From contig CAZSGP010000005.1 of the NCBI GenBank assembly GCA_964606485.1, positions 139,649 through 203,648 on the forward strand: a DNA stretch of 64,000 bases, in the 5' to 3' direction. Within the stretch, counting starts at the first letter, position 1. The number at the start of each line of letters is the position of its first letter. The stretch is from an uncultured Planctomycetia bacterium (GTDB lineage: Bacteria > Omnitrophota > Gorgyraeia > 2-02-FULL-51-18). This document shows positions 1 to 64,000 of the stretch, piece after piece. The position numbers were made by a program, and so were the translations under genes. Under the pieces are notes generated by a model. The model was not told the origin of the DNA, searched no databases, and saw only the letters and a program-made list of their open reading frames with translations.

Positions 1-3000
1 TCCCTAATATGAGTTGGCCATCCTCATTAAAAGGTTGCGACGTTCGTATTCGTCTTTGTAATGACTTTTTTTGAGAATAGGTTTTCCGAAAGATGTCCTT
101 TCCAAAAAATGTTTCAAACTTCTCTTTTTCGGCGGTGGCTATGCTTTTAAGATCGCGCTCCAGGTTCCAAAAAACTTCTTTTGAAATTCCAACGGCACTC
201 GCGGACTCAGCCAAAGACATATCAAGAATGTTCCGATAAAGCCTTATTCTCTGCCCGGTTGTTGTCGTTTTTTCTAAAAGCTCCTCAAAAGGCATCCCGC
301 CATATTTAGAGGCCAGAACCGCCCATTGTGTGAACCGCAAATTCCTTTTTTTTGGGCCGCCTTTTTTTTCGTGTACCGCTACACAGTTGCCGGTTTGGAG
401 ACACACTTTAAAGCCAAGCGAGAGATCATTTTCATCGAGCGGATAAATCAATACCTCTTGATCTGTAAAATAACGGCCCAACCGATAACTTCTTCCCTCT
501 ACTAAAAAGCGCCCGGAAAGCCCTCGAGTCCTCACGTGAATCGGAAAGCTTTTCGCTTTAGGCTCTGCCGGCGGCTCAATGGGCATGTACTCCACCTTAA
601 AATATTGATTCACAGCACTTCGAATGTCGTCGGCAACCTTGACCGCGCGCCCGCTCTCAGCCTGCTCCCAGCGCTTAGGGCTAATTCCAAGCTTCTTGGA
701 AAATTCTGAAATCGACAGCGCTTCCGAAGCTCTCAATACAGCCAATCTTTTATGCGGCTCGACGGCTTCTGCCAATGCTTGGTCAAATGTTTTAGGGTGA
801 AAGGCCGCGTAATGCCTGCCTTCCGGCGTTAATTTGACTGAGTTTTTGTTTCTTCGAATAGTACCGATCCATTCTCCCCCAAGAAACACCTTTAAATTTG
901 AAGCGACTCTGACGAAAGTTCCAAAAAATTCCTTTCGTAGATAAATGTTCCGATCCCTAAATGAAAAATCTCCGTTTTTATTTACTTTTCTTTCAGCGGG
1001 CTGGCTTTGAAGTCTCGCGCCGTTCCTCCAAGCCAGTGTGGTTTTATTTTTTAGAGATGCGTCCAAGAAGGTGTCAACGCCTTCACTCTGAACACTGATT
1101 CGGTGACTGATTTCGCCGCTTGCCGCTTTGCGGCGGTGAAATTCGATTGCAAAACGCTGCCTTAGATTCCGCTCGTCATTTTCTACCGAGTTATAGGATT
1201 CATCCAAATAATCCACCTTGAATTGCAGATTCTTAGATTCAAATCCCTCTCTATTTAATTGATCGACGATGTATTCCACGTGTTCCCGAAGGCTATTTTT
1301 AGAGCCCTCGGCATCGATAAAAATATGCCCCAATCCAAAAGACACTTCCCCATTTTTTAGCGCTCTCACCGCCACGCCGGTGCAGGTGTTTAAAAAGTTC
1401 GTCTCCAATTTCACACCTGGAAACCGCCGCTCGCTAAAAAGCGCAAAATTAGGCGCTTTGACCTCAACCTCGTTGCCCAATCGAGTCACAGAAAAGGGGT
1501 ACTCCTCAAACTCGGCGGACGCCGGGAAAAGAAACACTCCCTCGGTTGTGGGAGTTACAAGACTTGGCTCATAATTTATATCATCGCGAGACTTGGCTAA
1601 ACGCGCGGCATCGGGAAGCGCCTTCGCCTCTTTCATAAAATCGGCATTCGAAATATTTTCAAGCGTACGCATGGAATGCGCAGAGCCGAGACCCGGAATC
1701 ATCGTCAACTTTTGGCCGAGCAGAATTTTTTCATAACGTTTAAGATTCGTTTCTTGCAAAACCTGCGGCGTTACGACAATGTACGAAATATTTTTCTTTC
1801 TCAGCAGTTCCTTTAGATTCTGCGTGTGGTAGCCCCCCGTAATCAAAACCGACAGCAACGGGTCCTGCCGGCGGTTGTCCGTTCGAAAACCACCTTCGGT
1901 GTTTTCGAGACGGACACCTACCGCCGTCACCCGTTGCTTTTCGATTTGACTCAGCATATTCTCTACAAATTTCTCATCGCGCAACTTCGTGAGCTTATAA
2001 AAATCTTCTGCGTTTTGAATTGCCGCCTCATAGTCGTCTTTTAAAAATAAAGCGTTCTCTGCCGGTAAGCTAAACTCCATTAACTTCTGATTTAAAAAGC
2101 CGGTTAAATACCGGATGTCATGTGACTTTGTATCAACGCAGAAACGCTTGAAGTCACGCGCTGAGAGAGAAAGATCCAAAAGATGTTTCAGCGTGCAAAG
2201 CGCGAGATCCGTCTCGATCAAGACGCGTTCATCACGCGATGCGGCAAGCTTTTCAAATAACTCTTGCTCCAAAAGACCTTGTTCTTCCAAAATTTTTCCT
2301 CCATCCATCCGTCTTAGTTTCCGATGTGCTAATCGAGGTTCACTTTTTATGAGCTTTTCAAAGTTTTGAAGATGGGGGTAAGAAAGCAGAGAGACCCCGT
2401 TATCTTGGGCACACAGGATGAGACTCTCCAAGTATGCGCTCGCTTTTAAATCACCTCTAGCGCACTGCTCTTTTTTTTCATCTAACTCCGAAAGTTTTGG
2501 ATTATAAATTCGCTTTTTTAGACTGCGCGCCGTTAAAAGTGCGCGATCGAGATATTCTTTAAACTCTTGCCGCTTGCTCGCCGCACGGCGGTAAATCTTT
2601 AAAGACTGCTCGTACAATGCTCGGTCTTCCACTCCCCACAGTGGAAAGGTCCGGTCGGAAGTGAGCTGAAGATATTCTTCGCCGTGAAGCACGCCGTTCT
2701 TAAGAAATTTTTCAGCGAACCGCTCTAAGTCTCTTTGATTTTTTTGAGTTCTCAGAAAGGAGAGGGAGCTCTCCCCAAATCCCCCTTCAACAAAAATTGG
2801 AGATTTAGAATATTTATTTAAAATGATTTCGAGCGTTTTGGATAAATTTTTCTGTGCAGAGGGGTTAGCGTGTGCGTCTTGAATCAGTATGACAGTTGGG
2901 CCATTCGGCGCGCTCCAGGATTCACCGGTTTCAGCCACTGATTTCGGAAATTTAAGCCCAGACGCCACTGATCTAAATGACAGAAACTCCTGGGACTTTA

Positions 3001-3088
3001 TTTCAGAATCCGCGAAGCAAAAGGGCTCTGAAATAAGGCCCAAAATAAGCGCTAGCGAAACTATTTTTATTGGATATTTAAACTTCAT
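1..3088 (-). CDS. Giant secreted multidomain protein, partial (C-terminus runs off window start). N-terminal module paralogous to the N-terminus of the 4818-aa protein at 42674..57130, with HTH(XRE)-like modules further C-terminal.
   Basis: Hand translation of the minus strand from the ATG at 3088-3086 gives MKFKYPIKIVSLALILGLISEPFCFADSE (signal peptide), then VILIQDAHANPSAQKNLSKTLEIIL...FVEGG. This aligns with IIHIQDAHTNVSAQKNISAILENL...FLEGG of the 4818-aa protein. The frame was checked codon by codon and is open in 3088-3050, 1981-1826, 1051-1010, 781-661 and 301-2. No other ORF of 60 aa or more is reported on the minus strand for 1-3100. It is absent from the ORF track presumably because there is no stop codon inside the window. 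It contains one NGARLQS motif and XRE-like stretches such as LSISEFSKKLGISPKRWEQAESGR. Confidence 0.7.
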   Translation of the reverse strand, partial: MKFKYPIKIVSLALILGLISEPFCFADSEIKSQEFLSFRSVASGLKFPKSVAETGESWSAPNGPTVILIQDAHANPSAQKNLSKTLEIILNKYSKSPIFVEGGFGESSLSFLRTQKNQRDLERFAEKFLKNGVLHGEEYLQLTSDRTFPLWGVEDRALYEQSLKIYRRAASKRQEFKEYLDRALLTARSLKKRIYNPKLSELDEKKEQCARGDLKASAYLESLILCAQDNGVSLLSYPHLQNFEKLIKSEPRLAHRKLRRMDGGKILEEQGLLEQELFEKLAASRDERVLIETDLALCTLKHLLDLSLSARDFKRFCVDTKSHDIRYLTGFLNQKLMEFSLPAENALFLKDDYEAAIQNAEDFYKLTKLRDEKFVENMLSQIEKQRVTAVGVRLENTEGGFRTDNRRQDPLLSVLITGGYHTQNLKELLRKKNISYIVVTPQVLQETNLKRYEKILLGQKLTMIPGLGSAHSMRTLENISNADFMKEAKALPDAARLAKSRDDINYEPSLVTPTTEGVFLFPASAEFEEYPFSVTRLGNEVEVKAPNFALFSERRFPGVKLETNFLNTCTGVAVRALKNGEVSFGLGHIFIDAEGSKNSLREHVEYIVDQLNREGFESKNLQFKVDYLDESYNSVENDERNLRQRFAIEFHRRKAASGEISHRISVQSEGVDTFLDASLKNKTTLAWRNGARLQSQPAERKVNKNGDFSFRDRNIYLRKEFFGTFVRVASNLKVFLGGEWIGTIRRNKNSVKLTPEGRHYAAFHPKTFDQALAEAVEPHKRLAVLRASEALSISEFSKKLGISPKRWEQAESGRAVKVADDIRSAVNQYFKVEYMPIEPPAEPKAKSFPIHVRTRGLSGRFLVEGRSYRLGRYFTDQEVLIYPLDENDLSLGFKVCLQTGNCVAVHEKKGGPKKRNLRFTQWAVLASKYGGMPFEELLEKTTTTGQRIRLYRNILDMSLAESASAVGISKEVFWNLERDLKSIATAEKEKFETFFGKDIFRKTYSQKKSLQRRIRTSQPFNEDGQLILG
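1854..1938. repeat. 85-bp near-palindromic hairpin element, copy 1 of 3, inserted in-frame inside the gene A coding sequence
   Basis: agcaacgggtcctgccggcggttgtccgttcgaaaaccaccttcggtgttttcgagacggacacctaccgccgtcacccgttgct. The core is near-identical to copies at 31328..31412 (inverted) and 40247..40331. It has perfect 10-bp terminal inverted complementarity and a UUCG tetraloop centre. On the minus strand it translates in-frame as [26 protein letters not shown] with no stop. Confidence 0.8.
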
Positions 3089-3129
3089 AGGTATGGGGCA
3101 GACTCCGTCCATCTAAAATGATTTCCAAA

Positions 3130-3158
3130 AGTATACCCAACGTCTGTAACTAATTCAA
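3130..3158 (-). promoter_or_regulatory. Candidate sigma70-like promoter for gene A (TTGAAT, 17-nt spacer, TATACT, read on the minus strand)
   Basis: The reverse complement of 3130-3158 gives ttgaat-tagttacagacgttggg-tatact, about 40 nt upstream of the ATG at 3088. Confidence 0.3.
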
Positions 3159-3216
3159 ATTGATGGGGATATATAAATTTAATTAAGTTTAAACGGTTTT
3201 ATACGCGGTTAAGCGA

Positions 3217-3567
3217 TCAGAGGATTTCTTTGAGGCGCTCGGCGGGGCGAGCAAGAATAGCTTTGGAGCCTTTTTCCACAATGGGCCGCTGAATAAGATC
3301 TGGGTGCTTCGCCATAAGCGTCAGCGCTTCCTCTTCCGTGATAGATTTGGAGGAAAGTTCCAGCTTTTTATAAATTTCCTCCTTGGAACGGAAAAGCTCT
3401 GAAGCCTTAATACCCATTTTACGAACAAGCTCTTTTAACTTTTCTTTCGACAGAGGCTCGGTGTAGTAATTTACAGATTTAAAATCAACACCGCTTTCCT
3501 GAAGCGCTTTGTAAACCTGGCGGCAGGTGGTGCAGGTTGGCTTTTGATAAACAGTGATTTTATCCAT
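3217..3567 (-). CDS. ArsC/Spx-family thioredoxin-fold protein
   Basis: 116 aa. N-terminal CTTC redox motif (VYQKPTCTTCRQVYKALQESGVDFKSVNY), typical of the ArsC/YffB/Spx family. Confidence 0.6.
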   Translation of the reverse strand: MDKITVYQKPTCTTCRQVYKALQESGVDFKSVNYYTEPLSKEKLKELVRKMGIKASELFRSKEEIYKKLELSSKSITEEEALTLMAKHPDLIQRPIVEKGSKAILARPAERLKEIL

Positions 3568-4750
3568 GAAAACTCTTTAGTTTTTCGATGATTTGAAGCA
3601 AAGTCACATCCGGCGTGGAAGCCCCAGACGTAATACCGATATTTTTTAAATTTTGAGGCATCCAGTTTTTTTTAATGCCAATCGATCCGTCTTTGGGATT
3701 GCGGCGATTGATTTCATTTTTAGATAAAATATCATCCGCCCCCTCGATGTGAAAGAAATGAAGCCTTGTGCCTGGCTGCCCATGAGGCAAGTCAGCAATT
3801 TCCGCCAGATGCGAAGTGTTTGAGCTATTAAATCCACCAACAATTAAGAGAAGGTCTAATTTTTTTTCGAGTAATTTTCGAAGCGCATCTTGACGGTCTT
3901 GGGTCGCGCCGCAAATCGTGTCAAAGCTTCTGAAGCGTTTTTTGGTTTCTTCTTCCCCGAACCGGTCCCTGAACGCCTGACGCAAAATTTCCTGAATGTC
4001 GAGCGACTCACCCTTCAACATCGTGGTTTGATTGGCCATGCCCATGGACACCGTCGCACTATCGAAGCTAAAATTTTCGAGTGCGGCCTTCGGATATTTT
4101 TTTAAAAAATCACGCTCGGAGACCTTGCCGCGAATGACATCGGAAAGCTCCATGGCTTCCTGTTTATTTTCGATGGTGAGGTAAGCCCCACCTTCTTTCA
4201 CCGCTTGCGACACCGTCGCGCGTGTTTCCTCGTGATTGCGCTTTCCGTGCATGATTGTGAGAAAATTATTTTTGGCATATCCTTCGACGCGTTTCCAAAC
4301 ATTTACAATGGCACCGCAAGTGGAATCGACAATGGTGACGCCTTTAGCTTTTAAATTTTCAATGTCCCTAAAATCCGTTCCAAAGGCCGCTACAACCACC
4401 ATGTCGCCTTCTTTTAAATCATCACAAACCAACAAGTTTTTAGAATCGCGTTTTAAATATTGGACACCCTTCTCCCGAAGCTTTCCGTTGATGTAGGGGT
4501 TATGGATGAGTTGATCCGTCAAAAAAATCCGTTTTCCGGCAAACCGGTCACAGGTTTCAAAAACCATGTCGATGGCTTTATCCACCCCGTAACAAAATCC
4601 GAAATGCTCCGGAAAATGAAACGAAAGATCCCCGACATTCCAAACACCTCCGGTTTCACGGATTTTCGAAATATCGCCGGCTTCATAATTTTCGTGGTGA
4701 TGCTTAAAACCTTCCCCGAATTCGTGGAGTTTTTTGATCACATTGGGCAT
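3560..4750 (-). CDS. ispH: 4-hydroxy-3-methylbut-2-enyl diphosphate reductase (IspH/LytB), with an N-terminal extension of about 50 aa
   Basis: 396 aa. Contains FGFCYGVDKAI, HNPYI and the C-terminal LLIVGGFNSSNTSHL...SGASTP motifs of IspH. Confidence 0.8.
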   Translation of the reverse strand: MPNVIKKLHEFGEGFKHHHENYEAGDISKIRETGGVWNVGDLSFHFPEHFGFCYGVDKAIDMVFETCDRFAGKRIFLTDQLIHNPYINGKLREKGVQYLKRDSKNLLVCDDLKEGDMVVVAAFGTDFRDIENLKAKGVTIVDSTCGAIVNVWKRVEGYAKNNFLTIMHGKRNHEETRATVSQAVKEGGAYLTIENKQEAMELSDVIRGKVSERDFLKKYPKAALENFSFDSATVSMGMANQTTMLKGESLDIQEILRQAFRDRFGEEETKKRFRSFDTICGATQDRQDALRKLLEKKLDLLLIVGGFNSSNTSHLAEIADLPHGQPGTRLHFFHIEGADDILSKNEINRRNPKDGSIGIKKNWMPQNLKNIGITSGASTPDVTLLQIIEKLKSFHG

Positions 4751-4761
4751 AGCTAGAACTG

Positions 4762-5442
4762 TTATTCCTCTGAAATAAACTTGTAGCCGATGTTTCGGAC
4801 GGTATCGATGAAGGTCGCGGATTTGCCTTCGATTTTAGAACGAAGTCTTCGAATGTGCACGTCGACGGTGCGCGTTCCGCCATAATATTCATAACCCCAG
4901 ACCTTGTTGAGAAGAACCTCGCGGGTAAAAACGGTTCCGGGGTTTGTGCATAAAAATTTCAGAAGCTCAAACTCGGTATACGTGAGGTCTATTTTCTTTT
5001 CACCAATGCGCACTTCGTATTTTGAAACATCGATGATCAGTTTTCCTTTTTGAATAATATTTTTCTGATCGATTTTGTGAAGCCGCTTAAATAGATGCTG
5101 AATACGCACCACGGCTTCAGTGAGACGAAGCGGGCGGTACAACACTTCTTGGATACCCGACGGAAGATCCGCTTTTTTCATTTCGGCTTCGTCGAGAAGT
5201 AGCACAATGGGGATCTCTTGCGTGCGCGGCTCTTTCTTAAAGGAATAGTACAAGTCGATGAGCTCAGTGTAACTGGCCTTCGGGTTAAAAATAATCAGAT
5301 CAGGCTCTTTTTCAACCGCATCGCGCACTGCCGACGACGGCGCCGCTAGACGAAGGGTAAAATGCGTCTCTTTCTTAAGAGCATCTTTCAGCTCAAGCCC
5401 TTGTTTATTTTGATCCCCAACAAAAAGAATGCTACCAACCAT
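4762..5442 (-). CDS. OmpR-family winged-helix response regulator with a degenerate (pseudo-)receiver domain
   Basis: 226 aa. The C-terminal LTYTEFELLKFL...TVDVHIRRLRSKIE...NIGYKF matches the OmpR/PhoB DNA-binding domain. In the receiver, the phospho-acceptor position reads DLIIFNPK (Asn, not Asp), the conserved Thr/Ser is replaced, and YRPL stands where KPF is expected. Confidence 0.65.
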   Translation of the reverse strand: MVGSILFVGDQNKQGLELKDALKKETHFTLRLAAPSSAVRDAVEKEPDLIIFNPKASYTELIDLYYSFKKEPRTQEIPIVLLLDEAEMKKADLPSGIQEVLYRPLRLTEAVVRIQHLFKRLHKIDQKNIIQKGKLIIDVSKYEVRIGEKKIDLTYTEFELLKFLCTNPGTVFTREVLLNKVWGYEYYGGTRTVDVHIRRLRSKIEGKSATFIDTVRNIGYKFISEE

Positions 5443-6270
5443 TTAGAGCCCCACAAGAGTTAAACCCGCTTTATCCGCTGATTCTATCATTTTTTGGGGG
5501 TCCAGCATGAGAGTCTTTTGAGCTTCTACCGCCAACACCGAACAGCCGCAAGACTTCATCAGATCCAATGTGTTAAGACCAATACAAGGCAGGTCAAAGC
5601 GCAGGTCTTGCGTGGGCTTTGCGGTTTTGACGATCACTGCCGCTCCATTTCCTAATTCGGCTCCACGGCGAATCGCGGCGTCGGTCCCTTCAATGGCTTC
5701 CACCGCGAGCACCACACCAAGTTTCACCACGACCGTTTGGCCAATGTCCAAACGCCCAATGGCCTTAGCGGCGCGGTAACCGATTTGAATATCTTTTTTT
5801 TCTTCCGCGCTTGGCTTTCTGTGCGTCATGACGCCCTTCGTTGCAACCGAGTTTTTTAAAATACTCCTTGCATCCACCACACTGACTCCGGCCTTGGCCT
5901 TTAAAAAAAATTGGAACGCACGCAATAAGTGATCGTCCCCTTTGTTATTTGAGCCTGCGAGCAAACCCTTCGCCGCTGGATCTAAGGACAATGAAGGGTT
6001 ATACATTTCCTTTTTAGGAATGCCTCCGGCCAAAACCACTTGGCGGATTTTATTCTGCTTTAAAAGATCGATTAATTTTGACACGTGTCCGAGCTCAATC
6101 TCATGAAAAGTATCAACCTGACCTTTAAGTCGGTGATCGGTCAGACCTTTGATTCCAAATGCAATAACGGGGCGTCCCGATGAAGCGGCTGCATTTGCAA
6201 ATAAAACAGGCAGCTCTCCGGTGCCGGCGACAAGACCTATCGCATCGGTCGATGCTTTTTTCCAAAACAT
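5443..6270 (-). CDS. lpxI: UDP-2,3-diacylglucosamine pyrophosphatase LpxI (DUF1009 family)
   Basis: 275 aa. IGLVAGTGELPVLFANAAASSGRPVIAFGIKG and KIRQVVLAGGI are typical of LpxI. It sits in the lpx cluster. Confidence 0.65.
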   Translation of the reverse strand: MFWKKASTDAIGLVAGTGELPVLFANAAASSGRPVIAFGIKGLTDHRLKGQVDTFHEIELGHVSKLIDLLKQNKIRQVVLAGGIPKKEMYNPSLSLDPAAKGLLAGSNNKGDDHLLRAFQFFLKAKAGVSVVDARSILKNSVATKGVMTHRKPSAEEKKDIQIGYRAAKAIGRLDIGQTVVVKLGVVLAVEAIEGTDAAIRRGAELGNGAAVIVKTAKPTQDLRFDLPCIGLNTLDLMKSCGCSVLAVEAQKTLMLDPQKMIESADKAGLTLVGL

Positions 6271-7082
6271 TAAGCCTCTTCCTCCTCCGAAACAGAAAGA
6301 GCTGCTAAGCCGATACCGCGTTTGGTTTTTTGGACAAATTCTAGAAGATGCGCAACGGCAGGATTAGTCTCTGAAAATTTTCTGACATTTTCCACTCGCT
6401 CTTTCATGGAAAGACCGGGATCCACTAATTCCTTGAGCGCTTTTTTAATGAGCAGTCTCTCTTGTGGTGAAAATCCAGCACGCTTGAGTCCGACCGCATT
6501 AGGTCCTTTAAAAAGGGCGGGGTGCCCGTCATAGGTTGAAAATGGGAGCACATCTTGCACGGCCTTCGACAAGCCGCCGGTCATGGAGAGTTTTCCAATA
6601 CGGACAAACTGATGAATACCACACAGACCTGAAATGACGGCCTGATCTTCCACGGTCACATGCCCCGCGAGGGCTGTTGAATTCGCAATCACAATATCAT
6701 TTCCCAACACACAGTCGTGAGCGATATGCGCATTCGCCATTATGAGATTCCGATGACCAATGATTGTTTTAGATCCTTCCATGCTTCCTAAATGCACAGT
6801 GACGTACTCGCGGAAACTATTTTCATCCCCAATTTGAATAAAAGCGCGGACTCCTTTTGCTTTTTTATCTTGAGGCTCCATACCGATGCAGGCAAAAGGA
6901 AACATTGTGCATTTTTTTCCGATCGTCGTTTGGCCCTCGATCACCGCATGGTGCATCACGCGTGTTCCGGTGCCCAGAGAAACGCCGGCGCCGATCACCG
7001 CATAAGCTCCGATCTCAACCCCCTCTTCCAAGCGGGCCGACGGATCCACCAAAGCCGTTGGGTGAATTAAAACTTTAGCCAT
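6270..7082 (-). CDS. lpxA: Acyl-ACP--UDP-N-acetylglucosamine O-acyltransferase
   Basis: 270 aa, with left-handed beta-helix hexapeptide repeats and an lpx-cluster context. Confidence 0.8.
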   Translation of the reverse strand: MAKVLIHPTALVDPSARLEEGVEIGAYAVIGAGVSLGTGTRVMHHAVIEGQTTIGKKCTMFPFACIGMEPQDKKAKGVRAFIQIGDENSFREYVTVHLGSMEGSKTIIGHRNLIMANAHIAHDCVLGNDIVIANSTALAGHVTVEDQAVISGLCGIHQFVRIGKLSMTGGLSKAVQDVLPFSTYDGHPALFKGPNAVGLKRAGFSPQERLLIKKALKELVDPGLSMKERVENVRKFSETNPAVAHLLEFVQKTKRGIGLAALSVSEEEEA

Positions 7083-7516
7083 TACGCGCCGTTGTCATCC
7101 ACTAATGCAAACATAATTTCGGCATCGCAGGCTTCTTCTTCCCCAACCAGCGCACGACCTTTCATAATCCCAACTTTTGATTTTATTTTGGTGATTTCAA
7201 TTTCTAAACGCAATTGATCACCCGGCACCACGGTTCTCCGGAAGCGTGCATTGTTGATGGACACGAGATACGCCAACTTCCCGCGGTTTCCGGTCTTCGA
7301 AAGCATTAAAACACCGCCGGCCTGAGCAAGGGCTTCCACCATTAAAACTCCCGGCATCACCGGTTTTTGTGGAAAATGTCCCTGAAAAAAAGGCTCATTC
7401 GCCGTCACATTCTTAATGGCCACCGCCTTTGTCTCCGACATTTCCAGTACCCGGTCCACCAAAAGAAATGGGTAGCGGTGCGGAAGAATTTTTTTTATAT
7501 CTTCGATGTTCAACAA
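7082..7516 (-). CDS. fabZ: 3-hydroxyacyl-ACP dehydratase
   Basis: 144 aa, with the hotdog-fold motif [12 protein letters not shown]...GHFP. Confidence 0.85.
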
Positions 7517-8331
7517 GCGGTTGCCTCCTTTTGTTTTAAAATCATCTGCGCTAATTTTTGGTTTAAGGAATGTCCGCTTCGAATCGCCACGACGCGTCCT
7601 AAAACAGGAAATCCTAAAAGCCCAAGATCTCCGATTATGTCTAAAACTTTATGCCGAACACATTCATCTGGAAAACGAAAACTATTTCCAATGGGACCAT
7701 TCGGACCAATCACCAAATTATTTTGAGACGTCGCTCCTTTTCCAAATCCTTTTTGGAGCAATTCCCCCGACTCTTCTTTCGAACAAAATGTGCGGGCTGG
7801 AGCGATTTCATTTTCAAATGTTTCTGGCGTAACGGTGATGTCTATCTTCTGCGTTCCGATGGCTGGAGAGTCATAACGCAAGAGGTACGCAATTTCAAGC
7901 TTGTCGGATGGAAACATCGCAATCGCTTTAGAATTTTCCCAGCAAAACACCGGTTCCTTTATGCAGTAGGGCTTAAGACTCGCTTTCTGCTCTAAAATGC
8001 CAAGTGATTTAATCCAGCTTACAAATTCCTTTGCGCTTCCATCACAGGCTGGTAGTTCCGGCCCTTCTACATGCACCGCAACGTTTGAGATGCCAAGTCC
8101 GACTAATGCCGATAAAAGATGTTCGACTGTCATCACACTTTCCGAGCCTTCCCCAATTGAACTTTGGCGGAGCGCTTGGCTTGAAGAAAAGGCGACCCTT
8201 TTCCCTTCTTTAAAAAATTGAATTCCAAAATTTTCGCTGGCCGGCTTAAGAGCCACCGAGCACATCGCTCCGGAATGAAGTCCAACGCCTTTGAGCAAAC
8301 CTTCGGAGGATACCGTACGCTGGGTTCGCAT
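7510..8331 (-). CDS. lpxC: UDP-3-O-acyl-N-acetylglucosamine deacetylase
   Basis: 273 aa. [18 protein letters not shown] and [13 protein letters not shown]...SGHSLNQKL are conserved LpxC motifs. Confidence 0.85.
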
Positions 8332-9380
8332 TAACCCATCTTTCTTTTTAAAGCTTGAAGCTCCTTAAAAAGTTCGGGTAAACGGGCCATGACGGCCAAA
8401 ATTCTTTTTTGTTCAGTGATGTCCCTTGCGGGCTGCCCCAATACGACGGTGTTGTCCGGGATGGATTTTGTAACGCCTGCACCTGCACCAATAATCACAC
8501 GATTTCCGATATCCAGATGACCCACAAGCCCCGCTTGACCAGCCACGACGACCTGGTTTCCTAAAACGGTCGACCCTGAAATACCAGCCTGCGAAACAAT
8601 CATGCAATTTTGTCCAATTTCAACGTTATGCGCAATTTGAACGAGATTATCAATCTTCGTGCCCTTTTTAATCAGCGTCCGGCTAAAGCGCCCGCGGTCC
8701 ACACAAACATTGGCACCAAGTTCTACATCGTCTTCGATACAAACAATTCCTGTTTGGGGAATTTTAACGTGAACGCCATCGATCGTTTCATATCCAAATC
8801 CATCACTGCCGACCACCGTTCCGCTATGCAAGATAACCCGGTTTCCAATCTGAGAAAAAGCGCGAATTGTTACATGCGGAAAAATTTGGCACTGGTTCCC
8901 GATCACAGCTCCTCGACCGATAAAAGAGTGCGCTTCGATCACCGTTCCATCTCCGATTGAAACTTCTTCTTCCAACACAACCTGGGGGCCGATATGAATA
9001 TTCTGACCCAAGTGAACGTTCTTTTCGATCACGGCTGTCGCGTGAATGCCTGGCGCTTTAGAAATCACCATCGGTGTAAAAACAGAGACCACCTGGCTAA
9101 ACGCCATGGACGGATTAAGAGTGCGGATAATTGATTTTTTGGAGCTGGAAACGTCTTTGGTGGTAATAACTGCGGATGCTTTGGTTTGCTCGAGGTACGG
9201 AAGGTATTTGGGATTAGCTAAAAAGGTAATATCCCCTTTTTCAGCCTCTTTAATGCCGGCTATTCCCGTGATGGAGAGCTCGGGATCTCCCAAAAGCTCT
9301 CCACCAACGAGTTTAGCGATTTCGGATAGTTTTAAGCTTTTATTCCCGTCATTATTTTTTCTTTGTTGCGTAGGAATCAT
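8331..9380 (-). CDS. lpxD: UDP-3-O-acylglucosamine N-acyltransferase
   Basis: 349 aa, with a long hexapeptide-repeat region. It is adjacent to skp and bamA. Confidence 0.8.
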   Translation of the reverse strand: MIPTQQRKNNDGNKSLKLSEIAKLVGGELLGDPELSITGIAGIKEAEKGDITFLANPKYLPYLEQTKASAVITTKDVSSSKKSIIRTLNPSMAFSQVVSVFTPMVISKAPGIHATAVIEKNVHLGQNIHIGPQVVLEEEVSIGDGTVIEAHSFIGRGAVIGNQCQIFPHVTIRAFSQIGNRVILHSGTVVGSDGFGYETIDGVHVKIPQTGIVCIEDDVELGANVCVDRGRFSRTLIKKGTKIDNLVQIAHNVEIGQNCMIVSQAGISGSTVLGNQVVVAGQAGLVGHLDIGNRVIIGAGAGVTKSIPDNTVVLGQPARDITEQKRILAVMARLPELFKELQALKRKMG

Positions 9381-9861
9381 TCAAAACCTTGATCACTTGA
9401 TTCGTCAGGTCGCTGCCTTCTGACTTGTAGACGAGAACACGGTCATTGAATATAAAGGAATAACCCTGGGCTTTTCCAAAATCCTGGATAATGCCTTCGA
9501 TTTCCTTCAAGATGTCCTTGACCATTGCGTCGCGTTCGCGGCGAAGGGTGTCACGGGTGTTGCGATCAAACTCCTGAAGCGCTTGAATCTTTTGATCGAT
9601 TACGACTTGCTTATCGTCTTTAGCTTTTGAGCTTAAGAGTTCGGCTTCATCGCGCAGCTTCTTCACTTCGCCAACCATCTTGTCACGCTCAACCTGCTTA
9701 GTTCCACCTTTAGCTTCAAGGGACTTATCAAATTCTTTAGTTTTTTGATACTCGTCAAACACGCGCGCTAAATCAACGTATCCAATTTTTTCACCGGCCG
9801 CAAATGCCGCGTTCGAGAATAAGGCCAGCCCAATCATTACCGCTAACAACAACTTTTTCAT
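9352..9861 (-). CDS. skp: Periplasmic chaperone Skp/OmpH
   Basis: 169 aa, with a signal peptide and a charged coiled-coil body. It lies between bamA and lpxD, as is typical. Confidence 0.75.
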   Translation of the reverse strand: MKKLLLAVMIGLALFSNAAFAAGEKIGYVDLARVFDEYQKTKEFDKSLEAKGGTKQVERDKMVGEVKKLRDEAELLSSKAKDDKQVVIDQKIQALQEFDRNTRDTLRRERDAMVKDILKEIEGIIQDFGKAQGYSFIFNDRVLVYKSEGSDLTNQVIKVLNDSYATKKK

Positions 9862-9887
9862 CTTAGATCTCCTCCTCTGAAAGAAAT

Positions 9888-12197
9888 TTAGAACCCTTGA
9901 CTGATATTAAAATAAAATCTGATTTTTTTCTTCTCGCCCTCGACATCGTCCAAAGGATAACCCATATCGAGTTTCATCGGACCGATCGGAGTCTTAATGC
10001 GAACTCCCGCACCCGCGCCGGAAAACGGACCTGTTGAAGCAAAATCCCCCACTTTCTCATCGACACTGCCCGTGTCAAAAAAGACGGCTCCTTTAATCAA
10101 ATCAGGATAAATCGGAAAAGTTTCCTCTAAATTAATAATCCAAAATGAATCGCCGCCAATTGGCTCTTTATTTCCAGGATCACGAGGACCCACGCGGCGC
10201 TCTCTGTAACCGCGAATGGTTGAAGCTCCACCCGCAAAATAGCGTTCATAAATCGGAACCTTAGGGGAATCACTGTAACTATCAGCAATTCCCGCTCTTC
10301 CCTTTACTTCCAACACAAGCTCATCCCAATGCTTTAAGTAACGGCTCGCCACGGCTGAAAGCTTCCAAAAATCTTTATCTCCACCCAACACGCCGCCAGC
10401 GAGTTCCCCAGTAGCCGAAGCCATGTAACCCGTTGTTGGGGCAAAAATATTATCGCGCTCATCGTGTGTTAACGTGAGCGCAAGACTAGAGGTAATGTTT
10501 GTGCCGAGCTCGTCTTTCAAAGCCTGGGATGCGTCTGTTGGAATATCTGAAATTTTTACTTCTTCTAAACGGTACATCAAAAGACCTTTATCGTACTCCG
10601 TAAATTCTTTTCCGAAGCGAATATCACCGCCGGTTTTGCGCTGATTAAAGAAGTAACCGGAACTGCCGGAACGGTCGTATTCTTTGCGGTAGAGATCAAA
10701 TCCAAATGAGTACGGATGCCCAAAAAACCAAGGCTCTGTAAAAGAGAGTTCCGCATTTTGACGAACACTGCCCAATTCAAAACGAATTCCAAAATCCTGG
10801 CCAGCGCCCGTAAAGGTTTTCCAATTTTGCCAATCAAAATTTTTCTGACGAATCTGAGCAAAACCTAAAACAGAATCCACCGAACTGTATCCGCCACCAA
10901 AACTAAACTCACCGGTCTTAGCTTCTTTGACCGATATGACAAGATCCCGGCTATTGGGAAGCGAGCCGTTTTCTGTGTCAAAGCGAACATCTTCAAAGAA
11001 ACCGAGGTTATAGAGACGTTCTTTGGAACGCTTCAGCTTCGCACCGCTAAATGATTCCCCGGGGTACGCACGGAGTTCGCGACGAATCACAATATCTTTT
11101 GTTTTGGTGTTGCCCTGAACGCGCACTTTATCGACGTACACAAGCTCGTTCTCGGTAATCGAATAAATTAAATCCACGTTCTGAGTGGTTTCGTTGTACA
11201 CCGACTCGGAACGGATCTGAGCCGAAAGGTATCCCTTTTCGAAGTACAAATCCTGAATGCCGGACACGTCTAATCTTAAATTGCGCCGCGAGAAGGGTTT
11301 TAATTTCGTCATCTTGAGGGCTTTTAAAATTTCGTCTGTTTTAAGAATTGAATTTCCCTTCACCTGAATATCACCGACTAAATATTTGCGGCCTTCATTA
11401 ATAATGACTTTTAAATTGATGTCTCCGTCCGCATTTCCGGCAATCACTTCGGTTTCGGTGCGTACGTCTACATCGCTAAAACCTTTTTCATCGTATAGGG
11501 CTTTGACGCGCTCAATGTCTTCTTCCATCTCTTCTTCTTTCAAAAAGCCCGAGCGGAACAATCCGAAGAATGAAGCCGTTTTGGTTTTCATTCGACCCGT
11601 AATCTCGCCGCCGCCCACCGATTTGTTTCCTTCGACCTTAATGCTGCGGATGCGAACCTTGGAGCCTTCGTTGATTAAAATTTTAAGCACGGCTTGGTTG
11701 GTGTCCGGATTTGTGTCAAGAGCACTATCGACAGACGCGCCCGAAAATCCTTTTTTCTCATAAATTTTCTTAACGGCTTCGACGTCATCCCGCACGCGCT
11801 TAGGATCGACAAAATCCCCAATTACGGACTGCATTTCTTTGCGGACTTGATCGGTTTTAATCTTATGGTTGCCTTCGATTTTAATCTGAGACAGCACCGG
11901 CTTTTCACTGACAACGAAAACGACTTTTACGCCGCCATCGGAGTCCACCTGTTCAATTTTAACGTCGGTAAAAAAGCCTAAACCATATAAACGCTTCAAA
12001 TCTTCGTTGAGTACGCTCGATGAAATCGTGCCGCCCGGCTGGGTTTTAACTTTGGCAAGAATGGTGAGACTCGAAACCGTCTTATTGCCCTTAACTTCGA
12101 CACCTTTGACGGAGGATCCTTCAGCCGCAAAAGAAAAGGACTGAATGCTTAAAGCAAACACTAAAACCAGTAAGGAAAATTTAAAAAATCGGCTCAT
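9888..12197 (-). CDS. bamA: Outer membrane protein assembly factor BamA
   Basis: 769 aa, with a signal peptide, repeated POTRA-like segments and a C-terminal beta-barrel ending FYFNISQGF. Confidence 0.8.
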   Translation of the reverse strand: MSRFFKFSLLVLVFALSIQSFSFAAEGSSVKGVEVKGNKTVSSLTILAKVKTQPGGTISSSVLNEDLKRLYGLGFFTDVKIEQVDSDGGVKVVFVVSEKPVLSQIKIEGNHKIKTDQVRKEMQSVIGDFVDPKRVRDDVEAVKKIYEKKGFSGASVDSALDTNPDTNQAVLKILINEGSKVRIRSIKVEGNKSVGGGEITGRMKTKTASFFGLFRSGFLKEEEMEEDIERVKALYDEKGFSDVDVRTETEVIAGNADGDINLKVIINEGRKYLVGDIQVKGNSILKTDEILKALKMTKLKPFSRRNLRLDVSGIQDLYFEKGYLSAQIRSESVYNETTQNVDLIYSITENELVYVDKVRVQGNTKTKDIVIRRELRAYPGESFSGAKLKRSKERLYNLGFFEDVRFDTENGSLPNSRDLVISVKEAKTGEFSFGGGYSSVDSVLGFAQIRQKNFDWQNWKTFTGAGQDFGIRFELGSVRQNAELSFTEPWFFGHPYSFGFDLYRKEYDRSGSSGYFFNQRKTGGDIRFGKEFTEYDKGLLMYRLEEVKISDIPTDASQALKDELGTNITSSLALTLTHDERDNIFAPTTGYMASATGELAGGVLGGDKDFWKLSAVASRYLKHWDELVLEVKGRAGIADSYSDSPKVPIYERYFAGGASTIRGYRERRVGPRDPGNKEPIGGDSFWIINLEETFPIYPDLIKGAVFFDTGSVDEKVGDFASTGPFSGAGAGVRIKTPIGPMKLDMGYPLDDVEGEKKKIRFYFNISQGF

Positions 12198-12215
12198 AAT
12201 TTAGCGGTTACTCTA

Positions 12216-13577
12216 TCACAGTTCTTCTTTGCGCACAAGTTCGGCATTCTCAAAACGCGTGTACTCGTGAATAAATGCGAGTTTAAAGCTTCCGACAGGG
12301 CCGTTTCTTTGTTTGGCAATGATGACTTCGGCTTTTCCGCGATTTTCCTCGGTGGGATTGTAGTATTCTTCGCGAAGCAGCAAAATGACGACGTCAGCGT
12401 CCTGCTCAATGGCTCCCGATTCTCTCAAATCTGAAAGCTGAGGCCGGTGGTCGGTGCGGGACTCGACTGCGCGCGAAAGCTGACTCACCGCAATCACCGG
12501 CACATGGAGTTCACGGGCAAGTTCCTTTAAAGAACGGGAAATTTCAGAAATCTCCTGCTGGCGGCTTTCGGCGGAACCTGAGCCTTGCATAAGCTGGAGA
12601 TAGTCGAGAATCAAAAGTTTAATGTCGAACTGTGCCTTCAGGCGACGCGCCTTCGCCTTTAATTCCAAAATGCTGATACCCGGCGTGTCGTCGATGTAAA
12701 TGGGAGCTTCTGAAAGTTTAGCGGCCGCACTCGTTAAATTGGGCCAATCCGACTGAGCTAAAAATCCGGTGCGGACTTTGTGAGCGTTCACGCGCGCCGT
12801 TGAGCAAAGCATTCTCTGCACGAGCTGTTCTTTGGACATTTCCAAACTGAAAATGGCGACCGGCGTTTTTGAAATAAGTCCCGCGTGTTCCGCAATGCAG
12901 GTCATGAGTGCTGATTTTCCCATGGAAGGACGTGCGGCAATAATCACTAGATCAGAAGCCTGAAGCCCAGCCGTCATCGTATCGAATTCGTGGTAACCCG
13001 TCGCAATACCGGTGATGTGTTCCTTGCGCTGATACAGGCGATCAATCGTTTCAACCTGATTGCGCACAATTTCTTTCATCGGGACTAACCCGCCGGAAAA
13101 CTTTTTGTTGGTGATTTCGAAGATTAATTTTTCCGAGCGATCCAGCAACTCTTCAACATTCTCAGTCTGATCGTAAGAACCGGCAACAATCTCGGTGGCA
13201 TTTGAAATTAAATGGCGGAGAATATATTTTTCTCGGACAATCTTTGCGTAGTAAAGCAGATTGGCCGCCGTAGGAACGCTGGAAGTCAGCTGTGCGAGAT
13301 AAGCGGGACCGCCTACTTCGTCCAGCGTGCCTTCTTTGGCAAAAACATCATTCAGCGTAATAATATCAATGGCTTTATTTTCATTGAACATTGTGATGAG
13401 CGTTTTGAAGATCTTTCGGTGGGAATCTTTGTAGAAAAACTCTGGGCTTAAAAGTTCAACGCCGCGAGCGAGCGCGTTTTCCTCTATCATCATCGAACCC
13501 AACACCGCCATTTCGGCGTCGAGATTTTGCGGGGGAATTTTTTCTCGCTGGTGGAGAACGGCTTCGAGATTTGACAC
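12216..13577 (-). CDS. dnaB: Replicative DNA helicase DnaB
   Basis: 453 aa. PQNLDAEMAVLGSMM, Walker A ARPSMGKSA and LKELARELHVPVIAVSQLSR are DnaB signatures. Confidence 0.9.
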   Translation of the reverse strand: MSNLEAVLHQREKIPPQNLDAEMAVLGSMMIEENALARGVELLSPEFFYKDSHRKIFKTLITMFNENKAIDIITLNDVFAKEGTLDEVGGPAYLAQLTSSVPTAANLLYYAKIVREKYILRHLISNATEIVAGSYDQTENVEELLDRSEKLIFEITNKKFSGGLVPMKEIVRNQVETIDRLYQRKEHITGIATGYHEFDTMTAGLQASDLVIIAARPSMGKSALMTCIAEHAGLISKTPVAIFSLEMSKEQLVQRMLCSTARVNAHKVRTGFLAQSDWPNLTSAAAKLSEAPIYIDDTPGISILELKAKARRLKAQFDIKLLILDYLQLMQGSGSAESRQQEISEISRSLKELARELHVPVIAVSQLSRAVESRTDHRPQLSDLRESGAIEQDADVVILLLREEYYNPTEENRGKAEVIIAKQRNGPVGSFKLAFIHEYTRFENAELVRKEEL

Positions 13578-14029
13578 TATTTCTTTTTAATCACCGAGAG
13601 TTTGAGCGTGGCATTCACTTGAGGGTGAAGCTTGATCGTCACGGAATGTTCGCCAAGTGTCTTGATCGGTTCTTCCAAAAGAATTTGTCTTTTTTCGACC
13701 GATACCGCCTTGCCGGAAAGCACCTGCTGAATATCTTTCCAGGTTACCGCACCGAACATCTTACTGCCTTCTCCGACAGCCATCTCGACTGACAAAGAAA
13801 ACTTTCCAATCTTTTCGGCAAGCGCCTGCGCTTCTCCTAGCACCTGACTCGCATTCGCCGCTTGACGGTTTTTTTCGTCCTGCGTCACTTTTAAGTTCGC
13901 GGGTGTCGCAGGTTTGGCCTTCGCGTGCGGAAACAAAAAATTCTGCGCAAACCCGGAAGAGACTTTCACAACGTCTCCCCGTTTTCCGAGCTTTGGATCG
14001 TCCTGCGTGAGAATAACTTGAATGTCCAT
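13577..14029 (-). CDS. rplI: 50S ribosomal protein L9
   Basis: 150 aa. MDIQVILTQDDPKLGKRGDVVKVSSGFAQNFLFP. Confidence 0.85.
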   Translation of the reverse strand: MDIQVILTQDDPKLGKRGDVVKVSSGFAQNFLFPHAKAKPATPANLKVTQDEKNRQAANASQVLGEAQALAEKIGKFSLSVEMAVGEGSKMFGAVTWKDIQQVLSGKAVSVEKRQILLEEPIKTLGEHSVTIKLHPQVNATLKLSVIKKK

Positions 14030-14070
14030 AGGCCCCTTTTATACGGGCGCGGTCACCGCGCCCGTACGGT

Positions 14071-14334
14071 TCAATCTGCGACGAACGGCAATAAAGCGAT
14101 TTGACGAGCGCGTTTGACCTGACGAACGATGTGTCTCTGGGACTTGGCACTCGCTCCGGAAATGCGGCTCGGAATAATTTTTCCGCGTTCGGTTACAAAA
14201 TAGCGCAAGCGGCTCAAATCTTTGTAATCAATGGTCTCGATTTCTTCTGGGCTAAATTTACAAACCTTCTTACGGATAATTTTTTTCTTATTCAGTGTTT
14301 TCTTTTTTTTCACAAACGGTCTTTTTTCGAGCAT
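14071..14334 (-). CDS. rpsR: 30S ribosomal protein S18
   Basis: 87 aa. [36 protein letters not shown]. Confidence 0.85.
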
Positions 14335-14346
14335 TTTATTTCTCCT

Positions 14347-14805
14347 TTAAAATGGAACTTCTTCAGATTTTCCGCCGAGGTCTGAAATTTCATCTAGCTG
14401 AATTTCGGGCATCTCTTCTTTTGAACCGATGGGCGCACTATCTCCAAATGACTCGCGATCTTTTCCCGAGCCAGAGGCAGAACCCATGAACTGAACATTC
14501 GTCGCCACTACTTCGACGGCGCTGCGTTTTTGTCCGTCCGGCCCATCCCAGGAACGGCTTTGCAAGCGGCCTTCTACGAACACGGGGCGGCCCTTTTTCA
14601 AATATTCTCCGCAAATTTCGGCCATACGCCCCCAAACAACCACTTTGATGAAACTTACTTCTTCTTTTTTTTCGCCAGTCGGTAATTTATAAACACGGTT
14701 GGACGCAATGGTGAAACTTGCCACCGCAGAGCCGCTGGGAATGTAACGAAGTTCCGGATCGCGCGTTAAATTGCCGATCAATAGAACTTTGTTCAGACTT
14801 GCCAT
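14347..14805 (-). CDS. ssb: Single-stranded DNA-binding protein
   Basis: 152 aa. MASLNKVLLIGNLTRDPELRY with an OB fold, and an acidic C-terminal tail IQLDEISDLGG...EVPF. Confidence 0.85.
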   Translation of the reverse strand: MASLNKVLLIGNLTRDPELRYIPSGSAVASFTIASNRVYKLPTGEKKEEVSFIKVVVWGRMAEICGEYLKKGRPVFVEGRLQSRSWDGPDGQKRSAVEVVATNVQFMGSASGSGKDRESFGDSAPIGSKEEMPEIQLDEISDLGGKSEEVPF

Positions 14806-15095
14806 TATTTTTCGTCCTTATTGATAATCATGTATCTCAACAAGTTATCGTTTAGTTTCAAGTTTTGCTCGATCTTCTTGGCGAGTCTTGAATCCATTTG
14901 GAAATTGAGAAGCACGTATTGACCTTCCTGCTTCTTTTTAATCATATAGGCCAGGCGTTTTTTACCCCAGTCCTGAATTCCTTCAACGCGACCGCCGTTC
15001 TTGGTCACAAGCTCCTGTAGTCCGGTAACGATGCCCTTGGACGCGTCCGCTTGGACATCCGGATCAATAATAAAAATGCCTTCGTAATTGCTCAT
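14805..15095 (-). CDS. rpsF: 30S ribosomal protein S6
   Basis: 96 aa. MSNYEGIFIIDPD..., in the rpsF-ssb-rpsR-rplI arrangement. Confidence 0.8.
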   Translation of the reverse strand: MSNYEGIFIIDPDVQADASKGIVTGLQELVTKNGGRVEGIQDWGKKRLAYMIKKKQEGQYVLLNFQMDSRLAKKIEQNLKLNDNLLRYMIINKDEK

Positions 15096-15104
15096 AGGTC
15101 CCTT

Positions 15105-15668
15105 CTACTCCTTTTGTTGTTTTTGGCTCAATTGGTTTTGAGCCGAATTAAAATCTTTTTCCGCCCAACTTTTACAGACTGAAACGGCGGACTCCAGTAT
15201 CTTTTTTAAATCTTTCTTTTCGCCGGGGTTAAATGTCCCCAGCACAAAACCGCTCAAATCCTTCGGCATCGCTGAATTGGCGACGCCCAACCGAAGTCTC
15301 GGAAAGCTTTGAGAATCGAGCGCTTCAATCAACGACTCGAGACCGTGATGTCCTCCCGCGCTTCCTTTTTCGCGAAGCCGCATTCTTCCAAAGGGAAGAT
15401 TCACGTCATCGCAAACCGCTAGAAAATCTTCGGGTTTTGCCTCTTTGTACTTTAGAACGTTCCGAATCGTCTGCCCTGACAAATTTACAAATGTCAGCGG
15501 TTTTATTAAAAGAACATTTTCCAAGCCTTCTGCAACCCAGGCATCGAGCTTTGCATTCTTTTTCCACGTCATCGATGCAGCGAGCCCGTCTAAAACTTCA
15601 AATCCGATATTATGGCGCGTGCCCTGGTATTTTGTGCCGGGGTTACCGATGCCAATAATAAATTTCAA
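15105..15668 (-). CDS. pth: Peptidyl-tRNA hydrolase
   Basis: 187 aa. MKFIIGIGNPGTKYQGTRHNIGF. Confidence 0.9.
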   Translation of the reverse strand: MKFIIGIGNPGTKYQGTRHNIGFEVLDGLAASMTWKKNAKLDAWVAEGLENVLLIKPLTFVNLSGQTIRNVLKYKEAKPEDFLAVCDDVNLPFGRMRLREKGSAGGHHGLESLIEALDSQSFPRLRLGVANSAMPKDLSGFVLGTFNPGEKKDLKKILESAVSVCKSWAEKDFNSAQNQLSQKQQKE

Positions 15669-15671
15669 CCG

Positions 15672-16370
15672 TTATTTCTTCTCCGCTTTGGGAGCATCCT
15701 TGGCGGCTGGTTCTTTGGCTCCGGGCGCTGCAGGATCTTCCTTCTTCTCGCGGATGACTTCCACTTCTTGCGTTTCAGCAAGCGCGTCTTCCGGCTTCTC
15801 TTCGACCGGCAACTTCACGGTAAAGAGCACGGCTTCGCCGTCGGTTAGAACTTTAAGCTTTTCTGACAGCGCCAAATCCTTGACGTGAATGGTGCCGTTA
15901 ATTTTAAGCCCTGAAATATCGACATCAATATGCTTTGGAATATCGGTCGGCAAGCATTGGACTTTGATCATACGAAGCGGGTGATCCAAAATACCACCCT
16001 CTTGTTTGACGCCGATCGATTCACCCTGAGCCACCACTTCGACTTCAACGATGATCCGCTCAGTCAGTGAAATCTCATTCAAATCCACATGAAGAATGTC
16101 ACGGCGGACGGGATCGTGCTGGACTTCTTTAACAATGACTAAACGCGGCTTGGCTTTCTTGTCTTTTTCAATCGTAAGATTAATCAGCAAATTTTCACCC
16201 GCGGCGTCATGGATGATTTTGGTGATTTCACGGCCCGGAAGCGAAACCGACACGGGTTGGTCTCCGCGGTGATACACCGTTGCTGGGACAAATCCCGAGC
16301 TGCGCAGTTTTTTCACGGCCTGCTTGCCTTTTTCTTCTCTGATCGTCGCTTTGATTTTAATCTGTTCCAT
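15672..16370 (-). CDS. rplY: 50S ribosomal protein L25 / general stress protein Ctc
   Basis: 232 aa, with an L25 N-terminal domain and a charged C-terminal extension. Confidence 0.75.
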   Translation of the reverse strand: MEQIKIKATIREEKGKQAVKKLRSSGFVPATVYHRGDQPVSVSLPGREITKIIHDAAGENLLINLTIEKDKKAKPRLVIVKEVQHDPVRRDILHVDLNEISLTERIIVEVEVVAQGESIGVKQEGGILDHPLRMIKVQCLPTDIPKHIDVDISGLKINGTIHVKDLALSEKLKVLTDGEAVLFTVKLPVEEKPEDALAETQEVEVIREKKEDPAAPGAKEPAAKDAPKAEKK

Positions 16371-16388
16371 TTTACGGTCTCTTTCCTT

Positions 16389-17327
16389 TTAATTGAATAA
16401 ACTGCTCACCGATGATTCGTCATGAATTCTGCTGATCGCTTCCGCGAGTAACGGAGCTATCGAAAGAACTTTGAAAATCGGATCTTTTTTCTCAGGGGAC
16501 AGCGGAATGCTGTCCGTCACCACAAACTCTTCAATGGGGGAGGACTTAATGCGCTCAAGCGCCGGACCCGACAAAATCGGATGCGACACCGCCGCATAAA
16601 TCTTTAAGGCTCCCGCTTTTTTAAGCGCGCTTGCGGCCTCGCACATCGAGCTTGCCGTCGCTGCCAAATCGTCCACAATAACGATGTTTTTTCCTTTTAC
16701 GTCGCCTAAAATATTCATCACTTCCGCTTGCTTGTCGTCAATGCGGCGCTTGTCCACAATCGCAAGACTTGCCTCGAGCCGCTTGGCGTAGGCGCGGGCC
16801 ATCTTGATTCCGCCCACGTCCGGGGAAGCCACTACTAAATTTTTCATTTTTTTCTTTTTGAAATAATCTACGACCACTTTAACCGCAAATAAATGATCGA
16901 GTGGAATATCAAAAAAACCTTGAATCTGACCGGCATGCAAATCCATGGTCAAAACCCGGTCGGCTCCGGCCGTCGTGATGAGATTGGCGACGAGCTTGGC
17001 TGTGATCGGTACACGGGGTTGGTCTTTGCGGTCTTGGCGCGCGTATCCAAAATAAGGAACAACGGCGGTGATGCGCCGCGCGGAGGCGCGTCTGAACGCA
17101 TCGATCATGATCAAAAGTTCCATTAAATTATTATTCGATGGCGGGCAGGTGGATTGAACGATAAATACGTCGCGGCCACGCACATCTTCGTTTATTTTGA
17201 CGCGAATTTCGCCTTCACTAAACGTTGTGACGAGCGAATCGCCAATCGGAACATCCAGGAGCTTCGCGATCTTTTTAGCAAGCTCAGGACTTGCATTGCC
17301 TGTGAATATTTTTAATTTTCCGTTCAT
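16389..17327 (-). CDS. prs: Ribose-phosphate pyrophosphokinase
   Basis: 312 aa, with a PRPP synthetase motif (DLHAGQIQGFFDIP) and IVDDLAATASSM. Confidence 0.9.
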   Translation of the reverse strand: MNGKLKIFTGNASPELAKKIAKLLDVPIGDSLVTTFSEGEIRVKINEDVRGRDVFIVQSTCPPSNNNLMELLIMIDAFRRASARRITAVVPYFGYARQDRKDQPRVPITAKLVANLITTAGADRVLTMDLHAGQIQGFFDIPLDHLFAVKVVVDYFKKKKMKNLVVASPDVGGIKMARAYAKRLEASLAIVDKRRIDDKQAEVMNILGDVKGKNIVIVDDLAATASSMCEAASALKKAGALKIYAAVSHPILSGPALERIKSSPIEEFVVTDSIPLSPEKKDPIFKVLSIAPLLAEAISRIHDESSVSSLFN

Positions 17328-18598
17328 GATTTTTTTCCTAAAGCTTTTTTTCTTTCAAGTATTCTTGCCGGCACTCCCGCGACCACCGCGCCGTCCGGCA
17401 CATTTCTATTTTTGGGAACCACTGCCCCTGCACCGGTCTTGGCGCATTTCCCCACTGTTACCGGTGCGACTAAAACCGTCCCGCTTCCGATTTGGGCGCC
17501 GTCCTTAATCACAGTTGCATGCTTGGCTTTCCCGTCATAATTCGCCGTTATCGTTCCAGCGCCGACGTTCACAGCCTCTCCAACAACCGCGTCCCCCAAA
17601 TAACTCAAGTGCTTCACCTGGCTTTTACGACCAATGCGTGAACGCACAATTTCAACAAAGTTCCCGATAACCGCTTGGTCGCCGACCGTCGACCCGCCGC
17701 GAATTCTAGCGAAGGGCCCAATCCGGCAATCCCGGCCAATCTGTGAATCTTCCTCGATAACCGTGTGGGGGAAAATCACGGTATTATTCCCGATTTCGAC
17801 TCCCGCGTCAACCGTTGTCGTTTGGGGGTCTTTGACCCACACTCCGCGCTCCGAATGCGCTAAAAGGATGCGATTTTGCAGATTTCGCGTTAAACAGAAA
17901 AGATCCTGACGGGTATTAATCCCCTTAATCTCGGCAGATTCCTCAACCAGCAGCGCTTCACAAGGACCTTTGGCGGATAAAACAGCTACCGCGTCAGTCA
18001 AATAGATCTCGTTTTTCTTTTCATTGCGCGGAAGACGCTTTAACACCTCAAAAAGCTCAGGCGCCCGGAACGCGTAACAACCCACATTGATTTCTCGAAT
18101 CGCTTTTTGCTCCGCGGTTAAATCATTTTCCTCGATAATCGCTTCAACGAGCCCTGAAACGCTCCGGATAATTCTTCCGTAGCTAAATGGATTTGCAAGC
18201 TCGGTGCTGAGCAGCGTTGCTTCTGCTTTCGACTGAATGTGTTTTAAAAGAAGTTCCTTTAGCGTCTGGGTTTGAAGGAGCGGCGTATCACAATAAAGCA
18301 CGAGCACATTCCCCTTAAAACCGCTCAACGCCGATTTCGCGCAAAGAAGCGCATGACCGCTTCCAAGCTGCTCTTTTTGATGCGCAACCACTGCGTTCTT
18401 TCCGACAAAGGCTTTTACTGCATCGATTCCGAAACCCGAGACCACTACGGTCTTCGATGGTTTAAGAGGCTTCACCGCTTCCAGCAAATGCCAGAGCATC
18501 GGCTTTCCGCAAAGAGGGACTAGTGCTTTCGGAAGTTCGGATTTCATCCGCGTGCCCTTGCCAGCGGCGAGAATCACGACAGCTAAAGGAGAGCTCAT
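17324..18598 (-). CDS. glmU: Bifunctional GlcNAc-1-phosphate uridyltransferase / GlcN-1-P acetyltransferase
   Basis: 424 aa, with an N-terminal nucleotidyltransferase ([11 protein letters not shown]) and a C-terminal hexapeptide acetyltransferase. Confidence 0.85.
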
Positions 18599-19845
18599 GC
18601 GACTTTTCGAATTTCCTTATCGTAAATCATTTCAGGTTTACGGCGGTGAAGAACGGTTTCAATTCCAATCACGCACTCGCGCACTTCCTTAGTGGACGGA
18701 ATGTCGTACATAATTTCAAGCATGATTTCTTCAAGGATTGCTCTTAGTCCCCGCGCGCCCGTTTTTTTCTTAAGCGCTTCGCGCACAATTTCTAAAAGTG
18801 CCTCGTCCGTAAATGAAAGTTTTACACCTTCCAAGTCGAAGAATTTTTGGTACTGACGCACCAGCGCATTTTTGGGTTCGGTTAAGATTCTAAGAAGATC
18901 GTTTTCGGTTAGCCCCTCCAGCGTTCCTAAAATCGGGAAGCGGCCGATGAATTCCGGAATCATTCCAAATTTCACCAAATCCTGCGTCTCCACTTGAGAA
19001 ACCGCGGACTTTTCGACCCGTAACGTTTGGGATTTGTGGCTATGAAAACCGATATCTGCTTTTCCTAAACGGTTTTGAATGATGTGCTCCAGATGACTAA
19101 AGGTTCCCCCGCAAATAAAAAGAATGTGCGAGGTATCAATTTGAATCGTTTCACCTTGAGGGTGTTTGCGCCCGCCGCCTTGAGGAATATTAGCCTTCGT
19201 GCCTTCTAAAATTTTAAGCAAACCTTGCTGAACCCCTTCACCCGAAACGTCGCGCGTGATTGAAACATTTTCCGAGGTCTTGGCAATTTTATCAATTTCA
19301 TCGATGTATACAATGCCGCGCTCGGCACGTTTGGCGTTGAAATCTGCATCCTGCAAAAGTCTCAGAAGAACATTCTCCACGTCTTCTCCAACGTAACCGG
19401 CCTGAGTCAGTGTCGTGGCATCGGCGATCGCAAACGGCACTTTTAAAATCCTCGCCAGTGTTCGCGCGAGTAGCGTTTTTCCGGAACCCGTGGGACCAAT
19501 GAGAAGCACGTTTGATTTTTCAAGTTCCACGTCACTTGCTTTTTGGCGGGACAAAAGACGCTTGTAATGATTGTAAACACTGACGGACAACTGCTTTTTG
19601 ACTTTGTCCTGTCCAATCACATAATCGTCGAGTGTTTTTTTAATATCCACCGGCTTTGGGAGCGCTTCAAAAACAAGTTCGGGCTCTTCTTTTTTGGCGG
19701 ATTTCTTGGAGTCGGCTTCGAGAACTTCGTGACAAAACTGAACGCACTTGGCGCAAATCAGCATTTCCGGCCCGGAAAAAACTTTTTCGTCTGCCGTCAG
19801 GGCTCGCTTACAAAAGGAACAAGTTTGAGGAGTTGTTTTTTCCAT
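18595..19845 (-). CDS. clpX: ATP-dependent Clp protease ATP-binding subunit ClpX
   Basis: Zinc-finger CSFCKR...CAKC, Walker A GPTGSGKT and an IGF-loop region. The start is placed at the internal MEKTTPQT. The longer ORF reaching 19896 would overlap the tRNA-Gln. Confidence 0.85.
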
Positions 19846-19867
19846 AACGATCCGTTTCTTTAAAAAA

Positions 19868-19938
19868 CTGCCCCGCATGGATTCGAACCATGACAATCGC
19901 CTCCAAAGGGCGGTGTGCTACCATTACACCACAGGGCA
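19868..19938 (-). tRNA. tRNA-Gln (anticodon UUG)
   Basis: The reverse complement folds into a cloverleaf. The acceptor stem is UGCCCUG / CGGGGCA with a U1-A72 pair and G73. The D-arm is GUGU..GCAC, the anticodon loop is CUUUGGA (UUG), and the T-arm is CAUGG-UUCGAAU-CCAUG. Confidence 0.8.
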
Positions 19939-19973
19939 AAAATTTATCAAACCACTAAGAACTTTTTTTGAAC

Positions 19974-20840
19974 CTATTCCAGCTTACAAACAAAAACTGT
20001 CAGTGATTTATTTTTCTGAAATTTCCTGGCCGCTTTTTCAGCTGTTGAACGCGACAAAAACAAACCAAAAACCGTAGACCCGCTGCCGGACATCAGTGAC
20101 GAAAATGCACCGTTTTCCAGCAGTTCTTTTTTAATTTTAAAAATTTCTATAAGCTCTTTATTTTCAACAGCTTCCAGACTATTAAAAACACAGTCTTTCA
20201 GCCCTAAAAAATTGCGCTTTTTGAGGCAGCGGACGAGCATTCTAACATCGGCCCTAGGGGGTGTCAAGAAAGGGGGTTTTAAGCTCTGATACGCTTGTTG
20301 TGTCGAAATCCCAAAATGGGGTTTTACCAGTAAAACCCAAGGTAGCGATCCTCTAAACGGGATTTTTTTGAGCTTCTCCCCACGTCCTTTGGCGAGCGCA
20401 AATCGGCTGTTTAGAATAAAAAAAGGTACATCACTTCCTAACTCCGCACCCAAATCTAGCAGTTTTTTTTGGGAGAGCCCAAGCTTCCATAGCTTATTGA
20501 GACCAATCAAGGTCGCTGCGGCATCGCTTGATCCTCCTCCAAGACCGGCCCCGACCGGAATCCGTTTTTTGAGCGTAAGGGCGACCCCCGCTTCAACCCC
20601 ATAACGCTCTTTCAAAAGAAGAGCCGCTCGGACCACTAGGTTCTTCGAATCTTTTGGAATTTCACGTGAAGACGTGCGAAGAGAGATTTTCCCTGCTGTT
20701 TTTTTAAACACAAGATCATCTTTTAGGCTGATACGTCCAAACAGCGTTTCAATTTCATGAAAACCGTCCGGCCGTTTGCGCAGAACTTTTAGGAGGAGAT
20801 TAACTTTGGCTCGAGCAGAAATGGAAAAACTATTGGACAT
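19974..20840 (-). CDS. ispE: 4-diphosphocytidyl-2-C-methyl-D-erythritol kinase
   Basis: GHMP kinase motif PVGAGLGGGSSDAAATL. The N-terminus reads SISARAKVNLLLKV, and the start is placed at the internal MSNSF. Confidence 0.8.
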   Translation of the reverse strand: MSNSFSISARAKVNLLLKVLRKRPDGFHEIETLFGRISLKDDLVFKKTAGKISLRTSSREIPKDSKNLVVRAALLLKERYGVEAGVALTLKKRIPVGAGLGGGSSDAAATLIGLNKLWKLGLSQKKLLDLGAELGSDVPFFILNSRFALAKGRGEKLKKIPFRGSLPWVLLVKPHFGISTQQAYQSLKPPFLTPPRADVRMLVRCLKKRNFLGLKDCVFNSLEAVENKELIEIFKIKKELLENGAFSSLMSGSGSTVFGLFLSRSTAEKAARKFQKNKSLTVFVCKLE

Positions 20841-21831
20841 TCCCGCCGCTCGCGGTTGCCGGAGCCTGAGGCGCATCGGCAGAATCTTGAGTCAGATCGA
20901 AACCGAATAATCTTATGCCTCCTTGAGGGTAAGACGTTTCGGCAACATACCGGTCGAGCAATTCTTCGTCGGTAATTTTCTTGGCTTTATAATCTAAAAA
21001 AATAGCCCGCGTGACAGTCAGCTTTTGGCGATTCAAGTAATCCTCAACTTGAATTTCATTAAAATCGTCGTAGCGGTAAGCGTTCAGAGTTTCGAGGGCA
21101 GATTTAAAAACCGCTAAAATCGTTTCGTGCGGCTCTTCCGCTTTTAAGGAGACGATCGAAAAATGAAAAATTCGTTTACCGGAAACTCTCCGGTAGGCAC
21201 CTTCCACTAAAATCGTTAACTGCTGAGACTCCTCATCGTCTTTTTGATTTTTGGCAAATCCGTAACGCGCGCGCTGAGCGATTTGTTGAGCTAAAAACAT
21301 TTCTTTGGTTATATCTCTCATGACAAACGCTTTGGAATTTAGCGCGGAAAATTTCCCTTGGTTGATAACCGTGCGGCGCATGGCTTCTTCGACGCCAAGC
21401 GCATCGGCGTACGCGCGGCGGATATCATCCAGCGAACGGATCAGCGATAACTCCGTTCCGTGCACGCGGTCGCGGATATACACCACACAGTAATCTAGCG
21501 GCCGGTCGGTCGAAAGCGCTACGCGCGTAACCGCCTGCATCACTTTTCCCATCGCGTCATTCACGTCCTTCGTCATGGCAAGATGCGGGTCAAGCGACCC
21601 ATCCATGTAAAGCAAGGCTCCGGCGGTTTTACCCACCACGCGGGCGGTGACGTCTAATTTATTTTCTTTCTTACAAATTGTTTCGATGGATTTTGGAACG
21701 GTGTCCGCAGGATACGAATATTTGGGACCGCAGCCGGAAAAAGAAAATAAGCAGAATGCGCTAAGCAGTAAGCAAAATTGATTTCGCCACTCGCCTATCG
21801 CTTTCTGCTTATTGTCAGCCTTTCGGAACAT
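20830..21831 (-). CDS. Hypothetical lipoprotein
   Basis: The probable start is [10 protein letters not shown]...LLLSAFCLFSFSGC, a lipobox-like signal. No recognisable catalytic motifs were found. Confidence 0.4.
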   Translation of the reverse strand: MFRKADNKQKAIGEWRNQFCLLLSAFCLFSFSGCGPKYSYPADTVPKSIETICKKENKLDVTARVVGKTAGALLYMDGSLDPHLAMTKDVNDAMGKVMQAVTRVALSTDRPLDYCVVYIRDRVHGTELSLIRSLDDIRRAYADALGVEEAMRRTVINQGKFSALNSKAFVMRDITKEMFLAQQIAQRARYGFAKNQKDDEESQQLTILVEGAYRRVSGKRIFHFSIVSLKAEEPHETILAVFKSALETLNAYRYDDFNEIQVEDYLNRQKLTVTRAIFLDYKAKKITDEELLDRYVAETSYPQGGIRLFGFDLTQDSADAPQAPATASGGNVQ

Positions 21832-23449
21832 ACTTCTCGGAAATACGGGGATTCGCTTTTCCGTATTCCTTAAAAATAGCTTCAATCTCGTCGTAATCAA
21901 GCTCTTGCTTTTCAATCAGCTCTTTTGCAAAACGCTCGAGAAGAACATTTTCTTTGCGCAGTAAATCTTCAACCGTCTTCAAGCAGTTCTGAATAATTTC
22001 CTGGGTCTCGGAATTTAATTTTTCTTTGATGTTATCCGACAATTGATCCGCTGGAATCACGGTGTAATCGCCCAAAAGCTCTGACTTGCCCATACCCACT
22101 CGCCACACCATGCTATGAGCGAGCATCATCGCCTTTTTAAAATCGTCTGCGACACCGGAAGACGTGACGCTAAATTTAATTTTCTCAGCAACATAACCGC
22201 CCAACATCACACAGATGTCCGCTTTCAAGCGGTCGCTGTTATGCGAAAAATCTTCTTCTTTGGGGAGCGAATACGTCACGCCGAGCGCTCCGCCCCGCGG
22301 AATAATCGACGCTTTAAAAACGTCGTTGATCGGATGCATCAAATACGTCACGATCAAATGACCGGTTTCGTGATAAGCCGTCGACGCTTTTTCTTTGTCG
22401 CTCATTTTCATGTGCGTTTTAAGACCCAAGTCCACGCGCTCGAGCGCCTCCGCCAAATGATCGGACGTAATCGTGTCATTTTTACCGCGAGTGGCGATGA
22501 GGGCCGCTTCTTTAATGATATTGGCGATGTCCGCAGGACTCTTACTCACCGCTTTTCTGGCGAGTCTAGCCACGTCAATATTCGGATCAAATTTCACCTT
22601 GGTTAAGTAATAACGGAACAGTTCCTCGCGCTCAGCTAGGTCCGGCTTATTCACAAAAATTTTACGGTCAAAGCGTCCCGGTCTTTGAAGCGCTTCGTCC
22701 ATGGATTCTTGAGGAGCGTTGGTAGCGCCGATGATGATGACGTTTTCATCTTTTTCGTTTAAGCCATCCATCTCCGCCAAAAGTTGGTTTTGAGTGGAGT
22801 TAGTTTCTTCGGTACCGCCGAATGCGCTAAAAACACGCTTTCTAGCAATAGCGTCGATTTCATCAATGAAAATAATACAGCCGCCTTCAGCGTAAGCCAG
22901 GCGTCTTGCTTTTTGGAAAAGCTGACGCACGCGCGAAGCGCCCACCCCGACAAATACTTCGACAAATTCAGAACCCGACATTGAAATAAATGGAATGCCT
23001 GCTTCGGTCGCAACGGCTTTCGCAAGATACGTTTTTCCGCAGCCAGGAGGCCCCATCATGAGCATGCCGCGGATAATATTTCCGCCAATTTTTTTAATGC
23101 GGGCTCGGTCTTTAATGAGTTCGACGATTTCTTTGGCTTCTAGCTTTGCCGAATCCATGCCGATCACGTCTTTCCAATGGATTGCGACCTGATCGCCCTT
23201 AATTTGGTTTTTCTTGAGCTTCTGCAAACCACCCTGCAAAACCCAAGAATACAAAACAACGAAGATAACCGCGCTGATCGTAGCCTGCAATCCCATTGTG
23301 GAAAGCCATGCCACCATGTAATCGCGCTGGTAACTATCAATTCCTTTAAGCGCCGCGACGGGTATCCAGAAAATAAAAATGACCCAGGCCGCAACGACAA
23401 TCTTGACCCAGTGATTCCACCAAAATAGTTTGAATTTTCTCCAGAACAT
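21815..23449 (-). CDS. ftsH: Membrane-anchored AAA+ zinc metalloprotease FtsH (short periplasmic region)
   Basis: 544 aa, with an N-terminal TM helix, Walker A GPPGCGKT, an SRH region and zinc-binding HETGHLIV. Confidence 0.85.
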
Positions 23450-23475
23450 TTGTCAGGGCTCCTTAAATTGAATTT

Positions 23476-23514
23476 AAAAAGAGACAAAAGGGGTAAGCGA
23501 CGTGCGCTCACCCC
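23476..23514 (-). terminator. Candidate rho-independent terminator downstream of the hisG / small basic peptide gene
   Basis: GC-rich hairpin ggggtaagcg-acgtg-cgctcacccc (23490-23514), followed on the minus strand by UUUUGUCUCUUUUU. Confidence 0.4.
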
Positions 23515-23523
23515 TTTTGATAA

Positions 23524-23616
23524 TTAGTGGTTCTTCTTATGTCTATCGCGGCGGCGGCGTTTCTTTCTTTTGTGAACCGCCATTTTATGCCGCTTTCTCT
23601 TTTTTCCGCAGGGCAT
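23524..23616 (-). CDS. 30-aa highly basic peptide, possibly a bS22-like small ribosomal protein
   Basis: Minus-strand ATG at 23616 preceded by AAGGAG, 8 nt upstream. It translates as MPCGKKRKRHKMAVHKRKKRRRRDRHKKNH, then a TAA stop. The KKRKR..KM..HKRKKRRRR pattern resembles the bS22/mS38 family. It is below the 60-aa ORF-track threshold. Confidence 0.45.
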   Translation of the reverse strand: MPCGKKRKRHKMAVHKRKKRRRRDRHKKNH

Positions 23617-23630
23617 TTGACTTGCTCCTT

Positions 23631-24515
23631 TTAGTAAATAACTTTATTCAATGGATACTCTATAATCCCCTCAGCCCCAGCTTCTTTCAGCTTTGGGATC
23701 AAGTCTCTCACAATCTTTTCGTCAATAATAGTATCGACATCCACCCAACCTTTGGTCGCGAGATTTGAAACGGTTGGTTGCTTCATGGCCGGCAAAAGCG
23801 AGATTACTTTTTTTAAGTTTTCCTCGTTCACATTCATCTTAAGGCCAACCTTAGACTTGGCGTTGATGGCTCCTTGGAGCAGCAATCCAATTTTTTCCAT
23901 CTTGCAGCGCTTGTCTTTATTCTCCCATGCTTTTTTATTGGAGATGAACTGCGTATTCGAATAACACAGCGTCTCGACGATGCGGAGATTGTTGGCTCTT
24001 AGCGAAGAGCCCGTTTCCGTGATGTCTACGATCGCATCGACCAAGCCAGACGCCACTTTCACCTCGGTGGCTCCCCAACTAAACTCTACATCAGCCTTGA
24101 CCCCTTGGGATTTTAAGTATTTTTCGGTGAATCCTTTGAGCTCGGTGGCAATCCGCTTTCCTTCTAAATCTTTCACGGACTTAATGTTAGAGGAATTTGG
24201 AACCGCCAATACCCAGCGCACAGAGTTCATGCCGGACTTCGCGTAAATGAGTTCCTGAACCCGCTGAACATCGGAACCATTCTCCTGAATCCAATCTTCG
24301 CCGGTAATCCCGCAGTCGAGCGCTCCGTCTTGGACGTAGCGGGACATTTCTTGTGCGCGAATGAGCACCGGCTCAATTTCTGCGTCATCAATATAGGGAA
24401 AGTAGGACCGAGAACCGACACTGACATTGAAGCCTGCTTTTTTAAAGACTTCAAAAGTCGACTCTTGTAAACTACCTTTTGGCAAACCTAGTTTAAGCTT
24501 AAATGCTTCTGGCAT
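23631..24515 (-). CDS. hisG: ATP phosphoribosyltransferase, long form
   Basis: 294 aa. [29 protein letters not shown], with a C-terminal regulatory domain. Confidence 0.85.
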
Positions 24516-24630
24516 AAGAAGTCGGAGTATAACACGCTGTCGTTCTGATTGTCAATTTTGGGAAAAAAACTATTGCAAAATTATAATAAAACTAGTAAAA
24601 CTATACTAATTCTAATTAAGGATAAATAGG

Positions 24631-26379
24631 ATGACTCTAAAGTTCGCTTCTAAAGCCTTCTTACTCGCTTTTATCATGAACCTGGGCATCTTATACAGCG
24701 CTCACGCTGACACCGCTGTCAGCGACGACACTCAAAACCAGATTGTTTCGCAGTCTGAAAACTTGCGCAAAGAAATTCAGAGAGAAAAGTTCAAGCCCAC
24801 CGAAAAACCGGAAATCGTGGTTGATGAAAAAACTGAAACTCCCCCCGGCGAGGAAGGCCCTGAATTTTTAGTCAAAAAAATCAATATAGAAGGCTCAACT
24901 CTTTTCAAGGAGTCTGATTTTTCAGAATATTTAAAAGAGTATGAAGGCCAAAAGGTTTCTTTTGGAAAACTCAGAAAATTAGTCCAACTCGTCACCAATC
25001 ATTACCGCTCTCGCGGGTATCTCACAAGCCGAGCTTATATCCCCCCTCAAAAAATGGACAATGAAATCGTCACCCTAAAAATTATAGAGGGCAAAGTCGA
25101 TAAAGTTCTGGTTGAGGGTAACAAATATTTTAGCAGTCAAACTTACACGAACGCGATGAAGCTCAATAAAAGCAACATTTTCCGCTACCAAGATTTAGAG
25201 TCCAGTCTTTACGAAATTAATCAGAAGCCCGATCGCAAAGCCAAAGCCTATCTGCTTGCCGGAAAAGAAATTACAACGTCCGACATTTTGCTGAAAGTCG
25301 AAGAAACCAATCCCTTTCACGCCGCGTACGAGTACAACAATCACGGAACAAGCCTCACCCATCACGGCCGCCATGTGACACATGTGACGCATAATAATTT
25401 GACAAATCATGGCGATATTTTTGATGGTACTTATACACTAGCTAGTGAAGGCGCATTCGGCGGCGGCGCTTTTAATTATTCCTTTCCGCTGGAATCCACC
25501 GGCACAACGCTGGGACTTTCGGGAAGCTATGTGAATAGCTTGATCGTGAAACATTTAAAACCATTTGAAATTAAGGGAGACTCGAAATCCTTAACGCCTG
25601 AAATTACGCAAAGCATTATTCGTAAACCGGCGACGCAGTTTGACTGGAACTTAGCCTTTGAAATGAAGGACTCTAAAACACTGGTAAACGACGTTAAGGT
25701 AAATTTTGACCGCATGCGCGTGTTAAGAACGGGGCCGAGACTTTATTTGCAAGATGGGTCGGGGCGCAGCATTATTTCTTCGGATTTTCATTGGGGCATT
25801 CCCGATATTTTGGGCGGCTCTGAGGCGCGTGATTCAAATGCGAGCCGCTTGCAAACCGGCGGAGATTTCGTTTCTTTCTCGGGGTATCTTGCTCGCATTC
25901 ACCGTTTGCCGCAGTCTACCTTTCTAATTGCACGCGTTGGCGGACAATACTCGCCAGACTCACTCACTTCTCTGGAGCAGTACCGCCTTGGCGGTTACTC
26001 CACGGTTCGCGGGTATTCAGAATCTGATTCTTCGGGCGACTATGGCTACAACTTTAGCAGTGAGTGGCATGTTCCGTTCACGACAGCAATGCCGTATATG
26101 CCAAAAGTGTTTAAAGAATCCACCATTCCCTTCACGGACAAAAACTGGTTTAGCAGTACGCGCTTTGTACTATTTCTAGATGGTGGAAAATCTTATCTTC
26201 AAGATCGCGCAACCTCCACCACAGTCAAAGACAAATTTCTTTTAGGAACGGGTTTTGGTGTGCGTATGGAACTCGATAAAACATTTTCTCTTCAGTGCGA
26301 TCTAGGATTTGCCATCGGCGATGACCCGACGGCACACTCCGATCACCAACTGCATTTATCCGTTAAGGCTGGCTTCTAA
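24631..26379 (+). CDS. Two-partner secretion outer-membrane transporter (TpsB; ShlB/FhaC/HecB family)
   Basis: 582 aa, with a signal peptide, a POTRA region (KINIEGSTLF...LTSRAYIPPQ...IIEGKVDKVLVEGN) and a C-terminal beta-barrel. The RBS is aaggataaatagg. Confidence 0.8.
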   Translation: MTLKFASKAFLLAFIMNLGILYSAHADTAVSDDTQNQIVSQSENLRKEIQREKFKPTEKPEIVVDEKTETPPGEEGPEFLVKKINIEGSTLFKESDFSEYLKEYEGQKVSFGKLRKLVQLVTNHYRSRGYLTSRAYIPPQKMDNEIVTLKIIEGKVDKVLVEGNKYFSSQTYTNAMKLNKSNIFRYQDLESSLYEINQKPDRKAKAYLLAGKEITTSDILLKVEETNPFHAAYEYNNHGTSLTHHGRHVTHVTHNNLTNHGDIFDGTYTLASEGAFGGGAFNYSFPLESTGTTLGLSGSYVNSLIVKHLKPFEIKGDSKSLTPEITQSIIRKPATQFDWNLAFEMKDSKTLVNDVKVNFDRMRVLRTGPRLYLQDGSGRSIISSDFHWGIPDILGGSEARDSNASRLQTGGDFVSFSGYLARIHRLPQSTFLIARVGGQYSPDSLTSLEQYRLGGYSTVRGYSESDSSGDYGYNFSSEWHVPFTTAMPYMPKVFKESTIPFTDKNWFSSTRFVLFLDGGKSYLQDRATSTTVKDKFLLGTGFGVRMELDKTFSLQCDLGFAIGDDPTAHSDHQLHLSVKAGF

Positions 26380-26381
26380 AC

Positions 26382-29300
26382 TTATTTCCGCATTGGTTTT
26401 TCTGGCGAGATAATCGCAACCGCAGTCGCTCCGGGACCTCCGGCAATCGTATCCGTGAGTTTAGCATTTCCGTTTTGATCCATCTTCACAAGTGACACGT
26501 CTCCAGAAAGCGCATTGGCGATATAAATTTTTGCGGTGTCGACATCTTCGATCGCGCTCATTCCCGAAGGACGTTTCCCTACTGGAATCTTAGCTTTTTC
26601 GACTTTCAACTGAGTGTCGATTACTGAAAGCGTGTCTTCTGCGCGGTTCGTGACAAACAGATACTGATGAATCGCCTGAATTTTAAATGGCCCGGAACCT
26701 GACTTCAAGCGATGCTTCTCATTGAAATTGTTGGAATCAAAAACAATAATTTCGTTGTTGGCTGCGTCCGCTACGTACAATTCTTTAAACTCTTCGGAGA
26801 GCGCCACGCCGTAAGGCGCATCTCCGGCTTTGAGTTTGCTGATTTCTTTGCCGCTTTGAGCGTCCATCACCGACACCGTCCCATCGAGGGTGTTGGAAAT
26901 AATGAGCTTTCCGTCATCCGCCACGATCACCTGGGAGGGATTAGAACCGGTGTTCATGGTTTTCGTAACTTCGCCCGTCTTCACATCAATTTCCTTAACC
27001 GTGTCTTCGACAGAATTTGTCACATAAATTTTTTCTTGGTCCTTGCTCAGCGCAAGCGATGAATTGACACCGGACAATCCTTTTCCAGTGTCGATCGGAT
27101 CTTGCATTTCATTTTGAGACGCGTCGATCGGCGTGATATTTCCAGCAGCCGGAAACGCTGCGTACACGGTGTCGCCTTTTTTATTGGCCACCACATCGGT
27201 CGGCGTTTCACCGAGAGGAATTTCTTTGAGCGTATTGTGAACCGTGCCGCGCACGACTTTCAAGCCATCGGCCGTCGTCACATAAACCGAACGGACCTGT
27301 GCTTTGACACGCCCATAGGCGTCGATGCGCCCAACATCGCCTTGATACAGTAAATTTTCTTTGGGATCCGTTTTGCCGTCGATAGATTTTTTGTACGCCA
27401 CAACTCCCTCGGCCACGTAAACCGTGGATTCGGTGTCGGCAATCGCTTTCAAATCTTTTTTCTTCTTCGAATCGTTGTCGGAACTGGAATTCTTAGGTTT
27501 TGTGGATCCGCCGCCACCTCCACCAAACCCTAAAGAAGCGGCAGAGATAACCGGCAAAGTATTCACGGCTGCGATTCCCGCCTGGACGGCGTTAGCATTA
27601 TTGGCGGCCTCGATAGCGGGGCCGATATTGGAATTGCCAGTTCCGTAAGTGATAGGACCAGGACCTGGGGTAAAGTAAGCGCCCGTGTTATTAAAATCAC
27701 TCACCACCACGTTAGACCAATTCACGTTGCCCGCTGACAAACCTGAAAAATTAAATTGCGCACCGCCACCCGTAATCGTCACGGCCCCTGCACCTAAATT
27801 CGTTCCAGTAAGCGTAAAAGTATTCGGAGACAAAACGGAATAAGTTTCCGTCGCAAATTGAAGTGTCTTGCCGGCGGTCACACATTTCAAATCCCAAAAA
27901 TCAACGCCTTGGCTACCTGTGATAAAGCTCGTTCCGGCGGCGTTGTTAAATTCTATAATTCCGTTTCGATGATTAAGCGTGCCGCTAACGGAAATTAAAT
28001 TTCCACTAATAAGAAGCGTTTCAGCCGCAGCCGTATTGGCATCGTTGTCACCCGGAGCGTTAAATACAGGAGAATCCGCTCCGCCTCCGAGCGTGAAATT
28101 TCCTCCGACGGTTATATTATTCGCGCCGGATGTAAATATGAGCCCTGTGCCTGTAACCGATAAATCGCCTGTCATGGTAATGGCGTTATTGGCCGTAAAA
28201 GTCGGGGTCGCCGCGCCAAAGCCAGATTTACGAATCGTTAGATTTCCCACACCGGTGATACTTCTAAGTGTCGCATTTCCAGCAGATTGGAGAGCCAGAT
28301 TGAAGCCGGCCCCGACGATCGAAGAACCAGCGCCCATCGTAAATGATCCTGTGCCATTCCCATCGTCATCCGAGTTAAATTCCGTGTCACCCGTCAAGGT
28401 TAGAACTTGCGCCGCGTTGACAATAACATCGACGTTATCGGCCGTGATTCCTGTATAGTTTCCGGTGTTGAGATTGACAGCTCCATCAAGATTGTCTAAA
28501 GAAGCATGACCGACCCAATAATTTCCACCCAAGTTAAAAGCCGCGCCTCGTTCATAAAACTCATCTGTCTTTATCGTTCCTAGACTCTGAATACCCGTGT
28601 TCGAAACAAATTCAATTCGCCCATCCCGATCCACCGCACGCGACGCCTCCACAATTCCCGAATTGTTCACCAAGTGCGTGAACACATCATCTAAAGTTTT
28701 GAGGGATAGAATCACTTTCCCACCGTTGGCAATTAAGGAGCCTGTATTTTCAAGCGGTATTTCAGAACCCTGCGGCAAACTGATGCCCCGGTCCACCACA
28801 AGATTGATCAGATTATTCTCATCAAAGGAAATGGTTTGCTTTTCTCCCACTCCCAAAACCACCGAACCTGCATGTGCCGTGAGCACGCCCTCGTTTTTTA
28901 CCGACTCCGCGAGGAGCGCAATGTGTCCGCCATCTGCCGCAGTGATATCGGCTTGATTTAGAATGGCTCCGAAATTGGATCCATTTATTTTTTCGAACTG
29001 GAGTTCGCCGTTCATATAAAGAGAGCTCTGAATGTCGAGCGTAGAAGCAATCAAGCTACCCACTTGAACATTTGCAGAATCGTGAAAAGTGATGCCGTTT
29101 GAATTGACGAGAATGAGTTGGCCATTCGAAAAAAGAGACCCAAAAATATCAGAGCCTGAGCCTCCGTTAACACGACCCAAAAAATTTGCCCCATTAAAAC
29201 GCACGGTTTCATTGGCAGCTATATTAAAGGAATCAAAATTGACCACGGCGTGGTCATTGGTCGCATTGATGATTAAGGTATTGGCTTCGGACGTGCTATC

Positions 29301-29417
29301 GAAGGTAATATCTGATGATTCACCGGTATATCCTTGGGGCATTGCCCAAGATAGCGGAGTACCGATCTGCGCTCCAAAAAAACTAACCAGCATAAAAACA
29401 CTAATTAACTTTTTCAT
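26382..29417 (-). CDS. TpsA-type exoprotein: TPS (haemagglutination-activity) domain, Gly-rich linker and C-terminal YVTN-type beta-propeller
   Basis: 1011 aa, with a signal peptide and TPS-domain motifs (NATNDHAVVNFDSFNIAANETVRF, LVNSNGITF). It has a GGGGGG linker and repeated ...YVTNSVEDTVKEIDVKTGEV... units at the C-terminus. Confidence 0.7.
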   Translation of the reverse strand: MKKLISVFMLVSFFGAQIGTPLSWAMPQGYTGESSDITFDSTSEANTLIINATNDHAVVNFDSFNIAANETVRFNGANFLGRVNGGSGSDIFGSLFSNGQLILVNSNGITFHDSANVQVGSLIASTLDIQSSLYMNGELQFEKINGSNFGAILNQADITAADGGHIALLAESVKNEGVLTAHAGSVVLGVGEKQTISFDENNLINLVVDRGISLPQGSEIPLENTGSLIANGGKVILSLKTLDDVFTHLVNNSGIVEASRAVDRDGRIEFVSNTGIQSLGTIKTDEFYERGAAFNLGGNYWVGHASLDNLDGAVNLNTGNYTGITADNVDVIVNAAQVLTLTGDTEFNSDDDGNGTGSFTMGAGSSIVGAGFNLALQSAGNATLRSITGVGNLTIRKSGFGAATPTFTANNAITMTGDLSVTGTGLIFTSGANNITVGGNFTLGGGADSPVFNAPGDNDANTAAAETLLISGNLISVSGTLNHRNGIIEFNNAAGTSFITGSQGVDFWDLKCVTAGKTLQFATETYSVLSPNTFTLTGTNLGAGAVTITGGGAQFNFSGLSAGNVNWSNVVVSDFNNTGAYFTPGPGPITYGTGNSNIGPAIEAANNANAVQAGIAAVNTLPVISAASLGFGGGGGGSTKPKNSSSDNDSKKKKDLKAIADTESTVYVAEGVVAYKKSIDGKTDPKENLLYQGDVGRIDAYGRVKAQVRSVYVTTADGLKVVRGTVHNTLKEIPLGETPTDVVANKKGDTVYAAFPAAGNITPIDASQNEMQDPIDTGKGLSGVNSSLALSKDQEKIYVTNSVEDTVKEIDVKTGEVTKTMNTGSNPSQVIVADDGKLIISNTLDGTVSVMDAQSGKEISKLKAGDAPYGVALSEEFKELYVADAANNEIIVFDSNNFNEKHRLKSGSGPFKIQAIHQYLFVTNRAEDTLSVIDTQLKVEKAKIPVGKRPSGMSAIEDVDTAKIYIANALSGDVSLVKMDQNGNAKLTDTIAGGPGATAVAIISPEKPMRK

Positions 29418-29598
29418 AATAACCTTTATTAAAATTTACTAATAACTACTAATACTAATCAAATAGTACATTACCACTCCACTAAAATCAAGCCATCTTC
29501 TTAAATATTTTTTTGAACCTCCGCCGGTGCCAGAGGGGTCCGGCCCCCTAATTATTGTGTTTATTAACATTATTAAGCATGTATTATCATTTTGTCGC

Positions 29599-29628
29599 TT
29601 GATATCCCCCTTTGCCTCCTAGTATAAT
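29599..29628 (+). promoter_or_regulatory. Candidate sigma70 promoter (TTGATA, 18-nt spacer, TATAAT) for the 29662 gene
   Basis: ttgata at 29599-29604 and tataat at 29623-29628, about 33 nt upstream of the ATG. SD-like gagagg is present. Confidence 0.4.
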
Positions 29629-29661
29629 GACGCCCAACTTTAAGAGAGGCAGGGACTTAGA

Positions 29662-30843
29662 ATGATCAAATATTTACAAAATAAAAAAGTACAAAAAGCC
29701 ATTTACATCGTTTTAGCGGTTGTGGTGGTTGTCGGTTTTGGACTATCCGGTATTCTCATCGGGGATAAATCGGATCCCTCTCAGGCATTGGCTCAATTTG
29801 ATAATAAAAAAATCACCGTCCAGGATTATCTTAAAAGTTACCGCGCCATTGATCGTGAAATCCGCATGCACTACGGAGATCGTGCTCAGGAAGTGCGCTC
29901 GAAACTCAATTTAAAAGGTGAGGCATGGGACCGCATTCTTCTACTCCTCCATGCTCAAAAAAATAAGATTAAGACCTCTGACTCGGAGGTCGTGCAGTGG
30001 CTAATGGATCAGCCCGCTTTTTTTAGCAAAAATCAATTCGATGACACGCTCTATAAAATGTACGTTCGCAATTATATGCGGATGGAGCCCCGTGAATTTG
30101 AAGAAGCAATTCGAGAGTCGTTAACCCTAGACAAGGTGCGCGCCAAAGTGGGTGAACAGGCTTCGCTTACCGACGAAGTTTTGCGAGACCTTTATACTAA
30201 AAAATATCCCGAATACGATATCGCCTACGGCGTGATCCCTTGGGAAAAATCAAAAGTCGGGATAGAAGTTGAGGATTCTGAAATTTCAAAAATTTATGAC
30301 GTCGTGAAGGATAATTTGACCGCGCCCGCCGGGCCCGATGAAACCCAAGAGAAAAAGCTCACTCCCGATGAAGCTAAAGAACAGCTCAAGTCCACGCTTT
30401 TGAAACAAAAGGCGATTGATGCAGGCCTCACAAAATTAAAAGAAGCGAAGATCGCCATGGCCAAAGATGGCTCTGACTTTGAAAAGATTCTCGCCGATAA
30501 AGGGGTTGATCTTGTTCAAATCCAACATCTTTCCCATGGGACAGATCTTCCACTGATGGGACCTTCCATGATTGCGGAGGAAGCCGTCTCCACGCTCAAG
30601 GAGGGTGAAGTTGCGGAGCCTGTTTCTATTGGAAATGGCGCGGCGATCATTAAAATGCTCAAAAAATTGCCGTCTGACCCCAAAAATTTTGAGAAAAACA
30701 AAGAATCATTCCGCTCTGAAATGTCACTGACAAAGAAAGACGAGGAGATGAAAAAGCTTCTTGAGAAATTAAGAAGCGACTTGAAGTTGAATCTAGAGTT
30801 AATGAAGAAAATTTTTCCGGAAGACGAAATTTCTGAAAAATAA
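29662..30843 (+). CDS. Membrane-anchored periplasmic chaperone, PpiD/SurA-N-like (no clear PPIase motifs)
   Basis: 393 aa. N-terminal TM helix IYIVLAVVVVVGFGLSGILI, followed by a soluble helical domain with PpiD-like organisation. Confidence 0.45.
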   Translation: MIKYLQNKKVQKAIYIVLAVVVVVGFGLSGILIGDKSDPSQALAQFDNKKITVQDYLKSYRAIDREIRMHYGDRAQEVRSKLNLKGEAWDRILLLLHAQKNKIKTSDSEVVQWLMDQPAFFSKNQFDDTLYKMYVRNYMRMEPREFEEAIRESLTLDKVRAKVGEQASLTDEVLRDLYTKKYPEYDIAYGVIPWEKSKVGIEVEDSEISKIYDVVKDNLTAPAGPDETQEKKLTPDEAKEQLKSTLLKQKAIDAGLTKLKEAKIAMAKDGSDFEKILADKGVDLVQIQHLSHGTDLPLMGPSMIAEEAVSTLKEGEVAEPVSIGNGAAIIKMLKKLPSDPKNFEKNKESFRSEMSLTKKDEEMKKLLEKLRSDLKLNLELMKKIFPEDEISEK

Positions 30844-30847
30844 ATCC

Positions 30848-31306
30848 CTACTCGCGTTTGCCGAGTAGCCCTTTTAACTCTTTCATAAACTGATTGATGT
30901 CTTTGAACTGCCGGTAAACACTGGCAAACCGCACGTAGGCGACTTCGTCGATTTTATGAAGATGGTCCATGACGAGCTCCCCTATCTCCTTCACTTTCAC
31001 TTCCTTATCGAAACTTTTCTGAAGCTCTTTTTCGACTTTATCCACCACGGATTCGATTTTCTCCATGCTGACCGGGCGTTTTTCACAGGCTTTCACAATC
31101 CCGGAGATAATTTTATTGCGGTCAAAAGACTCGCGGCGGCCGTCTTTTTTGACGACCATTATCGGAACTTCTTCGATGTACTCGTAGGTGGTGAAGCGGC
31201 GTTTGCACTTTTCACATTCGCGACGGCGGCGGACGCTCTTGTCCTCGTTAGAGGAGCGGGAGTCAATCACCCGGTCTTCGGTATGAGCGCAGAAAGGGCA
31301 TTTCAT
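30848..31306 (-). CDS. nrdR: Transcriptional repressor NrdR
   Basis: 152 aa. [42 protein letters not shown] (zinc ribbon) plus an ATP-cone. Confidence 0.9.
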
Positions 31307-31327
31307 GGTTACGCCGAAAAGCGATCA

Positions 31328-31412
31328 GCCGATGGGTGACGGCGGTAGGCGTCCGTCTCGAAAACACCGAAGGTGGCTTTCGAACGGACAACCGCCGGCA
31401 GGACCCGTCGGC
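31328..31412. repeat. 85-bp palindromic hairpin element, copy 2 (inverted relative to copies 1 and 3), between the glyA stop and the nrdR start
   Basis: gccgatgggtgacggcggtaggcgtccgtctcgaaaacaccgaaggtggctttcgaacggacaaccgccggcaggacccgtcggc. It is the reverse complement of the 40247..40331 core. It begins 2 nt after the glyA stop codon. Confidence 0.8.
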
Positions 31413-31414
31413 TG

Positions 31415-32686
31415 TTACGCATGTACGGCCTCAGATTTGTGAGCTAGTAGCTCAGGATAAAGCGGAAACTTTTTCGTCAGCGCCTCGACTTTGTGACGAA
31501 CTTTGGTAATCTCCTCTTCGGAGTGAATATTTTTTAAGACTTCATCAATCAGCGCGCCAATTTCCGTCATTTCTTTTTCTTTCATTCCCCGAGTCGTCGC
31601 CGCGGGCGTTCCGATACGAATCCCGCCCGCTTTCATGGGGCTTTGCGTGTCAAACGGAATGGCATTTTTGTTCACCGTGATCTTTGCGCGATCGAGTGCC
31701 TCGGAACAATCTTTCCCGGTTAATCCTTTTTTATTCACGTCTAATAGCATCAAATGATTATCCGTACCGCCTGAAACCAAACGGTGACCGCGCTTTGTCA
31801 ATTCTGCAGCTAAGGCAGCTGCGTTTTTAATCACCTGGGACTGATAGACTTTAAACGACGGCTCCAAGGCTTCTTTCAAAGCCACAGCCTTGCCTGCGAT
31901 CACGTGCATCAGAGGTCCGCCCTGAAAAAATGGGAACACTTCAGAGTCAATTTTCTTGGCAAAATCAGCCTTGCACAAAATGAGTCCCCCGCGAGGGCCG
32001 CGAAGCGTTTTGTGAGTGGTCGTCGTTACAAACTCGGCATAAGGAACGGGGTTTGGGTGAAGGCCCGCTGCGACAAGACCTGCGATGTGAGCCATATCGA
32101 CGAAAAGAATCGCTCCCACTTTGTCACAGATTTTACGAAAACGTGCAAAATCAATTATCCGCGGATAGGCAGACGCACCCGCGATAATCATTTTAGGCTT
32201 ATGCTCATTGGCGAGCGTTTCAATCTCGTCATAATCAATGCGTTCATCTTGAGGGCTCACGCCATACGGAATAATCTTAAAAAATTTACCTGAAAAATTC
32301 ATAGGATGACCATGTGTCAGATGTCCGCCATGCGAGAGATTCATGGCAAGCACCGTGTCTCCGGGTTCAAGCACCGAAAAATAGACTGCCGCGTTGGCTT
32401 GAGAACCAGAGTGCGGTTGAACGTTCACGTGCTCAGCTCCAAAAAGTTTCTTCGCACGTTCGATCGCAAGGTTTTCGGCTTGGTCTACAAATTCGCATCC
32501 GCCATACCAACGTTTGGCGGGGTAACCTTCGGCGTATTTGTTTGTCATCACCGAGCCTACCGCTTCCATCACGGCAAGACTCGTAAAATTTTCACTCGCG
32601 ATCAGTTCAATATTTTCGTTTTGACGGTGCGCTTCTTTTGAAATCGATTCAAAAATTTCAGGATCTGTTTTTGAGAGAATGCTCAT
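31415..32686 (-). CDS. glyA: Serine hydroxymethyltransferase
   Basis: PLP-dependent SHMT motifs ([32 protein letters not shown]). The start is placed at MSILSK, giving an ATGA overlap with the rpiB stop. Confidence 0.9.
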
Positions 32687-33144
32687 TTCTTTTTGAACAC
32701 CTTTCTTGAAGGGGCTTCCATTTTGTTGATTTGATTCACGCGCCGTGCATGACGACCGCCCTCGAACGTAGCCGACAACCAACTCTTAACAATCAATTCC
32801 GGGTCGTCGAGCACATGCTCTGAGCCTAAAACTAAAATGTTGGCATCATTGTGTTGGCGGGAGAGCTCAGCGACATTTTTATCGTAACAAATCGCGGCGC
32901 GCACTCCCGGAACTTTGTTGGCCGCCATCGCCATTCCGTTTCCACTTTTGCAGATTAAAATTCCAAAATCCGCTTTTTTATTTGAAACGGCAAGTGCTAC
33001 TTTTTTAGCAAATTTTGGGTAGTCACAAGATTCTGCGGAGTTCGTCCCGAAATCGACCGTTTTGTATCCTTTGGAATCAAGCCACTCTTTAATTTCATTT
33101 TTTAGCGAGAACCCGCCGTGATCTGCGCCCAATGCGATTTTCAT
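32683..33144 (-). CDS. rpiB: Ribose-5-phosphate isomerase B
   Basis: 153 aa. [15 protein letters not shown]...[14 protein letters not shown]. Confidence 0.85.
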
Positions 33145-33605
33145 AAACTGCCTCCTTTAACCACGCCTTCCAAGCATTCGCGAATCATCTGCAAAACATT
33201 CTTATAAAATTGGGGCGACATATGAATAGGGTCGGGGATGCCCGCAAGCTCCACCCGCTCGTGCTCGCGGGGTGAAAACTCCGTTAACAGTTTCACTTTT
33301 TTCGCGGCCTGCGGTGACAATCGCAGAATAAAATCTCGGTGCATGCGGTCCATCACAAAAATGGCGTCCGCCGCCTGAACCATAGCCGCTGTCAAACGAC
33401 GGCTTTGATGATCCGAAATGTCCACTCCTTCATCGGACATCACGTTGACCGTTTCGTCCGTCGGGCCGTAGCCATCAGAGGCGCTGATGCCCGCCGAGGA
33501 CACTTCAAACTCTCCCGGGCGACCCTCCACCATCTTTCGGAAAAGCCCTTCCGCCATGACCGAGCGACAGCTATTTCCGGTGCAGACAAATAAAATATTC
33601 TTCAA
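33141..33605 (-). CDS. Low-molecular-weight protein tyrosine phosphatase
   Basis: 154 aa. P-loop LFVCTGNSCRSVMAEG (CX5R) and a DP motif. Confidence 0.8.
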   Translation of the reverse strand: MKNILFVCTGNSCRSVMAEGLFRKMVEGRPGEFEVSSAGISASDGYGPTDETVNVMSDEGVDISDHQSRRLTAAMVQAADAIFVMDRMHRDFILRLSPQAAKKVKLLTEFSPREHERVELAGIPDPIHMSPQFYKNVLQMIRECLEGVVKGGSL

Positions 33606-34096
33606 ATATCGACCTTTTTAGCTAAAATCTTTTGTCGGTTTTTCTCTTTAAAATCTTTAAGCGCCGTTGACAGCTTTTCATCACTAAGCGCAAGGATACG
33701 AATTGCTAAAAGTGCCGCATTGCGTACGCCCCCTGAGCCTACGCCTACGGTCGCTACAGGCGTTCCGGCCGGCATCTGCACCGTGGAGAGCAGCGAATCC
33801 ATTCCTTTAAAGGAAGGGCTTTCGATGGGAATTCCAATAACAGGCAAGTCCGTAAAAGCCGCAGAAACGCCGGCTAAGTGTGCCGCGCCACCGGCTGCTG
33901 CAATAATAATTTTAAATCCCTCCGCCTTGGCGGACTCGACAAACGCGGTCGCATCCTTGGGCGTGCGGTGAGCGGACAAAACCCGTGCCACATAAGGCAC
34001 TCCAAATTCTTTCAAGACTTCTCCGCAGGGCTTAAGCTGCTCCGCGTCAGAATCACTTCCCATTAAAATAGCTACGATTGGTTTCATAACGACCAC
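33602..34096 (-). CDS. purE: N5-carboxyaminoimidazole ribonucleotide mutase
   Basis: 164 aa. VAILMGSDSD...AGGAAHL. Confidence 0.85.
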   Translation of the reverse strand: MVVMKPIVAILMGSDSDAEQLKPCGEVLKEFGVPYVARVLSAHRTPKDATAFVESAKAEGFKIIIAAAGGAAHLAGVSAAFTDLPVIGIPIESPSFKGMDSLLSTVQMPAGTPVATVGVGSGGVRNAALLAIRILALSDEKLSTALKDFKEKNRQKILAKKVDI

Positions 34097-34099
34097 TCC

Positions 34100-35377
34100 T
34101 TATCTTAAAACTTTTGCAGCGCGATGCGCGATATCTTTACGGTAATACATTTTATCGAAAAATATTTTGTCGACTGCACTATAAGTACGCGAGAGCGCTT
34201 CGAAAATACCTTTACCGGTGCCCACCACATTCAGCACCCGCCCTCCGGCCGTCAACACGTCCCCATTTTCACGCTTGGTTCCCGCGTGAAAAACTTGGAT
34301 ATGCTTATCTTCTTTGGCCATTGAAAGCCCGGCAATTTTTTTTCCGGTCTCGTACGCGTCAGGGTAGCCTTCGGAAGCGATCACCACGCAAACACAGTCC
34401 TCGTCTTCCCACTGAAGCTCAATGTCTGACAAACGCCCCTTCACCGCCAAATCAATCACTTCCAAAAGATCATTCTTTAAACGCGGCAAAATCACCTGCG
34501 TTTCAGGATCACCCAGACGGGCATTAAACTCTAATAATTTGTAATCGGCGCCGTGAATCATAAGCCCCGCAAAAATAAAACCTTTAAACGGATGGCCGGA
34601 TGCTTTCATTTCCTGAACAATGGGGATAAATACTTTGTCGAGTAACGTTTTTTCTAGCTCTGCCGTCACGATCGGGGCTGGCGAGTATGCTCCCATGCCG
34701 CCGGTGTTTGGACCGTGATCACCTTCAAAAATGCGCTTGTGATCCTGGCTCGAAGCCAAAAGTCTCACGGTGGTTCCGTCAGTTACCGCGATGACGGAAG
34801 CTTCCTCACCTTGCAAGCATTGTTCAATGACGATTTTCTCGCCCGCTTTTCCGAATACTTTTTTGACCATGCTCAAATGAATGGCTTCCATCGCCTTAGG
34901 CTTAGACGCGGCAACCACCACCCCTTTGCCGCCGGCTAAACCGTCTACTTTGACAACAATCGGCGTGCCTTTTTGAGCCACATAGTCCATCGCCTTTTCA
35001 GAGTTTTCAAAAACTTCGAACTCCGCCGTGGGAATAGAGAGTTTCTTCATTAAATTTTTTGAAAATGCTTTCGATCCTTCAAGTTGAGCTGCGTACTGAC
35101 TCGGCCCAAAAATGCGAATACCTTCTTTTTCAAATAAGTCGACGATTCCTTCGACGAGCGGCGCTTCAGGACCCACAATGACAAGCTCAATGGCTTCTTT
35201 TTTACAAAAACGAAGCAGGGCTTCTTGATTTTTTGCAGGAATGTCTACGATTTCAGCCACTTCAGCGATACCGGCATTTCCCGGCGCCACATAAAGCTTG
35301 GTGAGCTTCGGGCTCTTTGAAATTTTCCAGGCCATCGCGTGCTCGCGTCCGCCATTTCCAATAATTAAAACTTTCAT
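34100..35377 (-). CDS. purD: Phosphoribosylamine--glycine ligase
   Basis: The start is placed at MKVLIIGNGGREHA, giving an ATGA overlap with the purM stop. ATP-grasp motifs are present. Confidence 0.85.
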   Translation of the reverse strand: MKVLIIGNGGREHAMAWKISKSPKLTKLYVAPGNAGIAEVAEIVDIPAKNQEALLRFCKKEAIELVIVGPEAPLVEGIVDLFEKEGIRIFGPSQYAAQLEGSKAFSKNLMKKLSIPTAEFEVFENSEKAMDYVAQKGTPIVVKVDGLAGGKGVVVAASKPKAMEAIHLSMVKKVFGKAGEKIVIEQCLQGEEASVIAVTDGTTVRLLASSQDHKRIFEGDHGPNTGGMGAYSPAPIVTAELEKTLLDKVFIPIVQEMKASGHPFKGFIFAGLMIHGADYKLLEFNARLGDPETQVILPRLKNDLLEVIDLAVKGRLSDIELQWEDEDCVCVVIASEGYPDAYETGKKIAGLSMAKEDKHIQVFHAGTKRENGDVLTAGGRVLNVVGTGKGIFEALSRTYSAVDKIFFDKMYYRKDIAHRAAKVLR

Positions 35378-36369
35378 TGAACCGTAACCCCTTCGCCCTT
35401 CACAAGCTCGCCCACCACCCAAGAGTGATGACCGGCCTTGCTTAAGAAGGAGATTACTTTTTGAGCGCGCTCTTTGGGTGTGACCAAAATCATTCCGATT
35501 CCCATGTTAAAGGTACGGTACATTTCTTTGGCCTGAACACTGCCCTCTTCTTCGATCCAGCGAAACACGCGGGGTATCGGCCACGAACCCATGTGAATTT
35601 TAGCGCCGCATCCTTTGGGCAACACGCGGGGAATATTGTCAAAAAATCCGCCGCCGGTGATATGCGCCATCGAATAAATCGGTTCTTTTTCTATAAGCGC
35701 TAAAACAGGTTTTACGTAAAGACGCGTGGGCTTTAAAATTTCCGCCGCGTGTTCTTTAATGAATTCTTCTTTTAAAACTTTCCGTACAAACGAAAATCCG
35801 TTGGAGTGAACGCCGCTTGAGGCGATCCCGATGATGGCATGCCCAGCTTTCGCTTTTTTTCCGTCGATAATTTTATCCTTATCCACCACGCCCACGCAAA
35901 AACCGGCAATATCAAAATCGCCGCGCGCATAAAGCCCAGGCATTTCGGCGGTTTCGCCGCCGATGAGAGCGCATCCGGATTCTTTGCAACCCGAGGCGAT
36001 GCCTTTGATTACGCTTTTCATCATCACGTTATCCAATTTTCCAATTGCGAAATAATCGAGGAAAAATAAAGGTTCCGCACCCAACGTCAAAATATCATTC
36101 ACGTTCATCGCCACAAGATCTACGCCAATTCCCTCGTACATCCCGGTTGAGATGGCGAGTTTGAGTTTCGTTCCGACGCCGTCGGTTGAACTCACAAGCA
36201 CGGGGTTTTTGTATTTCTTTGGAATCTGACACAGCGCTCCAAAGCCGCCGATGCCGCCCACGACTTCCGCACGTCGCGTGGCGCGTGCGAGTGGCTTAAT
36301 GCTTTCCACAAAGTCGTTGGCCTTGTCGATATCGACCCCCGACTGTTTGTACGTCATGCTTTTTTTCAT
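35374..36369 (-). CDS. purM: Phosphoribosylformylglycinamidine cyclo-ligase (AIR synthetase)
   Basis: MTYKQSGVDIDKAN...; PurM N- and C-terminal domains. The start is placed at the ATG overlapping the purF TGA, with GGAG 8 nt upstream. Confidence 0.85.
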   Translation of the reverse strand: MKKSMTYKQSGVDIDKANDFVESIKPLARATRRAEVVGGIGGFGALCQIPKKYKNPVLVSSTDGVGTKLKLAISTGMYEGIGVDLVAMNVNDILTLGAEPLFFLDYFAIGKLDNVMMKSVIKGIASGCKESGCALIGGETAEMPGLYARGDFDIAGFCVGVVDKDKIIDGKKAKAGHAIIGIASSGVHSNGFSFVRKVLKEEFIKEHAAEILKPTRLYVKPVLALIEKEPIYSMAHITGGGFFDNIPRVLPKGCGAKIHMGSWPIPRVFRWIEEEGSVQAKEMYRTFNMGIGMILVTPKERAQKVISFLSKAGHHSWVVGELVKGEGVTVQ

Positions 36370-37763
36370 GCACATTTCTCCGCGTGAAATTTGTTAATGC
36401 CCGAAAACGCAACCGGGTATTTTCCGCTCCAGCACGCCGTGCAGTAATCCTCTTTGGGATTAGAGACAGCTGACAGCATACCTTCAAGAGACAGGTACCC
36501 CAGTGAATCACATTCAAAATATTTTCTCATTTCATCGTGCGAGTATTTATTCGCAATCAGTTCTTCGCGAGTCGGAAAATCAATTCCGTACGCGCACGGA
36601 AAGCGGTGCGGCGGACAGCTGATCCGTAGGTGAACCTCTTTAACGCCCGCCGCGCGAAGCGCGCGAACGCGAAGCTTGGAAGTCGTTCCGCGAACGATGG
36701 AGTCATCCACCACCACGACTTTTTTGCCCTGAAGCACTTCTTTTACGAAATTAAATTTGACGCGCACCTTAAAATCACGAATGCCTTGAGTTGGCTGAAT
36801 GAATGTGCGGCCCACATAGTGATTGCGAATAATACCGTACTCTAAGGGAATACCGGATTCTTGGGAATACCCGAGTGCCGCGGAATTTCCGGAGTCCGGA
36901 ACCGGGATCACATAGTCGGCAGGAACGGGGTGTTCTTGCGCAAGCTTGCGACCTAAACGCTCGCGAACCATGTGCACGTTTTCTCCGAACACTTTCGAAT
37001 CAGGACGCGCAAAATAAACGTGCTCAAAAATGCAATGCGCTTTTTTGTCGATTTTAAGCCCGATGTGCTGAGATTTAATTCCGTCTTTTGAGATAAATAA
37101 AACTTCACCTGGTTCAATTTCGCGGATCGTCTCAGCTTCCATCATGTCGAACGCGCAGGTTTCGGAAGCAATGAGATGGGCATTTCCTTTTTTTCCTAGC
37201 CACAACGGACGAAACCCTTGCGGGTCGCGCGCCGCTACCAAAAATTGATGGGTTAGAAATACGAGCGAGTAAGCGCCCTTCACGCGATTTAAAGCCTCAA
37301 CCACGCCCTCTTCCACGTTGCGAAGGGATGGCTTTGCCATTAAATGAATAATGATTTCGCTATCCGTTGTTGTTTGGAAAATAGATCCGTAGGCTTCGAG
37401 TTCTGAGCGCAAAATGTCAGCATTCACCAAATTTCCATTGTGGCCAATGGCAATTTCGCCGCGCGAATAATCCACAAGAATGGGTTGCGCGTTTTTTAAA
37501 TTGCTAGAACCGGTTGTGGAGTAACGCACATGACCAATCGCACGGTCTCCTGTTAAACCCGCGAGTTCCGCTCCGGCAAACACGTCCTGCACATGACCCA
37601 TGCCGCGGTGAGACGCCATGCGCTTTCCGTCAGAGACCACAATCCCCGCAGACTCTTCCCCGCGGTGTTGAAGCGCGTAAAGCCCTAGATACGAGAGATA
37701 GGCTGCCTGAGGATCACCAAAAACTCCAAACACTCCGCATTTGTCTTTTAATTCGCCGTTCAT
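36366..37763 (-). CDS. purF: Amidophosphoribosyltransferase
   Basis: 465 aa, with a propeptide, then the N-terminal nucleophile CGVFGVFG, a PRTase motif and a C-terminal Cys cluster (CPPHRFPCAYGID). Confidence 0.9.
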   Translation of the reverse strand: MNGELKDKCGVFGVFGDPQAAYLSYLGLYALQHRGEESAGIVVSDGKRMASHRGMGHVQDVFAGAELAGLTGDRAIGHVRYSTTGSSNLKNAQPILVDYSRGEIAIGHNGNLVNADILRSELEAYGSIFQTTTDSEIIIHLMAKPSLRNVEEGVVEALNRVKGAYSLVFLTHQFLVAARDPQGFRPLWLGKKGNAHLIASETCAFDMMEAETIREIEPGEVLFISKDGIKSQHIGLKIDKKAHCIFEHVYFARPDSKVFGENVHMVRERLGRKLAQEHPVPADYVIPVPDSGNSAALGYSQESGIPLEYGIIRNHYVGRTFIQPTQGIRDFKVRVKFNFVKEVLQGKKVVVVDDSIVRGTTSKLRVRALRAAGVKEVHLRISCPPHRFPCAYGIDFPTREELIANKYSHDEMRKYFECDSLGYLSLEGMLSAVSNPKEDYCTACWSGKYPVAFSGINKFHAEKCA

Positions 37764-37999
37764 TTTTGAAGCCTCTCAACCCAATGCGCCGCGTGTCGCG
37801 ACATGCCTTGCCGGCCGATAGGTTCTTTTAGAATAACGTCGAGTTTCGATTCCCAAGCTCCAAGTTCTTGCACGAGCTGATCCTGTTTAAGATTTTGAGC
37901 GGCCTTTTTAGCGCTTTGAACGAGCGGCAACAATTCTCTAGATGTTGCGCCGCCTGCTTTAGCCGCAATTTGTTGTAACGTTTTAATCAACTCTTGCAT
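37760..37999 (-). CDS. Small hypothetical helical protein embedded in the pur operon (not PurS)
   Basis: 79 aa, with 4-nt overlaps on both sides (purF upstream, purL downstream). No recognisable motif was found. Confidence 0.4.
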   Translation of the reverse strand: MQELIKTLQQIAAKAGGATSRELLPLVQSAKKAAQNLKQDQLVQELGAWESKLDVILKEPIGRQGMSRHAAHWVERLQK

Positions 38000-40234
38000 T
38001 TAAGATTTCATTCTCCGGCCAATAGCCGAACGCCACGTGTGCGACAACACTTCGATCGGCGCTTCCAGTAAATTTTTAATTTTCAATTGTTTCCCGCACA
38101 CTTTTCCAATCACGCGATACGCGTAACCGGTCTTTTTAATTTCCTCTTCGGCCATCTTTAGATCATTAGATGCTACTGAAATCACCACACGGCTTTGCGT
38201 CTCACCAAAAAGAAGCGCTTCTTTCGAGAGGGCGCCTTGAGAAAGCTCGACCTCGCAACCGATCTCAGTCCCCTTGTTTGAAATGCAAGACTCAGCCAGT
38301 GCGACTGCCAAACCGCCTTCGGCACAATCGTGTGCAGACTTCATCAAATGTTTTTTCGAAAGCGTCACGAGTAAATGATTTAAGGTATTCGCTTCTTTTA
38401 AATCTAAGTGTGGCACCGCACCCGTTTTTAAATTGTGGATGACTTTTAAAAATTCGGACCCACCGAGCTCTTCTTTAGTTTCGCCAAGTAGAATTATGAC
38501 GTCGCCTTCCTCTTTAAAAAAGGAAGTGACCGGCTCACGGCCTTCGATGAGTCCCACCATTCCAATGGTCGGAGTGGGGTCAATCGCGCCGCGCGGATTT
38601 TGGTTATACAAAGAAACGTTTCCACCGGATACCGGCGTGTCAAAGGCGAGACACGCATCGCGCATGCCTTCGATGGACTTTTTAAGCTGCCAAAAAATTT
38701 CAGGATTCATGGGATTGCCGAAATTGAGACAATTCGTAATCGATAAAAGCTCAGCGCCCGAGCACGCCACGTTGCGCGCAGACTCAGCGACGGCAATTTT
38801 TCCGCCTTCGTAAGGATCCAGGTGACAATACGTAGAGTTGCAGTCGAGTGACACCGCGATCGACTTATTCGTGTCCTTAATGCGAATTACCGAAGCATCT
38901 GAGCCCGGCAAAACAGTCGTGTTCGTGCGAACCATGTGATCGTATTGTTGATAGATCCATTCCTTGCTCGCAATCGTCGGAGAGTCTAAAAGTTTTAAGA
39001 GAACCGCGTTCAGATCTCCCGCCGGTTTTAGCGACTTTAAATCAAAATTTTTATGCTGTTTGAAATAGGCGGGTTCTTTTTCTTCCCGGATGTAAACCGG
39101 CGCGTCATCGGCGAGCGGACGCGCGGGAATTTCGGCAGCAACAACGCCTTTGTCTTTGACGCGCATGAGACCATCGTCGGTCACCATGCCGATTTCTTCG
39201 GCGTGCAGATCCCACTTTTCGAAAATGTTTTTGGCTTCTTGCTCGCGGCCTTTTTTTACGATGACAAGCATGCGCTCTTGAGATTCGGAGAGCATGATTT
39301 CGTAGGGCACCATACCCGTTTCGCGCTGAGGAACACGCGCGACATCGATTTCAATGCCGGTATTTCCACGCGATGCGGTTTCACAGGTTGAGCAGGTTAG
39401 TCCCGCGGCACCCATGTCTTGAATACCCACCACACAACCAGTTTTTAAAAGTTCAAGTACGGCTTCGAGAAGTAATTTTTCCATGAACGGATCGCCCACT
39501 TGAACTGCGGGACGCTCTTTTTCAGATTCCTCGCTCAAGTCTTTTGAGGCAAAACTGGCGCCGCCCATGCCGTCGCGGCCGGTGGCCGAACCTAAATAAA
39601 GCACCGGATTTCCAACGCCTTCGGCTTTCGCTTTCACAATCTCTTCTTTTTTGGCGAGTCCCAACGCAAAAGCGTTTACGAGCGGATTGCCGTCATAGCT
39701 CTCATCAAAATAAACTTCGCCACCAACAGTGGGAACCCCAATGCAGTTTCCGTAAAATCCAATTCCTGCCGTAACTCCCGACAAGAGATGCTTCGTCACG
39801 CCAAAATTTGGAGAGTCTTTTTCTAATTTTCCAAAGCGGAGCGAGTTCATCGACATAATGGGACGCGCGCCCATCGTAAAAATGTCGCGCAAGATTCCGC
39901 CGACACCGGTCGCGGCTCCCTGAAAAGGTTCAATCGCCGACGGATGATTGTGGGATTCGACTTTAAACGCAATCACGTAACCGTCGCCAATGTCGACGAC
40001 ACCGGCATTTTCTTCGCCAGCTTTCACCAAAATACGTTTGCCGTCTTTAGGAAGCAGCTTTAGAACATTCTTTGAATTTTTGTATGAGCAGTGCTCGCTC
40101 CACATCACGCTGAAAATTCCAAGTTCCGTGATATTGGGTTCGCGGCCAAGAATGCCCTTAATCCGGTCGTACTCAGCCGGAGTGACATTGTGCTTAGCGA
40201 TAATTTCGGGTGTTATCTCAATCGTTTGTGTCAT
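38000..40234 (-). CDS. purL: Phosphoribosylformylglycinamidine synthase II (large subunit)
   Basis: 744 aa, with the two AIRS-like repeats typical of PurL and SD AGGGA upstream. Confidence 0.9.
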
Positions 40235-40246
40235 ATTTCCCTATTT

Positions 40247-40331
40247 GCCAACGGGTCCTGCCGGCGGTTGTCCGTTCGAAAGCCACCTTCGGTGTTTTCG
40301 AGACGGACGCCTACCGCCGTCACCCGTTGGC
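40247..40331. repeat. 85-bp palindromic hairpin element, copy 3, between purQ and purL, overlapping the purQ stop codon
   Basis: gccaacgggtcctgccggcggttgtccgttcgaaagccaccttcggtgttttcgagacggacgcctaccgccgtcacccgttggc. The right arm encodes the last three codons (ANG) plus the stop of purQ. The purL SD follows the left arm directly. Confidence 0.8.
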
Positions 40332-40979
40332 TAAAATCGATTCCAATATTTTTAAGCCGTCTGTCGACCCCAGTTCCGTTTCCGAAGCGCGCTCCGGGTG
40401 CGGCATCAGTCCGAACACATTACGGTTCTTATTGCAGATTCCCGCAATGTTTTCAAGCGACCCGTTGGGGTTTTCGACGTATTTCACGACGATCTGGTCG
40501 TTAACTTTTAACTCTTCAATGGTTTTGGCGTCGGCAAAATAATTTCCCTCGCCGTGCGCAATCGGAATTCTGAGCACCTCACCTTTTTTAGACTTCTTAG
40601 TAAAGGGAGTGTTCGTGGTCTCGACTTTTAAGTCGACATACTTGCAAATGAACTGGAGTGACTCGTTGCGCAACATGGCCCCTGGCAAAAGACCGGACTC
40701 GAGGAGAATTTGAAAGCCGTTGCAAATGCCGATCACAAGCTTTCCTTTTTCGGCGTGCTTCATCACGCCGTCCATCACCGGCGAAAAACGCGCAATTGAA
40801 CCCGTGCGCAAATAATCGCCATAGCTAAACCCGCCCGGCAAAACGATGCAGTCGTATTTCGTCACATCGCGTTCTTTGTGCCAGACAAAATCTGTCTCTT
40901 GATGCATCACGTGTTTTAAAACGTGGTAGCAATCGTAGTCGCAATTAGAACCTGGGAAAACAACAACGCCGAATTTCAT
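40320..40979 (-). CDS. purQ: Phosphoribosylformylglycinamidine synthase I (glutaminase subunit)
   Basis: 219 aa. [16 protein letters not shown], with the class I glutamine amidotransferase triad. Confidence 0.9.
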
Positions 40980-41215
40980 AGAATTTCGTATTTATAATCC
41001 TCGATGACGGTGTTTGCGAGCAATTTCTCGCACATGACTTTCAAATTTTGCTCGGCCTTCCCCTTGTCTTGCGTGTTCAAATCCACTTCGATGAATTTGC
41101 CGACGCGAACGTCTTTTACTTCCTTAAATCCCATGCTCTCCAAGCCGTGCGCCACGGCTTTACCTTGCGGGTCGAGCACCGATTTCTTTAGCGTTACAAA
41201 TACTTTAGCTTTCAA
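40976..41215 (-). CDS. purS: Phosphoribosylformylglycinamidine synthase subunit PurS
   Basis: 79 aa. [24 protein letters not shown] start, with SD AAGGGGG upstream. Confidence 0.85.
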
Positions 41216-41269
41216 CTTAAGTCCCCCTTCGGTCTGAAACCACCTCCCCGGCGCTTCGCGTTCGCCTTT

Positions 41270-41307
41270 CCTCCCCTTACCAAGGGGAGGTGTCCACCTC
41301 AGTGGAC
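41270..41307 (-). promoter_or_regulatory. Two tandem GC-rich stem-loops in the 97-nt purB-purS spacer (possible terminator, attenuator or processing site)
   Basis: cctcccc-ttaccaa-ggggagg (41270-41290) and gtccac-ctca-gtggac (41292-41307). Neither is followed by a clean U-tract. Confidence 0.3.
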
Positions 41308-41314
41308 GGAGGGG

Positions 41315-42613
41315 TTATTTCTTCAATACTCTCTTAAAGATCGTTCCAACGTGCTTCAAATGATATTCCAGTCCAAACAATGCTTCGATTTCTTTCTTTG
41401 AAAATTTGCCCATCACTTCCGAGTCTTGGAACAGCAGATCTTTTAAATTTTCATTCTTATTTTTCCACACGCGCATGGCGTTGCGTTGAACAATTTTGTA
41501 CGCGGTTTCGCGCGGAAGACCTTTGTCGATAAGAGCGAGAAGTACGCGCTGGGAAAAAATCAATCCGCGCGTTTTCCAAATATTGTCCATCATGTTTTCG
41601 GGGTAAACGTTGAGTCCCTTGATGACTGCAATCATCTCACGCAACATGAAGTGTACTGCAATAAACGAATCCGGGAGAATGATGCGCTCCACCGACGAAT
41701 GGGAAATATCACGTTCATGCCAGAGCGGAATATTTTCGAGCGCCGCGTGTGCGTTTGCTCTTAAAAGCCGTGAAAGCCCCGTCACGCGCTCGCAGTTGAC
41801 TGGATTGCGCTTATGCGGCATGGCGCTCGAACCAGTCTGACCTTCGGAAAATGGTTCTTCGAGTTCGAGCGTTTCTGTTTTTTGAAGATGGCGAATTTCC
41901 GTCGCAAGTTTCTCGAGGGATGCCCCTAAAATTGCAATAGCCGATAGCACTTCCGCGTGGCGGTCGCGCTGTAAAACTTGAGTCGAAACAGGAGCTACTT
42001 CAAGATCGAGTTTCTCCATCGTAATCTCTTCGACGCGGGGGTCGATGTTGGCGTAGGTTCCGACCGCTCCCGAAATTTTCCCGAACGAAATCCCCTCACG
42101 CGCGGCTTCAAGACGTCCTAGCGAGCGCTTAAATTCTTCGTGAAACAGTAAAAATTTGAGACCGAGTGTCACAGGTTCCGCGTGCACGCCGTGCGAGCGG
42201 CCCATCATGGGAGTATTCTTATATTTTAGGCTTTGGGATTTAAGAACGCTAACAAGCTCCCCAACATTAGCCTCGACGAGCTGAATCGCCTGGCGGATTT
42301 GAAGACTCAAGGCCGTGTCAAGCACGTCACTGGAGGTCAAACCCTTGTGGATAAACCGGGCGTCGGCCCCGACAAAATTGGCGATGCTTTTTAAGAACGC
42401 GGTGACGTCATGCTTCGTAACCCTTTCATATTGCTCAATTTGTGTAATATTGAAGTTGGCTTTTTTGGAGATATTTTTAGCGGATTTTTTGGGGATAAGA
42501 CCAAGGTCGGCCATGGCCTCGCAGGCAGCCACTTCGACTTGTAGCATGGTCCTAAACCGATTTTCATCGGTCCAAATTTGGCCCATCTCTGGAAGCGTAT
42601 AACGGCTAATCAA
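41315..42613 (-). CDS. purB: Adenylosuccinate lyase
   Basis: 432 aa, with fumarate-lyase superfamily signature GSSAMPHKRNP. Confidence 0.9.
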   Translation of the reverse strand: MISRYTLPEMGQIWTDENRFRTMLQVEVAACEAMADLGLIPKKSAKNISKKANFNITQIEQYERVTKHDVTAFLKSIANFVGADARFIHKGLTSSDVLDTALSLQIRQAIQLVEANVGELVSVLKSQSLKYKNTPMMGRSHGVHAEPVTLGLKFLLFHEEFKRSLGRLEAAREGISFGKISGAVGTYANIDPRVEEITMEKLDLEVAPVSTQVLQRDRHAEVLSAIAILGASLEKLATEIRHLQKTETLELEEPFSEGQTGSSAMPHKRNPVNCERVTGLSRLLRANAHAALENIPLWHERDISHSSVERIILPDSFIAVHFMLREMIAVIKGLNVYPENMMDNIWKTRGLIFSQRVLLALIDKGLPRETAYKIVQRNAMRVWKNKNENLKDLLFQDSEVMGKFSKKEIEALFGLEYHLKHVGTIFKRVLKK

Positions 42614-42673
42614 ACTGGCTCCAAGCGTTTTAGGTGGATCCCCGGAAAAGCCAGTATTATATCAGAAGAGTGG

Positions 42674-45600
42674 TTAGGCCGCTACCTGTGTGGTGTGAAG
42701 CGCGAGAATACTTAAGATGAGCCGGGTATTAAAGACCTTTTCAGGTTCGAGTAACCTAAACCGGTTACCCGAAAAGTGAACGTCCACTAGCTTCTGGAGC
42801 AGTTCTGGAAGCGATTTTGGATCTAAATTTTTAGACAGCGCAATCACGGTCAAAAGATAAAATGCTGAGGAGGACCCATCCACCTCACCGCGCTCGACTT
42901 CGGCGTAAGGCGCCGCACTTGAAAATTGAAGCGCCTTGGCGCGATCCGGAAAATACAACGTTCCCACATTTAATTTTTCGTTTTCTAGTGAATTTAGATC
43001 GGCACTAGGCTTAAACGACAGTTTCACTCCGCTCTGGGATAATTTCTGCAAACGATTTTGAATGGATTCGGCTTGATCACTCGACGCTTCACCGTACAGC
43101 ACGAGTTCGAGCAAGCGACCTTTGACGTGATCAAACTCAAGCGACGAATTGAGAATACTGGTTAAGCTTTCCAAAGCCTTTTGTGTTTTTAAATTTCCAT
43201 TCGCATCCAAGAAAAGTTCCATCGGGACGGGGATTGTTCCCGTTTGACCCGGAGCGACTTTCGCGGAAATAGAATCAGCGACCGCTTTCACGAATGCTTT
43301 TGATTCCTCTATACTTAAATCTTCCAATTGAGCTTCAATAGAATTCTTCGCCTGCGAAGAAAGGCGCTGAGCCTCTGCTAAATCCGCCACTCCGCTTTCA
43401 AGAACCGGATAATTTTCGAGTTTAAAATTAGAATTTATTTCTGAAAGCGGCGCCGTGCGAATCTCAACCGCTTCGGCAGACTTAAGCGTCACGAGCGTTA
43501 CAAAAGCTCCTGTTAAAAGAGGAAAGAGTTTGGGGAATGCTCCGGCCTTGTGAGAGGCGGCAATGCGCGCGCCTGAAATTTTAAGCGGCATCACACTCAG
43601 CTCGGCATGATTGGATAACAAGTTTAACTGAAATTTAGTTTGGCCCCCTTCTTCCCGTAGAAATTTTTCTAGCCTTTTTTCGTAACCTTTTTTTGTGGGC
43701 TCGGTAATTTTGAGCTCTAGTTTTGTACCGGGATTCCTTTGGCTTGTGATGGTAATCGTGTGCACGATCCCGCTTTGAACCAGTCCACGAAGCTCGCTCA
43801 ACGTTTGGTCGAGGGTTAGATTGCGTTTTTCGGAAAGACGGGCGGCATTTGGGGTGTCTATAAGATTTCGATATTCATTACCAACTTTTTGCCCCTGATT
43901 GATCGTTCCATTGGTCGATGCGTTATCCCTAATCTGCCAAACTCCATTGATGAAGGATAAATGCACATGCTCTCCAGAAACACGAGGGTTATCATCCGTC
44001 ACAATATCGTTGTCAAAACCACGGCCAATCTTATAGACCGCCTGCTTAAACCCATCAAGATTATAAAATTTCTGATCTTTAGTTCTCCATAAAAATAATC
44101 TATATCCGTAAATTTGGTAGATGAAAAATTCGTTGGCCGCCGCCAGCGTGAAAGCCGGACGAGACGTCGAAGCAACAGGAACCGTTTGCGCTGGAGGGGC
44201 GGCAATCCGCATCGTTGACTCAGGTACAGGCCCAAGCCATTGTAGCGTTGTCTCCTTAGAAGCATCTTGCGCTAAAAAATTAAGGCTACAGTTGCCGTTT
44301 CCATTGTTGTGCACACTCACCTGGAATCCGTATCGAAATGGTTTTCCGAGTTCAAACGCTAAAGATGGAGCCGTCGGCCTAAAAGCGCCTTTATCATAAT
44401 CTTGAATATAAGCGTGTATGCCGGCACTGTCTTGTTTATACCAAATTTTATAAACAGCCGATCCAACCCGCACCCAAACGTCTCCCATAAATGGCGCATT
44501 CTGAATAGATAGAGGCTTGACACTGCGCGCCGGACTCTTCAACTCGCGGATCCTGCCAAAGTATTCTTTAAGCATTTGCCGAGTTTTGATGTCCTCCATG
44601 TCCACCAACTCTTCTAATTTTTCTTTAGCCTGAATAACCCTAATTTCATCTGGAGTCATCGCGACCCCAATAAACGATTTTTTTGTTTCAAAAAAATGAA
44701 CTGCGTTTAATACATCTTGCGCGGAGTATTGAAGTCCAAAAAGACTGGCGCGAATTTCAGCTGGTTTTAAAGGCGGATCGATTAATCGCAGGACACGCGC
44801 GCAAAGATGTGGGTCTGTTTCATCAAGACCCTGCGTTTTGAAAACAGTTAGAATCGTGGCCATGGCAGGCGCATTGCGCATAACATTGGTGACACCTCTT
44901 AAACCTGCCGATCTAATAAGCTCTTCCCGTATTTTTTCAAATTTATTCGCGGGATCCAAAATTTCCTGTTGGGTTTTTGGTCTATGCGTTAAAAGTGTTG
45001 AGGCAATCACTTTGAGTCGCCTATCCAGCTCTGCTGGTGCCAAATCAGCCAACCGCGATCCTTTAACCTTGTCGCGGGTAAAGCCCGTTTTACTTTGATT
45101 ATCTTTTTTGAATTCGATCATTTCTTCATATGTCTTAAGACCGGGCTTAAGGATAATTTTGTCTCGTCGTTCATTCGGAATCACAAAAATATCCCCATCG
45201 AGAATATGCTGTGAAAGTCCAGGAACTGTGAGCAACTCAATCGGATTTGCGACAACAGACTGATCAATGGCAAAACGAATGTAATAGTCCTTATTGGTTT
45301 TTCTTAAATCCTTCACCAATTCGACATATGCGAGTGGGGTTCGCGAAACACTGTAAAGCTTTCCTTCAAAAAATTGGAGCAAACCCATCTCCAAATCTCT
45401 TTGGACTTCCTCTGAGCTGATTAAAAATCCAGGAGCTCCTTCAATCTCAAAGCGCCTTAGGTCACCGGCCCATTTTTTAAATGCTTCTATTTCAATTTTT
45501 ATTTGTTTGGGTTTCGTTGCGGATTGAACGTGAAGCGCATAATCCTCTGGACTCATACCCGAAAAACGGAAATCCGCGTTGGAGCTCCCTACTACAAACC

Positions 45601-48600
45601 CTCTTAAGATGTCTTTGGCCGCTTGTACATAATTAACGCTAAGATCTGCATCGGGTATTTTAACGGGCTTGCCTTGATGGTAACGCACCCTATTGTCGAT
45701 AAAAAAATCGGAGTTAGCTTTTCTTAATTGTCTGAGATAGGTTTCATAGTCATTCGCAGATTTTCCGATGAGGAACAATGATCCATCGGAATCAATATCC
45801 AAAATTCCTCTTTCTAAGTCTCTAAAGGCCTCGGTGTAACTGGGTTTTACACTCCCTTTATAATCCACAATCTTTTCCACGAAGCCGTAGCGAACCGAAG
45901 AGCTGCTCCAATTTCCGCCCAAAGAATAATAATGTAAAAAGCAAGCGGCCGCCGACTCTCGTTGCTCGTTTTGCAAAAGCGAAGCTTTTAGCTTCAAGCT
46001 CATTCCCCTGGGACCGCTGGAATAATACTCTAACTCTGCATTCGTACCGACGACACGCAAACGCGCCTGAGGATGTAAGAGGTAACACCGGCCTTTTGCA
46101 AAGTACCTGAATACGGGCCACCTAAAAATATTTTTTTCTTTCGGGTTTGTTATGCTTGAGTCATGCAACTCATAAAATATTTTTTCGGTGTTGTAATCTG
46201 CTTCCGCTGAAAGCCGCTCTTGTGCGCCTGGTTTGAACGGCTCTCCAATAATGGCGCATTCTGCCGCATTTCTTAGTGCGATAAAAGCCCTGTGTGCCTT
46301 GCGGTTGGACGCTCTCTCGCGCACTCCCCGATTGGGCTCAGTAAAAGATTCAGGGTCCTGATAAACATCCCAATGAAAACCGTTGCTAAAAAAAACTTTT
46401 CTTTTGATCTTGCCTTTTGACACACACTCAAATTCCAATGCGATAGGATTGGAGGGCGAGCCATCCCCCACATAAGCTTTGCCGGACAGGACATTAAGCA
46501 CGAATTTGGTCGGAAAATTTCCCGCCTTTCCTCTGGGTGCGACGAGCAAATCACCCTTTTTATCTGCCGTCAGCCTGAAATTGTCTCGGATGGCTTTTTC
46601 ATTATTAAGCTCAATAACTAGGTCGCCGAGCGCTTTGCCATTTAAAATTTTGGTGTGGTCCGCCGGCTCCTCGTCGGTGTCAATGGAGTCTGACACACTA
46701 AGCAATTCTTCCCGCATTGTAAAAGCGCTTTCCATGCCAGGTAAAGGGCGCCATCCCTCAAACGCAACCTGAGAATAAGTCCACTTAGTTTGCTCAATCT
46801 CCAAAATATCGAAGCTATCTCCATTAATACTCAGCGTTCCATTTTTTTCGTTAAACAAGTAATCCGCTTGTATCTGCTGATTATCGGAAACGAGTGCTCC
46901 TAGATCGGTTTGATTCGCCTGTACAAAATTCAATAAAAGCCCATTGTCGTGAGGTTTCACACTGATAGGACAAATAAGCAACCTTTCGATTTTGCGTCCG
47001 CTTTTTTTTCCTTCCAATGTTATCCAAATAAGATTTTTCCCATCTGACGCTCTCACCCAGGATGAGTAAATCGTTGAGCTGGGAAGAGAAGTTAGGCGAG
47101 CCCCCTGTGGGGGAGTTGTTTTAACCTTACGTGCGTCGCTCGCTTTTTGAAGCACGCTGAGCTCGAACATCAGCTTAAAAAATACCGGTCGCACCAAATC
47201 GGCATTTTGACCCTTATACTTTTTTTTCTCCATACGTACTTTATCTCTGCGAATGAGAAGGGTTACGAGTTCTTTTTGATTTTTGCAATCCAGAACGCGC
47301 ATCAACTCCGACAAATCACTCGCAGAAACTCCATCTAAGCCCTTCGCTAATTCGTCTATTTTCCAGGGCGTGAAAGCTTCAATTTCACTTTTTTCTTTTT
47401 TCGTAAAGATACCGGGGTTTACCATCCAACGCGCTTTTTTATCGTGCTGGTCCTCTTCAAACCGCTTGATTTCGTCGGTCGAATAAAAAGATGAGTTTTT
47501 GTGCGCCGCGGCTAGAACAATGAGCCCTGTCTTCAAAACCGAGAGGGCATGCTCTTGGTTAATGAGTCCGCCCAAAACATATTGCTCAATAATTTTTTCA
47601 TAATATTCTGTAGCGTTGCTGTCCTTTAAGCGTCGCTGCATGGTTTCTTCGTGTGCTTTGACAGTTTCCAGCACACCGGGAATTTTTAGAAAATTTTTTA
47701 GGTCTGCCTCGGTTACACGGTAGCCCCCTAGTAAATATTGGTTCAGCAGTTCGATAGCGTTGGGCAAATAATCTGTTTTGCGCACTCCCTTTAAATCACT
47801 CATCAAATGTTCGGGGTTATAGTCCGGATGCATGAAGAGAAGAAGGGTGTGAAGAAGCAGCCACCGCCTGCCCGATGCTGTTTTTCCATCCCAGGCCATA
47901 GCATCCACGGCAATCTTGGCATACTTGGCTCTCCGATCGGGCTCTAATTCAACGTAACTCTGGTAAGCATTGGATTGCAGCGTGAGAATACTGATCTTAT
48001 CTTTGGCTTGATTTCCCACGAGCGCCATTTCAACGCTAGAAGCCGCATAAAACGCGTTAGGATTTAACGTAAAACCTTTCTTATCTTTAAGCGCTTGGAA
48101 AATCTTTCGCGTTAATTCGAGCGCAAAACCATCGTCTATCCGGTTGTCTACTCGAATGAGCTCTTCGTTGTCAAAATTGAACACTATTTGCCTGGGCCAA
48201 TTCTGGTTGTCATCAGAATCGTCCGCGGATCTACCCTTCACGTAAAGACGACGCGAGGCGGCCGTCACTAAAAGAGTGATATAGTCTTCCAAGTCGCTGC
48301 CCTTCATAAGAATTAAGCGCGCGCCTTGAGTATGCGCCAAAATATCCTTCACCGCGTTTTCGCGTTCTTTGGGATTGTCTCTTAAAGAAGAAATGTAAGA
48401 TTCGATGGATGAGCGATTTGATTCGGAAAAACTGGCTAAACGAGCGCCTTTTACAGCTTTAAGACGCTCTGTTTTCTCGGACGATGCTAATGCAAGGAGT
48501 AAAAATGATTTTTCGAGGGAGTTCTGCTGAATATCACGAAAGATCTCCGAGGATTCAAGCATTTGATGGGCATGATTAATCTCATCTAGCCCCGAAAGCA

Positions 48601-51600
48601 ATCTAAATGAAAGAAAAACTAATTGGCGTTGAAAAGTCGATTTGTAATCAATATTGTTATAGGCGGGACTAGCATTCACATCCATCCAGGCTTCGTCAAA
48701 AACATTCCAAGTAAAGCAGTCCATTTTAACAATGGCTTCTATCGCTGGGGCAGCATCTCCCGCTTTTAAATGATCAATTAAATATGCATGGTTACCGTAA
48801 CCTTGAATAAAATAATCCAGCCATTGGGCCAATTCCTTGACGCTGCCCATTTCAACGGCGGCCCATGTGTATATCGCCAAGGTTTTAGGATCTGTTTTAG
48901 AAATTTTCTCAAGCTCCTGCTTAATTTTTTTTACGCCTTCAAAATTACCACCGGATTTTGCCAAGGCCAATACATAAGTCGCTTGTACCGTCGGTTCCAA
49001 AGAACGGAATTCTTCATCCATCGTTAACTGCGCAAAGTACTTTTTTACTTTTTCTAAACTTGAGTCGCTTTGCACTGCGGCCAAAGTGAGTATCGATCGC
49101 TCAAGGACTTCGTTAGGAAAAAATTGATCATTTGAAATTACACGATAAATGTCTTCGACCCGCTTTTCAGCCTCTTCAATAGCTGTTTGTCTATTGGGAT
49201 CCAAATCTGTCCATTGAACAGAACTAGAAGAGTTATTGTCGGGCCTTAGTCTCCGTTGCTGCGGATAAGGAAAAAAATCTGGAATTTCGCCACGTTTAAT
49301 TTTTCTTTGGAGATTAATCCAATACCCGTAGCGAATGATATCGGGGTGTTCTTTGACAAAACTCGCACGGTACGCCATCGGAATATAATCAAGAAACCAC
49401 TTCGGGAAAAAATCCAACGAAACACCTTGGTCGACATCGCTAACAGCCGAAAAATATTCCCCCAAAGACATGCCCTCAGAGTCTGAGACGCGCGTAATTT
49501 TTGGGAGAAAATGCATGTCCTCCAAATTTTCAAGATCATCAAAATCGTACAAAACGACACGTCCAAAATGAGTCACTCCAAAATTTTTTGGAAGCGCGTC
49601 CATTACGAAAATTCCGGCAGCAGCTAAATCCTTCAAGCAATAACCCCATTCTAGGACAGCTGCTGTTTTCTTTTCTTCGGGAACATCGGGATTATCCAGA
49701 AAAACATCCAGCGGCACCAATTTACGCTGTGCAAAAACCTCCTTGAAGATAACCTTTCCGTCCTTAAGGATTATGTTGGATGGCTCCCGCTCACCTTGGG
49801 GTGTCGCGTGCTCAATCAACTCCTTTAAAAGAGCTGGGTCAAAGTCAGATTCTTTAAATTCTAGAACTTGAAGCGTTATCGGATTTAATGCGCGACCAAC
49901 ACGGTCCATCCCCTGCACTTTTCGGTACATGCGCTTTATAAATTCTCGGATATTAACGCCCCCCTCCTCTCGCTGAAGCAGGGATTTCTTTGATGTGCTC
50001 TCTCGCGCATTTTTGAAAACATACCCAAAAGTAGGAAGCACAAAAGTATCAAGAGCCATCCCCTTCACGCCGGTCGCCCACTGAAATTTCTCACCTGGAT
50101 TAGTCTCTAAATGATTCCGCAAATTATGGACTAACTCCAATTTAGCCGGATGAGCGAAACCAACCGCAGAATAAATGGATGAGGGGGATTTATTTGGAAT
50201 AATCGAATGGAGGAAATCCAATAATTCATGATAATAATTCATTCCGGTAACATGAAAATCAATTCGCGTGTAGCCAAAGATATTGCTAACGTCCGCCTCA
50301 TTCGTCAGAACCGCATCAACTGCAATCCCCTTTTCAGTCTTTACCAGCGCGATAACGAAAGGGACTATTTTTTTGTCTGTCCGGATGCGTCCTACTAAGT
50401 AAGCACCTTTGTTGCGAAAAAAAATCTTTTTCCATATTTCAATCGAACGAATGGTCCTAAAAACCTTTTCCTCTTGATAGCGGCGAATATCTTTCTCCAA
50501 CATTTCGGCGGATAATTTCGAGTCTCGCTCCAAGTTTTCATACGGCGCTTCCACAAATCCTGCATCTTTTAGAATTCTTGCGATCGTCTCCGGACTCAAG
50601 TCTTTGTAGACTCGATAATAACGGTGAATAACCCCTTCGCTGGCGTACTCAATAGGCGTATTGACGTCCTTAAAAATTCTCCGCTCTATGGAGTTAAAGA
50701 AAATGATAGCCAAATCGGAATCCGGTCGTTCGCCTAACCATAAACTATAAATTTTTTGTAACGCTTCCCACGATTTTTTGTCTCTTAAACGATCACCCAT
50801 TAGGGGGGCAATTTCCGCAATCACTTTTGTCAACGCATCACGGTATAAATTGAGTCGCTCTTTGGCATTTTTTTGGCCCTCTTCCCAGAGTGATAGCTCA
50901 AATACTCTCTGAGCTCTTGCTGTAATTTCGGCATATCTGGATTGGTACTCATCGAAAGCCTTTAAAATCAGACGAACGATATGATCCGGTGAGACATTCG
51001 AGCGCTGATCGGAGACATAAATTGGCTTTGAAATACTTGATGATTCATCTCCGTTACCTTGAAATTCAGGCCGTTCCGCCAACCGCGCTCCACTCTTGGC
51101 TCTCCAATACCCCATCACTACCGTGGTCATGCCGTCTTTTTTGGGATAATCATTTTGGAAGCCGTCGACGGATTCGAAACCCGCCTCGTTTAAAATTCTT
51201 AGATAATTTTCTTTTTCGATCAGATACTGGTCCGAATAAAGATGGGACATGAAATACGCGGTCTCGAGTGTAGAACCTAAGTTACGCGCCGCAATTTGAG
51301 GGTTAATAGAAAGAAGATCTATTGTCAGAAGTCCGAACCGAGATGAAAGACTAGCCCACGATTTAAAGTGCTCGTACAAGTTTTGCTCCAACACGCCATT
51401 TGGAATAATTCGACCGCGATGCGTGTAAATGGCTCTTGAATCGGTGCGACGCCTTGCCGCGGCCTTGCGGTCTTTGGGTATCACAAACGGACGGTTATGG
51501 TCTAAAAAAGAGCGGACGTGTAAAAGATCCTGGGCTTTTGCGTCGAAAGGAGCTAGAAGCTCGTTCAAATTTTTTTCATAGAGAGCAGGGTCGTTGATAT

Positions 51601-54600
51601 TGCCAAATAACACCTGATGGGAAATATCCGCTTGGACGAGCCGCTCGTGCGTAATTTGGCGCGCTTCTTCGTTGTAATCTGCTCCAAACACGCGAACTGG
51701 ATGAGCCTCTAAATGAAGCCCGCGCGCGGTTTCGTTTTTAATCACGCCGTAAATAAATTCGAGGAGCATGCCGTTTCCACAACCCATGTCGGCGATGCCT
51801 TTGGGCTGTTCGTTGAGTTCTGCTTCTGAAAGAGCTGCGTCGCGGCGTCCGAAAATTTTAATCACGTTTTCCCGAAGATCCCGGAAATAAGTTTCATGGG
51901 AATTGCCACTGCCTTCTACGTTCATGGGCCGGTTGACGAGAAGCTCTTCTTTGTCCGGACCGCGGCGGTCAAAGTATTTTTCAATAAAATTTCGCTCTGC
52001 AAAAAATAAATAATACAAATTTGATAATTCAAAAGACGGCAAGTAGGAAACAGGAACTCCATAAGACCAGGCCTTGGACAGCGCGTAGAGCCCGCGCGGA
52101 GTAAACGAAACGGTGTCGTCGTTTATTTCAACCCAATGAAGCCGCGACAAAAAGTTAAACGCAATTTCAAGGCGCCGAGTTTGCCCGCCACAATCTTTTA
52201 TTTTAAAAGGACCTCTTAAATCAATAAGACCCCGGTCGGCCTTTTTGCGGATTTCAATCATGAGAGGTCCGGTGAGCATTCCGATCACAAGCGGACCGAT
52301 TAATGGAAGAGATGTTGATTTTAAAATGGCGCTGTCACACAAAGAAGAAAATTCCGCAGTTTTAAGCAAGTCCGCGGCCGGCGGATCGCGGGGATTTGAA
52401 AATAAAAATTCATCCATTTTTTTGAGTGTGGGAATAAAATCCACAAATTTTTCAAAAGATTCCGCAACTCCAAACACTTCGCGGCCCTGTTCAGTGACTT
52501 CGATTGTCATGGCCCCTGTCGCGCGCTTTCCAATGCGCCTGACCCACCCTTGGGCTTCCAAACCTCGGATCGCCCCGTGCAGATAACCCATATTGACGCG
52601 AACTTTACCCTGGCGGAGTGTGCTTGCAATGTCGCGCACCGTTACCGTCTTGCGGGAATCGTAGGTTTCATTTAGAAGCTCTAGCACCTTTTCACGGCGA
52701 AAAAATTCTAAAGTGGAGGCAATGCCAATGCCATCCGTGTGCCTAAAAATTTGCGGCAGAACTTCTTTTTGAAGTTCTTTATTTTTTCCAATTTCATTGA
52801 GAATTTTTTTGTTGGAGGATTTGACGGGTTCTGCGAGACGGGCGCCGGAGCTGTAGTGCAAACCCAAGATTTGAATCCCTGGGTCTCGAACGATCACCGG
52901 TAATCCGTTGTTTAATAAATCAAGTTTCGTATGATTCCCATAAAGCTTCCGATTGGCTGCATCAAAAACAACCACCTTCTCTTCGTCGGCTAAGTGCTCA
53001 AAAAAATCTGCGAAGTGCTTGTCTCCCTTGCCCAACGTACCGGCGGATTCTTCCGGATTAAATCGAGAACTTCCGTCAACGCTCACAATAAATCGCCGTC
53101 CGTCAATTTTGACCATAAATACTTTGACTGAAGCGTTTGTCGAACCCAAAGAAACGGAGGACTCATAAGCTTCTAAAAATTTAATGAGCCGCTTACGAAA
53201 CCACTCGCTCACAATTGTCCGGTGAGCGTCTTGCTGAAGAATAGGGTCTTTGGAGACATAGTTGCGCAACACCGCCAAGGGATCTTCACGGACTTCACAG
53301 AGCCGGTCAAATTGGCGCAAGTATTCCGCAGCCGTAATTTTTGCTTTGAATACATGACTTAAAAGCACTGAAGCAGCCTGGTAACTGCCAAAATGTCTGG
53401 GACTTTTATGAAAAAGAACGTTCGCCCATAGAAACGTGTTTAAATAAGCTTCCGCTGAACCATTTGCCGGGATCAGCGTGTTTCCAGACCCAGGGACGTC
53501 ACGATCCACAACCAGTCCTTGTCTCTGAATGATGCCCTCTAGCCATACCGGCCCCACCTGCAAACCGCCGTTGACCGAGATATCCGATTCGGTGTATTCC
53601 GCAGCGCCCGTGCCGCGATCGGAGTCCTGACATTGTAAATCAGTGGCGGCAAACATGGTGACCTGCTCGGGAGTGCTCCAGCCCGTAGCGACTATCAGAC
53701 GACCAGGACCTTCTTTGTTCACGTCTTCGGCAATTCTGCGCAGATCATTGTGCATGTGCTGTGTGGTCGCTTGCACATTTCCAAAATGCACAACTTGAAC
53801 GCCGGCTTTAACCAATTTGCGAATATTTTCTTCGGTAAAAGCCCGGAGCCTTCCAGCTTTTTCATCCACCAATCTTCCGTAATAGCCCAGCACCAGTTGG
53901 TCCGGGTTTAAATTTTTAATCTCCGGATCAAGTGCCATGAGCTTTGGGTCCTGTGAAACGCGGCGCTTGGCTTCTTTTTTAATCGCTAAAACTTGGTCAA
54001 TCGTTGGCGCATCCGGATCCGCCGTGTCTCCAAAAAGTTCAAGGCAGATGTTTCTAAAAAACTCGTTTGAAATTTGGTGATTGTCGCCATTCGTAACGGA
54101 GATCAGCCGAATGTTTCGATCAATCGGCGCCACTTCCTCCCGATGCACAGAGCTCACGGCATTTGTTCCATCAGCTGTGCGCAAACCGCCGCTGGTGTAA
54201 TCAATATCCGACAACCGGTCCATGTACCCCAGCCACTCATATGGCACATCCCCCTTCATGACGGTTGAACGCTCTGCATTGGAATAACGTCCCCGGTTGC
54301 GGTACGTGTGAGTGGTCATCCAAACCAAGGCATTTTTAAGAACACTTCCTTCATGCTCATACAAAACTCTCTTATAGAGCGGCAACAGTCCGCACTGCCC
54401 GTCATTGGCAAATAAAATCGCGTCTTTGAAAAGATTTTTAGGGGATTCTTTCTTACGTCTATTTTCTAAATAAGCCGTTAATTGCAGGGATGCTTTCGCA
54501 AAAAATTCGGTGAAACCCTGCCAGCTTGCAGAACCATACTCAGGGCCATAGCGGTAAAGGAGCTTGGTGTAAAATTCATGCTCATCTTTAATAAAATAAG

Positions 54601-57130
54601 TTTTAATTCCAAATCGGTTGTTGCCGCTGTAAACATGCACTTTCACATCTTCGTTCTGCACTCGAATTGAAAAATCCAAAGAGGTTTCATGCTTTAAATT
54701 CTCAATTGGAATCGGTAGATTGGCGTAATCAACCAGCACGAGCTCGTTCTTTGGGTTTAATTTTTTAGGGTAATACGGTTCGATGGTGACAATATCGGTC
54801 TTGTCGCCGACCAACTCTTTCATTTTAACGGTATGGTACTGTCCGACGCGTCCTAGACCTCCCGCCAAAAGCCAGGTTTCCGGAGAAATATAGTAAATGG
54901 TCCGCCCTATTAAATGAGACGCATGAGAATCAATCCAGTTGTCCACAACTTTTGAAGTGAGCATGAGACGAATGGTATCGGCTAAAGGCCGTCGCAATAA
55001 TCCGTTATTCGCCTGTTCTAAAGCAACTAGCAGCTTTTCTCGATTTGGGGTGCTTAAAAGTGAGACTCCTCTCAAAACGGGCCAACGACTCTCAACAGGA
55101 TCCAGCGGCCAATTTTCAGTGACATCGGCATACTCTTCAACGGCTACGCGAAACTCGTTTCGGGAAGCCACCGAACCTGAATCCAAGGTCTTTAAAATTC
55201 TCTCGAAATCACGGCGAATATATTCTGCATCGTCAATTTTGACAGCCATCAGGCGCGGGCGTACGGCCAAGGCATAGGTAGATCCTTGCTTATGCAAAAG
55301 TCCGAGCGACACGAGTCGTTCTAAAATTTTTTCGGCGCTTTCATCATCCCCCTCCAATCCAAATGCTTTAAACTTTCGCGCCGCATGCATCAGCACCTTT
55401 CGCAGGGCAATAGGTTTGCCTTCCAAATGAAGTAAAAAGGACCCGACAATATGGATCTTAAGCCAATCCGATGTGGACTCTCCCACACCCTCGACTAGCG
55501 AATCACTGTAAGGAACTATAGAAAGCCGCGCGCCACTCTGACGCACCAAATTAAGATCCGGACTCAATTCCCGTTTTAATCCTTCGAAATACGGCGTCCC
55601 CTCAATCAGCGGCGGGCTAATCGTATTTTTTGAGAGGAGGATTTTTTCATACCGGTCTTGATTGGTTTCGTAGTGCACATTCGGCTGAACGACGGCGTAC
55701 GCGTAACCATTTTGCTTAAAAAGTTCTTTCAGATGCGCGGTGTGGAAGCCTCCCGTTATAAAAATGACTGGCTCATTTTTATAACGGGAGTCCGCCGACG
55801 CTTTAGTGGCGGACTCCGCTCCTAAATATTTTTTAATATTCTCAATGAACGCTTCGTCGCGCTTACTGGCCACTTCATAAAATCGCTCAGCAGTCTTTAA
55901 GCTTTCTTCGATGATCGGATCAACCTGCAAAATTTCGTCGTCGCGACCCAAGTCATAAAGTTCACGGTTTAAAAATCCGAGAATCGTCATCATTTGAAAA
56001 CGAGGATCCTTTCGAAGAGTGAGGTACGCTTCATAATCGGCGCTTGAAATTTGAAGGGTTAAAAGATTTTGAGCCTTGGAAAGAATGCGGTCACTTTCGT
56101 ACAGTGCGCGAGCGTCTTCGGTGGAAAGAGCCTCCTGGTAAATGGCGTCTTGAAGATGATCGAGCTCGCCCAAAAGCGCCGAAAAATCAACCGTCGCATA
56201 GGCGCTTAGATAATCCACATAAGATTTTAAGTTGGGATAACGAGAAAGATCGCTTCCTTTATAAACGTCGAGGTCCAGCGCTGGACTTTTTGTGAGCTTA
56301 TGAATTTCCGGAGCGTCTCCCCCCATCTCTACTCGTTCAGCCAGCCAAGCTGTCTGTTCGTTTTGTGCTTTTACAAAATCAATCGACGACTCTGCTTCCT
56401 TTAATTTTTGAAGACTTAAAAAATTAGGGTACGCCAGTAAACTTAAGGAATATTTTTGAGCTGCCGAGGATAAGCGATCAAATATCTGTGTCAAATGCTC
56501 ATCTTTTTTTCCTAGAGTTTCGTCCAATTCTAAAAGATCGGCCGGATAGAGCTTCCGCTTGAGCGACTGTGCGCGCTGGACCATTTCATTGAGTGCTGCG
56601 AGCGATTTTTGGCGCGTTGCCGCAGACTCCGAATAAACTTTCAGACCTTCCTTATATAAGCGGTCGTCTTCGACACCCTGAAGCTTGAAATCCAAATCTG
56701 AAACTAGACTCAGATACTCCGCTCCATTCATGGATCCGTTATGCAGGTATTTTTCAGCAACTTTTTGACGAGTCGAACGAGGCGCAAGACTTCGGAGCGC
56801 GTCGAGTGAATCATCTTTTGAACCGCCCTCTAAAAAAACAGTTTTAATTTTTTGGGTTTTAATTAAATTTTCGAGGATGGCGGAAATATTTTTTTGCGCG
56901 GAGACGTTGGTGTGTGCGTCTTGGATGTGAATGATGAATGGTGCTGATGCAGAGTGAACTTCTTCCACTCGCCCGAAAGCCGGATCAATTTGAACTAGCG
57001 TTGCCTTCGGAGAGGAAATAGAAAACGAGAGACCGCCGGGTGCGGCCACTGATAAATCGGTGATCCCGAAGGACGCACAGAGAATGAGTGAAGTAGCTCT
57101 TAGAAAAAATGGGTATTTTTTATATTTCAT
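42674..57130 (-). CDS. Giant 4818-aa multi-enzyme protein. In order: signal peptide, N-terminal module shared with gene A, GlgA-like GT-B glycosyltransferase, class I SAM methyltransferase, AceK-like kinase/phosphatase, about 1400 aa of unknown function, FHA domain, C-terminal region. Punctuated by GARL[AS] motifs.
   Basis: A single uninterrupted ORF in the track. Domain motifs were read directly from the translation (see the sub-features below). The start ATG follows the upstream giant-gene stop by 12 nt, with SD AAGGG. Confidence 0.8.
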   Translation of the reverse strand: MKYKKYPFFLRATSLILCASFGITDLSVAAPGGLSFSISSPKATLVQIDPAFGRVEEVHSASAPFIIHIQDAHTNVSAQKNISAILENLIKTQKIKTVFLEGGSKDDSLDALRSLAPRSTRQKVAEKYLHNGSMNGAEYLSLVSDLDFKLQGVEDDRLYKEGLKVYSESAATRQKSLAALNEMVQRAQSLKRKLYPADLLELDETLGKKDEHLTQIFDRLSSAAQKYSLSLLAYPNFLSLQKLKEAESSIDFVKAQNEQTAWLAERVEMGGDAPEIHKLTKSPALDLDVYKGSDLSRYPNLKSYVDYLSAYATVDFSALLGELDHLQDAIYQEALSTEDARALYESDRILSKAQNLLTLQISSADYEAYLTLRKDPRFQMMTILGFLNRELYDLGRDDEILQVDPIIEESLKTAERFYEVASKRDEAFIENIKKYLGAESATKASADSRYKNEPVIFITGGFHTAHLKELFKQNGYAYAVVQPNVHYETNQDRYEKILLSKNTISPPLIEGTPYFEGLKRELSPDLNLVRQSGARLSIVPYSDSLVEGVGESTSDWLKIHIVGSFLLHLEGKPIALRKVLMHAARKFKAFGLEGDDESAEKILERLVSLGLLHKQGSTYALAVRPRLMAVKIDDAEYIRRDFERILKTLDSGSVASRNEFRVAVEEYADVTENWPLDPVESRWPVLRGVSLLSTPNREKLLVALEQANNGLLRRPLADTIRLMLTSKVVDNWIDSHASHLIGRTIYYISPETWLLAGGLGRVGQYHTVKMKELVGDKTDIVTIEPYYPKKLNPKNELVLVDYANLPIPIENLKHETSLDFSIRVQNEDVKVHVYSGNNRFGIKTYFIKDEHEFYTKLLYRYGPEYGSASWQGFTEFFAKASLQLTAYLENRRKKESPKNLFKDAILFANDGQCGLLPLYKRVLYEHEGSVLKNALVWMTTHTYRNRGRYSNAERSTVMKGDVPYEWLGYMDRLSDIDYTSGGLRTADGTNAVSSVHREEVAPIDRNIRLISVTNGDNHQISNEFFRNICLELFGDTADPDAPTIDQVLAIKKEAKRRVSQDPKLMALDPEIKNLNPDQLVLGYYGRLVDEKAGRLRAFTEENIRKLVKAGVQVVHFGNVQATTQHMHNDLRRIAEDVNKEGPGRLIVATGWSTPEQVTMFAATDLQCQDSDRGTGAAEYTESDISVNGGLQVGPVWLEGIIQRQGLVVDRDVPGSGNTLIPANGSAEAYLNTFLWANVLFHKSPRHFGSYQAASVLLSHVFKAKITAAEYLRQFDRLCEVREDPLAVLRNYVSKDPILQQDAHRTIVSEWFRKRLIKFLEAYESSVSLGSTNASVKVFMVKIDGRRFIVSVDGSSRFNPEESAGTLGKGDKHFADFFEHLADEEKVVVFDAANRKLYGNHTKLDLLNNGLPVIVRDPGIQILGLHYSSGARLAEPVKSSNKKILNEIGKNKELQKEVLPQIFRHTDGIGIASTLEFFRREKVLELLNETYDSRKTVTVRDIASTLRQGKVRVNMGYLHGAIRGLEAQGWVRRIGKRATGAMTIEVTEQGREVFGVAESFEKFVDFIPTLKKMDEFLFSNPRDPPAADLLKTAEFSSLCDSAILKSTSLPLIGPLVIGMLTGPLMIEIRKKADRGLIDLRGPFKIKDCGGQTRRLEIAFNFLSRLHWVEINDDTVSFTPRGLYALSKAWSYGVPVSYLPSFELSNLYYLFFAERNFIEKYFDRRGPDKEELLVNRPMNVEGSGNSHETYFRDLRENVIKIFGRRDAALSEAELNEQPKGIADMGCGNGMLLEFIYGVIKNETARGLHLEAHPVRVFGADYNEEARQITHERLVQADISHQVLFGNINDPALYEKNLNELLAPFDAKAQDLLHVRSFLDHNRPFVIPKDRKAAARRRTDSRAIYTHRGRIIPNGVLEQNLYEHFKSWASLSSRFGLLTIDLLSINPQIAARNLGSTLETAYFMSHLYSDQYLIEKENYLRILNEAGFESVDGFQNDYPKKDGMTTVVMGYWRAKSGARLAERPEFQGNGDESSSISKPIYVSDQRSNVSPDHIVRLILKAFDEYQSRYAEITARAQRVFELSLWEEGQKNAKERLNLYRDALTKVIAEIAPLMGDRLRDKKSWEALQKIYSLWLGERPDSDLAIIFFNSIERRIFKDVNTPIEYASEGVIHRYYRVYKDLSPETIARILKDAGFVEAPYENLERDSKLSAEMLEKDIRRYQEEKVFRTIRSIEIWKKIFFRNKGAYLVGRIRTDKKIVPFVIALVKTEKGIAVDAVLTNEADVSNIFGYTRIDFHVTGMNYYHELLDFLHSIIPNKSPSSIYSAVGFAHPAKLELVHNLRNHLETNPGEKFQWATGVKGMALDTFVLPTFGYVFKNARESTSKKSLLQREEGGVNIREFIKRMYRKVQGMDRVGRALNPITLQVLEFKESDFDPALLKELIEHATPQGEREPSNIILKDGKVIFKEVFAQRKLVPLDVFLDNPDVPEEKKTAAVLEWGYCLKDLAAAGIFVMDALPKNFGVTHFGRVVLYDFDDLENLEDMHFLPKITRVSDSEGMSLGEYFSAVSDVDQGVSLDFFPKWFLDYIPMAYRASFVKEHPDIIRYGYWINLQRKIKRGEIPDFFPYPQQRRLRPDNNSSSSVQWTDLDPNRQTAIEEAEKRVEDIYRVISNDQFFPNEVLERSILTLAAVQSDSSLEKVKKYFAQLTMDEEFRSLEPTVQATYVLALAKSGGNFEGVKKIKQELEKISKTDPKTLAIYTWAAVEMGSVKELAQWLDYFIQGYGNHAYLIDHLKAGDAAPAIEAIVKMDCFTWNVFDEAWMDVNASPAYNNIDYKSTFQRQLVFLSFRLLSGLDEINHAHQMLESSEIFRDIQQNSLEKSFLLLALASSEKTERLKAVKGARLASFSESNRSSIESYISSLRDNPKERENAVKDILAHTQGARLILMKGSDLEDYITLLVTAASRRLYVKGRSADDSDDNQNWPRQIVFNFDNEELIRVDNRIDDGFALELTRKIFQALKDKKGFTLNPNAFYAASSVEMALVGNQAKDKISILTLQSNAYQSYVELEPDRRAKYAKIAVDAMAWDGKTASGRRWLLLHTLLLFMHPDYNPEHLMSDLKGVRKTDYLPNAIELLNQYLLGGYRVTEADLKNFLKIPGVLETVKAHEETMQRRLKDSNATEYYEKIIEQYVLGGLINQEHALSVLKTGLIVLAAAHKNSSFYSTDEIKRFEEDQHDKKARWMVNPGIFTKKEKSEIEAFTPWKIDELAKGLDGVSASDLSELMRVLDCKNQKELVTLLIRRDKVRMEKKKYKGQNADLVRPVFFKLMFELSVLQKASDARKVKTTPPQGARLTSLPSSTIYSSWVRASDGKNLIWITLEGKKSGRKIERLLICPISVKPHDNGLLLNFVQANQTDLGALVSDNQQIQADYLFNEKNGTLSINGDSFDILEIEQTKWTYSQVAFEGWRPLPGMESAFTMREELLSVSDSIDTDEEPADHTKILNGKALGDLVIELNNEKAIRDNFRLTADKKGDLLVAPRGKAGNFPTKFVLNVLSGKAYVGDGSPSNPIALEFECVSKGKIKRKVFFSNGFHWDVYQDPESFTEPNRGVRERASNRKAHRAFIALRNAAECAIIGEPFKPGAQERLSAEADYNTEKIFYELHDSSITNPKEKNIFRWPVFRYFAKGRCYLLHPQARLRVVGTNAELEYYSSGPRGMSLKLKASLLQNEQRESAAACFLHYYSLGGNWSSSSVRYGFVEKIVDYKGSVKPSYTEAFRDLERGILDIDSDGSLFLIGKSANDYETYLRQLRKANSDFFIDNRVRYHQGKPVKIPDADLSVNYVQAAKDILRGFVVGSSNADFRFSGMSPEDYALHVQSATKPKQIKIEIEAFKKWAGDLRRFEIEGAPGFLISSEEVQRDLEMGLLQFFEGKLYSVSRTPLAYVELVKDLRKTNKDYYIRFAIDQSVVANPIELLTVPGLSQHILDGDIFVIPNERRDKIILKPGLKTYEEMIEFKKDNQSKTGFTRDKVKGSRLADLAPAELDRRLKVIASTLLTHRPKTQQEILDPANKFEKIREELIRSAGLRGVTNVMRNAPAMATILTVFKTQGLDETDPHLCARVLRLIDPPLKPAEIRASLFGLQYSAQDVLNAVHFFETKKSFIGVAMTPDEIRVIQAKEKLEELVDMEDIKTRQMLKEYFGRIRELKSPARSVKPLSIQNAPFMGDVWVRVGSAVYKIWYKQDSAGIHAYIQDYDKGAFRPTAPSLAFELGKPFRYGFQVSVHNNGNGNCSLNFLAQDASKETTLQWLGPVPESTMRIAAPPAQTVPVASTSRPAFTLAAANEFFIYQIYGYRLFLWRTKDQKFYNLDGFKQAVYKIGRGFDNDIVTDDNPRVSGEHVHLSFINGVWQIRDNASTNGTINQGQKVGNEYRNLIDTPNAARLSEKRNLTLDQTLSELRGLVQSGIVHTITITSQRNPGTKLELKITEPTKKGYEKRLEKFLREEGGQTKFQLNLLSNHAELSVMPLKISGARIAASHKAGAFPKLFPLLTGAFVTLVTLKSAEAVEIRTAPLSEINSNFKLENYPVLESGVADLAEAQRLSSQAKNSIEAQLEDLSIEESKAFVKAVADSISAKVAPGQTGTIPVPMELFLDANGNLKTQKALESLTSILNSSLEFDHVKGRLLELVLYGEASSDQAESIQNRLQKLSQSGVKLSFKPSADLNSLENEKLNVGTLYFPDRAKALQFSSAAPYAEVERGEVDGSSSAFYLLTVIALSKNLDPKSLPELLQKLVDVHFSGNRFRLLEPEKVFNTRLILSILALHTTQVAA
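43870..44060 (-). other. FHA (forkhead-associated) phosphopeptide-binding domain within the 4818-aa protein
   Basis: YKIGRGFDNDIVTDDNPRVSGEHVHLSFINGVWQIRDNASTNGTINQGQKV matches the FHA consensus (GR..D..L.D..VSR.HA.I......W.I.D..S.NGT.VNG). Confidence 0.6.
49250..50975 (-). other. Full-length AceK-like (isocitrate dehydrogenase kinase/phosphatase) domain within the 4818-aa protein
   Basis: ILKAFDEYQSRYAEITARAQRVFE, IFFRNKGAYLVGRIRTDKKIVPFVIAL, FGYTRIDFHV, MDRVGRA and DALPKNFGVTHFGRVVLYDFDDLENLEDMHFLP align with E. coli AceK (ILQGFDAQYGRFLEVT.., [67 protein letters not shown]). Confidence 0.65.
51100..51900 (-). other. Class I SAM-dependent methyltransferase domain within the 4818-aa protein
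   Basis: Motif I GIADMGCGNGMLLEF and an acidic motif II VRVFGADYNEEA. Confidence 0.55.
53500..54900 (-). other. GT-B fold glycosyltransferase domain (glycogen/starch synthase GlgA-like) within the 4818-aa protein
   Basis: N-terminal YYISPETWLLAGGLGRVGQY (compare GlgA ..SSE..PFAKTGGLGDV). C-terminal half begins LGYYGRLVDEKAGRL (compare vGRLteQKGidl), then ATGWSTPEQVTMFAATD...GTGAAEY...VNGGLQ. Confidence 0.5.
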
Positions 57131-57142
57131 AACCCTTAATTG

Positions 57143-60100
57143 TTACGCCGCTCTCTCCGCCGCGCGAGCAACATTGGCAGAGCGAATTTGTTCGGAAATG
57201 GCTTTCACGAGTCTGGCCATCACTGTGCGGCCACCCACGTTAACGGCTGTTGTTCCGAAGCGATTTCCAGATCCCAAAGACAGACCCGCCGACACGACAT
57301 CGTCGAGTGACAACTGTGAAACCGAGCCTTCCACGCCATAAACGAGCCAGCGTAAATCTCCATCTTTCAAATTTGGAGGAAGCTCTTCGTATCCAATGTT
57401 ATCTGCGTTACGAAACGCGATCACCATTTGCTTCAGTGCTGAAGGATTCAAATAAGGATTTGATCCCGCTTTGCGGCGCAGGGCTTTTAGGAGCGAATGA
57501 GCTAACGTTTGTCCATCCGTCCTATCGAAACAGAGCGTGTGAACCTGCGTTAAACGAAGGTGTTCGATTTCCCGATCTATTTTCTCTGCTAAGGCAGTGC
57601 TTGGCGTGACGAGAAGAATGGGCTGCCGGCTTGTCCTGATCTTTCGAAGGGCATGTTGGATGCTCGCCGGGTCGCTCTTTAAATCGGCCGGTAAAATCAT
57701 GGGGAGAATTTCCGAGGGCGCTTGAAGATTCACCACGCCTTGCGCAGAAAGCCCGGAGCGCACTGACTGTAAATTGGCTTGATGAACGGTCTCACTCGAA
57801 GCAAACGTGTTGAGATCTGCGCGAAGCGCTGCGGCATTGGAAATATTAAATTCATTTGCAGAAAATTGAATCTCATTCGCCTGCGCAGAAGGAACTTGAG
57901 AAATTGAAAATAGGATTAATTTCCCGGCTAGTAAAATCGGTACGATGGCTTTTTGGAGAGACCCTAGCGAAAGCGCAAGCCGGGAGCCCATCTCTTCTTT
58001 GGTCGCGGCATCGTCTGTTCCTTGTTTTTTAGAGGCCTGCGCGGCTTGGCGGCGAGTAGCACCCTTTAGCCTTGCTTCCACTCGTAGCGCTTTGGACGAA
58101 CGCTCCATTTTTCCGGAATCCGAAAGACGGGAGCCTGACGTTGCTTGAATTTCAAGAAGCGCTTCTTTAAAATTGGCCAGATGGTCCATTCCCTTGAGCG
58201 TGCGCCCGGCTTCAAATTCTTTTCTGGCTTCGCGACGTTCCTCGTTTAATTTTTCCAAAAGTGCCTGAATTTTTTTGTCACCCTGAACAATTTCAAATTG
58301 AGGGTTGAGACCCTTATCGATCCGGCTCTGCAAGGTCTTGTCTCGAATCAGCCTGGGCTCATTTTCCTTAACAAAAACACCGCTAGTTACTTCACCAAAA
58401 AGAATAATCCCTTGTTTGTATCCTCCGAGTGTTTCACGACGCTTGGCCACGATTGCTTCAAATTCTTTTTCATCAATGGCCAAAATATCCAACACCCGGA
58501 CAATTCCCGTTAAATCTTCCGGCGCTTTTGCCAAATCAGAAAATGCTCGTTCGGCCTCGTCAGAATAAACAAGCCACAACTTTTGCTCATGCTCTAAAAG
58601 TGAGGCGATTTGCTTGAGATTCGAAATTTCAAAACGCCATTCTTCAACGGTACCTTTAGAGTTCACCATCGGCATTTGAGCTAAATGAACTTTGTCTTTG
58701 AGTGTAGCCGCAACGCGTCTAGCAATCTCTTCGGTCGGCACCGACGCGGGCGTTAACAGATGGATGGGTGCGTAGACATGATCCCGGGTTTGTCCAAAAT
58801 AAACGAGTGTTTCGAGCGGTTTCGGGTGTTCAAAACCATTTTTCTCGCGCTCGATATAAACGGTAATCTCCGCCTCCCGACCGTCCGGATGCGAGGCTAC
58901 TACTTTCTTAGTCACAATCTTCGAGTCTTGCGCGAGGCGTGCGCCGGATGGACGTGCCAGCGAAGCGTCGACATCTTCTATGAGACCCCCAGTTTTAAAA
59001 TAGGTGATAAGGCCACGCGGGGGAAATCCTACAAGAACTAAACTCATCAAAGCATCGGTGATTTTTTTAATATCTTGCCACGACTTGGTCGAAAAAGTAG
59101 CTGACTCTCGGTGGCCCGGTATTACCTGCACCGTAACCGTTGTTAAAATATTATTTTTATCTTGGGCGTTCTTTATGTCGCGTGAGACCCAAAACTCGAA
59201 ATCACCGTACGGGGATCCGGCGACACCCCTACTCTCTGTTTCCTGATCGGCGAGGCGGGCGGCACTGAATGTGCGATACATTTGAATATACTCCTCCGCT
59301 CCGCCACCCTCAATCCAGTCGGGGTTGTAACGGGCAACTTGCAACAAATATTCAAAATATTGATCCGTTTGCTTGACGTTCAAAAAGTCAGCAACACGAT
59401 CTAATATTTGCTGTGCAGAAATCTGTCTTTGTTGGTCGGCTTCTTTGCCAGTATTTGCTTCAAAACCATCCACCAACTCAAGCGGCGTTCCGTTGGCTTC
59501 TTTAAAATCTTGAAGCCCGCCTCGGCTTGTCGCAATGACAGCATCTAGCAGTAAAGCCGCTTCCTGATTGCTGATTCCACCGGGCTCATCAATGGACGGC
59601 ATGAAGAAAAGATCCGAGCCCGCACAAATTTGCTTCGCTAAAACCGGATCAAATTTATTTTTAAATACAAAGCGGCCCTGATATTTAGGGTGCGCCTCTA
59701 AAAATGTCTTTAAAAATTGTTCTTGTTCTTTTCCGAGAGTATCTCCCGCTGTCCCTAACACCGCCATCTGAACGTTCATGCCGGAATCATTGCGGGTATC
59801 CAAAATTGCTTCAAGCAATGTTCGCCCATCACTTAAAACCGTCGAAAGAATATTCAATCCTTTTTGCTTAACAATTCGCGTCACGACACCCACAACTGTG
59901 GCATTGGCGTCTTGAGCTAAGCCCAGCTCCTGCTGAAGTGCTAATTTATTTTTTTGTTTCCAATCAGCGAGCGCTCTGCCGTCCATTTGGGCAAGCGGCT
60001 TGGACGGCTTTACAAAACGGGGTCCTGCCAAAGCTTTTAAATTTTCCGGTCGATGAGACTCAGCTTTGATTCGGTTATAAACAGGAGAAATTTTATAACT

Positions 60101-63100
60101 CACGGAACTCAACACGCCGTCAAGTCCGTAACCTCTATTCTTGGTCATTCCTTCGCGCGCATGACCTTTGCTGACAAATAAAATTTTATCCGCCCAAATC
60201 ATTCCGCCTTTTATAAAATTATGACGGCCCTCTATGGAACCACCTTCAAAAGTGGAATAATGCTGTAACCCTTTATTTTCTCTGGCATCTCTTAACCAGT
60301 ATGGGAGATTTGTTAATCGGAAAACGTCGATACTTGCTCCGGATTGCCCCCCAATAACCCCTCTTTCGATTAAGGTGCTACGGAGAGAATCAGAAGCAGC
60401 CAAATAACCTGGGAACATACCCTGATATTCTAAGTTATGAATCACCTGATAACTTTTTGGAGTTTCTCGGAGTGGCCATGAATCGGACGCGTAATTTTCT
60501 TTCATGAAAATAGGTCCGAGTGCCGTCTGCCAATCGTTAAACTGGAATTTTTCGAAGGGAATGGCAAGCTGTCTTGAAATTTCAATCGCCGCAAGAGGAA
60601 GCAAAATGCCTTCGATGTAGCCGCCGACCGAATCGGGGTTTGGCTCTGCATAAAGCGTGTTGAAAAAATTTCCGGATGGATCATAAATTTGAATCACCGG
60701 TACCCCGTCCTGCTCGACCGTGAATACTTTTAGCGGAATTGACCCGGACCCAACGGGAATTTCAAGATCCATTAAATGCTGCCCACCATACGCTTCCAAA
60801 TATTTTTCAAGCGTTCCAATTTTGGGATCACCGACAATATCCGCGCTAAAAAGTGGAGTCACTACCATTGCAGCGACGCCTTTTTGCGCTATAGCCCAAG
60901 GCTGTTCATTCATAAATACACCTTGTCCTCCGCCGCCGGGACCGATGCGTTTCAAACGATTCCCGGATTTGTCTTTGACCGGCATTTCCATGGCCACCGA
61001 CAAAACTCCGAAGAGCCCATTTTCACGCGCTTGCTTGACTCGGTTTACCAATTGCTGGGCTAACTCGGTATTCACAGAGGATGCTTTCGCTAAGCGCGCA
61101 GCGGAAATAAAAGCCTTTTCGTCCTCAATTTTTAACGTAAACAAAGTCTCCCCGCTCACACTCGCAAACTCTAAGAAATTTTGGGGGAAAGATTTATCGG
61201 ATGGGACATTCAAACGTTCAATCACAACGTCGTCCACGTTTCTGGCGGCGATCAAAGCAACCACCTCTTCGGCAGATAAGTTTTCGTATAGGCCTTCGGC
61301 ATTGTTTACTCCGGCGAGGCGGGCGGCGTTATTATTTGTACGCGGAGTGCCAGCCATTTCCATCTTATCCAAGAACCTTATTTCTACATAATTAAGATGC
61401 TCGTCGCGCTTACCTTCTTGAATTTTCACTTTCCACATTTCATTCGCTCCGATTCCAAATTCACGAGCCGCTCCCAGAAGCCTCGGAGAATATTCATCTA
61501 TTTTTTTTCCTACCCTTATAGCAACATCGTGTTGTTGTCTTATGCCGCGCACCGTAATAACCACAATTAAGGTCTGACCCGGTTGCAACTCTTGGACGTA
61601 GGGATCAATTTTTGCGGGCAATTGATCAGGTGACGCTTTGATTTCCGCGAGACGCGCTCCCCGAACCGATCTTCGTTCACGCTGAGCCTTGCGATTAGCA
61701 ATTCTACGCTCATCATTGGCAAGATTCGTTAGCGCACGGATTTCTATACCCGCTTGGGCTTCGGATAACGCTATTTCCGCAAATGACGGTTTTAAGTCGT
61801 TAATTGCTATAAATAAACTGGCTACCTTTTGACCCGATGCGTCTAACACCGCTTTCACATAACGGCGTCTAAATTTATACAGATCATTCACCACATTTTT
61901 TAAAGAAAGTTTTTTGTAATGGGTTTTCGCTAACAATAAATAGTGGGTGCGGGTTTCTTTAAGCGTTTGCTCGCTAGTGGGCTTGACTGGTTTTTCTTCC
62001 GCAAGGCGTGCGCCTTGTGAGCTCAGTATTGTGGTAATCAAATCCGCAAGCTCTCCAACCGAGCGCGCTCTTAAGAATGGCTCAGATTGAACTTCGTCCG
62101 GAATATTAAATTCATCTTCTAATTTCTGAATCAAATTGATGTCGTCGAGAGAATCAGCACCCAGATCTTCATTGAGTAAACTGTTTCGGGTAATCTTGTG
62201 GGCAGGCACACCGAGCTGCTCGGAAACAATTTTTTTGACTCTATCCAGCACGGAAAGATTTTTTTGCGTGGCTTTGGTGGCGAGGCGGGCGCCTTCACCT
62301 TCCAACCAGAACCCTCGTTTAAGTTCTCCTAGATGATAAAGAGTGGCCCTTCTGAGCGTAGGGCCCACACGACTCGTCGCTTCCAAAATAAACGGCACGG
62401 CGCGGTCTAGCTCTTCTCGTAAGATTTGGATTTGTTTCGGAGAAATGGGCTGTGCTCTTCTCAGATTAATTTCAATCGGACCTAAGGCACGGGCTCTCAG
62501 AGAGAAAAAGGCGGAGCGAAAATATTGAGCGTGGTCGTCCTTGGCACCGTTAACCAAGTGATCGAGGTCTTTTAAAACCTTTTGAACGGCCAAGAGCTGG
62601 GTGCGGCCTTGAGTGAGTTCACGAGCTATTTGCTCAAGGTGCTCTTCGTTAATTCCATCTAATTTTTTTGAAAAAACATCATCCGGATCAGACTCCCAGT
62701 GGCCACCCCATATTCCTGTTCTAGGATCAGGTCGATAGGGCATCTCATCTGCTGCCAGGCGGGCGCCATTGGACGATTCTTTTTGACGCGCTTTCCGAAT
62801 CTCCTCCGAGCGTTTCTCGGCGCGAAGATTTTCAAAAACAATCGCCACAAACGCGCTGAAACCCCCGATTCCTATTAACGCCAGTGAAACGATATCCGAA
62901 ATACTGGTTGAAAGACGTGCACCCAGAGTGCCATCTTCTCCGCGACCGTGATACCAATCTCGAACAATCTGAAGCTGTGCGGCCCTCGAATTAATATACT
63001 CTTTCCCTTCTTTCGCCATTTCATCCAAATTTGGTATGTGGATATAAAGCATGAGGCGTCGATCGACAAGCTTGGCTAATTCGGAAAGCTCGCGTTTGCA

Positions 63101-64000
63101 TATCTTCTGGGTTAGTCCGTACGGGGCCTCGGATTGATTGGAAAGATCAGTAGTCTCAAACCCATTCTGGATTTGTGCCAAAGTATCGGTTTTTATTTTG
63201 TCGTCCGAACCCTTAGGGTCCACCAGCGCATACGCGGCCATCATGTAGGCTTTTCTTAAGGGAACAACATTTTTAAGAATATCACTTGGATGCCCAGAAA
63301 CTCTTAACTGAGCGGCGTATCGGTTTGCTGTTTGTGTAAAATTTTCTTTCTCGCCTCTTATCTGGTTTTCCGCCAACCGCGCGCCCTTTGTAGCCGGAGT
63401 CGAAATCATTCCTGTCTCCGCGACAAATTTTTCCCCTTGAGGCTCAAACCGGAATGCCGGAGTTCTAAGAATCGTTAAATCTCTCAAATAAAATTCAAGA
63501 ATCACGCCGCGACCCGAAATGACGTGGATATACTGCGTGCCCGCGTCAACAAACCCTACGGCGAACGCCGGGAATTGAGTGGTTTCACCCTGGGTTAACG
63601 CCACTTCCTTGCCGCTCGCTAGCGTCTCGGGAGAGTCCGTCGTATACATTACTTCACTGAAGTTTGAATTGGTTGTCACGACCACAGCAGGATCATTGTG
63701 AGAATGGATTTTTGTCTTGCCGCCTTCTTCCTTGAAATAATGGGCAAATACATCAATCACAAAACCCGGTCTCCCGTCCTTGGAGGGCAGTTCAATAGAA
63801 AAGGGGTTGTTTCGCTCGTAATCCTTATCGCCTGGTTTATAAATTAAAGTTGGGAGGATCTCCGCGAGATCTTTTTGAATCTGGGGATCTCGAAGCAATT
63901 TGCCCAATTTCTCCGAAATCCTAATACTAAAACGCGCTTTGGCCTTTGCCTCTTGAGGAACCCAGTGAGCCAAGGACTGTTCATTCGTATCTCCATAGTC
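57143..64000 (-). CDS. Giant multi-enzyme protein of at least 2285 aa, with the N-terminus beyond the window end. Contains a TM helix, an ACP module, a GlgA-like GT-B domain and a second hydrophobic segment. At least 11 GARLA motifs.
   Basis: The ORF track gives 57143..63973 from a TTG, but the frame stays open upstream (DYGDTNEQSLAHW...) to the window edge. It ends 12 nt before the start of the 4818-aa gene. Confidence 0.75.
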   Translation of the reverse strand, partial: DYGDTNEQSLAHWVPQEAKAKARFSIRISEKLGKLLRDPQIQKDLAEILPTLIYKPGDKDYERNNPFSIELPSKDGRPGFVIDVFAHYFKEEGGKTKIHSHNDPAVVVTTNSNFSEVMYTTDSPETLASGKEVALTQGETTQFPAFAVGFVDAGTQYIHVISGRGVILEFYLRDLTILRTPAFRFEPQGEKFVAETGMISTPATKGARLAENQIRGEKENFTQTANRYAAQLRVSGHPSDILKNVVPLRKAYMMAAYALVDPKGSDDKIKTDTLAQIQNGFETTDLSNQSEAPYGLTQKICKRELSELAKLVDRRLMLYIHIPNLDEMAKEGKEYINSRAAQLQIVRDWYHGRGEDGTLGARLSTSISDIVSLALIGIGGFSAFVAIVFENLRAEKRSEEIRKARQKESSNGARLAADEMPYRPDPRTGIWGGHWESDPDDVFSKKLDGINEEHLEQIARELTQGRTQLLAVQKVLKDLDHLVNGAKDDHAQYFRSAFFSLRARALGPIEINLRRAQPISPKQIQILREELDRAVPFILEATSRVGPTLRRATLYHLGELKRGFWLEGEGARLATKATQKNLSVLDRVKKIVSEQLGVPAHKITRNSLLNEDLGADSLDDINLIQKLEDEFNIPDEVQSEPFLRARSVGELADLITTILSSQGARLAEEKPVKPTSEQTLKETRTHYLLLAKTHYKKLSLKNVVNDLYKFRRRYVKAVLDASGQKVASLFIAINDLKPSFAEIALSEAQAGIEIRALTNLANDERRIANRKAQRERRSVRGARLAEIKASPDQLPAKIDPYVQELQPGQTLIVVITVRGIRQQHDVAIRVGKKIDEYSPRLLGAAREFGIGANEMWKVKIQEGKRDEHLNYVEIRFLDKMEMAGTPRTNNNAARLAGVNNAEGLYENLSAEEVVALIAARNVDDVVIERLNVPSDKSFPQNFLEFASVSGETLFTLKIEDEKAFISAARLAKASSVNTELAQQLVNRVKQARENGLFGVLSVAMEMPVKDKSGNRLKRIGPGGGGQGVFMNEQPWAIAQKGVAAMVVTPLFSADIVGDPKIGTLEKYLEAYGGQHLMDLEIPVGSGSIPLKVFTVEQDGVPVIQIYDPSGNFFNTLYAEPNPDSVGGYIEGILLPLAAIEISRQLAIPFEKFQFNDWQTALGPIFMKENYASDSWPLRETPKSYQVIHNLEYQGMFPGYLAASDSLRSTLIERGVIGGQSGASIDVFRLTNLPYWLRDARENKGLQHYSTFEGGSIEGRHNFIKGGMIWADKILFVSKGHAREGMTKNRGYGLDGVLSSVSYKISPVYNRIKAESHRPENLKALAGPRFVKPSKPLAQMDGRALADWKQKNKLALQQELGLAQDANATVVGVVTRIVKQKGLNILSTVLSDGRTLLEAILDTRNDSGMNVQMAVLGTAGDTLGKEQEQFLKTFLEAHPKYQGRFVFKNKFDPVLAKQICAGSDLFFMPSIDEPGGISNQEAALLLDAVIATSRGGLQDFKEANGTPLELVDGFEANTGKEADQQRQISAQQILDRVADFLNVKQTDQYFEYLLQVARYNPDWIEGGGAEEYIQMYRTFSAARLADQETESRGVAGSPYGDFEFWVSRDIKNAQDKNNILTTVTVQVIPGHRESATFSTKSWQDIKKITDALMSLVLVGFPPRGLITYFKTGGLIEDVDASLARPSGARLAQDSKIVTKKVVASHPDGREAEITVYIEREKNGFEHPKPLETLVYFGQTRDHVYAPIHLLTPASVPTEEIARRVAATLKDKVHLAQMPMVNSKGTVEEWRFEISNLKQIASLLEHEQKLWLVYSDEAERAFSDLAKAPEDLTGIVRVLDILAIDEKEFEAIVAKRRETLGGYKQGIILFGEVTSGVFVKENEPRLIRDKTLQSRIDKGLNPQFEIVQGDKKIQALLEKLNEERREARKEFEAGRTLKGMDHLANFKEALLEIQATSGSRLSDSGKMERSSKALRVEARLKGATRRQAAQASKKQGTDDAATKEEMGSRLALSLGSLQKAIVPILLAGKLILFSISQVPSAQANEIQFSANEFNISNAAALRADLNTFASSETVHQANLQSVRSGLSAQGVVNLQAPSEILPMILPADLKSDPASIQHALRKIRTSRQPILLVTPSTALAEKIDREIEHLRLTQVHTLCFDRTDGQTLAHSLLKALRRKAGSNPYLNPSALKQMVIAFRNADNIGYEELPPNLKDGDLRWLVYGVEGSVSQLSLDDVVSAGLSLGSGNRFGTTAVNVGGRTVMARLVKAISEQIRSANVARAAERAA
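59400..60650 (-). other. Second GlgA-like GT-B glycosyltransferase domain (in gene C)
   Basis: ...FEKFQFNDWQTALGP (compare GlgA HAHDWHAGL), VGVVTRIVKQKGLNIL (GRL..QKG..L motif) and FFMPSIDEPGGISNQEAALLLDAVIATSRGGLQD (compare PSRFEPCGLTQLYAL..G..P.V..TGGL.DTV). Confidence 0.55.
62090..62290 (-). other. Acyl/peptidyl carrier protein-like module (phosphopantetheine attachment motif) in gene C
   Basis: VKKIVSEQLGVPAHKITRNSLLNEDLGADSLDDINLIQKLEDEFNIPDEV. The LGADSLD motif is near-identical to E. coli ACP (LGADSLDTVELVMALEEEF). The Ser codon is at 62150-62152. Confidence 0.6.
62840..62905 (-). other. Predicted transmembrane helix in gene C
   Basis: IVSLALIGIGGFSAFVAIVF, about 20 hydrophobic residues, immediately after a GARLSTS motif and followed by the charged ENLRAEKRSEEIRKARQKE. 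Confidence 0.5.

Follow-up and report, generated by a model that had tools for sequence, protein, structure and literature searches.

A giant gene at the edge of an Omnitrophota contig belongs to a large family of modular proteins with a recurrent GARL separator and a putative TIKI-like N-terminal module

The stretch of DNA analysed here (64,000 nucleotides, referred to as the window) comes from an uncultured Omnitrophota bacterium and begins inside a giant gene, gene A, in which a signal-peptide-like N-terminus is followed by helix-turn-helix (HTH) units of a cytoplasmic type. The question raised by this locus is what kind of protein such a combination represents.

Gene A is a real gene, cut by the window edge. 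The minus-strand frame that the initial annotation had read as open from position 3088 to the edge contains 1029 codons and 0 stops when positions 2-3088 are translated; its absence from the mechanical ORF list is due to the ORF running off the window. The cut at the edge and the missing entry are what could suggest that the frame is open by chance or is a piece of a pseudogene, a reading of negligible probability that is already refuted by the open frame, the paralogy with gene B and the family search. In addition to its 1029 codons without a stop, gene A has strong homologues, keeps all of the catalytic-type invariant residues described below and has a native GC content (0.448, the same as the remaining window). 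The start of gene A, MKFKYPIKIVSLALILG, lines up with the N-termini of its homologues. A promoter-like site 5' of the gene was rejected, as its score was no better than chance. The part of gene A past window position 1 was not found by an exact-protein lookup of the IspH neighbour or among relatives in genome contigs, and scanning contigs of genomes and metagenomes for exact 44-mers returned 0 matches.

Residues 1-467 of gene A align with residues 1-508 of gene B (4818 aa, 42674..57130, minus strand) at 30% identity (BLASTP, E = 2e-49), and every shared motif that had been listed for the two proteins falls inside this alignment. The same N-terminal module, of about 450-470 aa, is consequently common to two loci with unrelated sequence downstream, as had been proposed; gene C shows no similarity to gene A. 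The suggestion of a family of modular giant proteins also holds, since an exhaustive HMMER profile search retrieved this module (N-module) in 10,076 cluster representatives, and by this count the family is far larger than the initial annotation could tell. The carriers are long or giant proteins, up to 7,482 aa, mostly from Omnitrophota. The N-module occupies residues ~2-520 in 150/150 of the best 150 of the 10,076 HMMER matches, a list skewed toward sequences resembling the query profile. In 17/17 homologues of gene A found by word search, the match is confined to residues 1-470 and the downstream content differs. The N-module is covered by no Pfam or NCBIfam family, and the searchable literature holds no description of it or of the GARL motif discussed below. 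One family member of 4,893 aa has zero Pfam domains.

Table 1. Features of gene A and of the N-terminal part of gene B, in window coordinates.
Feature	Position	Strand	Remarks
Gene A, first 1029 codons	2..3088	-	stop-free; frame runs on past window position 1
Signal-peptide-like N-terminus (residues 1-27)	3008..3088	-	K2/K4/K8; h-region IVSLALILGLI; c-region CFA↓DS
N-module (residues ~45-467), putative TIKI-like hydrolase	1688..2956	-	paralogy, family search, AF2 model, invariant residues
D71-A72-H73, first half of putative 2His/2acid set	2870..2878	-	end of predicted strand 65-71
E101, 28 residues past H73	2786..2788	-	just after predicted strand 98-100; 100% conserved
G418-G419-Y420-H421 (GxxH)	1826..1837	-	just after predicted strand 412-418; G, G and H 100% conserved
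Separator 1, A-A-R-L-A (residues 494-498)	1595..1609	-	32 aa past N-module end
Cassette 1 (residues 499-689), orphan	1022..1594	-	no homologue
Separator 2, G-A-R-L (residues 690-693)	1010..1021	-	followed by Q, a rare, non-canonical fifth position
Cassette 2 (residues 694-1029 onward), two XRE-type HTH units	2..1009	-	cut by window edge
HTH1 (residues 781-823)	620..748	-	Pfam HTH_31, Aca2
HTH2 (residues 945-982)	143..256	-	PADLOC HTH_VI, SinR
Gene B N-module, paralogous to gene A (residues 1-508)	55607..57130	-	BLASTP
Gene B first separator, G-A-R-L-S (residues 533-537)	55520..55534	-	30 aa past N-module

The sequence downstream of the N-module in gene A, residues 495-1029, gave no homologues, and its AF2 model, built from a single sequence, reached a pLDDT of 38. 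Cassette 1 has no Pfam, PDB or database homologue; a CheD-like assignment (NTCTGVAV...GLGHIF) was dropped, with no Pfam or PDB support. The two HTH_XRE-like segments reported for gene A are both independently supported. HTH1 lies barely above the Pfam HTH_31 gathering score in the whole protein (28 bits vs 27), with HTH_31 reaching 31.3 bits over two stretches in a scan of cassette 2, and matches the HTH of Aca2 (PDB 7EZY) with E = 0.003. HTH2 matches PADLOC HTH_VI (E = 2.4e-5) and SinR (E = 0.13), and is sub-threshold in Pfam (HTH_19/HTH_31, E about 0.06-0.075). An internal repeat of a beta-rich unit plus HTH, present twice in cassette 2, was rejected (E = 0.3, with in-register alignment at the HTH parts only).

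The signal-peptide-like N-terminus claimed for gene A is present, as judged by eye, and the same inspection finds its pattern kept family-wide: a basic n-region, an h-region of 10-13 residues and a [ST]-[FWYL]-A-[ATN] c-region. Apart from residues 1-27, the portion of gene A inside the window has no hydrophobic segment. The puzzle of a cytoplasmic-type HTH behind a signal peptide is genuine and extends to the family, in which AceK kinase, SAM methyltransferase, ACP, receiver and FHA cassettes follow the same leader. It could be argued that the N-terminus is an uncleaved membrane anchor holding the protein on the cytoplasmic face, so that gene A would encode a membrane-tethered XRE regulator freed by proteolysis and other members would be cytoplasmic multi-enzyme assemblies. 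This would agree with HTH, AceK, SAM methyltransferase, radical SAM, ACP and receiver cargo being normally cytoplasmic, but we consider it quite improbable, given that basic residues, a short h-region and a conserved small-x-Ala are typical of a Sec signal that is cleaved and directs what lies C-terminal of it to export, and that neither gene A nor gene B has further TM segments. From this pattern we infer that the gene A product is probably exported.

The initial annotation had mentioned one GARL in gene A, which is confirmed at residue 690, and had passed over its wider meaning; an AARL is also present at residue 494. Judged from the sequences of the family, GARL is a recurrent cassette separator. 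Genes A, B and C contain 2, 7 and 10 separators, vs 0.13, 0.53 and 0.35 expected (in gene B, six follow the first, at residues 1429, 2014, 2895, 2936, 3343 and 4429), and the other proteins of the window, 11,323 aa in all, contain 1 near-match (SARL) to the looser pattern [GAS]ARL. Across 138 independent representatives, GARL occurs 583 times vs 20.7 expected, and GARLA is enriched 220-fold over the expectation from composition. The Arg is strict, with Lys found once, and position 4 is L or M, not I or V. Position 5, unconstrained in the search, is A in 71% and S in 15%, with A, S or T at ~90% of family sites. The boundary at GARLQ in gene A is therefore less certain, Q being rare at this position. 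The flanks carry no information content, and the median spacing between separators is 248 aa.

The separator is selected as a peptide, because synonymous codons differ at every position; with codons that vary and flanks that are unrelated, an origin at the nucleotide level (recombination site, RNA element or recent duplication) is out. Its position is that of a boundary. No separator falls inside a Pfam domain, and pairs of separators flank an ACP (561 and 654 around 577-646), AceK regulatory and kinase domains (2014 and 2895), GT5 and GT1 (958 and 1571) and a receiver domain (2185 and 2323 around 2200-2293). In alignments of paralogues, BLAST HSPs, which are not independent of each other, start 0-40 aa past a separator 2.7x as often as past randomised sites. 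The motif is present in 93% of long family members and absent from some distant N-module carriers. The distance from the N-module to the first separator has a family median of 62 aa (IQR 45-94). Co-occurrence and this constrained tether are what would tie the N-module to the motif.

The N-module itself may be an enzyme. In its AF2 model (pLDDT 82.8), a helical domain of ~240 aa (residues 156-396) interrupts a predicted alpha/beta core. Across 140 representatives, D71, H73, E101, E154, R370, G418, G419 and H421 show 100% conservation, and in the model each of these residues is found where a predicted beta-strand has its C-terminal end. We compared the module with the TIKI superfamily, taken as the Wnt protease Tiki1/2, the MARTX effector RRSP, erythromycin esterases/Bcr135, TraB/PrgY/GumN and ChaN. 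The essential 2His/2Glu set of RRSP includes E3900-x-H3902 and E3930, and the corresponding pair of Bcr135 is H85/E113 (PMC6254334). D71-x-H73 of the N-module corresponds to E3900-x-H3902, and the order acid-x-His, Glu (+28), GxxH is that of the RRSP/Bcr135 set. Further likenesses are the predicted alpha/beta core with candidate catalytic residues at strand ends and an R-D motif ahead of the second GxxH. The N-module differs in having Asp instead of the Glu of RRSP as first acid, in the helical domain inserted into its core, in lying always at the N-terminus, behind a putative signal peptide and fused to kilobases of cargo, and in belonging to no Pfam family despite >10,000 cluster representatives.

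No significant similarity to any TIKI member was obtained by Pfam, Foldseek, hhalign or PDB sequence search. With the insert removed, the consensus has Cofac_haem_bdg ('Tiki superfamily, ChaN') as its best Pfam match, at 22.6 bits vs a cut-off of 27.7 (E = 1.2e-4), with the GxxH region matching profile positions 138-203, below the cut-off; DUF5694 (E = 0.011) and TraB_PrgY_gumN (E = 0.042) recur as sub-threshold matches. In Foldseek, Bcr135 (PDB 3B55/2rad) is a weak match of the model (E = 0.13, TM ~0.18); no other alpha/beta enzyme occurs among the top matches. An hhalign comparison with a shallow TraB/YbaP alignment (Neff 2.2, close enterobacterial relatives only) gave <1% probability, and the family profile and the core consensus, when searched against PDB sequences, gave helical noise only. 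The invariant residues and the predicted fold nevertheless suggest a putative TIKI-superfamily-like hydrolase. This superfamily includes proven sequence-specific endopeptidases (PMC6254334).

We propose, at what we take to be an even chance, that gene A, of which the 5' part is seen, encodes a modular polyprotein whose cassettes would be split at protease sites, with the N-module as the leading candidate peptidase. The family layout would comprise a Sec-type signal, the N-module of ~470 aa, a short tether, mostly orphan cassettes and a helical C-terminal module. The cassettes, of domain or protein size and unrelated to each other, would be parted by [GA]-[AS]-R-[LM]-[AST], canonically GARLA. 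We infer that this pentapeptide is the recognition site of a site-specific protease, and that family genes would encode polyproteins that are processed, once exported, into individual products. The N-module, always parted from the cargo by the first site on a tether of 30-90 aa, ranks first among the candidates for this processing. Much of the family's cargo belongs to cytoplasmic types (HTH, ATP-dependent kinase, SAM methyltransferase, ACP, receiver), so that the interior of another cell would be the most plausible place for the freed products to act; this would fit the proposal that Omnitrophota live as predators or parasites. The broader proposition, that thousands of Omnitrophota genes follow one polyprotein strategy in which a built-in TIKI-type peptidase cuts G-A-R-[LM]↓[AS] and effectors are delivered into prey or host, is put forward tentatively and is in its entirety rather doubtful.

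The pentapeptide could instead be an uncleaved element between cassettes, such as a cap, a docking motif, a site of Arg modification or a translocation pause, in an intact multi-enzyme scaffold. Complete family members end in a conserved helical C-terminal module with the terminus [AS]-A-COOH, whose helix (consensus ...QLARLALRAVGSAA) holds an ARLA-like sequence, and G-A-R-[LM] occurs within the last 20 aa in 23/106 members, which suggests that the motif can sit in a helix; a 2026 preprint takes these proteins as single membrane-associated polypeptides (bioRxiv 10.64898/2026.06.07.730766). A generic linker, however, would not present the 220-fold excess of an exact pentamer with strict Arg, L/M and information-free flanks, a combination that marks sites recognised by an enzyme, and the cargo cassettes are mutually unrelated and mostly whole stand-alone proteins. 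We regard an uncleaved motif as possible, at well below an even chance.

It can also be considered that the sites are cut by a separate protease, Arg-specific or tail-specific in the periplasm, or of the prey or host, and that the N-module acts as an esterase or peptidase on prey envelopes, or serves in secretion or anchoring like the TPS domain of two-partner-secretion exoproteins. Cutting at R↓L by an Arg-specific protease would be in line with the strictness of the Arg, and several distant members have the N-module and no motif. TPS domains are conserved N-terminal domains found right after the signal peptide in huge variable exoproteins, a behaviour that the placement of the N-module resembles. 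The TIKI superfamily, moreover, takes in esterases and non-enzymes (ChaN, PMT C1/C2; PMC6254334). Against this stand the acid/His set, whose 100% conservation speaks for catalysis and not for mere targeting, and the constrained distance from module to first site, which fits release in cis. The N-module has no Pfam match to TPS or haemagglutination domains and is predicted to be alpha/beta plus helical, unlike the beta-helix of TpsA. No conserved gene neighbourhood or dedicated partner, and no conserved protease or transporter gene adjoining, was seen in the window and at the P0010 locus. On balance, a separate protease appears unlikely.

The proposed cis-processed polyprotein has partial counterparts in known systems. 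MARTX and large clostridial toxins are likewise very large secreted proteins whose unrelated effector modules are freed by a built-in protease at short sites, and a TIKI-fold endopeptidase is found among the cargo of MARTX. The cut made by the cysteine protease domain of MARTX falls between Leu and a small residue, which resembles GARL↓A. In contrast to MARTX, genes A, B and C have no RTX repeats or C80 cysteine protease domain in Pfam, and Pfam matches include no type I secretion signal, the family having a putative N-terminal Sec-type signal instead; its putative protease is N-terminal and of another fold, its site is far sharper, and its thousands of members carry mostly orphan cargo. Picornavirus and alphavirus polyproteins similarly combine unrelated proteins in one ORF with a short, sharp motif and uninformative flanks, whereas the family consists of bacterial chromosomal genes whose products would be exported and whose proteolysis is putative. 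The published giant proteins of Omnitrophota share with the family the phylum, a signal peptide, great length and a mixture of methyltransferase, glycosyltransferase, receiver and radical SAM Pfam domains (bioRxiv 10.1101/2023.11.21.568195; 10.64898/2026.06.07.730766). Both papers focus on proteins of >10,000-30,000 aa and invoke C39 or S8 peptidase domains, and these accounts differ from ours in mentioning neither GARL nor the N-module. Cleavage was suspected in the first, with the cleavage points stated to be unknown (West-Roberts et al, 2023). Literature searches on GARL with cleavage and on Omnitrophota with polyprotein found no papers.

The giant proteins of Omnitrophota rank with the largest on record; the missing cleavage points have held back their structure prediction and functional dissection. 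A family-wide separator amounts to a directly testable cleavage map, with GARL↓A or GAR↓LA as candidate scissile bonds, and allows giant proteins to be split in silico into tractable cassettes for structure prediction, in a family whose cargo is largely sequence dark matter. Pfam has no entry for the N-module, with its >10,000 cluster representatives and invariant hydrolase-like site. Should the N-module prove to be the processing enzyme, it would constitute a new bacterial autoprocessing system, an analogue of MARTX built from different parts, and if the polyprotein reading is true, its scale would be unknown in cellular life.

The initial annotation had described, from position 3088 to the window edge, an open minus-strand frame of at least 1029 codons (gene A), paralogous at its N-terminus to the giant gene B, and had proposed a family of modular giant proteins; this observation is confirmed in full and the reading is supported. 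Translation yields 1029 sense codons without a stop, and the gene is absent from the mechanical ORF list because its frame runs off the window edge. The analysis covers the part within the window, the remainder, including any C-terminal module, lying outside it. Residues 1-467 align with residues 1-508 of the 4818-aa gene B product at 30% identity (BLASTP, E = 2e-49), with all the shared motifs listed earlier reproduced in the alignment, and sequence comparison revealed no similarity between gene A and gene C, the giant gene at the far end of the window. The GC content of the region (0.448) is typical for the window, and the neighbours are housekeeping genes of a diderm: ispH, lpxA/C/D/I, bamA and purine biosynthesis genes. 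Between ispH and gene A lies an ORF of 116 aa of the ArsC/Spx family (glutaredoxin fold; Pfam ArsC, E = 1.4e-18), whose start overlaps the ispH end by 8 nt and which is separated from the gene A start codon by ~130 non-coding nt.

The shared N-terminal module (N-module) defines a very large and undescribed family. All 17 homologues found by a word-indexed search, most of them carrying Omnitrophota MAG protein names (the basis on which the window is assigned taxonomically), align to gene A residues 1 to about 470 only, and their downstream content varies, including radical SAM, HEAT repeats and an intein-related domain. A 16-sequence profile, searched exhaustively with HMMER, retrieved 10,076 cluster representatives with E <= 0.001 (6,878 with E <= 1e-30). 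In all of the best 150 of these, which as top-scoring matches may be unrepresentative of the whole family, the module occupies residues ~2-520 of proteins of 500 to 7,482 aa. No model in Pfam or NCBIfam covers it, and neither the module nor the GARL motif is described in West-Roberts et al. 2023 (bioRxiv 10.1101/2023.11.21.568195) or in the 2026 Omnitrophota survey (bioRxiv 10.64898/2026.06.07.730766).

The most distinctive aspect of these proteins is a separator pentapeptide, [GA]-[AS]-R-[LM]-[AST]. The single GARL of gene A, left uninterpreted in the initial annotation, is one of two such sites (Table), its boundary being less secure because the fifth residue is atypical. [GA]ARL occurs 2, 7 and 10 times in genes A, B and C, against 0.13, 0.53 and 0.35 expected from shuffles, and is absent from the 32 other window ORFs (11,323 aa), where the looser [GAS]ARL is found once, as SARL. 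Across another 138 representatives of the family (455,000 aa), GARL is the commonest 4-mer, with 583 occurrences for 20.7 expected from composition. When one position is scanned at a time, the exact pentamer GARLA (438 occurrences) is 220-fold over expectation; the first residue may be A (131), the second S (44), T (30) or G (19), the fourth M (133) or sometimes A and F, with I/V not enriched, and the fifth S (100) or T (32), while R at the third is replaced once, by K, without enrichment. The logo of 1,061 sites, whose search pattern left the fifth position free, gives 71% Ala and 15% Ser there (2.0 bits), and almost zero information beyond -1 and +5. Codon usage at the four motif positions varies freely among synonyms, with six codons for Leu, which places selection at the peptide level and not at the DNA level. 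The motif is present in 93% of long members, with a site-to-site spacing of median 248 aa (IQR 125-430), and the searchable literature contained no match for it. Lineage-specific variants are also seen: GARF, which occurs three times in the family protein P0006, and GTRL, with seven copies in a single long member devoid of canonical sites.

Table. Positions of the genes, modules, domains and separators (window positions in nucleotides, all others in residues)
Sequence	Feature	Position	Separator sites
Window	gene A	2-3088 (-)	
Window	ArsC/Spx-family ORF	3217-3567 (-)	
Window	gene B	42674-57130 (-)	
Window	gene B C-terminus	42674-42900 (-)	
Window	gene C	57143-64000 (-)	
N-module (AF2 model)	predicted strands	52-58, 65-71, 98-106, 150-153, 412-418, 435-441	
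N-module (AF2 model)	helical domain	156-396	
Gene A	separator 1, AARLA	494-498	
Gene A	separator 2, GARLQ	690-694	
Gene A	HTH1	781-823	
Gene A	HTH2	945-982	
Gene B	AprA_N + winged helix + methyltransferase	1460-2005	1429 and 2014
Gene B	AceK regulatory + kinase	2053-2624	2014 and 2895
Gene B	FHA	4366-4421	next site 4429
Gene C	carrier-protein (PP-binding) domain	577-646	561 and 654 (89-aa cassette)
Gene C	glycogen-synthase-like GT5 + GT1	1015-1490	958 and 1571
P0104	receiver domain	2200-2293	2185 and 2323

None of the Pfam domains identified in genes A, B and C or in the family protein P0104, as listed by the best stretch per family, contains a separator, and the sites bracket complete enzymes without splitting them. 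In an all-against-all BLAST of the family, whose HSPs are non-independent, 24.8% of HSP starts lie 0-40 aa past a site, against 9.1% for randomised sites, and HSP ends cluster 0-20 aa beyond a site; the cassettes between separators thus behave as evolutionary units. The distance from the N-module to the first site is constrained, with a median of 62 aa (IQR 45-94; +32 in gene A, +30 in gene B). Being short and extremely specific, with uninformative flanks, placed between complete units and accompanied by block-wise shuffling, the separators have the profile expected of polyprotein protease sites. A main rival is that the motif stays uncleaved and serves as a structural, docking or modification element, which finds some support in an ARLA-like sequence within the conserved C-terminal helix. 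The tethers of several homologues (e.g. P0018, P0024, P0025; about residues 520-560) also carry a semi-conserved '...(Y)AQSMARLAE...' that precedes the first canonical GAR[LM]A, a second ARLA-like sequence that might be an additional or pseudo-substrate site.

The alignment-based AF2 model of the N-module is confident (pLDDT 82.8, pTM 0.75) and predicts strands interrupted by a helical domain. Eight residues are 100% conserved in the 140-member alignment (D71, H73, E101, E154, R370, G418, G419, H421), each at the C-terminal end of a predicted strand. The TIKI superfamily has a parallel-sheet core and an essential 2His/2Glu set (Jang et al., PMC6254334), represented by E3900-x-H3902, E3930 and H4030 in RRSP and by the H85/E113 pair in Bcr135 (PDB 3B55) (PMC6254334). 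The acid/His set of the N-module follows the TIKI order, with a 28-residue spacing from first His to Glu identical to that of RRSP and Bcr135. Three TIKI-related Pfam families recur among the weak per-member matches, and the best Pfam match of the insert-deleted consensus is Cofac_haem_bdg ("Tiki superfamily, ChaN"; E = 1.2e-4, R-D...GxxH region), at 22.6 bits below the cut-off of 27.7. Bcr135 (3b55/2rad) is the sole alpha/beta enzyme among the top Foldseek matches, at a non-significant E = 0.13 (TM about 0.18); comparison by hhalign with a TraB/YbaP alignment, itself shallow, gave a probability below 1%, and PDB sequence searches no match. Membership of the TIKI superfamily is probable, and we rate it as unproven because the Pfam, Foldseek, hhalign and PDB searches all fall short of significance. 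The superfamily includes the sequence-specific endopeptidases RRSP, acting on Ras (PMC6254334), and Tiki, acting on Wnt. We propose the N-module as the leading candidate for the processing peptidase on three grounds: its ubiquity across the family, its invariant site of hydrolase type, and its constant tethering to the first separator. Esterases and non-enzymes also belong to the superfamily (PMC6254334), and another main rival is that a different protease does the cutting, the head module having a different role.

The two XRE-type HTH segments reported in gene A are both reasonably supported by profile matches. HTH1 reaches 28 bits with Pfam HTH_31, barely above the gathering cut-off of 27 (31.3 bits over two stretches for the isolated cassette), and matches the Aca2 HTH (PDB 7EZY) over 68 residues (E = 0.003). 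HTH2 alone is sub-threshold in Pfam (E about 0.06) and matches the PADLOC HTH_VI model (E = 2.4e-5) and SinR (E = 0.13). Residues 495-1029 are otherwise orphan: we found no homologue, no other Pfam or PDB match and no significant internal repeat, and single-sequence AF2 gave an unusable model. Family cargo is largely sequence dark matter in cassettes of about 250 aa; at E <= 1e-4, P0154 (4,893 aa, 22 separator sites) has zero Pfam domains and P0104 (4,717 aa) only two. In gene B, the family's signal peptide and head module precede an AprA-like N-terminal/winged-helix/MT2-type methyltransferase unit, an AceK (isocitrate dehydrogenase kinase/phosphatase) that is complete, and an FHA domain, with >3,000 aa lacking a Pfam match. 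Gene C has no stop from its listed TTG start (63973) to 64000, so that it is also cut by the window edge; it may exceed 2276 aa and may have its own N-module upstream. A conserved, helical C-terminal module ends the family proteins in [AS]-A-COOH (HMM consensus ...FALKPLAKLAIDQALQLARLALRAVGSAA); 115/156 terminate in Ala (69 in AA, 33 in SA), and G-A-R-[LM] occurs in the last 20 residues of 23/106 members. This module could act as a signal for sorting or secretion, or as a PDZ ligand. Gene B ends in ...HTTQVAA and does not reach E <= 1e-3 with the module HMM.

The family N-terminus has a conserved signal-peptide pattern (basic n-region, 10-13-residue h-region, [ST]-[FWYL]-A-[ATN] c-region), and genes A and B have no further convincing transmembrane segments, which suggests export. 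Domains identified in the cargo are largely cytoplasmic in type (HTH, ATP-dependent kinase, SAM methyltransferase, ACP, receiver domain), and a further main rival is that the N-terminus is an anchor of cytoplasmic proteins. From the anatomy and statistics observed, we infer that gene A and its relatives would be synthesised as precursors, exported by Sec and then cleaved within G-A-R-[LM]-[AST], at either the L|A or the R|L bond; the head module may release itself first, then the cassettes. That this constitutes a genuine large-scale bacterial polyprotein system is a tentative proposal, which we consider rather unlikely. The closest systems in logic are MARTX and the large clostridial toxins, whose modular effectors are freed by built-in autoprocessing, whereas cleavage here is putative and the defining MARTX-type parts (RTX repeats, C80 cysteine protease domain, type I secretion) are absent from the Pfam matches of genes A, B and C; the organisation also resembles that of viral polyproteins. 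West-Roberts et al. suspected that Omnitrophota giant proteins undergo cleavage, at points they described as unknown. With its probable TIKI-like head domain and sharply defined cassette separator, this undescribed, very large family offers in GARLA a strong candidate for those points, one that can be tested directly. Being largely cytoplasmic in type, the products would most plausibly function within another cell, in keeping with the way of life, predatory or parasitic, that has been proposed for Omnitrophota (West-Roberts et al., bioRxiv 10.1101/2023.11.21.568195).

Follow-up and report, generated by a model that had tools for sequence, protein, structure and literature searches.

Within the window (the whole 64-kb stretch of DNA analysed here), a palindromic repeat that also lies between housekeeping genes is translated as part of a giant protein, the product of gene A. 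How this repeat came to be read within an intact gene, and whether its presence there is an event of that gene alone, as a preliminary description of the locus had assumed, are the questions raised by this arrangement. The full product of gene A is P0138, a protein of 3006 aa, which is 100% identical over the first 520 residues queried and whose annotated start lies 8 codons upstream of the window ORF start at 3088 (about 3112). Its N-terminus is signal-peptide-like and is followed by a conserved N-terminal module of ~480 aa without a Pfam match, after which HTH_31 is found at aa 781-823. The features of the window and the linkers of the related proteins are listed in Table 1.

Table 1. Positions (window coordinates) and content of the features discussed in the text.
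Feature	Position	Strand	Description
Gene A, 5' part	1-3088	minus	continues beyond the left edge of the window, within which at least 1029 aa are encoded
Copy 1 of the palindromic repeat, core of 81 nt	1856-1936	minus	27 in-frame codons of gene A
Copy 1, extent of 85 nt in the preliminary description	1854-1938	minus	81-nt core plus two copy-1-specific flanking base pairs (AG/CT) that lengthen the stem
Copy 2	31330-31410	plus, inverted with respect to transcription	fills the gap that separates glyA (stop at 31415-31417) from nrdR (start at 31306)
Copy 3	40249-40329	minus	between purQ and purL
Gene B, 4818 aa	42674-57130	minus	paralogue of gene A, with a common N-terminal module
Homologous linker of gene B	55750-55817	minus	two strong hairpins
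Perfect 18-bp inverted repeat in the gene B linker	55750-55767 / 55773-55790		distal arm encodes the conserved VIFITGG
Second hairpin in the gene B linker	55787-55817		adjacent to the first
P0140 linker			element at the same site; 27/27 element residues identical to gene A
P0139 linker			element at the same site, QRVAAVGVRLENTEGGFRTDNR then extra QAACLPAGRDPL; added stretch in the right arm
P0001 linker			KRVTAVGIRL-GEPRLNASES-ERTTAGRTR; left arm matches gene A, whereas the centre differs and the right arm is read in a different frame
P0148 linker			QQRVAAVG only, before AILITGGYH; left-arm remnant, near-normal linker length

A dispersed palindrome translated in gene A

The minus-strand ORF of gene A is open throughout copy 1, whose peptide corresponds to aa 385-411 of the window ORF and to aa 393-419 of P0138. 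LSVLITGGYH follows directly after the element, and the invariant residues G418, G419, and H421 are in frame downstream of the insert. An open host ORF with flanking conserved residues in frame is also what is seen for insertions of the Rickettsia palindromic element (RPE) type. The preliminary description was therefore right to propose an in-frame read-through with neither a stop codon nor a frameshift, as the ORF is intact and conserved residues are in frame on both sides. The size that it gave, 85 bp with 26 in-frame codons, has to be revised, since the core common to the copies comprises 81 nt and 27 codons. As 81 is divisible by three, a gene that receives the core would in most cases stay readable, and with five of its six reading frames devoid of stop codons, the element is translated as a hydrophilic loop of 27 residues, most of which are predicted to be disordered. 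With the element removed, the empty site in gene A would read ATCGAAAAG followed directly by CTGTCGGTT, and the gene A linker minus 81 nt would be 4 residues below the family norm.

The same repeat is both intergenic and intragenic and is present in several copies, which is another feature of RPE-type elements. The three copies of the window are 97-98% identical, two of them lie in short gaps of housekeeping operons, and two of the three abut stop codons. The two-arm pattern is found 3 times in the window, for a chance expectation of 0.00. Copy 2 begins about one base past the glyA stop and ends 24 nt ahead of nrdR. Copy 3 includes the purQ stop TGA (40320-40322) together with the last three codons of this gene (..ANG), and the purL ATG is located 14 nt past the copy 3 core and 11 nt past its GC-extended stem. 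Copies 1 and 3 differ at 2 of 81 positions, both differences being synonymous transitions at third codon positions. In the outer stem of copy 2, one A-T pair of copy 3 is replaced by G-C, a compensatory change, and a G.T wobble is present. No further copy in the 64-kb window is detected by a covariance model derived from these three. The exact two-arm pattern gives only chance GC-rich matches, checked by eye, in genome and metagenome contig collections and no match in a viral contig collection. When the six frames of the element were translated, concatenated, and used as the query of a protein search, nothing was returned at E <= 10, which is a weak negative, as the index also missed gene A itself. 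No transposase or RAYT is found among the 39 window ORFs of at least 150 aa. Similarly, no clear target-site duplication is seen in the flanks, which are AG..CT for copy 1 and GC..GC for copies 2 and 3, the GC/GC flanks being themselves palindromic and lengthening the stem. Given these two negative results, it is only from its dispersal that we infer that the element is mobile.

The strong RNA hairpin that had been expected within the mRNA is borne out by folding. In the mRNA sense, the region 1846-1946 folds at -59.9 kcal/mol (z = -8.0; none of 200 shuffles is as stable), and nowhere else in the available part of gene A is the RNA structure more stable than at the element. The 81-nt core folds at -45 to -49 kcal/mol, its arms being 72% complementary over 32 nt, with an additional inner stem. 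Read in the mRNA sense, the two private substitutions of copy 1 replace C.A mismatches by U-A pairs (-48.8 vs -45.2 kcal/mol). In sliding 120-nt folds, the linker ranks first or second in stability in gene A, gene B, P0172, and P0221 (the last two being discussed below), whereas it does not stand out in two controls with a short linker (z = -0.1 and +0.9). As the hairpins are found only in expanded linkers and are absent from these controls, they come with the insertions, and a conserved mRNA hairpin required throughout the family was rejected. With regard to known RNA families, a search of the element against Rfam yields no family at the gathering threshold, and the sub-threshold matches are generic hairpins (E = 0.07). 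An intrinsic terminator was also rejected, as the terminator scan calls no copy and no T-run follows the hairpin in either orientation.

Occupancy of one linker in several proteins

The first ~500 aa of gene B align with gene A at 30% identity, and gene B exhibits GAESATKASADSRYKNEP before ITGGFH at the site of the gene A element. The alignment thus agrees with the earlier statement that the element sits exactly where gene B has its linker, before ITGG[FY]H. The same description considered the two linkers to be unrelated, which is correct insofar as that of gene B has no significant similarity to the element: a decayed copy of the 81-nt element was tried and rejected (local alignment score of 16 vs a null of 15 +/- 2.2; covariance-model E = 1.2). 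Nevertheless, the gene B linker is not merely unrelated, as it comprises two strong hairpins, one of which, the perfect 18-bp inverted repeat, includes the ITGG codons.

The insertion cannot be described as an event of gene A alone, because the same element is present at the same site in P0140, P0139, and P0001, with a remnant in P0148 and a related element in P0172. Within about 440,000 residues of homologues, the element is found at the linker in four proteins and nowhere else. The right arm of P0001, ERTTAGRTR, is frame 2 of the right-arm DNA that is read in gene A as FRTDNRRQDP. P0138 and P0148 are on a contig of 206,337 bp, which is also the length of the contig bearing P0018, a protein 100% identical to the IspH of the window. 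The NCBI-only singletons P0139, P0140, and P0001, whose contigs measure 546, 401, and 366 kb, respectively, are probably paralogues in the same genome as gene A. Gene A, P0140, P0139, P0001, and P0148 have only the N-terminal module in common, their C-terminal bodies being unrelated. Over the conserved columns, the identity of gene A with P0139, P0140, and P0148 amounts to 46-49%, and that among these three to 57-61%. The grouping obtained by neighbour joining, without bootstrap, is (A,(P0139,P0140,P0148)), with P0001 elsewhere in a 14-member clade.

Related palindromes are also observed in other genomes. A covariance model built only from the window copies was run over 120 kb comprising seven loci of other Omnitrophota and gave a single match (20.5 bits, E = 0.021), which falls exactly at the linker of P0172 in a different genome (locus L014, 11563-11671). 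The P0172 element has the arms CGGGTGACG and CGGCAGGACCCG in common with the window copies, its centre being longer, and frame 0 is the one that is translated (AGDAGG...QAAGPAP). The gene of P0221 (locus L015, GCA_945877765.1) contains a related repeat of ~82 nt twice, in opposite orientations and both times in frame, one copy being in the linker before the ITGG strand and the other just before the first conserved strand. The linker of P0006 translates another palindrome, ATTCCCGC-TTTC-GCGGGAAT, read as DSRFRGND, and the peptides [SA]PRND, ATKASA, and GGEASA recur at several loops of the homologues. According to the preliminary description, conservation of the segment at the protein level in all orthologues would point to an ancestral coding sequence. 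Instead, the arms are read in other frames in P0001 and P0172, so what is conserved is the DNA and not the peptide.

A probable tolerated insertion and its alternatives

A HMMER search gave 7096 relatives of the N-terminal module, and linker spans were measured from FYxLTxxRD to ITGGYH in the best 150 of these 7096 relatives and in 17 first hits. The minimal linker, with a span of 36 residues, is found in 104 of the 150 best homologues, and about 30 proteins of that set have an expanded linker, with a span of up to 103 residues. The DNA is that of an Omnitrophota bacterium, and the named homologues and the IspH relatives are all annotated as Candidatus Omnitrophica/Omnitrophota. No gene A orthologue is found by synteny around IspH in the 76%-identical relatives (L009-L011). 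The AlphaFold model of residues 1-520 of gene A (19-sequence alignment, mean pLDDT of 78.8, pTM of 0.72) is confident on both sides of the insert site. In this model, the insert comprises the end of a helix (353-395) and a loop, with pLDDT below 50 at 399-407, and is followed by a strand (412-418). The insert is thus predicted to lie in a surface loop without disruption of the fold, as for RPE-type elements. The prevalence of minimal linkers and the modelled loop placement indicate that the segment is extra with respect to the family ground state and is located in a permissive loop. The fact that this loop is a hypervariable, permissive site of the module explains why the insert is tolerated. 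A Foldseek search of the N-terminal module against the PDB gave 3b55/2rad as the best match, which is not significant (E = 0.07). This entry, deposited as a succinoglycan biosynthesis protein, is presumably erythromycin-esterase-like.

The reading that we favour, with a probability of roughly 0.7, is that a dispersed, GC-rich palindromic repeat of ~81-87 bp, REPIN/MITE-like and non-coding, is tolerated in frame in a permissive loop of the N-terminal module. The earlier proposal of a tolerated insertion of an intergenic repeat into a linker is therefore retained in its essence, given the minimal linkers of most homologues and the dispersal of the repeat, but not as a single event private to gene A. 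Most likely, the element would have entered the ancestor of the clade comprising gene A, P0139, P0140, and P0148, or would have been copied among them by gene conversion. Conversion or a constraint at the nucleotide level would then keep the element near the genomic master sequence, and P0148 would afterwards have lost all but the left arm. As the same DNA is read in three frames, the peptide is effectively an arbitrary filler; it would be neutral and common to the paralogues by descent or conversion. Several observations fit this account less well, among them the 4 residues that the gene A linker would lack without the 81 nt. Four occupancies of one site, with none elsewhere, are unlike the outcome of random insertion and filtering alone. 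In addition, as the paralogues are only 46-61% identical, the 98% nucleotide identity of copies 1 and 3 is at odds with a great age of the insertion, unless conversion or nucleotide selection has acted. This identity, together with the uniformity with P0140 in such diverged paralogues, calls for one of three causes: an insertion of recent date, gene conversion, or selection at the level of DNA or RNA.

The main alternative is that the hairpin was selected for a function in these genes, either as a pause before the ITGGYH strand, as a site for RNase III or other processing, or as an 81-bp recombination node between paralogues, the intergenic copies using the same RNA or DNA property. We consider it unlikely, although several observations are in line with it. 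When gene A is compared with P0140, the element is better conserved than the protein segments that flank it, as all of its 27 residues are identical, compared with 30/58 in the 60 residues upstream and 37/47 in the 47 conserved residues downstream (27/27 vs 52-79%). The arms are conserved at the DNA level across frames and genomes, both private synonymous changes of copy 1 strengthen the stem, copy 2 exhibits a compensatory pair change, and a perfect 18-bp stem is found at the same place in gene B. The paralogues, moreover, have the N-terminal module alone in common, with unrelated C-terminal bodies. In contrast, the 104 members with a minimal linker have no room for a hairpin and the short-linker controls are structureless, which argues against a requirement throughout the family, and the presence of unrelated palindromes in expanded linkers is what opportunistic insertions predict. 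The element lacks a U-tract, and thus is no intrinsic terminator, and matches no Rfam family; covariation among the copies has no statistical power, as it relies on three DNA copies only. It is similarly doubtful, in our view, that the loop before the ITGG[YF]H strand is a recurrent landing pad for palindromes across paralogues and genomes, with the hairpin cassettes being kept as conversion/recombination nodes or as mRNA pause/processing sites.

An origin in situ appears less probable still. Here, the segment, or its left arm QRV[TA]AVG, would be an ancestral coding sequence of the clade, and the palindrome would have arisen by inverted duplication in place before being dispersed to intergenic sites. 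P0148 could be regarded as a relic of this state, as it reads ...EQQRVAAVG-AILITGGYH, with a near-normal linker and no right arm, and the perfect 18-bp repeat of gene B, with its VIFITGG arm, provides an example of neighbouring coding sequence copied in inverted orientation at this place. However, P0148 is nested in the element-bearing clade of the neighbour-joining tree and has a T-to-A change of the left arm in common with P0139, which makes loss more parsimonious than ancestry; in P0148, part of the palindrome seems to have been deleted secondarily. Both arms are present in P0172 of a different genome, where they are read in a different frame. In addition, the GC content of the element is 62%, whereas that of gene A is 45% and that of the 64-kb window 46.7%, which gives the element a compositionally foreign look. 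Finally, an artefact, either a chimeric assembly joined at the repeat or a pseudogene whose frame survived by chance, is very improbable: an 81-bp repeat in several paralogues may mislead a short-read assembler and the source is a metagenome-assembled genome, but the frame and the conserved residues are kept on both sides in an ORF of 3006 aa, and the same in-frame arrangement is found independently in four proteins on four contigs and also in other assemblies (L014, L015).

Relation to known repeats and meaning for giant genes

The closest parallel to a tolerated insertion of this kind is provided by the Rickettsia palindromic elements (Ogata et al. 2000), which, according to the summaries in PMC10969869 and PMC3733652, are dispersed and occur between genes as well as in frame within intact genes. 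As in the present case, the palindrome lengthens the host protein by a few dozen residues, at a loop predicted to lie on the surface, and related genes may have the same site occupied. They give a size of about 100-150 nt for RPEs, in comparison with 81 nt for the Omnitrophota element. The hosts also differ, being Omnitrophota and Alphaproteobacteria, respectively; a sequence relationship is not expected, and the likeness is functional. Furthermore, the peptide is here not conserved as such, the arms being read in three frames, and the insertions pile up in one loop of one module with multiple paralogues.

With REPs and REPINs, whose mobility depends on RAYT transposases (PMC3733652, PMC3116915, PMC3337134), the element has in common two diverged inverted halves in one long imperfect hairpin, the placement directly after stop codons inside operons, and the lack of a target-site duplication. 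REP dimers within genes, with a coding length of 20-30 aa, have been described, the largest number of them in Opitutus terrae, a PVC bacterium (PMC3733652, PMC10969869). One arm of the element exhibits GTAG in an unpaired AGG bulge (GGCGGTAGGCGTCC) and the other arm GTTG. This tag is internal to the hairpin, whereas in REPs an unpaired GTAG or CGTC is located at one end of each unit, and the stems far exceed the 5-13 bp given for GTAG REPs (PMC3733652, PMC3116915, PMC3337134). REPINs typically have a cognate RAYT (Y1 transposase) gene flanked by the repeats, which are numerous, mostly extragenic, and placed downstream of genes. As the 39 ORFs in which no RAYT was found are those of the 64-kb window only, the element is a candidate member of this class. 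The intragenic MITEs (ERIC, BOX, Correia/NEMIS, and cyanobacterial MITEs) are likewise small, non-autonomous repeats with inverted ends that can be read inside genes, but the present element forms a hairpin over its whole length and does not consist of a spacer flanked by terminal inverted repeats (PMC10969869). Assignment to the MITEs, which combine terminal inverted repeats with a target-site duplication, was rejected, as the flanks exhibit no consistent direct duplication.

A full-text literature search found no paper on palindromic repeat elements in Omnitrophota, and neither 'palindrom' nor 'hairpin' occurs in the text of a preprint on giant genes (10.1101/2023.11.21.568195). The phenomenon as such is already known from the in-frame palindromes of the Rickettsia type; here it is observed in Omnitrophota, and at one loop in several related giant proteins.

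Omnitrophota are noted for giant genes. The present results extend to this phylum the translation of selfish palindromic DNA of the Rickettsia type in intact genes, and they provide a concrete route for sequence gain in the loops of giant proteins. They also serve as a warning for annotation, as some of the 'linkers' of giant proteins are repeat-derived, and an 81-bp cassette that is the same in several paralogues may mislead assemblers and favour gene conversion. If the recurrence at one site were functional, it would have a bearing on how modular giant genes are assembled: were the loop indeed a landing pad, a conserved secretion/processing module could be re-assorted with unrelated giant C-terminal bodies, and the peptide would be a by-product of a function exerted by the DNA or RNA.

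Hairpins in coding sequence

The linker of gene B, the paralogue of gene A within the window, comprises an inverted repeat whose 18-bp arms match perfectly around a 5-nt loop, the longest perfect inverted repeat in the window apart from the 81-nt palindromic element itself. The conserved VIFITGG is specified by the distal arm and the linker residues DSRYKNE by the proximal one, so the linker holds an inverted copy of the neighbouring conserved coding sequence. A second hairpin, GGAGTCCGCC-N10-CGGCGGACTCC, adjoins this inverted repeat and is translated as ESATKASAD. The 111-nt fold of the region exhibits an energy of -44.6 kcal/mol (z = -8.3).

In another member of the Omnitrophota (GCA_945877765.1, locus L015), the giant gene encoding the module relative P0221 exhibits two copies of a repeat of ~82 nt, CACATGCGGGTGGCGCCGGAGGGGAGGCCTCCGC..., both of which are translated in frame. 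One copy precedes the IQDAH strand and the other is located in the ITGGYH linker. The purQ frame also terminates within a repeat, copy 3 of the element (...ILANG*, TGA stop), so this housekeeping gene takes its three final codons and its stop codon from the repeat.

N-terminal module and neighbouring genes

Although the N-terminal module of gene A matches no Pfam family, its relatives number more than 7000. The module is joined to unrelated giant bodies and carries the conserved motifs IQDAH, FVEGG, and ITGG[YF]H. The closest structural match, 3b55/2rad, is non-significant (E = 0.07); it was deposited as a succinoglycan biosynthesis protein and is probably erythromycin-esterase-like. Gene B combines an unusual mix of domains within one protein, and the window also comprises a two-partner secretion pair (24631-29417).

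Location of the features discussed in the text (window positions unless stated otherwise)
Feature	Location	Strand or orientation	Description
Gene A N-terminal module	1529-3088	minus	~480 aa
ShlB/FhaC-type transporter of secretion pair	24631-26379	plus	
TPS-domain protein of secretion pair	26382-29417	minus	1011 aa, with beta-propeller
purQ stop codon	40320-40322 (region 40320-40332)		
Gene B	42674-57130	minus	4818 aa; AprA-like methyltransferase, winged-helix, AceK regulatory + kinase, FHA
Gene B linker hairpins	55750-55817	minus	
ORF upstream of gene B	57143-63973		2276 aa; PP-binding carrier domain + glycosyltransferase domains
~82-nt repeat copies, P0221 gene	L015 10300-10420 and 11620-11700	opposite	
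Recurring short peptides	P0006 (L013); P0140 aa ~107; P0148 aa ~248		
Many [SA]PRND sites	P0141, P0173, P0177, P0184, P0213, P0215, P0250, P0268		

Peptides recurring among family members

ATKASA, which is encoded by the second hairpin of the gene B linker, is also present at the same site in P0159, and at other sites in P0157, P0172, and P0185. The short peptides DSR[FL]RGND, IASS..SPRND, and LLRRYAPRND recur across many family members, at differing loops. The P0006 DNA that encodes the recurring peptide is a palindrome, ATTCCCGC-TTTC-GCGGGAAT. Judging from their codons, the [SA]PRND peptides look like translated small palindromes of the ...CTCGCAATGAC type. REP-like hairpins read in frame appear to be common in these giant family proteins.

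Follow-up and report, generated by a model that had tools for sequence, protein, structure and literature searches.

A palindromic interspersed repeat with copy-specific ends in housekeeping operons and protein-coding genes of an uncultured Omnitrophota bacterium

The window analysed here, a 64-kb stretch of DNA from an uncultured Omnitrophota bacterium, contains three copies of an 85-bp imperfect palindrome, which are most readily regarded as copies of a non-coding interspersed DNA element (probability about 0.7), selfish or mutationally spread and of the same kind as the RPE, REP and MITE repeats, the hairpin appearing in the mRNA being a by-product. The family is new, and its behaviour is one already known from Rickettsia and from REP-type repeats. 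Palindromic repeats of the Rickettsia type, translated inside essential genes, are thereby extended to the Omnitrophota, a little-known phylum with few cultured members. Hairpins with fold energies of about -50 kcal/mol are tolerated there in housekeeping operons (pur, glyA-nrdR, prmC). In practical terms, short-read assemblies break at each copy of the element, protein alignments acquire spurious "insertions" from it, and it is open to misreading as a regulatory RNA with compensatory evolution.

The repeat and its sites

The three copies lie at 1854..1938, 31328..31412 and 40247..40331, the second being inverted relative to the other two, which carry the UUCG-loop strand on the plus strand. 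Their common core (1860-1932, 31334-31406 and 40253-40325) measures 73 bp instead of the 72 nt given in a preliminary description of this DNA, which was otherwise right on the coordinates, on the inversion of copy 2 and on the two core positions at which copy 1 departs from the others. Core identity among the copies is 97-100%, and a 19-mer from the element centre has exactly three exact matches in the window, with 0.03 expected by chance. Searches with blastn-short and nhmmer brought up no additional copy in the 64 kb, intact or degenerate, and scans of sequence collections with the element returned chance matches of 18-20 nt only. The copy number is to be read as a lower bound, made up of three copies seen in DNA and three deduced from proteins.

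Each copy forms one interrupted hairpin of 33 pairs, whose separate arms, as judged by reading their sequences, do not contain a hairpin of their own. The structure is stable as RNA and as single-stranded DNA on either strand, with fold energies of -49 to -54 kcal/mol and z values of -5.6 to -8.2 for all three copies on both strands, so that the folding proposed in the preliminary description indeed gives about -50 kcal/mol whichever strand is used; the copies are also the three most stable 100-nt segments of the 64 kb. The genes concerned are all on the minus strand and the orientation relative to transcription is mixed. A cUUCGg loop occurs in the mRNA of copy 2 only, copies 1 and 3 showing a GAAG loop, and the earlier designation as UUCG-loop hairpins holds for one transcript out of three. 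No terminator-like site was reported by a scan at any copy, no U-tract or promoter-like site accompanies the element, and the mRNA 3' of the stems reads GUCGGUUUUG, UGAUCGC and AAAUAGGG, which does not correspond to an intrinsic terminator or attenuator. Scanning the window at Rfam gathering scores yielded only a tRNA. With E-value scans, copies 2 and 3 had either no match or matches of 12-17 bits, where the gathering scores are 80-135, in line with the previous remark that the core was not recognised from described repeat families.

Two of the three copies adjoin the 3' ends of genes in co-oriented operons. Copy 2 occupies most of the 108-nt spacer between glyA (SHMT; 31415..32686, minus strand, start taken as the ATG at 32686), whose TAA at 31415-31417 lies 2 nt upstream of the element, and nrdR (30848..31306, minus strand), whose ATG follows 21 nt downstream. 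Copy 3 is placed between purQ (40320..40979) and purL (38000..40234), both on the minus strand, and has changed the end of purQ from ...Asn-Lys-stop to ...Asn-Gly-stop: the gene now ends with ...ESILANG*, the opening hexamer of the core, GGG TGA, supplying the present last codon and the stop (40320-40322). A relic of the native end, AAA TAG (Lys-stop; 40241..40246, minus strand), is stranded downstream of the element and followed by GGAAAT and the purL ATG. The ribosome-binding region and ATG of purL are intact immediately 3' of copy 3, with 12 nt (AAATAGGGAAAT) between the element and the ATG at 40234, the ribosome-binding site having been moved 79 nt downstream; the base of the stem brings it near the new purQ stop.

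The preliminary description had placed copy 2 at 2 nt from the glyA stop and copy 3 across the purQ stop just before the purL SD, both of which are correct, and had concluded that the element sits exactly at stop codons. This generalisation fails for copy 1, which lies in frame inside an ORF of 3006 aa, and for the same peptide in PrmC and two giant proteins. The location of copy 1 inside a long ORF had been missed, as had the minus-strand orientation of the genes. The 5' part of the host gene spans 1..3112 (minus strand), and its full product, P0144, starts with a signal-peptide-like stretch and shares its N-terminal domain with many Omnitrophota giant proteins. Copy 1 is translated on the minus strand as 26 residues between (Q) and (L), in a linker between the conserved blocks ...ENMLSQI and SVLITGGYH which is 7 aa long in 9 of 13 homologues and is lengthened by the element in P0144. 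In the predicted structure, the inserted residues 404-416 have pLDDT values below 50 and are located between a helix and the SVLITGG strand.

An exhaustive phmmer search recovered the copy 1 peptide in two giant paralogues, P0145 and P0147, and also in PrmC (P0146/P0149), a release-factor methyltransferase whose two domains are separated by about 28 aa more than in E. coli HemK. Note that these proteins were found by protein search and are not necessarily from the same genome as the window. At least four copies are therefore read in frame inside ORFs (P0144, P0145, P0147 and PrmC), and P0144 and PrmC represent unrelated genes in which the ORF continues on both sides of the insertion, as known for RPE. 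The element peptide is 100% conserved among paralogues that are only 42-43% identical, which could also mean selection, and the use of the same linker with identical junction residues in three paralogues is explained by gene conversion at least as well as by repeated insertion. Other homologues carry different palindromes at this same linker.

Empty sites and the origin of the ends

The outer 6 bp of the element vary between copies yet are complementary within each of them, as reported before, except for one non-Watson-Crick position in copy 2 (C.A on the mRNA strand, G.T on the other). In copy 1, AGCAAC at 1933-1938 (mRNA strand), probably host sequence, faces its inverted copy GTTGCT at 1854-1859; in copy 2, GCCGAT faces GTCGGC and pairing runs 2 bp further (CA..TG); in copy 3, GCCAAC at 40326-40331 (mRNA strand), corresponding to the native purQ codons Ala-Asn, faces its inverted copy GTTGGC at 40247-40252. 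Two of the terminus pairs had previously been interchanged: gccaacgggt/acccgttggc belongs to copy 3, and gccgacgggt/acccatcggc to copy 2 on the minus strand. The 27 core pairs are invariant, and all both-sided changes fall into alignment columns 1, 2 and 4, within the outer 6 bp.

A view on the relatives indicates where these ends come from. In the syntenic relative L099, where the genes from purB to nrdR follow in the same order, both junctions are without the element, purQ and purL overlapping (ATGA) and the glyA-nrdR spacer being 4 nt long; L085 and L087 likewise have no element between purQ and purL. The PurQ proteins of relatives end with ILDNK*, ILAN*, ILEN* or ILQN*, and the end of purQ reads GAC AAC AAA TGA in L085 versus GCC AAC, 79 nt, AAA TAG in the window. 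Because the left terminus GCCAAC is native purQ sequence by this comparison, the DNA inserted at purQ comprises the core and GTTGGC, which repeats the host hexamer in inverted orientation, and the variable complementary ends consequently look like products of fold-back or template switching, not of compensatory RNA evolution. The two earlier suggestions, insertion into short palindromic targets or compensatory maintenance of a stem, therefore do not fit as written. As judged from the sequences, the copy-specific end bases (5-8 bp) are an inverted copy of the host flank on one side, outside the transposed unit, in copy 3, and are probably of the same origin in copies 1 and 2. The basis for this extension is one junction, that of purQ. 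For copy 1, an in-frame length of 78 nt would follow from a 5-nt copy plus one base complementary by chance.

Direct target-site duplications were found neither around any of the copies, whose flanks (caaatcgaaa/gtcggttttg, atcgatttta/aaatagggaa and aagcgatca/tgttacgcat) contain no direct repeat, nor in the reconstruction of the empty purQ site. The outer hexamers AGCAAC, GCCAAC and GCCGAT are more alike than random flanks would be, which requires either a target preference or hexamers that are partly element-borne.

The element would thus act at the DNA level, being copied into transcribed housekeeping DNA whatever its orientation or coding status, and would survive where the host tolerates it, namely in the glyA-nrdR spacer, the last codons of purQ and in-frame surface linkers (P0144, the two paralogous giants and PrmC). 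Its ends would be most simply explained if the hairpin, during insertion or later, served for fold-back priming or for a template switch over a short range, by which the stem is lengthened. With a variable extent of inverted host-flank copying, the added length would vary as well (73 plus 5, 6 or 8), and only sums divisible by three would survive in ORFs. The very stable mRNA hairpin would be a by-product, which may secondarily affect mRNA decay or the translational coupling of purQ and purL.

A fold-back process in this genome is independently indicated, at the sequence level, by the paralogous linker of an ORF of 4818 aa, where 18 bp of the native VIFITGG codons recur as a perfect inverted copy (55750-55790). 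A tentative proposal, which we consider possible though clearly less secure than the general reading, is that the element has no fixed ends: a 73-bp core may be inserted 3' of a loose host motif RSCRAY, and the stem then extended by an inverted copy of 5-8 nt of the adjacent host strand, giving an "inverted target-site duplication" by fold-back priming or template switching, where classical transposases would leave a direct duplication. Hairpins might also arise de novo from native codons in this way, as at VIFITGG, and one linker of Omnitrophota giant proteins might thereby become a place where unrelated in-frame palindromes repeatedly land or originate. If inverted host-flank copying proves general, it would be a tangible example of a mobile hairpin shaped by template switching, and would caution against taking paired changes at stem ends as evidence of selection at the RNA level.

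Competing readings and related systems

The preliminary description regarded the repeat as REP/BIME-like, which stands insofar as it is an interspersed, REP-like palindromic repeat of no Rfam family with two of three copies at the 3' ends of operon genes. The further view, that selection keeps a functional hairpin at operon junctions to stabilise the upstream mRNA, serve as an RNase III/E site or tune glyA-nrdR and purQ-purL coupling, gains from these positions, from the exceptional stability, from the juxtaposition of purQ stop and purL ribosome-binding site at the stem base of copy 3, and from the known effects of REPs and ERIC/Correia elements on mRNA fate (PMC3733652, PMC10969869). Moreover, the pur-operon spacers of relatives carry other, unrelated long hairpins, one of them directly after the purQ stop in L088. 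However, a dedicated intercistronic device, be it stabiliser, attenuator or RNase site, is unlikely in view of at least four copies translated inside ORFs, the mixed orientation with a UUCG tetraloop in only one of three mRNAs, the absence of a U-tract or promoter-like site, the empty junctions in syntenic relatives and a core without covariation. Slightly less probable still is a spread without any transposition, in which the element is propagated as a by-product of replication or repair, through ectopic template switching or through gene conversion among short stretches of similarity (microhomology of the RSCRAY type, or the ...ENML and VLITGG flanks among paralogues). No transposase, RAYT, integrase or Y1 transposase is encoded among the approximately 40 ORFs of the window, which, like the missing target-site duplications, counts against the preferred reading; these two absences, the similar flanking hexamers, the shared junctions of the three paralogues, the inverted duplication in the 4818-aa ORF and the different palindromes at the same linker in other homologues all agree with such a process. 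On the other hand, the glyA-nrdR spacer, the purQ end and PrmC are unrelated loci with no obvious flank homology beyond about 4 nt, and a core so sharply delimited and conserved is what is expected of a defined mobile unit.

A role as a site of recombination or protein binding on DNA (integron attC-like, dif-like, or an IHF or gyrase site as in BIMEs) is very improbable: the imperfect palindrome has an attC-like length and shows ...AAC / GTT... near the ends of copies 1 and 3, but copy 2 has GAT/GTC instead, the orientation is mixed, the copies reside in core housekeeping operons and ORFs and not at cassette boundaries, and no integrase or recombinase is encoded in the window. An integron attC site in the strict sense was rejected, the R''/R' boxes (RYYYAAC ... 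GTTRRRY) being represented by no more than the AAC/GTT of copies 1 and 3.

A mobile palindromic element, our preferred reading, has its closest counterparts in the Rickettsia palindromic elements (Ogata et al., 2000, as summarised in PMC10969869 and PMC3733652). According to these summaries, they are interspersed palindromic repeats of about 100-150 bp without a transposase of their own, occur intergenically as well as in frame in unrelated housekeeping genes, and form in-frame protein fusions (PMC10969869), adding peptides of 20-50 aa in loops while the ORF is kept, just as the element described here does in linkers. The likeness is one of behaviour, and, as far as the summaries go, the Omnitrophota element differs from its Rickettsiales counterparts in its smaller size (73-85 bp) and in ends which vary from copy to copy, one of them matching host sequence.

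Bacterial MITEs such as Correia/NEMIS, ERIC and Chunjie (PMC10969869) are likewise small and non-autonomous, produce long hairpins in transcripts, which are RNase targets in the case of ERIC and Correia (PMC10969869), and lie inside operons without breaking them. The element shares with them a length far below 500 bp (85 bp), the lack of a transposase ORF and multiple copies (three in the window and at least three more loci deduced from proteins). In contrast to MITEs, which have fixed terminal inverted repeats flanked by direct target-site duplications and are usually AT-rich, it is GC-rich relative to its own genome, its outermost 6 bp differ between copies, and no direct duplication surrounds it. 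Template switching, as in quasipalindrome mutations, is known to create or perfect hairpin stems (PMC8794818, PMC7202029) and explains the "compensatory" differences at the stem ends, which span several bases with perfect complementarity, as well as the 18-bp inverted copy at 55750-55790, but taken alone gives no account of a 73-bp core shared by unrelated loci.

REP sequences, including the GTAG- and CGTC-tagged REPs and REP dimers (Di Nocera et al., 2013, PMC3733652) and the REPIN-RAYT systems (PMC3337134), are hairpin repeats found mostly near ORF 3' ends between co-oriented genes. They can supply stop codons, and intragenic REP dimers encode 20-30 aa and are abundant in the PVC bacterium Opitutus terrae (PMC3733652); stop codon donation, coding copies and missing target-site duplications are shared with the element. 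REPIN-RAYT systems comprise tens to hundreds of copies per genome and a cognate RAYT (Y1 HUH) gene which the repeat flanks; among the window ORFs there is no RAYT gene. Assignment as a REP unit was rejected: REP units are 20-40 bp long and are built of one stem (6-13 bp), a loop (2-5 nt) and an unpaired tag at the terminus, compared to one interrupted hairpin of 33 pairs in an 85-bp unit. Both GTAG and CGTC occur in the core (GGCGGTAGGCGTCCGTC). The predicted fold leaves GTAG unpaired, though within an internal loop and not at the terminus, and a 4-mer is expected by chance in 73 bp.

Copies, fold and gene context of the repeat

The three elements named in the preliminary description are present at 1854-1938 (copy 1), 31328-31412 (copy 2) and 40247-40331 (copy 3) and were assigned to one repeat family by repeat finding in the window, which also bears out their mixed orientation: copies 1 and 3 run in the same direction, with 98% identity over 81 nt, while copy 2 is inverted (97% complementary). 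The central 19-mer occurs exactly three times in the window, compared to 0.03 occurrences expected by chance, and neither blastn-short nor nhmmer detected partial or degenerate further copies in the 64 kb. Aligned in one orientation, all three copies share the near-identical core previously described, GGGTGACGGCGGTAGG(C/T)GTCCGTCTCGAAAACACCGAAGGTGG(C/T)TTTCGAACGGACAACCGCCGGCAGGACCC, which contains two C/T positions but amounts to 73 rather than 72 nt. The outer 6 nt vary by copy (AGCAAC/GTTGCT, GCCGAT/GTCGGC, and GCCAAC/GTTGGC).

The folding analysis and the Rfam search that had been proposed for the element were both run. Each copy folds into a single long interrupted hairpin with RNA energies of -49 to -54 kcal/mol (z -5.6 to -8.2) and about -33 kcal/mol for ssDNA, and the three copies represent the three most stable 100-nt windows of the whole stretch. 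The hairpin forms on both strands; in the mRNA, only copy 2 presents the cUUCGg-loop strand, and the other two present the GAAG-loop strand. Rfam gave no match and assigned the element to no family, and none of the copies overlies a terminator-like or promoter-like site; the readings as terminator, promoter, attC site or Rfam family were all rejected. The same applies to an adaptation to coding as read from five of the six frames being open, a value reached by 11% of shuffled sequences.

The neighboring genes of copies 2 and 3 were identified by Pfam as glyA, nrdR, purQ, purL, and purB, all encoded on the minus strand. Elsewhere the window carries housekeeping genes (lpx cluster, bamA, dnaB, ribosomal proteins, prs, glmU, clpX, ftsH, hisG, purEDMF), and its Pfam and ORF annotation contains no transposase, integrase or HUH nuclease. 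Copy 2 starts 2 nt past the glyA TAA and copy 3 includes the purQ stop, as described previously; copy 2 ends 21 nt before the nrdR ATG and copy 3 ends 12 nt before the purL ATG. The ribosome-binding site of purL is intact just outside the stem, and the change in the purQ product is minimal (C-terminal Lys to Gly); any effect of the element on purQ-purL coupling or mRNA stability is conjecture. A placement exactly at stop codons is thus true of copies 2 and 3 only, because copy 1 lies inside a gene, the 3006-aa minus-strand ORF P0144. The frame around copy 1 has no stop between 3112 and the left edge of the window, and homologues annotated as Candidatus Omnitrophica/Omnitrophota match that single frame both before and after the copy. 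The linker between the motifs ENMLxKM and (A/S)VLITGGYH consists of 7 residues in 9 of 13 homologues, compared to 30 in the window. AlphaFold modeling of the first 520 residues of the host (mean pLDDT 76) puts the insert in the stretch that links a long helix to the SVLITGG strand, with pLDDT values below 50 for residues 404-416. A fold search with the N-terminal domain yielded insignificant matches only, to erythromycin-esterase-like folds (E = 0.04, TM < 0.2).

Empty sites and extent of the inserted unit

Many proteins related to the PurQ of the window show 75-83% identity to it, and every one of them comes from an Omnitrophota metagenome. One related locus (L099) is syntenic from purB to nrdR, but its purQ and purL overlap (ATGA) and its glyA-nrdR gap is only 4 nt, and the element is likewise absent from the purQ-purL junction of two other relatives (L085 and L087). 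At both junctions, the element is thus an insertion specific to the lineage. Searching about 50 kb of related loci with nhmmer revealed no diverged copies. Scans of genome contigs with the central 19-mer, of metagenome and viral contigs with an 18-mer, and of viral contigs with a 28-mer arm gave only matches of 19-24 nt, which are at chance level. The same organism is represented in Logan assembly SRR12487046 and ENA assembly ERZ4216102, and since a contig of the latter (L083) spans copy 2 with one mismatch, an assembly artefact is ruled out as the source of the element. This mismatch (GACGGACGCC vs. GACGGGCGCC) is the sole difference to the window in 1536 nt (30428-31963) and represents either a real stem polymorphism or cross-copy read mixing at 1.9x coverage. 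Contig breaks in SRR12487046 were rejected as a copy counter: they fall midway within all three copies, but also at about 41290 and 52600, and are therefore non-specific.

The relatives also help to define what was inserted. Their PurQ proteins end with ESILDNK, ESILAN, ESILEN, or ESILQN, and the gene of L085 ends with ATT TTG GAC AAC AAA TGA, while the window reads ATT TTA GCC AAC (GGGTGACGG...GGACCC GTTGGC) AAA TAG GGAAAT ATG, with the insert in parentheses. This comparison indicates that GCCAAC, the apparent left terminus of copy 3, represents the native Ala-Asn codons of purQ and AAA TAG the native Lys and stop codons, and that the insert comprises 79 nt, namely the 73-nt core and GTTGGC, which repeats the host hexamer upstream of the core in inverted orientation. 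An inserted unit of all 85 bp was rejected, as its removal leaves a purQ product ending with ILK, without the Asn conserved in the relatives, and causes a frameshift at copy 1. A core plus one inverted flank copy is therefore the preferred unit as judged from these junctions. For copy 1, a native CAA CTG TCG would have been split between the C and the TG of its second codon by 78 nt (26 codons) made up of the core and GTTGC. Excising them leaves EKQLSVLITGG in the original frame, and the pairing of the sixth base would be due to chance. In copy 2, the complementarity reaches 8 bp (73 + 8 = 81), and the insert found in PrmC proteins (see below) measures about 27-28 residues (about 81-84 nt).

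An inverted host-flank copy at the element end is evident at the purQ junction only, and we infer it for the other copies. Inverted flank copies of variable length are known to arise by fold-back priming or short-range template switching (PMC8794818, PMC7202029). Such copying would also explain why multi-base "compensatory" differences occur only at the stem ends while the core is invariant: across the three copies, none of the 27 core pairs varies, and the three pairs changed on both sides all lie within the outer six base pairs. Neither explanation offered in the preliminary description for the variable ends, insertion into short palindromic targets or compensatory maintenance of a stem, agrees in its original form with the purQ junction, where native GCCAAC forms the left end and its inverted copy the right. 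The outer hexamers resemble each other, with pairwise identities of 4/6, 4/6, and 2/6, which points to either a target preference (RSCRAY) or hexamers that are partly element-borne.

Translated copies and comparison with known repeat families

An exhaustive phmmer search of 1.84 billion representative proteins with the copy-1 peptide, which represents one of five open frames, recovered the host P0144, whose NCBI contig measures 206,337 nt, together with three further carriers. P0145 (3311 aa) contains an identical 28-aa insert and P0147 (2761 aa) a variant insert, both at the same linker as copy 1; their similarity to the host is confined to the N-terminal domain (42-43% identity). P0146 (309 aa) is the release-factor methyltransferase PrmC (TIGR03534, 264 bits) and, compared to E. 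coli HemK, is longer by about 28 residues in the region that joins its N-terminal domain to its methyltransferase domain; the same insert is present in a metagenomic PrmC copy (P0149). P0145 and P0146 are encoded on one NCBI contig (401,265 nt) and P0147 on another (546,306 nt), possibly from other assemblies than that of the window. The family accordingly spans at least six loci, at least four of them translated and perhaps from more than one assembly. A word-indexed protein search with five concatenated frames gave no match, which is a false negative, since exhaustive phmmer found the carriers. In P0147, the insert (residues ~416-455) has an internal extension (...TDNRQAACLPAGRDPLRTA); back-translated by eye from the protein, it resembles another small inverted duplication (CAGGCAG..CTGCCTG) within the element.

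The element is shown to be a DNA-level repeat that is blind to orientation and coding status, is missing from orthologous sites in relatives, and is translated in several proteins. It may have been either mobilised in trans or copied via template switching, after which selection would purge disruptive copies and leave survivors at 3' gene ends, in spacers and, if their length is divisible by three, in protein linkers. REPs are known to sit beside the 3' ends of ORFs between co-oriented genes, to donate stop codons, and to form intragenic dimers encoding 20-30 amino acids, notably in Opitutus terrae and Rickettsia conorii (PMC3733652), and RPEs form in-frame fusions (PMC10969869). All behavior observed for the element is already documented for these two families, and the interspersed, REP-like character proposed earlier is supported in this respect, but not for the architecture: the element is too long for a canonical REP and carries its tag-like motifs internally, and it differs from a classical MITE in lacking a direct duplication and fixed terminal repeats. 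We therefore class it as a new family of an established type; the inverted copying of the host flank may be a novel variation on that type.

Other palindromes in the lineage

Two giant ORFs are found on the minus strand at 42674-57130 (4818 aa) and from 57143 to beyond 64000 (>2276 aa), neither of which was on record in a database look-up. The former combines an AprA-like methyltransferase, an AceK kinase/phosphatase and FHA domains, and it shares a paralogous N-terminal domain with the copy-1 host (2827-2892 and 56869-56934 form a repeat). Its paralogous linker contains a perfect inverted repeat whose 18-bp arms enclose a 5-nt loop (55750-55767 / 55773-55790, minus strand), one arm being the native codons for V-I-F-I-T-G-G and the other an inverted copy encoding D-S-R-Y-K-N-E in the linker. 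The enlarged linker is in frame and a second, 77% inverted repeat adjoins; the entire arrangement (55750-55829) looks like a de novo template-switch duplication within a coding region. In the homologue P0010 (locus L098), the linker that holds copy 1 in the window is occupied by an in-frame palindrome of about 60 nt (dG -45.5, z -7.7) that is unrelated to the element and recurs in frame elsewhere in the protein (residues 75-100). The palindrome reads GGATCGAGGAT.../...ATCCTCGATCC, in a linker ENIQREW..SVLITGG. P0001, P0004, and P0011 have extra residues at the same linker too, which may be a palindrome hot spot across Omnitrophota.

Long hairpins unrelated to the element also occupy the pur-operon spacers of relatives (L088 at 1523-1649 and 736-859; L087 at 1406-1500), including a 110-nt hairpin of L088 that directly follows the purQ stop and starts with GTAGTGAGG (dG -72, z -9.4). 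The GTAG heads of these spacer hairpins suggest REP-type elements. Together with the palindromes of the 4818-aa ORF and P0010, they make the insertion or birth of hairpins in tolerated spots appear to be general in this lineage. The purS-purQ spacer hairpins of the relatives contain ATGACAAATGACAAA and a GTAGTCAG repeat.

In the window, the GC-rich purB-purS spacer (41217-41314, 98 nt) contains two small perfect hairpins (GTCCACTGAGGTGGAC and CCTCCCCTTGGTAAGGGGAGG), and two Logan contigs of the same organism end within it. A 14-bp GC hairpin in the rplI-rpsR spacer (14030-14070) and a terminator-like hairpin downstream of ftsH (23450-23630; GGGGTGAGCG...CGCTTACCCC followed by TTTTGT) are ordinary and unrelated to the repeat family. 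Finally, the 236-nt "spacer" between purF and purL (37764-37999) holds an unlisted ORF of about 78 codons (MQELIKTLQQIAAKAGG...).

Follow-up and report, generated by a model that had tools for sequence, protein, structure and literature searches.

Giant multi-enzyme proteins of Omnitrophota

Giant open reading frames (ORFs) set Omnitrophota apart and still lack an explanation, and published work leaves unknown whether and where their products are cut. In two preprints, the domains of multi-enzyme ORFs of this kind include starch-synthase GT5, GT1, methyltransferase and sugar-metabolism domains, and a signal peptide or transmembrane (TM) helices occur in 94% of the Omnitrophota giants described (West-Roberts et al., 2023, 10.1101/2023.11.21.568195; Nielsen and Lui, 2026, 10.64898/2026.06.07.730766). 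West-Roberts et al. (2023) proposed that these giants are cleaved and stated that the cleavage points are unknown; class 1 of Nielsen and Lui (2026) is a "multi-enzyme metabolic cluster." Seymour et al. (2023; PMC10066038) is another source on giant ORFs.

Here we analyze two consecutive giant genes, A and B, in a window of 64,000 nt (the whole stretch of DNA examined). An earlier note on this window had called their domain combination "not a known architecture," but giant multi-enzyme Omnitrophota ORFs have already been described, so the general kind is known. Like those giants, A and B come from the same phylum, tile unrelated and normally stand-alone enzymes along very long ORFs, consist mostly of dark sequence, and have a signal peptide and/or TM helices. 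As in class 1 of Nielsen and Lui (2026), there are many distinct Pfam families and none is dominant (nine significant ones in A and B together, none expanded as repeats), and the labels of close head relatives indicate an Omnitrophota origin. Unlike the catalogued giants (≥10,000 aa, or ORFs >20 kb), B has 4818 aa and A at least 2285 aa. Junction pentapeptides of the GARLA type lie at every enzyme boundary, which suggests a very large family of bacterial polyproteins that would be cut after synthesis. In a keyword search of the two preprints, neither junction motifs nor a TIKI-like head nor any conserved C-terminus came up; motif, head and tail are undescribed in the searchable literature, and the family is apparently undescribed. 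The GARLA-type junctions, the TIKI-like head, the tail with its -[AS]A end and gene C are also absent from the earlier note.

Organization of the locus and the head-cargo-tail family

The sequence bears out two back-to-back minus-strand ORFs, 12 nt apart, the upstream one running off the window, as noted earlier. Gene B (42674–57130, minus strand) is complete, starting with ATG and encoding 4818 aa that comprise a signal peptide, a head, eight to nine cargo modules and a tail, with TQVAA before the stop. Gene A (57143–64000, minus strand) is partial: its open frame of 2285 codons plus stop (TAA) has no in-frame stop up to the window edge at 64000, its product ends in AERAA, and its N-terminus lies beyond that edge, presumably with a head of its own. 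The 12-nt intergenic spacer (57131–57142, minus strand; CAATTAAGGGTT), read directly from the sequence, carries an SD-like AAGGG. Only 2 nt separate it from the ATG of gene B, less than is usual for a Shine-Dalgarno site; judging from this arrangement, translational coupling of A and B is plausible. A third family member, gene C (2–3112, minus strand), runs off the left edge and has the same head (VILIQDAHAN...FVEGG...GVED...ITGGYHTQNL), AARLA at residue 502 (1595–1609) and an HTH domain at residues 789–831. Scanned neighbors in the window are purine-biosynthesis, LPS and other housekeeping genes, along with an unrelated TPS/ShlB pair.

A, B and C are members of a very large paralogous family, of which a complete member consists of a Sec-type signal peptide, a head, a variable cargo chain and a tail. 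Each cargo module (median ~260 aa) corresponds to an entire protein that elsewhere stands alone. Proteins sharing the N-terminal module, which the earlier note had proposed to look for, turned up in 9,077 protein clusters matched by a head profile; the head is N-terminal in all of the best 150 of these 9,077 matches. Family members range from 347 to 7482 aa, and ORFs of ≥3,850 aa with the head-cargo-tail plan recur in dozens of independent metagenome-assembled genomes (MAGs). All close head relatives come from MAGs, most of them labeled Omnitrophota or Omnitrophica, which agrees with the phylum guessed earlier; a few head relatives are auto-labeled Planctomycetia, Eisenbacteria or Ratteibacteria. 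Individual MAGs hold many head-family paralogs, whose cargo also includes PGI, receiver and HTH proteins. The tails are ~300 aa long and divergent and end in -[A/S]-Ala (95 of 147 family proteins end in [AS]A).

Cargo of genes A and B

The cargo of A and B comprises an ACP, two GT-B transferases, an AprA-like methyltransferase, AceK, an FHA-containing module and several modules without a recognized fold; all coordinates below are on the minus strand. Ten dark modules lack any Pfam match, in keeping with the long regions of no similarity described in the earlier note. Profile matches uphold its ACP, glycogen-synthase-like, methyltransferase, AceK and FHA calls; the second GT-B domain is weaker than it had implied.

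Gene A contains a mini-module made of a single TM helix (367–388) and a basic stretch, as read from the translation (residues 365–411; 62768–62908). A complete ACP module of 88 aa with the DSL serine follows at residues 575–662 (62015–62278). Its PP-binding/ACP domain (583–655; Pfam 1e-07, NCBIfam ACP 2e-15) includes LGADSLD, and stretches of 8 and 7 aa separate it from the motifs on either side. PKS/NRPS/FAS partners (KS, AT, KR, DH, A, C, and TE) were absent from A and B in Pfam and NCBIfam scans. The carrier protein and the AprA-like methyltransferase module lie in different genes, A and B, respectively. The same kinds of scan place a GlgA-like GT5+GT1 module at residues 972–1579 (59264–61087), in which the domain at 1024–1578 matches TIGR02095 at 1.9e-47, far under the cut-off of that model, and ends 1 aa before the next motif. 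The tail of A (residues 2010–2285; 57146–57973) consists of a TM-like helix (2015–2033) and a tail domain ending in -RAA, and iterative HMM searches tie it weakly to the family tails through P0029 and P0017.

Gene B begins with a Sec-type signal-peptide-like segment (residues 1–29; 57044–57130) with a KYKK...R n-region, a hydrophobic core and SVA|AP; A29, A30 and P31 of the A-x-A|A-P site are invariant across five homologs, in line with the signal peptide assigned earlier. Behind the head, a GT-B glycosyltransferase-like module (residues 538–1428; 52847–55519) has a GT5-like N-half at 779–1003 with a weak match (1.3e-07). This module is 46% identical over 912 aa, motif to motif, to residues 1655–2557 of L011, another giant, where the counterpart occupies a different position. 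An AprA-like N domain, a winged helix and an MT2-like SAM methyltransferase (PF23526, PF23589, and PF23525) make up residues 1434–2013 (51092–52831); AprA_N, WH_AprA and Methyltransf_36 match at 1460–2005 (Pfam, 6e-80), and the methyltransferase domain stops 8 aa short of the following motif.

The AceK module (residues 2019–2894; 48449–51076) combines a full-length AceK (2048–2631) with a 263-aa helical extension that has no Pfam match. Its regulatory and kinase domains match NF002804 at 9e-124 and cover residues 9–569 of the 578 of Escherichia coli AceK; PF20423 (223 bits) and PF06315 (178 bits) both exceed their gathering thresholds, and the NCBIfam equivalog score of 414, under the cut-off of 488, marks it as a divergent member. 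Its nearest relatives are all stand-alone proteins of 570–610 aa with ≤39% identity, as expected if the modules are normally stand-alone, which the earlier note had claimed. Two modules without a family recognizable by Pfam (residues 2941–3342, 47105–48310; residues 3348–4023, 45062–47089) precede a module (residues 4029–4428; 43847–45046) whose C-terminal FHA domain (4366–4421; 1e-09) ends 7 aa before the next motif. An 86-aa module (residues 4434–4519; 43574–43831), at which whole-protein Pfam and NCBIfam scans of B show no family, precedes the tail (residues 4525–4818; 42677–43558), in which a hydrophobic segment is followed by a divergent domain of ~280 aa ending in -VAA. Iterative HMM searches linked the B tail to 70 of 97 family tails, the nearest being P0013 (5e-22); its AF2 model was of low confidence and gave no match in a fold search. 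The hydrophobic TM-like segments reported earlier are thus found at 367–388 and 2015–2033 of A and, more weakly, near residue 4530 of B. The topological puzzle raised by a signal peptide on a chain of ATP-, NDP-sugar- and CoA-dependent enzymes is real.

The junction pentapeptide

The junctions in A and B follow [G/A][A/S]R[L/M][A/S/T], mostly GARLA, and those of the whole family [G/A]-[A/S/T]-[R/K]-[L/M/V/A]-[A/S/T], with GARLA as the form of this genome. A motif scan located GARLA in gene A at A206 (63371–63385), A412 (62753–62767), A570 (62279–62293), A663 (62000–62014), A781 (61646–61660), and A1686 (58931–58945), AARLA at A892 (61313–61327), A967 (61088–61102), and A1580 (59249–59263), GARLS at A360 (62909–62923), GSRLS at A1956 (58121–58135), and GSRLA at A2005 (57974–57988). 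The scan of gene B gave GARLS at B533 (55520–55534), GARLA at B1429 (52832–52846), B2014 (51077–51091), and B2895 (48434–48448), GARLT at B3343 (47090–47104), GSRLA at B4024 (45047–45061), and AARLS at B4429 (43832–43846), as well as the junction-like GARIA at B4520 (43559–43573) and a degenerate GARLI at B2936 (48311–48325), which follows a 36-aa spacer (all minus strand).

Twelve sites in gene A compare with 0.19 expected (Poisson 5e-18), and seven strict sites in gene B with 0.31 (4e-08; seven to nine if degenerate ones are counted); 2000 shuffled sequences gave three sites at most, and all six frames of the rest of the window hold only four further matches. Among ORFs of ≥1500 aa, 55 giants carry 357 motifs (15 expected), and in an independent set of 147 proteins there are 912 (40 expected), with GARLA, GARMA, AARLA, and GARLS as the top 5-mers. 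ORFs of 150–500 aa have 14 motifs against 13 expected, i.e., no depletion, counts that are too small for testing avoidance.

The motifs mark module boundaries. All six Pfam-defined units of A and B lie between consecutive motifs, and in four of the six the domain ends 1–8 aa ahead of the next motif; PGI in L001 and the LOG, aldose epimerase and REC domains in P0062 and P0105 are likewise bounded by consecutive motifs. When giants are aligned locally with each other, 37.5% of the alignments begin no more than 15 aa from a motif, vs. 8.9% at random, and homologous modules occur at different positions in different giants, module order not being conserved: paralogs exchange modules at the junctions. 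All paralogs of a genome have the same preferred variant (GARM at 3/3 loci of one MAG, xARM at 4/4, GARL at 4/4, AARL at 2/2, and GARA at 2/2). GARMA, GTRLA, and GARAA are among the genome-specific forms, and members that at first seemed motif-less carry GTRL and GSRV variants.

The head

The ~500-aa head (residues 30–532 of B; 55535–57043, minus strand), with a putative TIKI/Ere/ChaN-like hydrolase fold, probably belongs to the TIKI/TraB/erythromycin-esterase/ChaN superfamily, and hydrolase activity is predicted. Invariant residues are Q70-D71-A72-H73, E101, E154, R424-D425 and G460-G461-x-H463 (B numbering), with D71, H73, E101 and H463 conserved in 51 of 51 heads. The spacing of 28 residues from H73 to E101 equals that of catalytic H3902 and E3930 in RRSP, a MARTX effector that is a TIKI-fold endopeptidase (PMC6254334). 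The catalytic set of the TIKI family is 2His/2Glu (PMC6254334), and from motif order and spacing we infer that the 2His/2Glu-type set of the head is equivalent to it. Members of the superfamily (TIKI, TraB, PrgY, erythromycin esterase, and ChaN) share with the head an Asp/Glu-x-His...Glu...His signature; their alpha/beta core, with a parallel beta-sheet and a helical insert, is predicted for the head as well. The head differs in that its first acidic residue is Asp, not Glu, its putative helical insertion is ~280 aa long, and a giant cargo chain invariably accompanies it, either in the same protein or next to it. No sequence-level match to the head was found among Pfam, NCBIfam or PDB members. 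Since the superfamily also includes esterases (Ere) and the heme-binding ChaN, the head is not necessarily a peptidase.

L001 encodes its head in a gene of its own, directly upstream of a headless, motif-rich cargo ORF, an arrangement compatible with action in trans. No column of the head alignment tracks the motif variant; this either favors a separate trans-acting factor or is uninformative.

Proposed processing at the junctions

To our minds there is about an even chance that head-cargo-tail proteins are exported polyproteins that are processed at the junction pentapeptides. The precursor would be exported Sec-dependently. The pentapeptides would be sites recognized by a genome-specific protease, with the built-in TIKI-like head, whether it works in cis or in trans, as the leading candidate. 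Cutting after export would then yield individual enzymes and short spacer peptides, with Ala|Arg (double-glycine-type GA/AA/GS) or Leu|Ala (as for the MARTX cysteine protease domain) as candidate scissile bonds, and the released enzymes might act in the periplasm, at the cell surface, or in prey or host cells, the last having been proposed for Omnitrophota giants. We count in favor the enrichment of the motif, its boundary position, the selection at the peptide level, the genome-specific variants, the head and the published suggestion of cleavage, and against it that, with a head that is periplasmic once the signal peptide is removed, export of the entire cargo would have to precede any cutting, that AceK, ACP and NDP-sugar transferases have no obvious periplasmic substrate, that the head is possibly not a peptidase, that no head column tracks the variant, that the motif has a codon bias and that ordinary proteins show no depletion of it, albeit in small counts. 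A mass-scale polyprotein system of Omnitrophota, in which TIKI heads cut, enzymes are released outside the cytoplasm, most plausibly onto or into prey or host, and junctions double as in-frame recombination points, is a bolder proposal that we advance tentatively and consider more likely wrong than right.

The giants may instead stay uncleaved as membrane-anchored or periplasmic multi-enzyme scaffolds, the pentapeptide being a linker or a docking element for a chaperone, translocon or partner. Published work handles them as single membrane-associated polypeptides, the motif is short, linker-like and at domain ends, and esterase activity of the head is conceivable in place of peptidase activity; we nevertheless consider this unlikely, if a serious contender. 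Flexible linkers are normally unconserved, whereas each of the five motif positions carries 2.4–3.6 bits and the neighboring positions almost none. That each genome keeps to one variant, and different genomes to different ones, points to specific recognition; furthermore, the modules are complete stand-alone enzymes of unrelated functions in no conserved order, and adjacent motifs enclose spacers of 5–60 aa.

Another reading, which could coexist with cleavage, takes the 15-nt junction as a DNA-level device or scar of in-frame cassette capture or shuffling (e.g., microhomology-mediated recombination), the peptide being incidental. The motif codons are indeed skewed to GGC GCG CGG CTG GCG beyond the usage of each gene (chi-square p 1e-16 to 1e-57; CGG 176 vs. 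62 expected, GGC 171 vs. 98), a bias that implies an additional nucleotide-level or common-descent component, and homology between giants breaks at junctions, with variable module positions and genome-specific variants. All synonymous codons are nonetheless in use, including TTR/CTN for Leu and AGR/CGN for Arg, neither conservation nor repeat structure was found in the flanking DNA outside the 15-nt motif, and a pure scar would decay at non-synonymous sites, whereas the amino-acid pattern is kept among paralogs with heads only ~30% identical. The motif is therefore conserved at the peptide level, and we regard an incidental peptide as quite improbable.

C39 substrates are cut at double-glycine-type GG/GA/GS sites, which a cut after [G/A][A/S] would match. 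The polyproteins may accordingly be cut by such a peptidase, or by a subtilisin, signal peptidase I or tail-specific protease encoded elsewhere, with the head as an esterase or in an export role. The genome-wide uniform variant and the lack of a co-varying head column fit one trans-acting enzyme per genome, and published work reports C39 and S8 domains near the N-termini of other Omnitrophota giants. We think it very unlikely: beyond housekeeping FtsH and ClpX, scans of A, B, C and other genes in the window turned up no peptidase domain, whether C39, S8 or of another kind, and the upstream amphipathic leader required by C39 is absent, no information being present upstream of motif position −2. 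That chimeric assembly or pseudogene decay produced the long ORFs is hardly credible, for although a gene-position collection has no entry with exactly the sequence of protein B and an exact 53-nt probe of the A/B junction is absent from JGI metagenome contigs, the same plan recurs in dozens of independent MAGs and the 9,077 clusters, the head, AceK and ACP keep their active-site residues, A and B each finish with a family-specific tail with -AA, and PurL of the window has an exact copy in an independent assembly.

Processing at the junctions, if true, would to our knowledge be without precedent in bacteria as a cellular polyprotein strategy on a large scale and would give the TIKI fold a new function. 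As the conserved pentapeptides are candidate cleavage points, the polyprotein question becomes directly testable. With the motif, giants can be divided computationally, on principled grounds, into modules whose structures are then predicted and which are then annotated, a step that West-Roberts et al. (2023; 10.1101/2023.11.21.568195) called impossible for lack of cleavage information, and the head profile together with the -[AS]A terminus makes the ~9,000-cluster family recognizable and the completeness of its members judgeable.

Comparison with known systems

Archaeovorin has HEAT repeats, an N-terminal C39 or S8 peptidase, C-terminal TM and SecA-like domains, and GT5 (West-Roberts et al., 2023; 10.1101/2023.11.21.568195). 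A and B have only GT5/GT1 in common with it, no HEAT, C39, S8 or SecA match being found at E ≤ 0.1; dockerin domains were not found in A and B either (Pfam).

Multi-core RiPP precursors such as PatE of the cyanobactins carry repeated cargo between short flanking recognition sequences that are served by dedicated proteases. The cargo here consists of whole enzymes of 100–900 aa instead of peptides of 6–10 residues, and RiPP maturation enzymes were not seen.

MARTX toxins are likewise big secreted proteins (secretion being predicted here), with unrelated effector modules that are shuffled between strains, and a built-in protease frees these modules by cutting the inter-module linkers. The MARTX cysteine protease domain cuts after Leu and before a small residue, which would fit ...R-L|A. 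Pfam and NCBIfam scans of A and B gave neither RTX (GD-rich) repeats nor a C80 cysteine protease domain, and the scanned neighbors offer no T1SS context. Further differences are the predicted export signal, a Sec-type peptide at the N-terminus, junctions that consist of a set pentapeptide where MARTX has a loose Leu-X site, the TIKI-like head as candidate protease at the N-terminal end, and thousands of paralogs instead of one toxin per genome.

Unlike the viral polyproteins of picornaviruses, potyviruses, alphaviruses and nidoviruses, the head-cargo-tail proteins are cellular and chromosomal, form a multi-copy family among housekeeping genes and have a candidate protease whose fold is not a known viral one. 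Viral polyproteins are cut by a protease of the same chain, whose site preference co-varies with lineage, whereas processing here is deduced from sequence. Both nevertheless hold many complete proteins in one ORF, set apart by short conserved separators.

Organization of the tandem giant genes

Translation of the window placed two minus-strand ORFs where the earlier note had described them. Gene B (42674..57130, minus strand) starts with ATG and encodes 4818 aa, and gene A (minus strand) extends from 57143 to the window edge as 2285 codons without a stop and is open there. The TAA of A and the ATG of B are separated by 12 nt (CAATTAAGGGTT). A Shine-Dalgarno-like AAGGG lies only 2 nt before the start codon of B, which is a short spacing, and translational coupling of the pair would be plausible. 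A and B are two separate tandem genes rather than a single interrupted ORF, since A ends with the ~300-aa tail of the family, while B opens with a signal peptide and the ~500-aa TIKI/Ere/ChaN-like head domain. Tandem pairs of giants are also present at two other fetched loci (L059 and L074). An antisense, GTG-initiated ORF of 223 aa inside gene A (60720-61391, plus strand) most likely occurs by chance, given the length of the coding region around it.

The neighbors of the giants are ordinary chromosomal genes (a purine operon, SHMT, ClpX, FtsH, DnaB, BamA, LpxA/C/D/I, and IspH). Gene C (2-3112, minus strand) starts at 3112, runs off the left edge, and shows the same head motifs, so that three or more members of the family are interspersed with housekeeping genes in the 64-kb window; its AARLA site is at aa 502, and its HTH_31 domain spans aa 789-831. 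The window also contains a divergent two-partner-secretion pair (24631-29417), consisting of a ShlB/FhaC-type transporter (24631-26379, plus strand) and a TpsA-like protein of 1011 aa with a TPS domain and a beta-propeller (26382-29417, minus strand), without evident link to the giants. A 361-aa ORF (20830-21915, minus strand), which lacks a Pfam match and whose N-terminus resembles that of a lipoprotein (…FSFSGC), overlaps the 3' end of an FtsH-like gene (21815-23449) by ~100 nt.

Exact look-up in the gene-position collection returned no record of protein B, and JGI metagenome contigs contained no exact match to a 53-nt probe spanning the junction of A and B. An 8.9-kb contig (SRR12487046_33543) of the independent public Logan assembly of SRR12487046 encodes a PurL identical to that of the window (38000-40234), which places the same organism in that run.

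Enzyme domains

Profile searches against Pfam and NCBIfam bore out the enzyme domains that the earlier note had listed from the sequence. Gene A encodes an ACP (aa 583-655) and a GlgA-like GT5+GT1 unit (aa 1024-1578). Gene B encodes a weakly matched GT5-like half (aa 779-1003), an AprA_N, winged-helix, and MT2-like methyltransferase unit (aa 1460-2005; 6e-80), both domains of AceK (aa 2048-2631; NF002804, 9e-124), and an FHA domain (aa 4366-4421). The AceK module covers residues 9-569 of the 578 of E. coli AceK, and its nearest relatives are all stand-alone proteins of 570-610 aa with identity of at most 39%. Ten dark modules scanned one by one had no Pfam match, and the Pfam scan of two further giants (L019 and L020) was near empty.

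A pentapeptide at the module junctions

A feature that had been overlooked is the punctuation of both proteins by a pentapeptide, [G/A][A/S]R[L/I][A/S/T], chiefly GARLA, with 12 sites in A and nine in B (including GARLI and GARIA). Composition predicts only 0.19 (A) and 0.31 (B) occurrences of the strict pattern (Poisson p = 5e-18 and 4e-08), the maximum in 2000 shuffles was three, and the six frames of the 64-kb window contain just four matches outside the sites of A and B. All Pfam-defined units of A and B fall between consecutive motifs, often tightly: the ACP lies 8 aa from the preceding and 7 aa from the following motif, and the distance from domain end to motif is 1 aa for the GlgA-like unit, 8 aa for the methyltransferase, and 7 aa for FHA. 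Some adjacent motifs are merely 5-45 residues apart (aa 2895-2936 of B, aa 1956-2005 of A, and aa 588-627 of P0062, a protein with a head match); if cut, these stretches would come off as short spacer peptides and not as folded modules.

The codons of the motif differ synonymously (GGC/GGA/GGT/GGG, four Ala codons, CGN, and both TTR and CTN for Leu), and the constraint therefore acts on the peptide; for the same reason, sense-codon recoding or a start/stop signal was rejected. Among 346 motif sites, from A, B, and loci L004-L082, codon choice is skewed to GGC GCG CGG CTG GCG beyond the own usage of each gene (observed vs expected: GGC 171 vs 98, GCG 194 vs 111, CGG 176 vs 62, CTG 116 vs 64, and AGA 9 vs 60). 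The flanking nucleotides are unconserved, and no DNA repeats or att-like sites were found flanking the motif. The bias could originate from junction copying, recombination microhomology, or a role at the mRNA level.

The modules behave as evolutionary units. The GT-B module of B (aa 532-1433) aligns motif to motif at 46% identity with aa 1655-2557 of the L011 giant, where it occupies a different position, and homologous modules have different ranks in different giants. Across the giants, 37.5% of alignments start within 15 aa of a motif, vs 8.9% at random. The LOG, aldose-epimerase, and receiver domains of two additional giants are contained in one module each. TM helices as regular post-junction signal-anchor modules are not a general rule, their enrichment being just ~2-fold.

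Occurrence of the head and motif across the family

A word-indexed search with the N-terminal 530 aa of B returned four homologs, one of them labeled Candidatus Omnitrophica. Scanning genomes with the head alignment gave 308 relatives, and 80 loci were fetched, all from MAGs, most of which are labeled Omnitrophota/Omnitrophica, with many paralogs per MAG. At most loci with enough downstream contig, the head opens an ORF that reaches the end of the fetched flank (at least 3,850 aa). Most of 53 giants have GARL and ARLA, or the variants GARM/ARMA, GAKL, and AARL, as their commonest 4-mers. Motif density is 24-fold over expectation in ORFs of at least 1500 aa and equals expectation in ORFs of 150-500 aa, and in a logo of 356 sites, information is confined to the five motif positions, apart from a weak preference for Ser/Ala at -1 and for Glu at +1.

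In an independent HMMER search of 1.84 billion representative proteins, the head profile had 9,077 matches (5,003 at 1e-30 or better); in the best 150 of these the head is always N-terminal, and lengths reach 7,482 aa. In 147 new proteins from the listed matches, 912 motifs were observed vs 40 expected, the top 5-mers outside the head being GARLA (369), GARMA (123), AARLA (106), and GARLS (92). In complete members, the number of motifs ranges from 0 to 31 (median six) and the modules are 258 aa long in the median, and seemingly motif-less members carry GTRL[A/S], GSRV, or GARA. Which variant is preferred depends on the genome and not on the individual gene: GARM was found at 3/3 loci of one MAG, and xARM (4/4), GARL (4/4), AARL (2/2), and GARA (2/2) in others. 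At one locus that uses the Lys variant GAKLA (L066, 894-11345), the giant ORF is cut by a single in-frame stop (6579-6581), after which the same frame resumes with further GAKLA junctions; the interruption could reflect a sequencing error, decay into a pseudogene, or read-through.

Head and cargo can also be encoded separately. P0001, one of the homologs of the N-terminal part of B, is a head-only protein of 765 aa encoded at the split locus L001 (GCA_964491555.1, contig CAZBHX010000018.1, 1071-6788). Behind the head it has two GARLA sites, a TM helix, and a short C-terminus that does not finish in AA. Its gene is followed by a headless cargo ORF of >1132 aa, which has no signal peptide, seven strict GARLA sites, and a complete glucose-6-phosphate isomerase as one module. 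This arrangement is compatible with a head acting in trans.

Head domain

The head was not recognized by Pfam, NCBIfam, or PDB sequence profile searches, and its profile had only spurious coiled-coil matches to a helical insert among PDB sequences. Foldseek placed EreC and BcR135 in the top ten, without significance; the members of the TIKI/TraB/Ere/ChaN superfamily are listed in PMC6254334. An alignment of 51 heads (~30% pairwise identity) revealed invariant I-Q-D71-A-H73, N75, E101, G152, E154, K191, R424-D425, and G460-G-x-H463, among others. The resulting D-x-H…E…H pattern, with 28 residues from His to Glu, parallels the catalytic E3900/H3902/E3930/H4030 of RRSP (PMC6254334). Judging from the invariant residues and this pattern, the head is probably an active hydrolase of the TIKI/TraB/Ere/ChaN superfamily; it may be a peptidase, as TIKI and RRSP are, or else an Ere-like esterase.

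Tail and C-terminus

Among giants of at least 1500 aa with a stop in the fetched DNA, 19/22 end in -[A/S/Q]-Ala, mostly -Ala-Ala, vs 15/604 background ORFs of 150-500 aa; A ends in …AERAA and B in …TQVAA. In the independent set, 95/147 proteins have an [AS]A terminus, and the rest are presumably truncated. The idea that the -AA terminus mimics the P2-P1 residues of a cut junction was weakened, because the first two motif positions are mostly G-A, yet GA C-termini were seen in just 2/147.

A word-indexed search found no homolog of the B tail, and the A and B tails are not significantly similar by BLASTP. Iterative local HMMs, through which alone the tails were linked, joined 59-70 of 97 tails (~300 aa) as one divergent family, including the B tail (nearest P0013, 5e-22) and, more weakly, the A tail. 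AF2 modeled the tail poorly (pLDDT 57), and Foldseek matches in the PDB reached no better than E 0.017. A TM helix was rejected as a general tail feature (17/91).

Putative polyprotein processing

The family architecture is thus a signal peptide, a TIKI-like head, cargo modules separated by pentapeptides, and a tail ending in -[AS]A. We infer that the giants may be polyproteins and the pentapeptides putative processing sites, because the motif is conserved at the peptide level without conserved context, sits where complete, unrelated enzymes adjoin, keeps to one form in each genome while differing from genome to genome, and always occurs with a conserved, probable hydrolase domain, in cis or in an adjacent gene. 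Double-glycine-type sites are GA/AA/GS, and the cysteine protease domain of MARTX has a Leu|Ala-like specificity; by analogy, the candidate scissile bond would be Ala|Arg or Leu|Ala, respectively. Cleavage of Omnitrophota giants was already suggested by West-Roberts et al. (bioRxiv 10.1101/2023.11.21.568195), who state that the cleavage points are unknown.

The topology of B is a problem that we count against polyprotein processing. If the signal peptide of B is cleaved, export would extend to its AceK, methyltransferase, and GT modules, as no TM helix precedes aa ~4530; published surveys of the topology of giants in Omnitrophota reached the same uncomfortable conclusion. It also counts against processing that the head could be an esterase and not a peptidase, and that no informative head column following the motif variant was found. 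Apart from processing, the junction may double as, or stem from, in-frame recombination between modules. On balance, we consider a truly new cellular polyprotein system possible but rather unlikely.

Comparison with known systems

The observation of the earlier note was confirmed and its interpretation partly supported. Its claim of an architecture outside the known ones was only partly right, because Omnitrophota giant ORFs tiled with stand-alone enzymes are already known as a general kind. Keyword searches of West-Roberts et al. 2023 and Nielsen & Lui 2026 found no mention of the junction motif, of a TIKI-like head, or of a conserved tail or terminus. "Polyprotein" and "Omnitrophota" were not found together in the literature searched, nor GARLA with Omnitrophota terms among the top-ranked literature matches. 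The locus is more interesting than had been realized, because it reveals rules, simple and open to testing, by which the giant bacterial proteins of a very large family are built.

In Pfam/NCBIfam scans, A and B lack the HEAT, C39, SecA, and dockerin domains of Archaeovorin, and are not Archaeovorins. RTX repeats and a CPD were not found in the same scans, so they are not MARTX toxins, and the ACP is present without detected synthase domains, which separates them from PKS/NRPS. The combination of motif and hydrolase would resemble, by analogy, the protease-and-sites signature of viral polyproteins and MARTX toxins.
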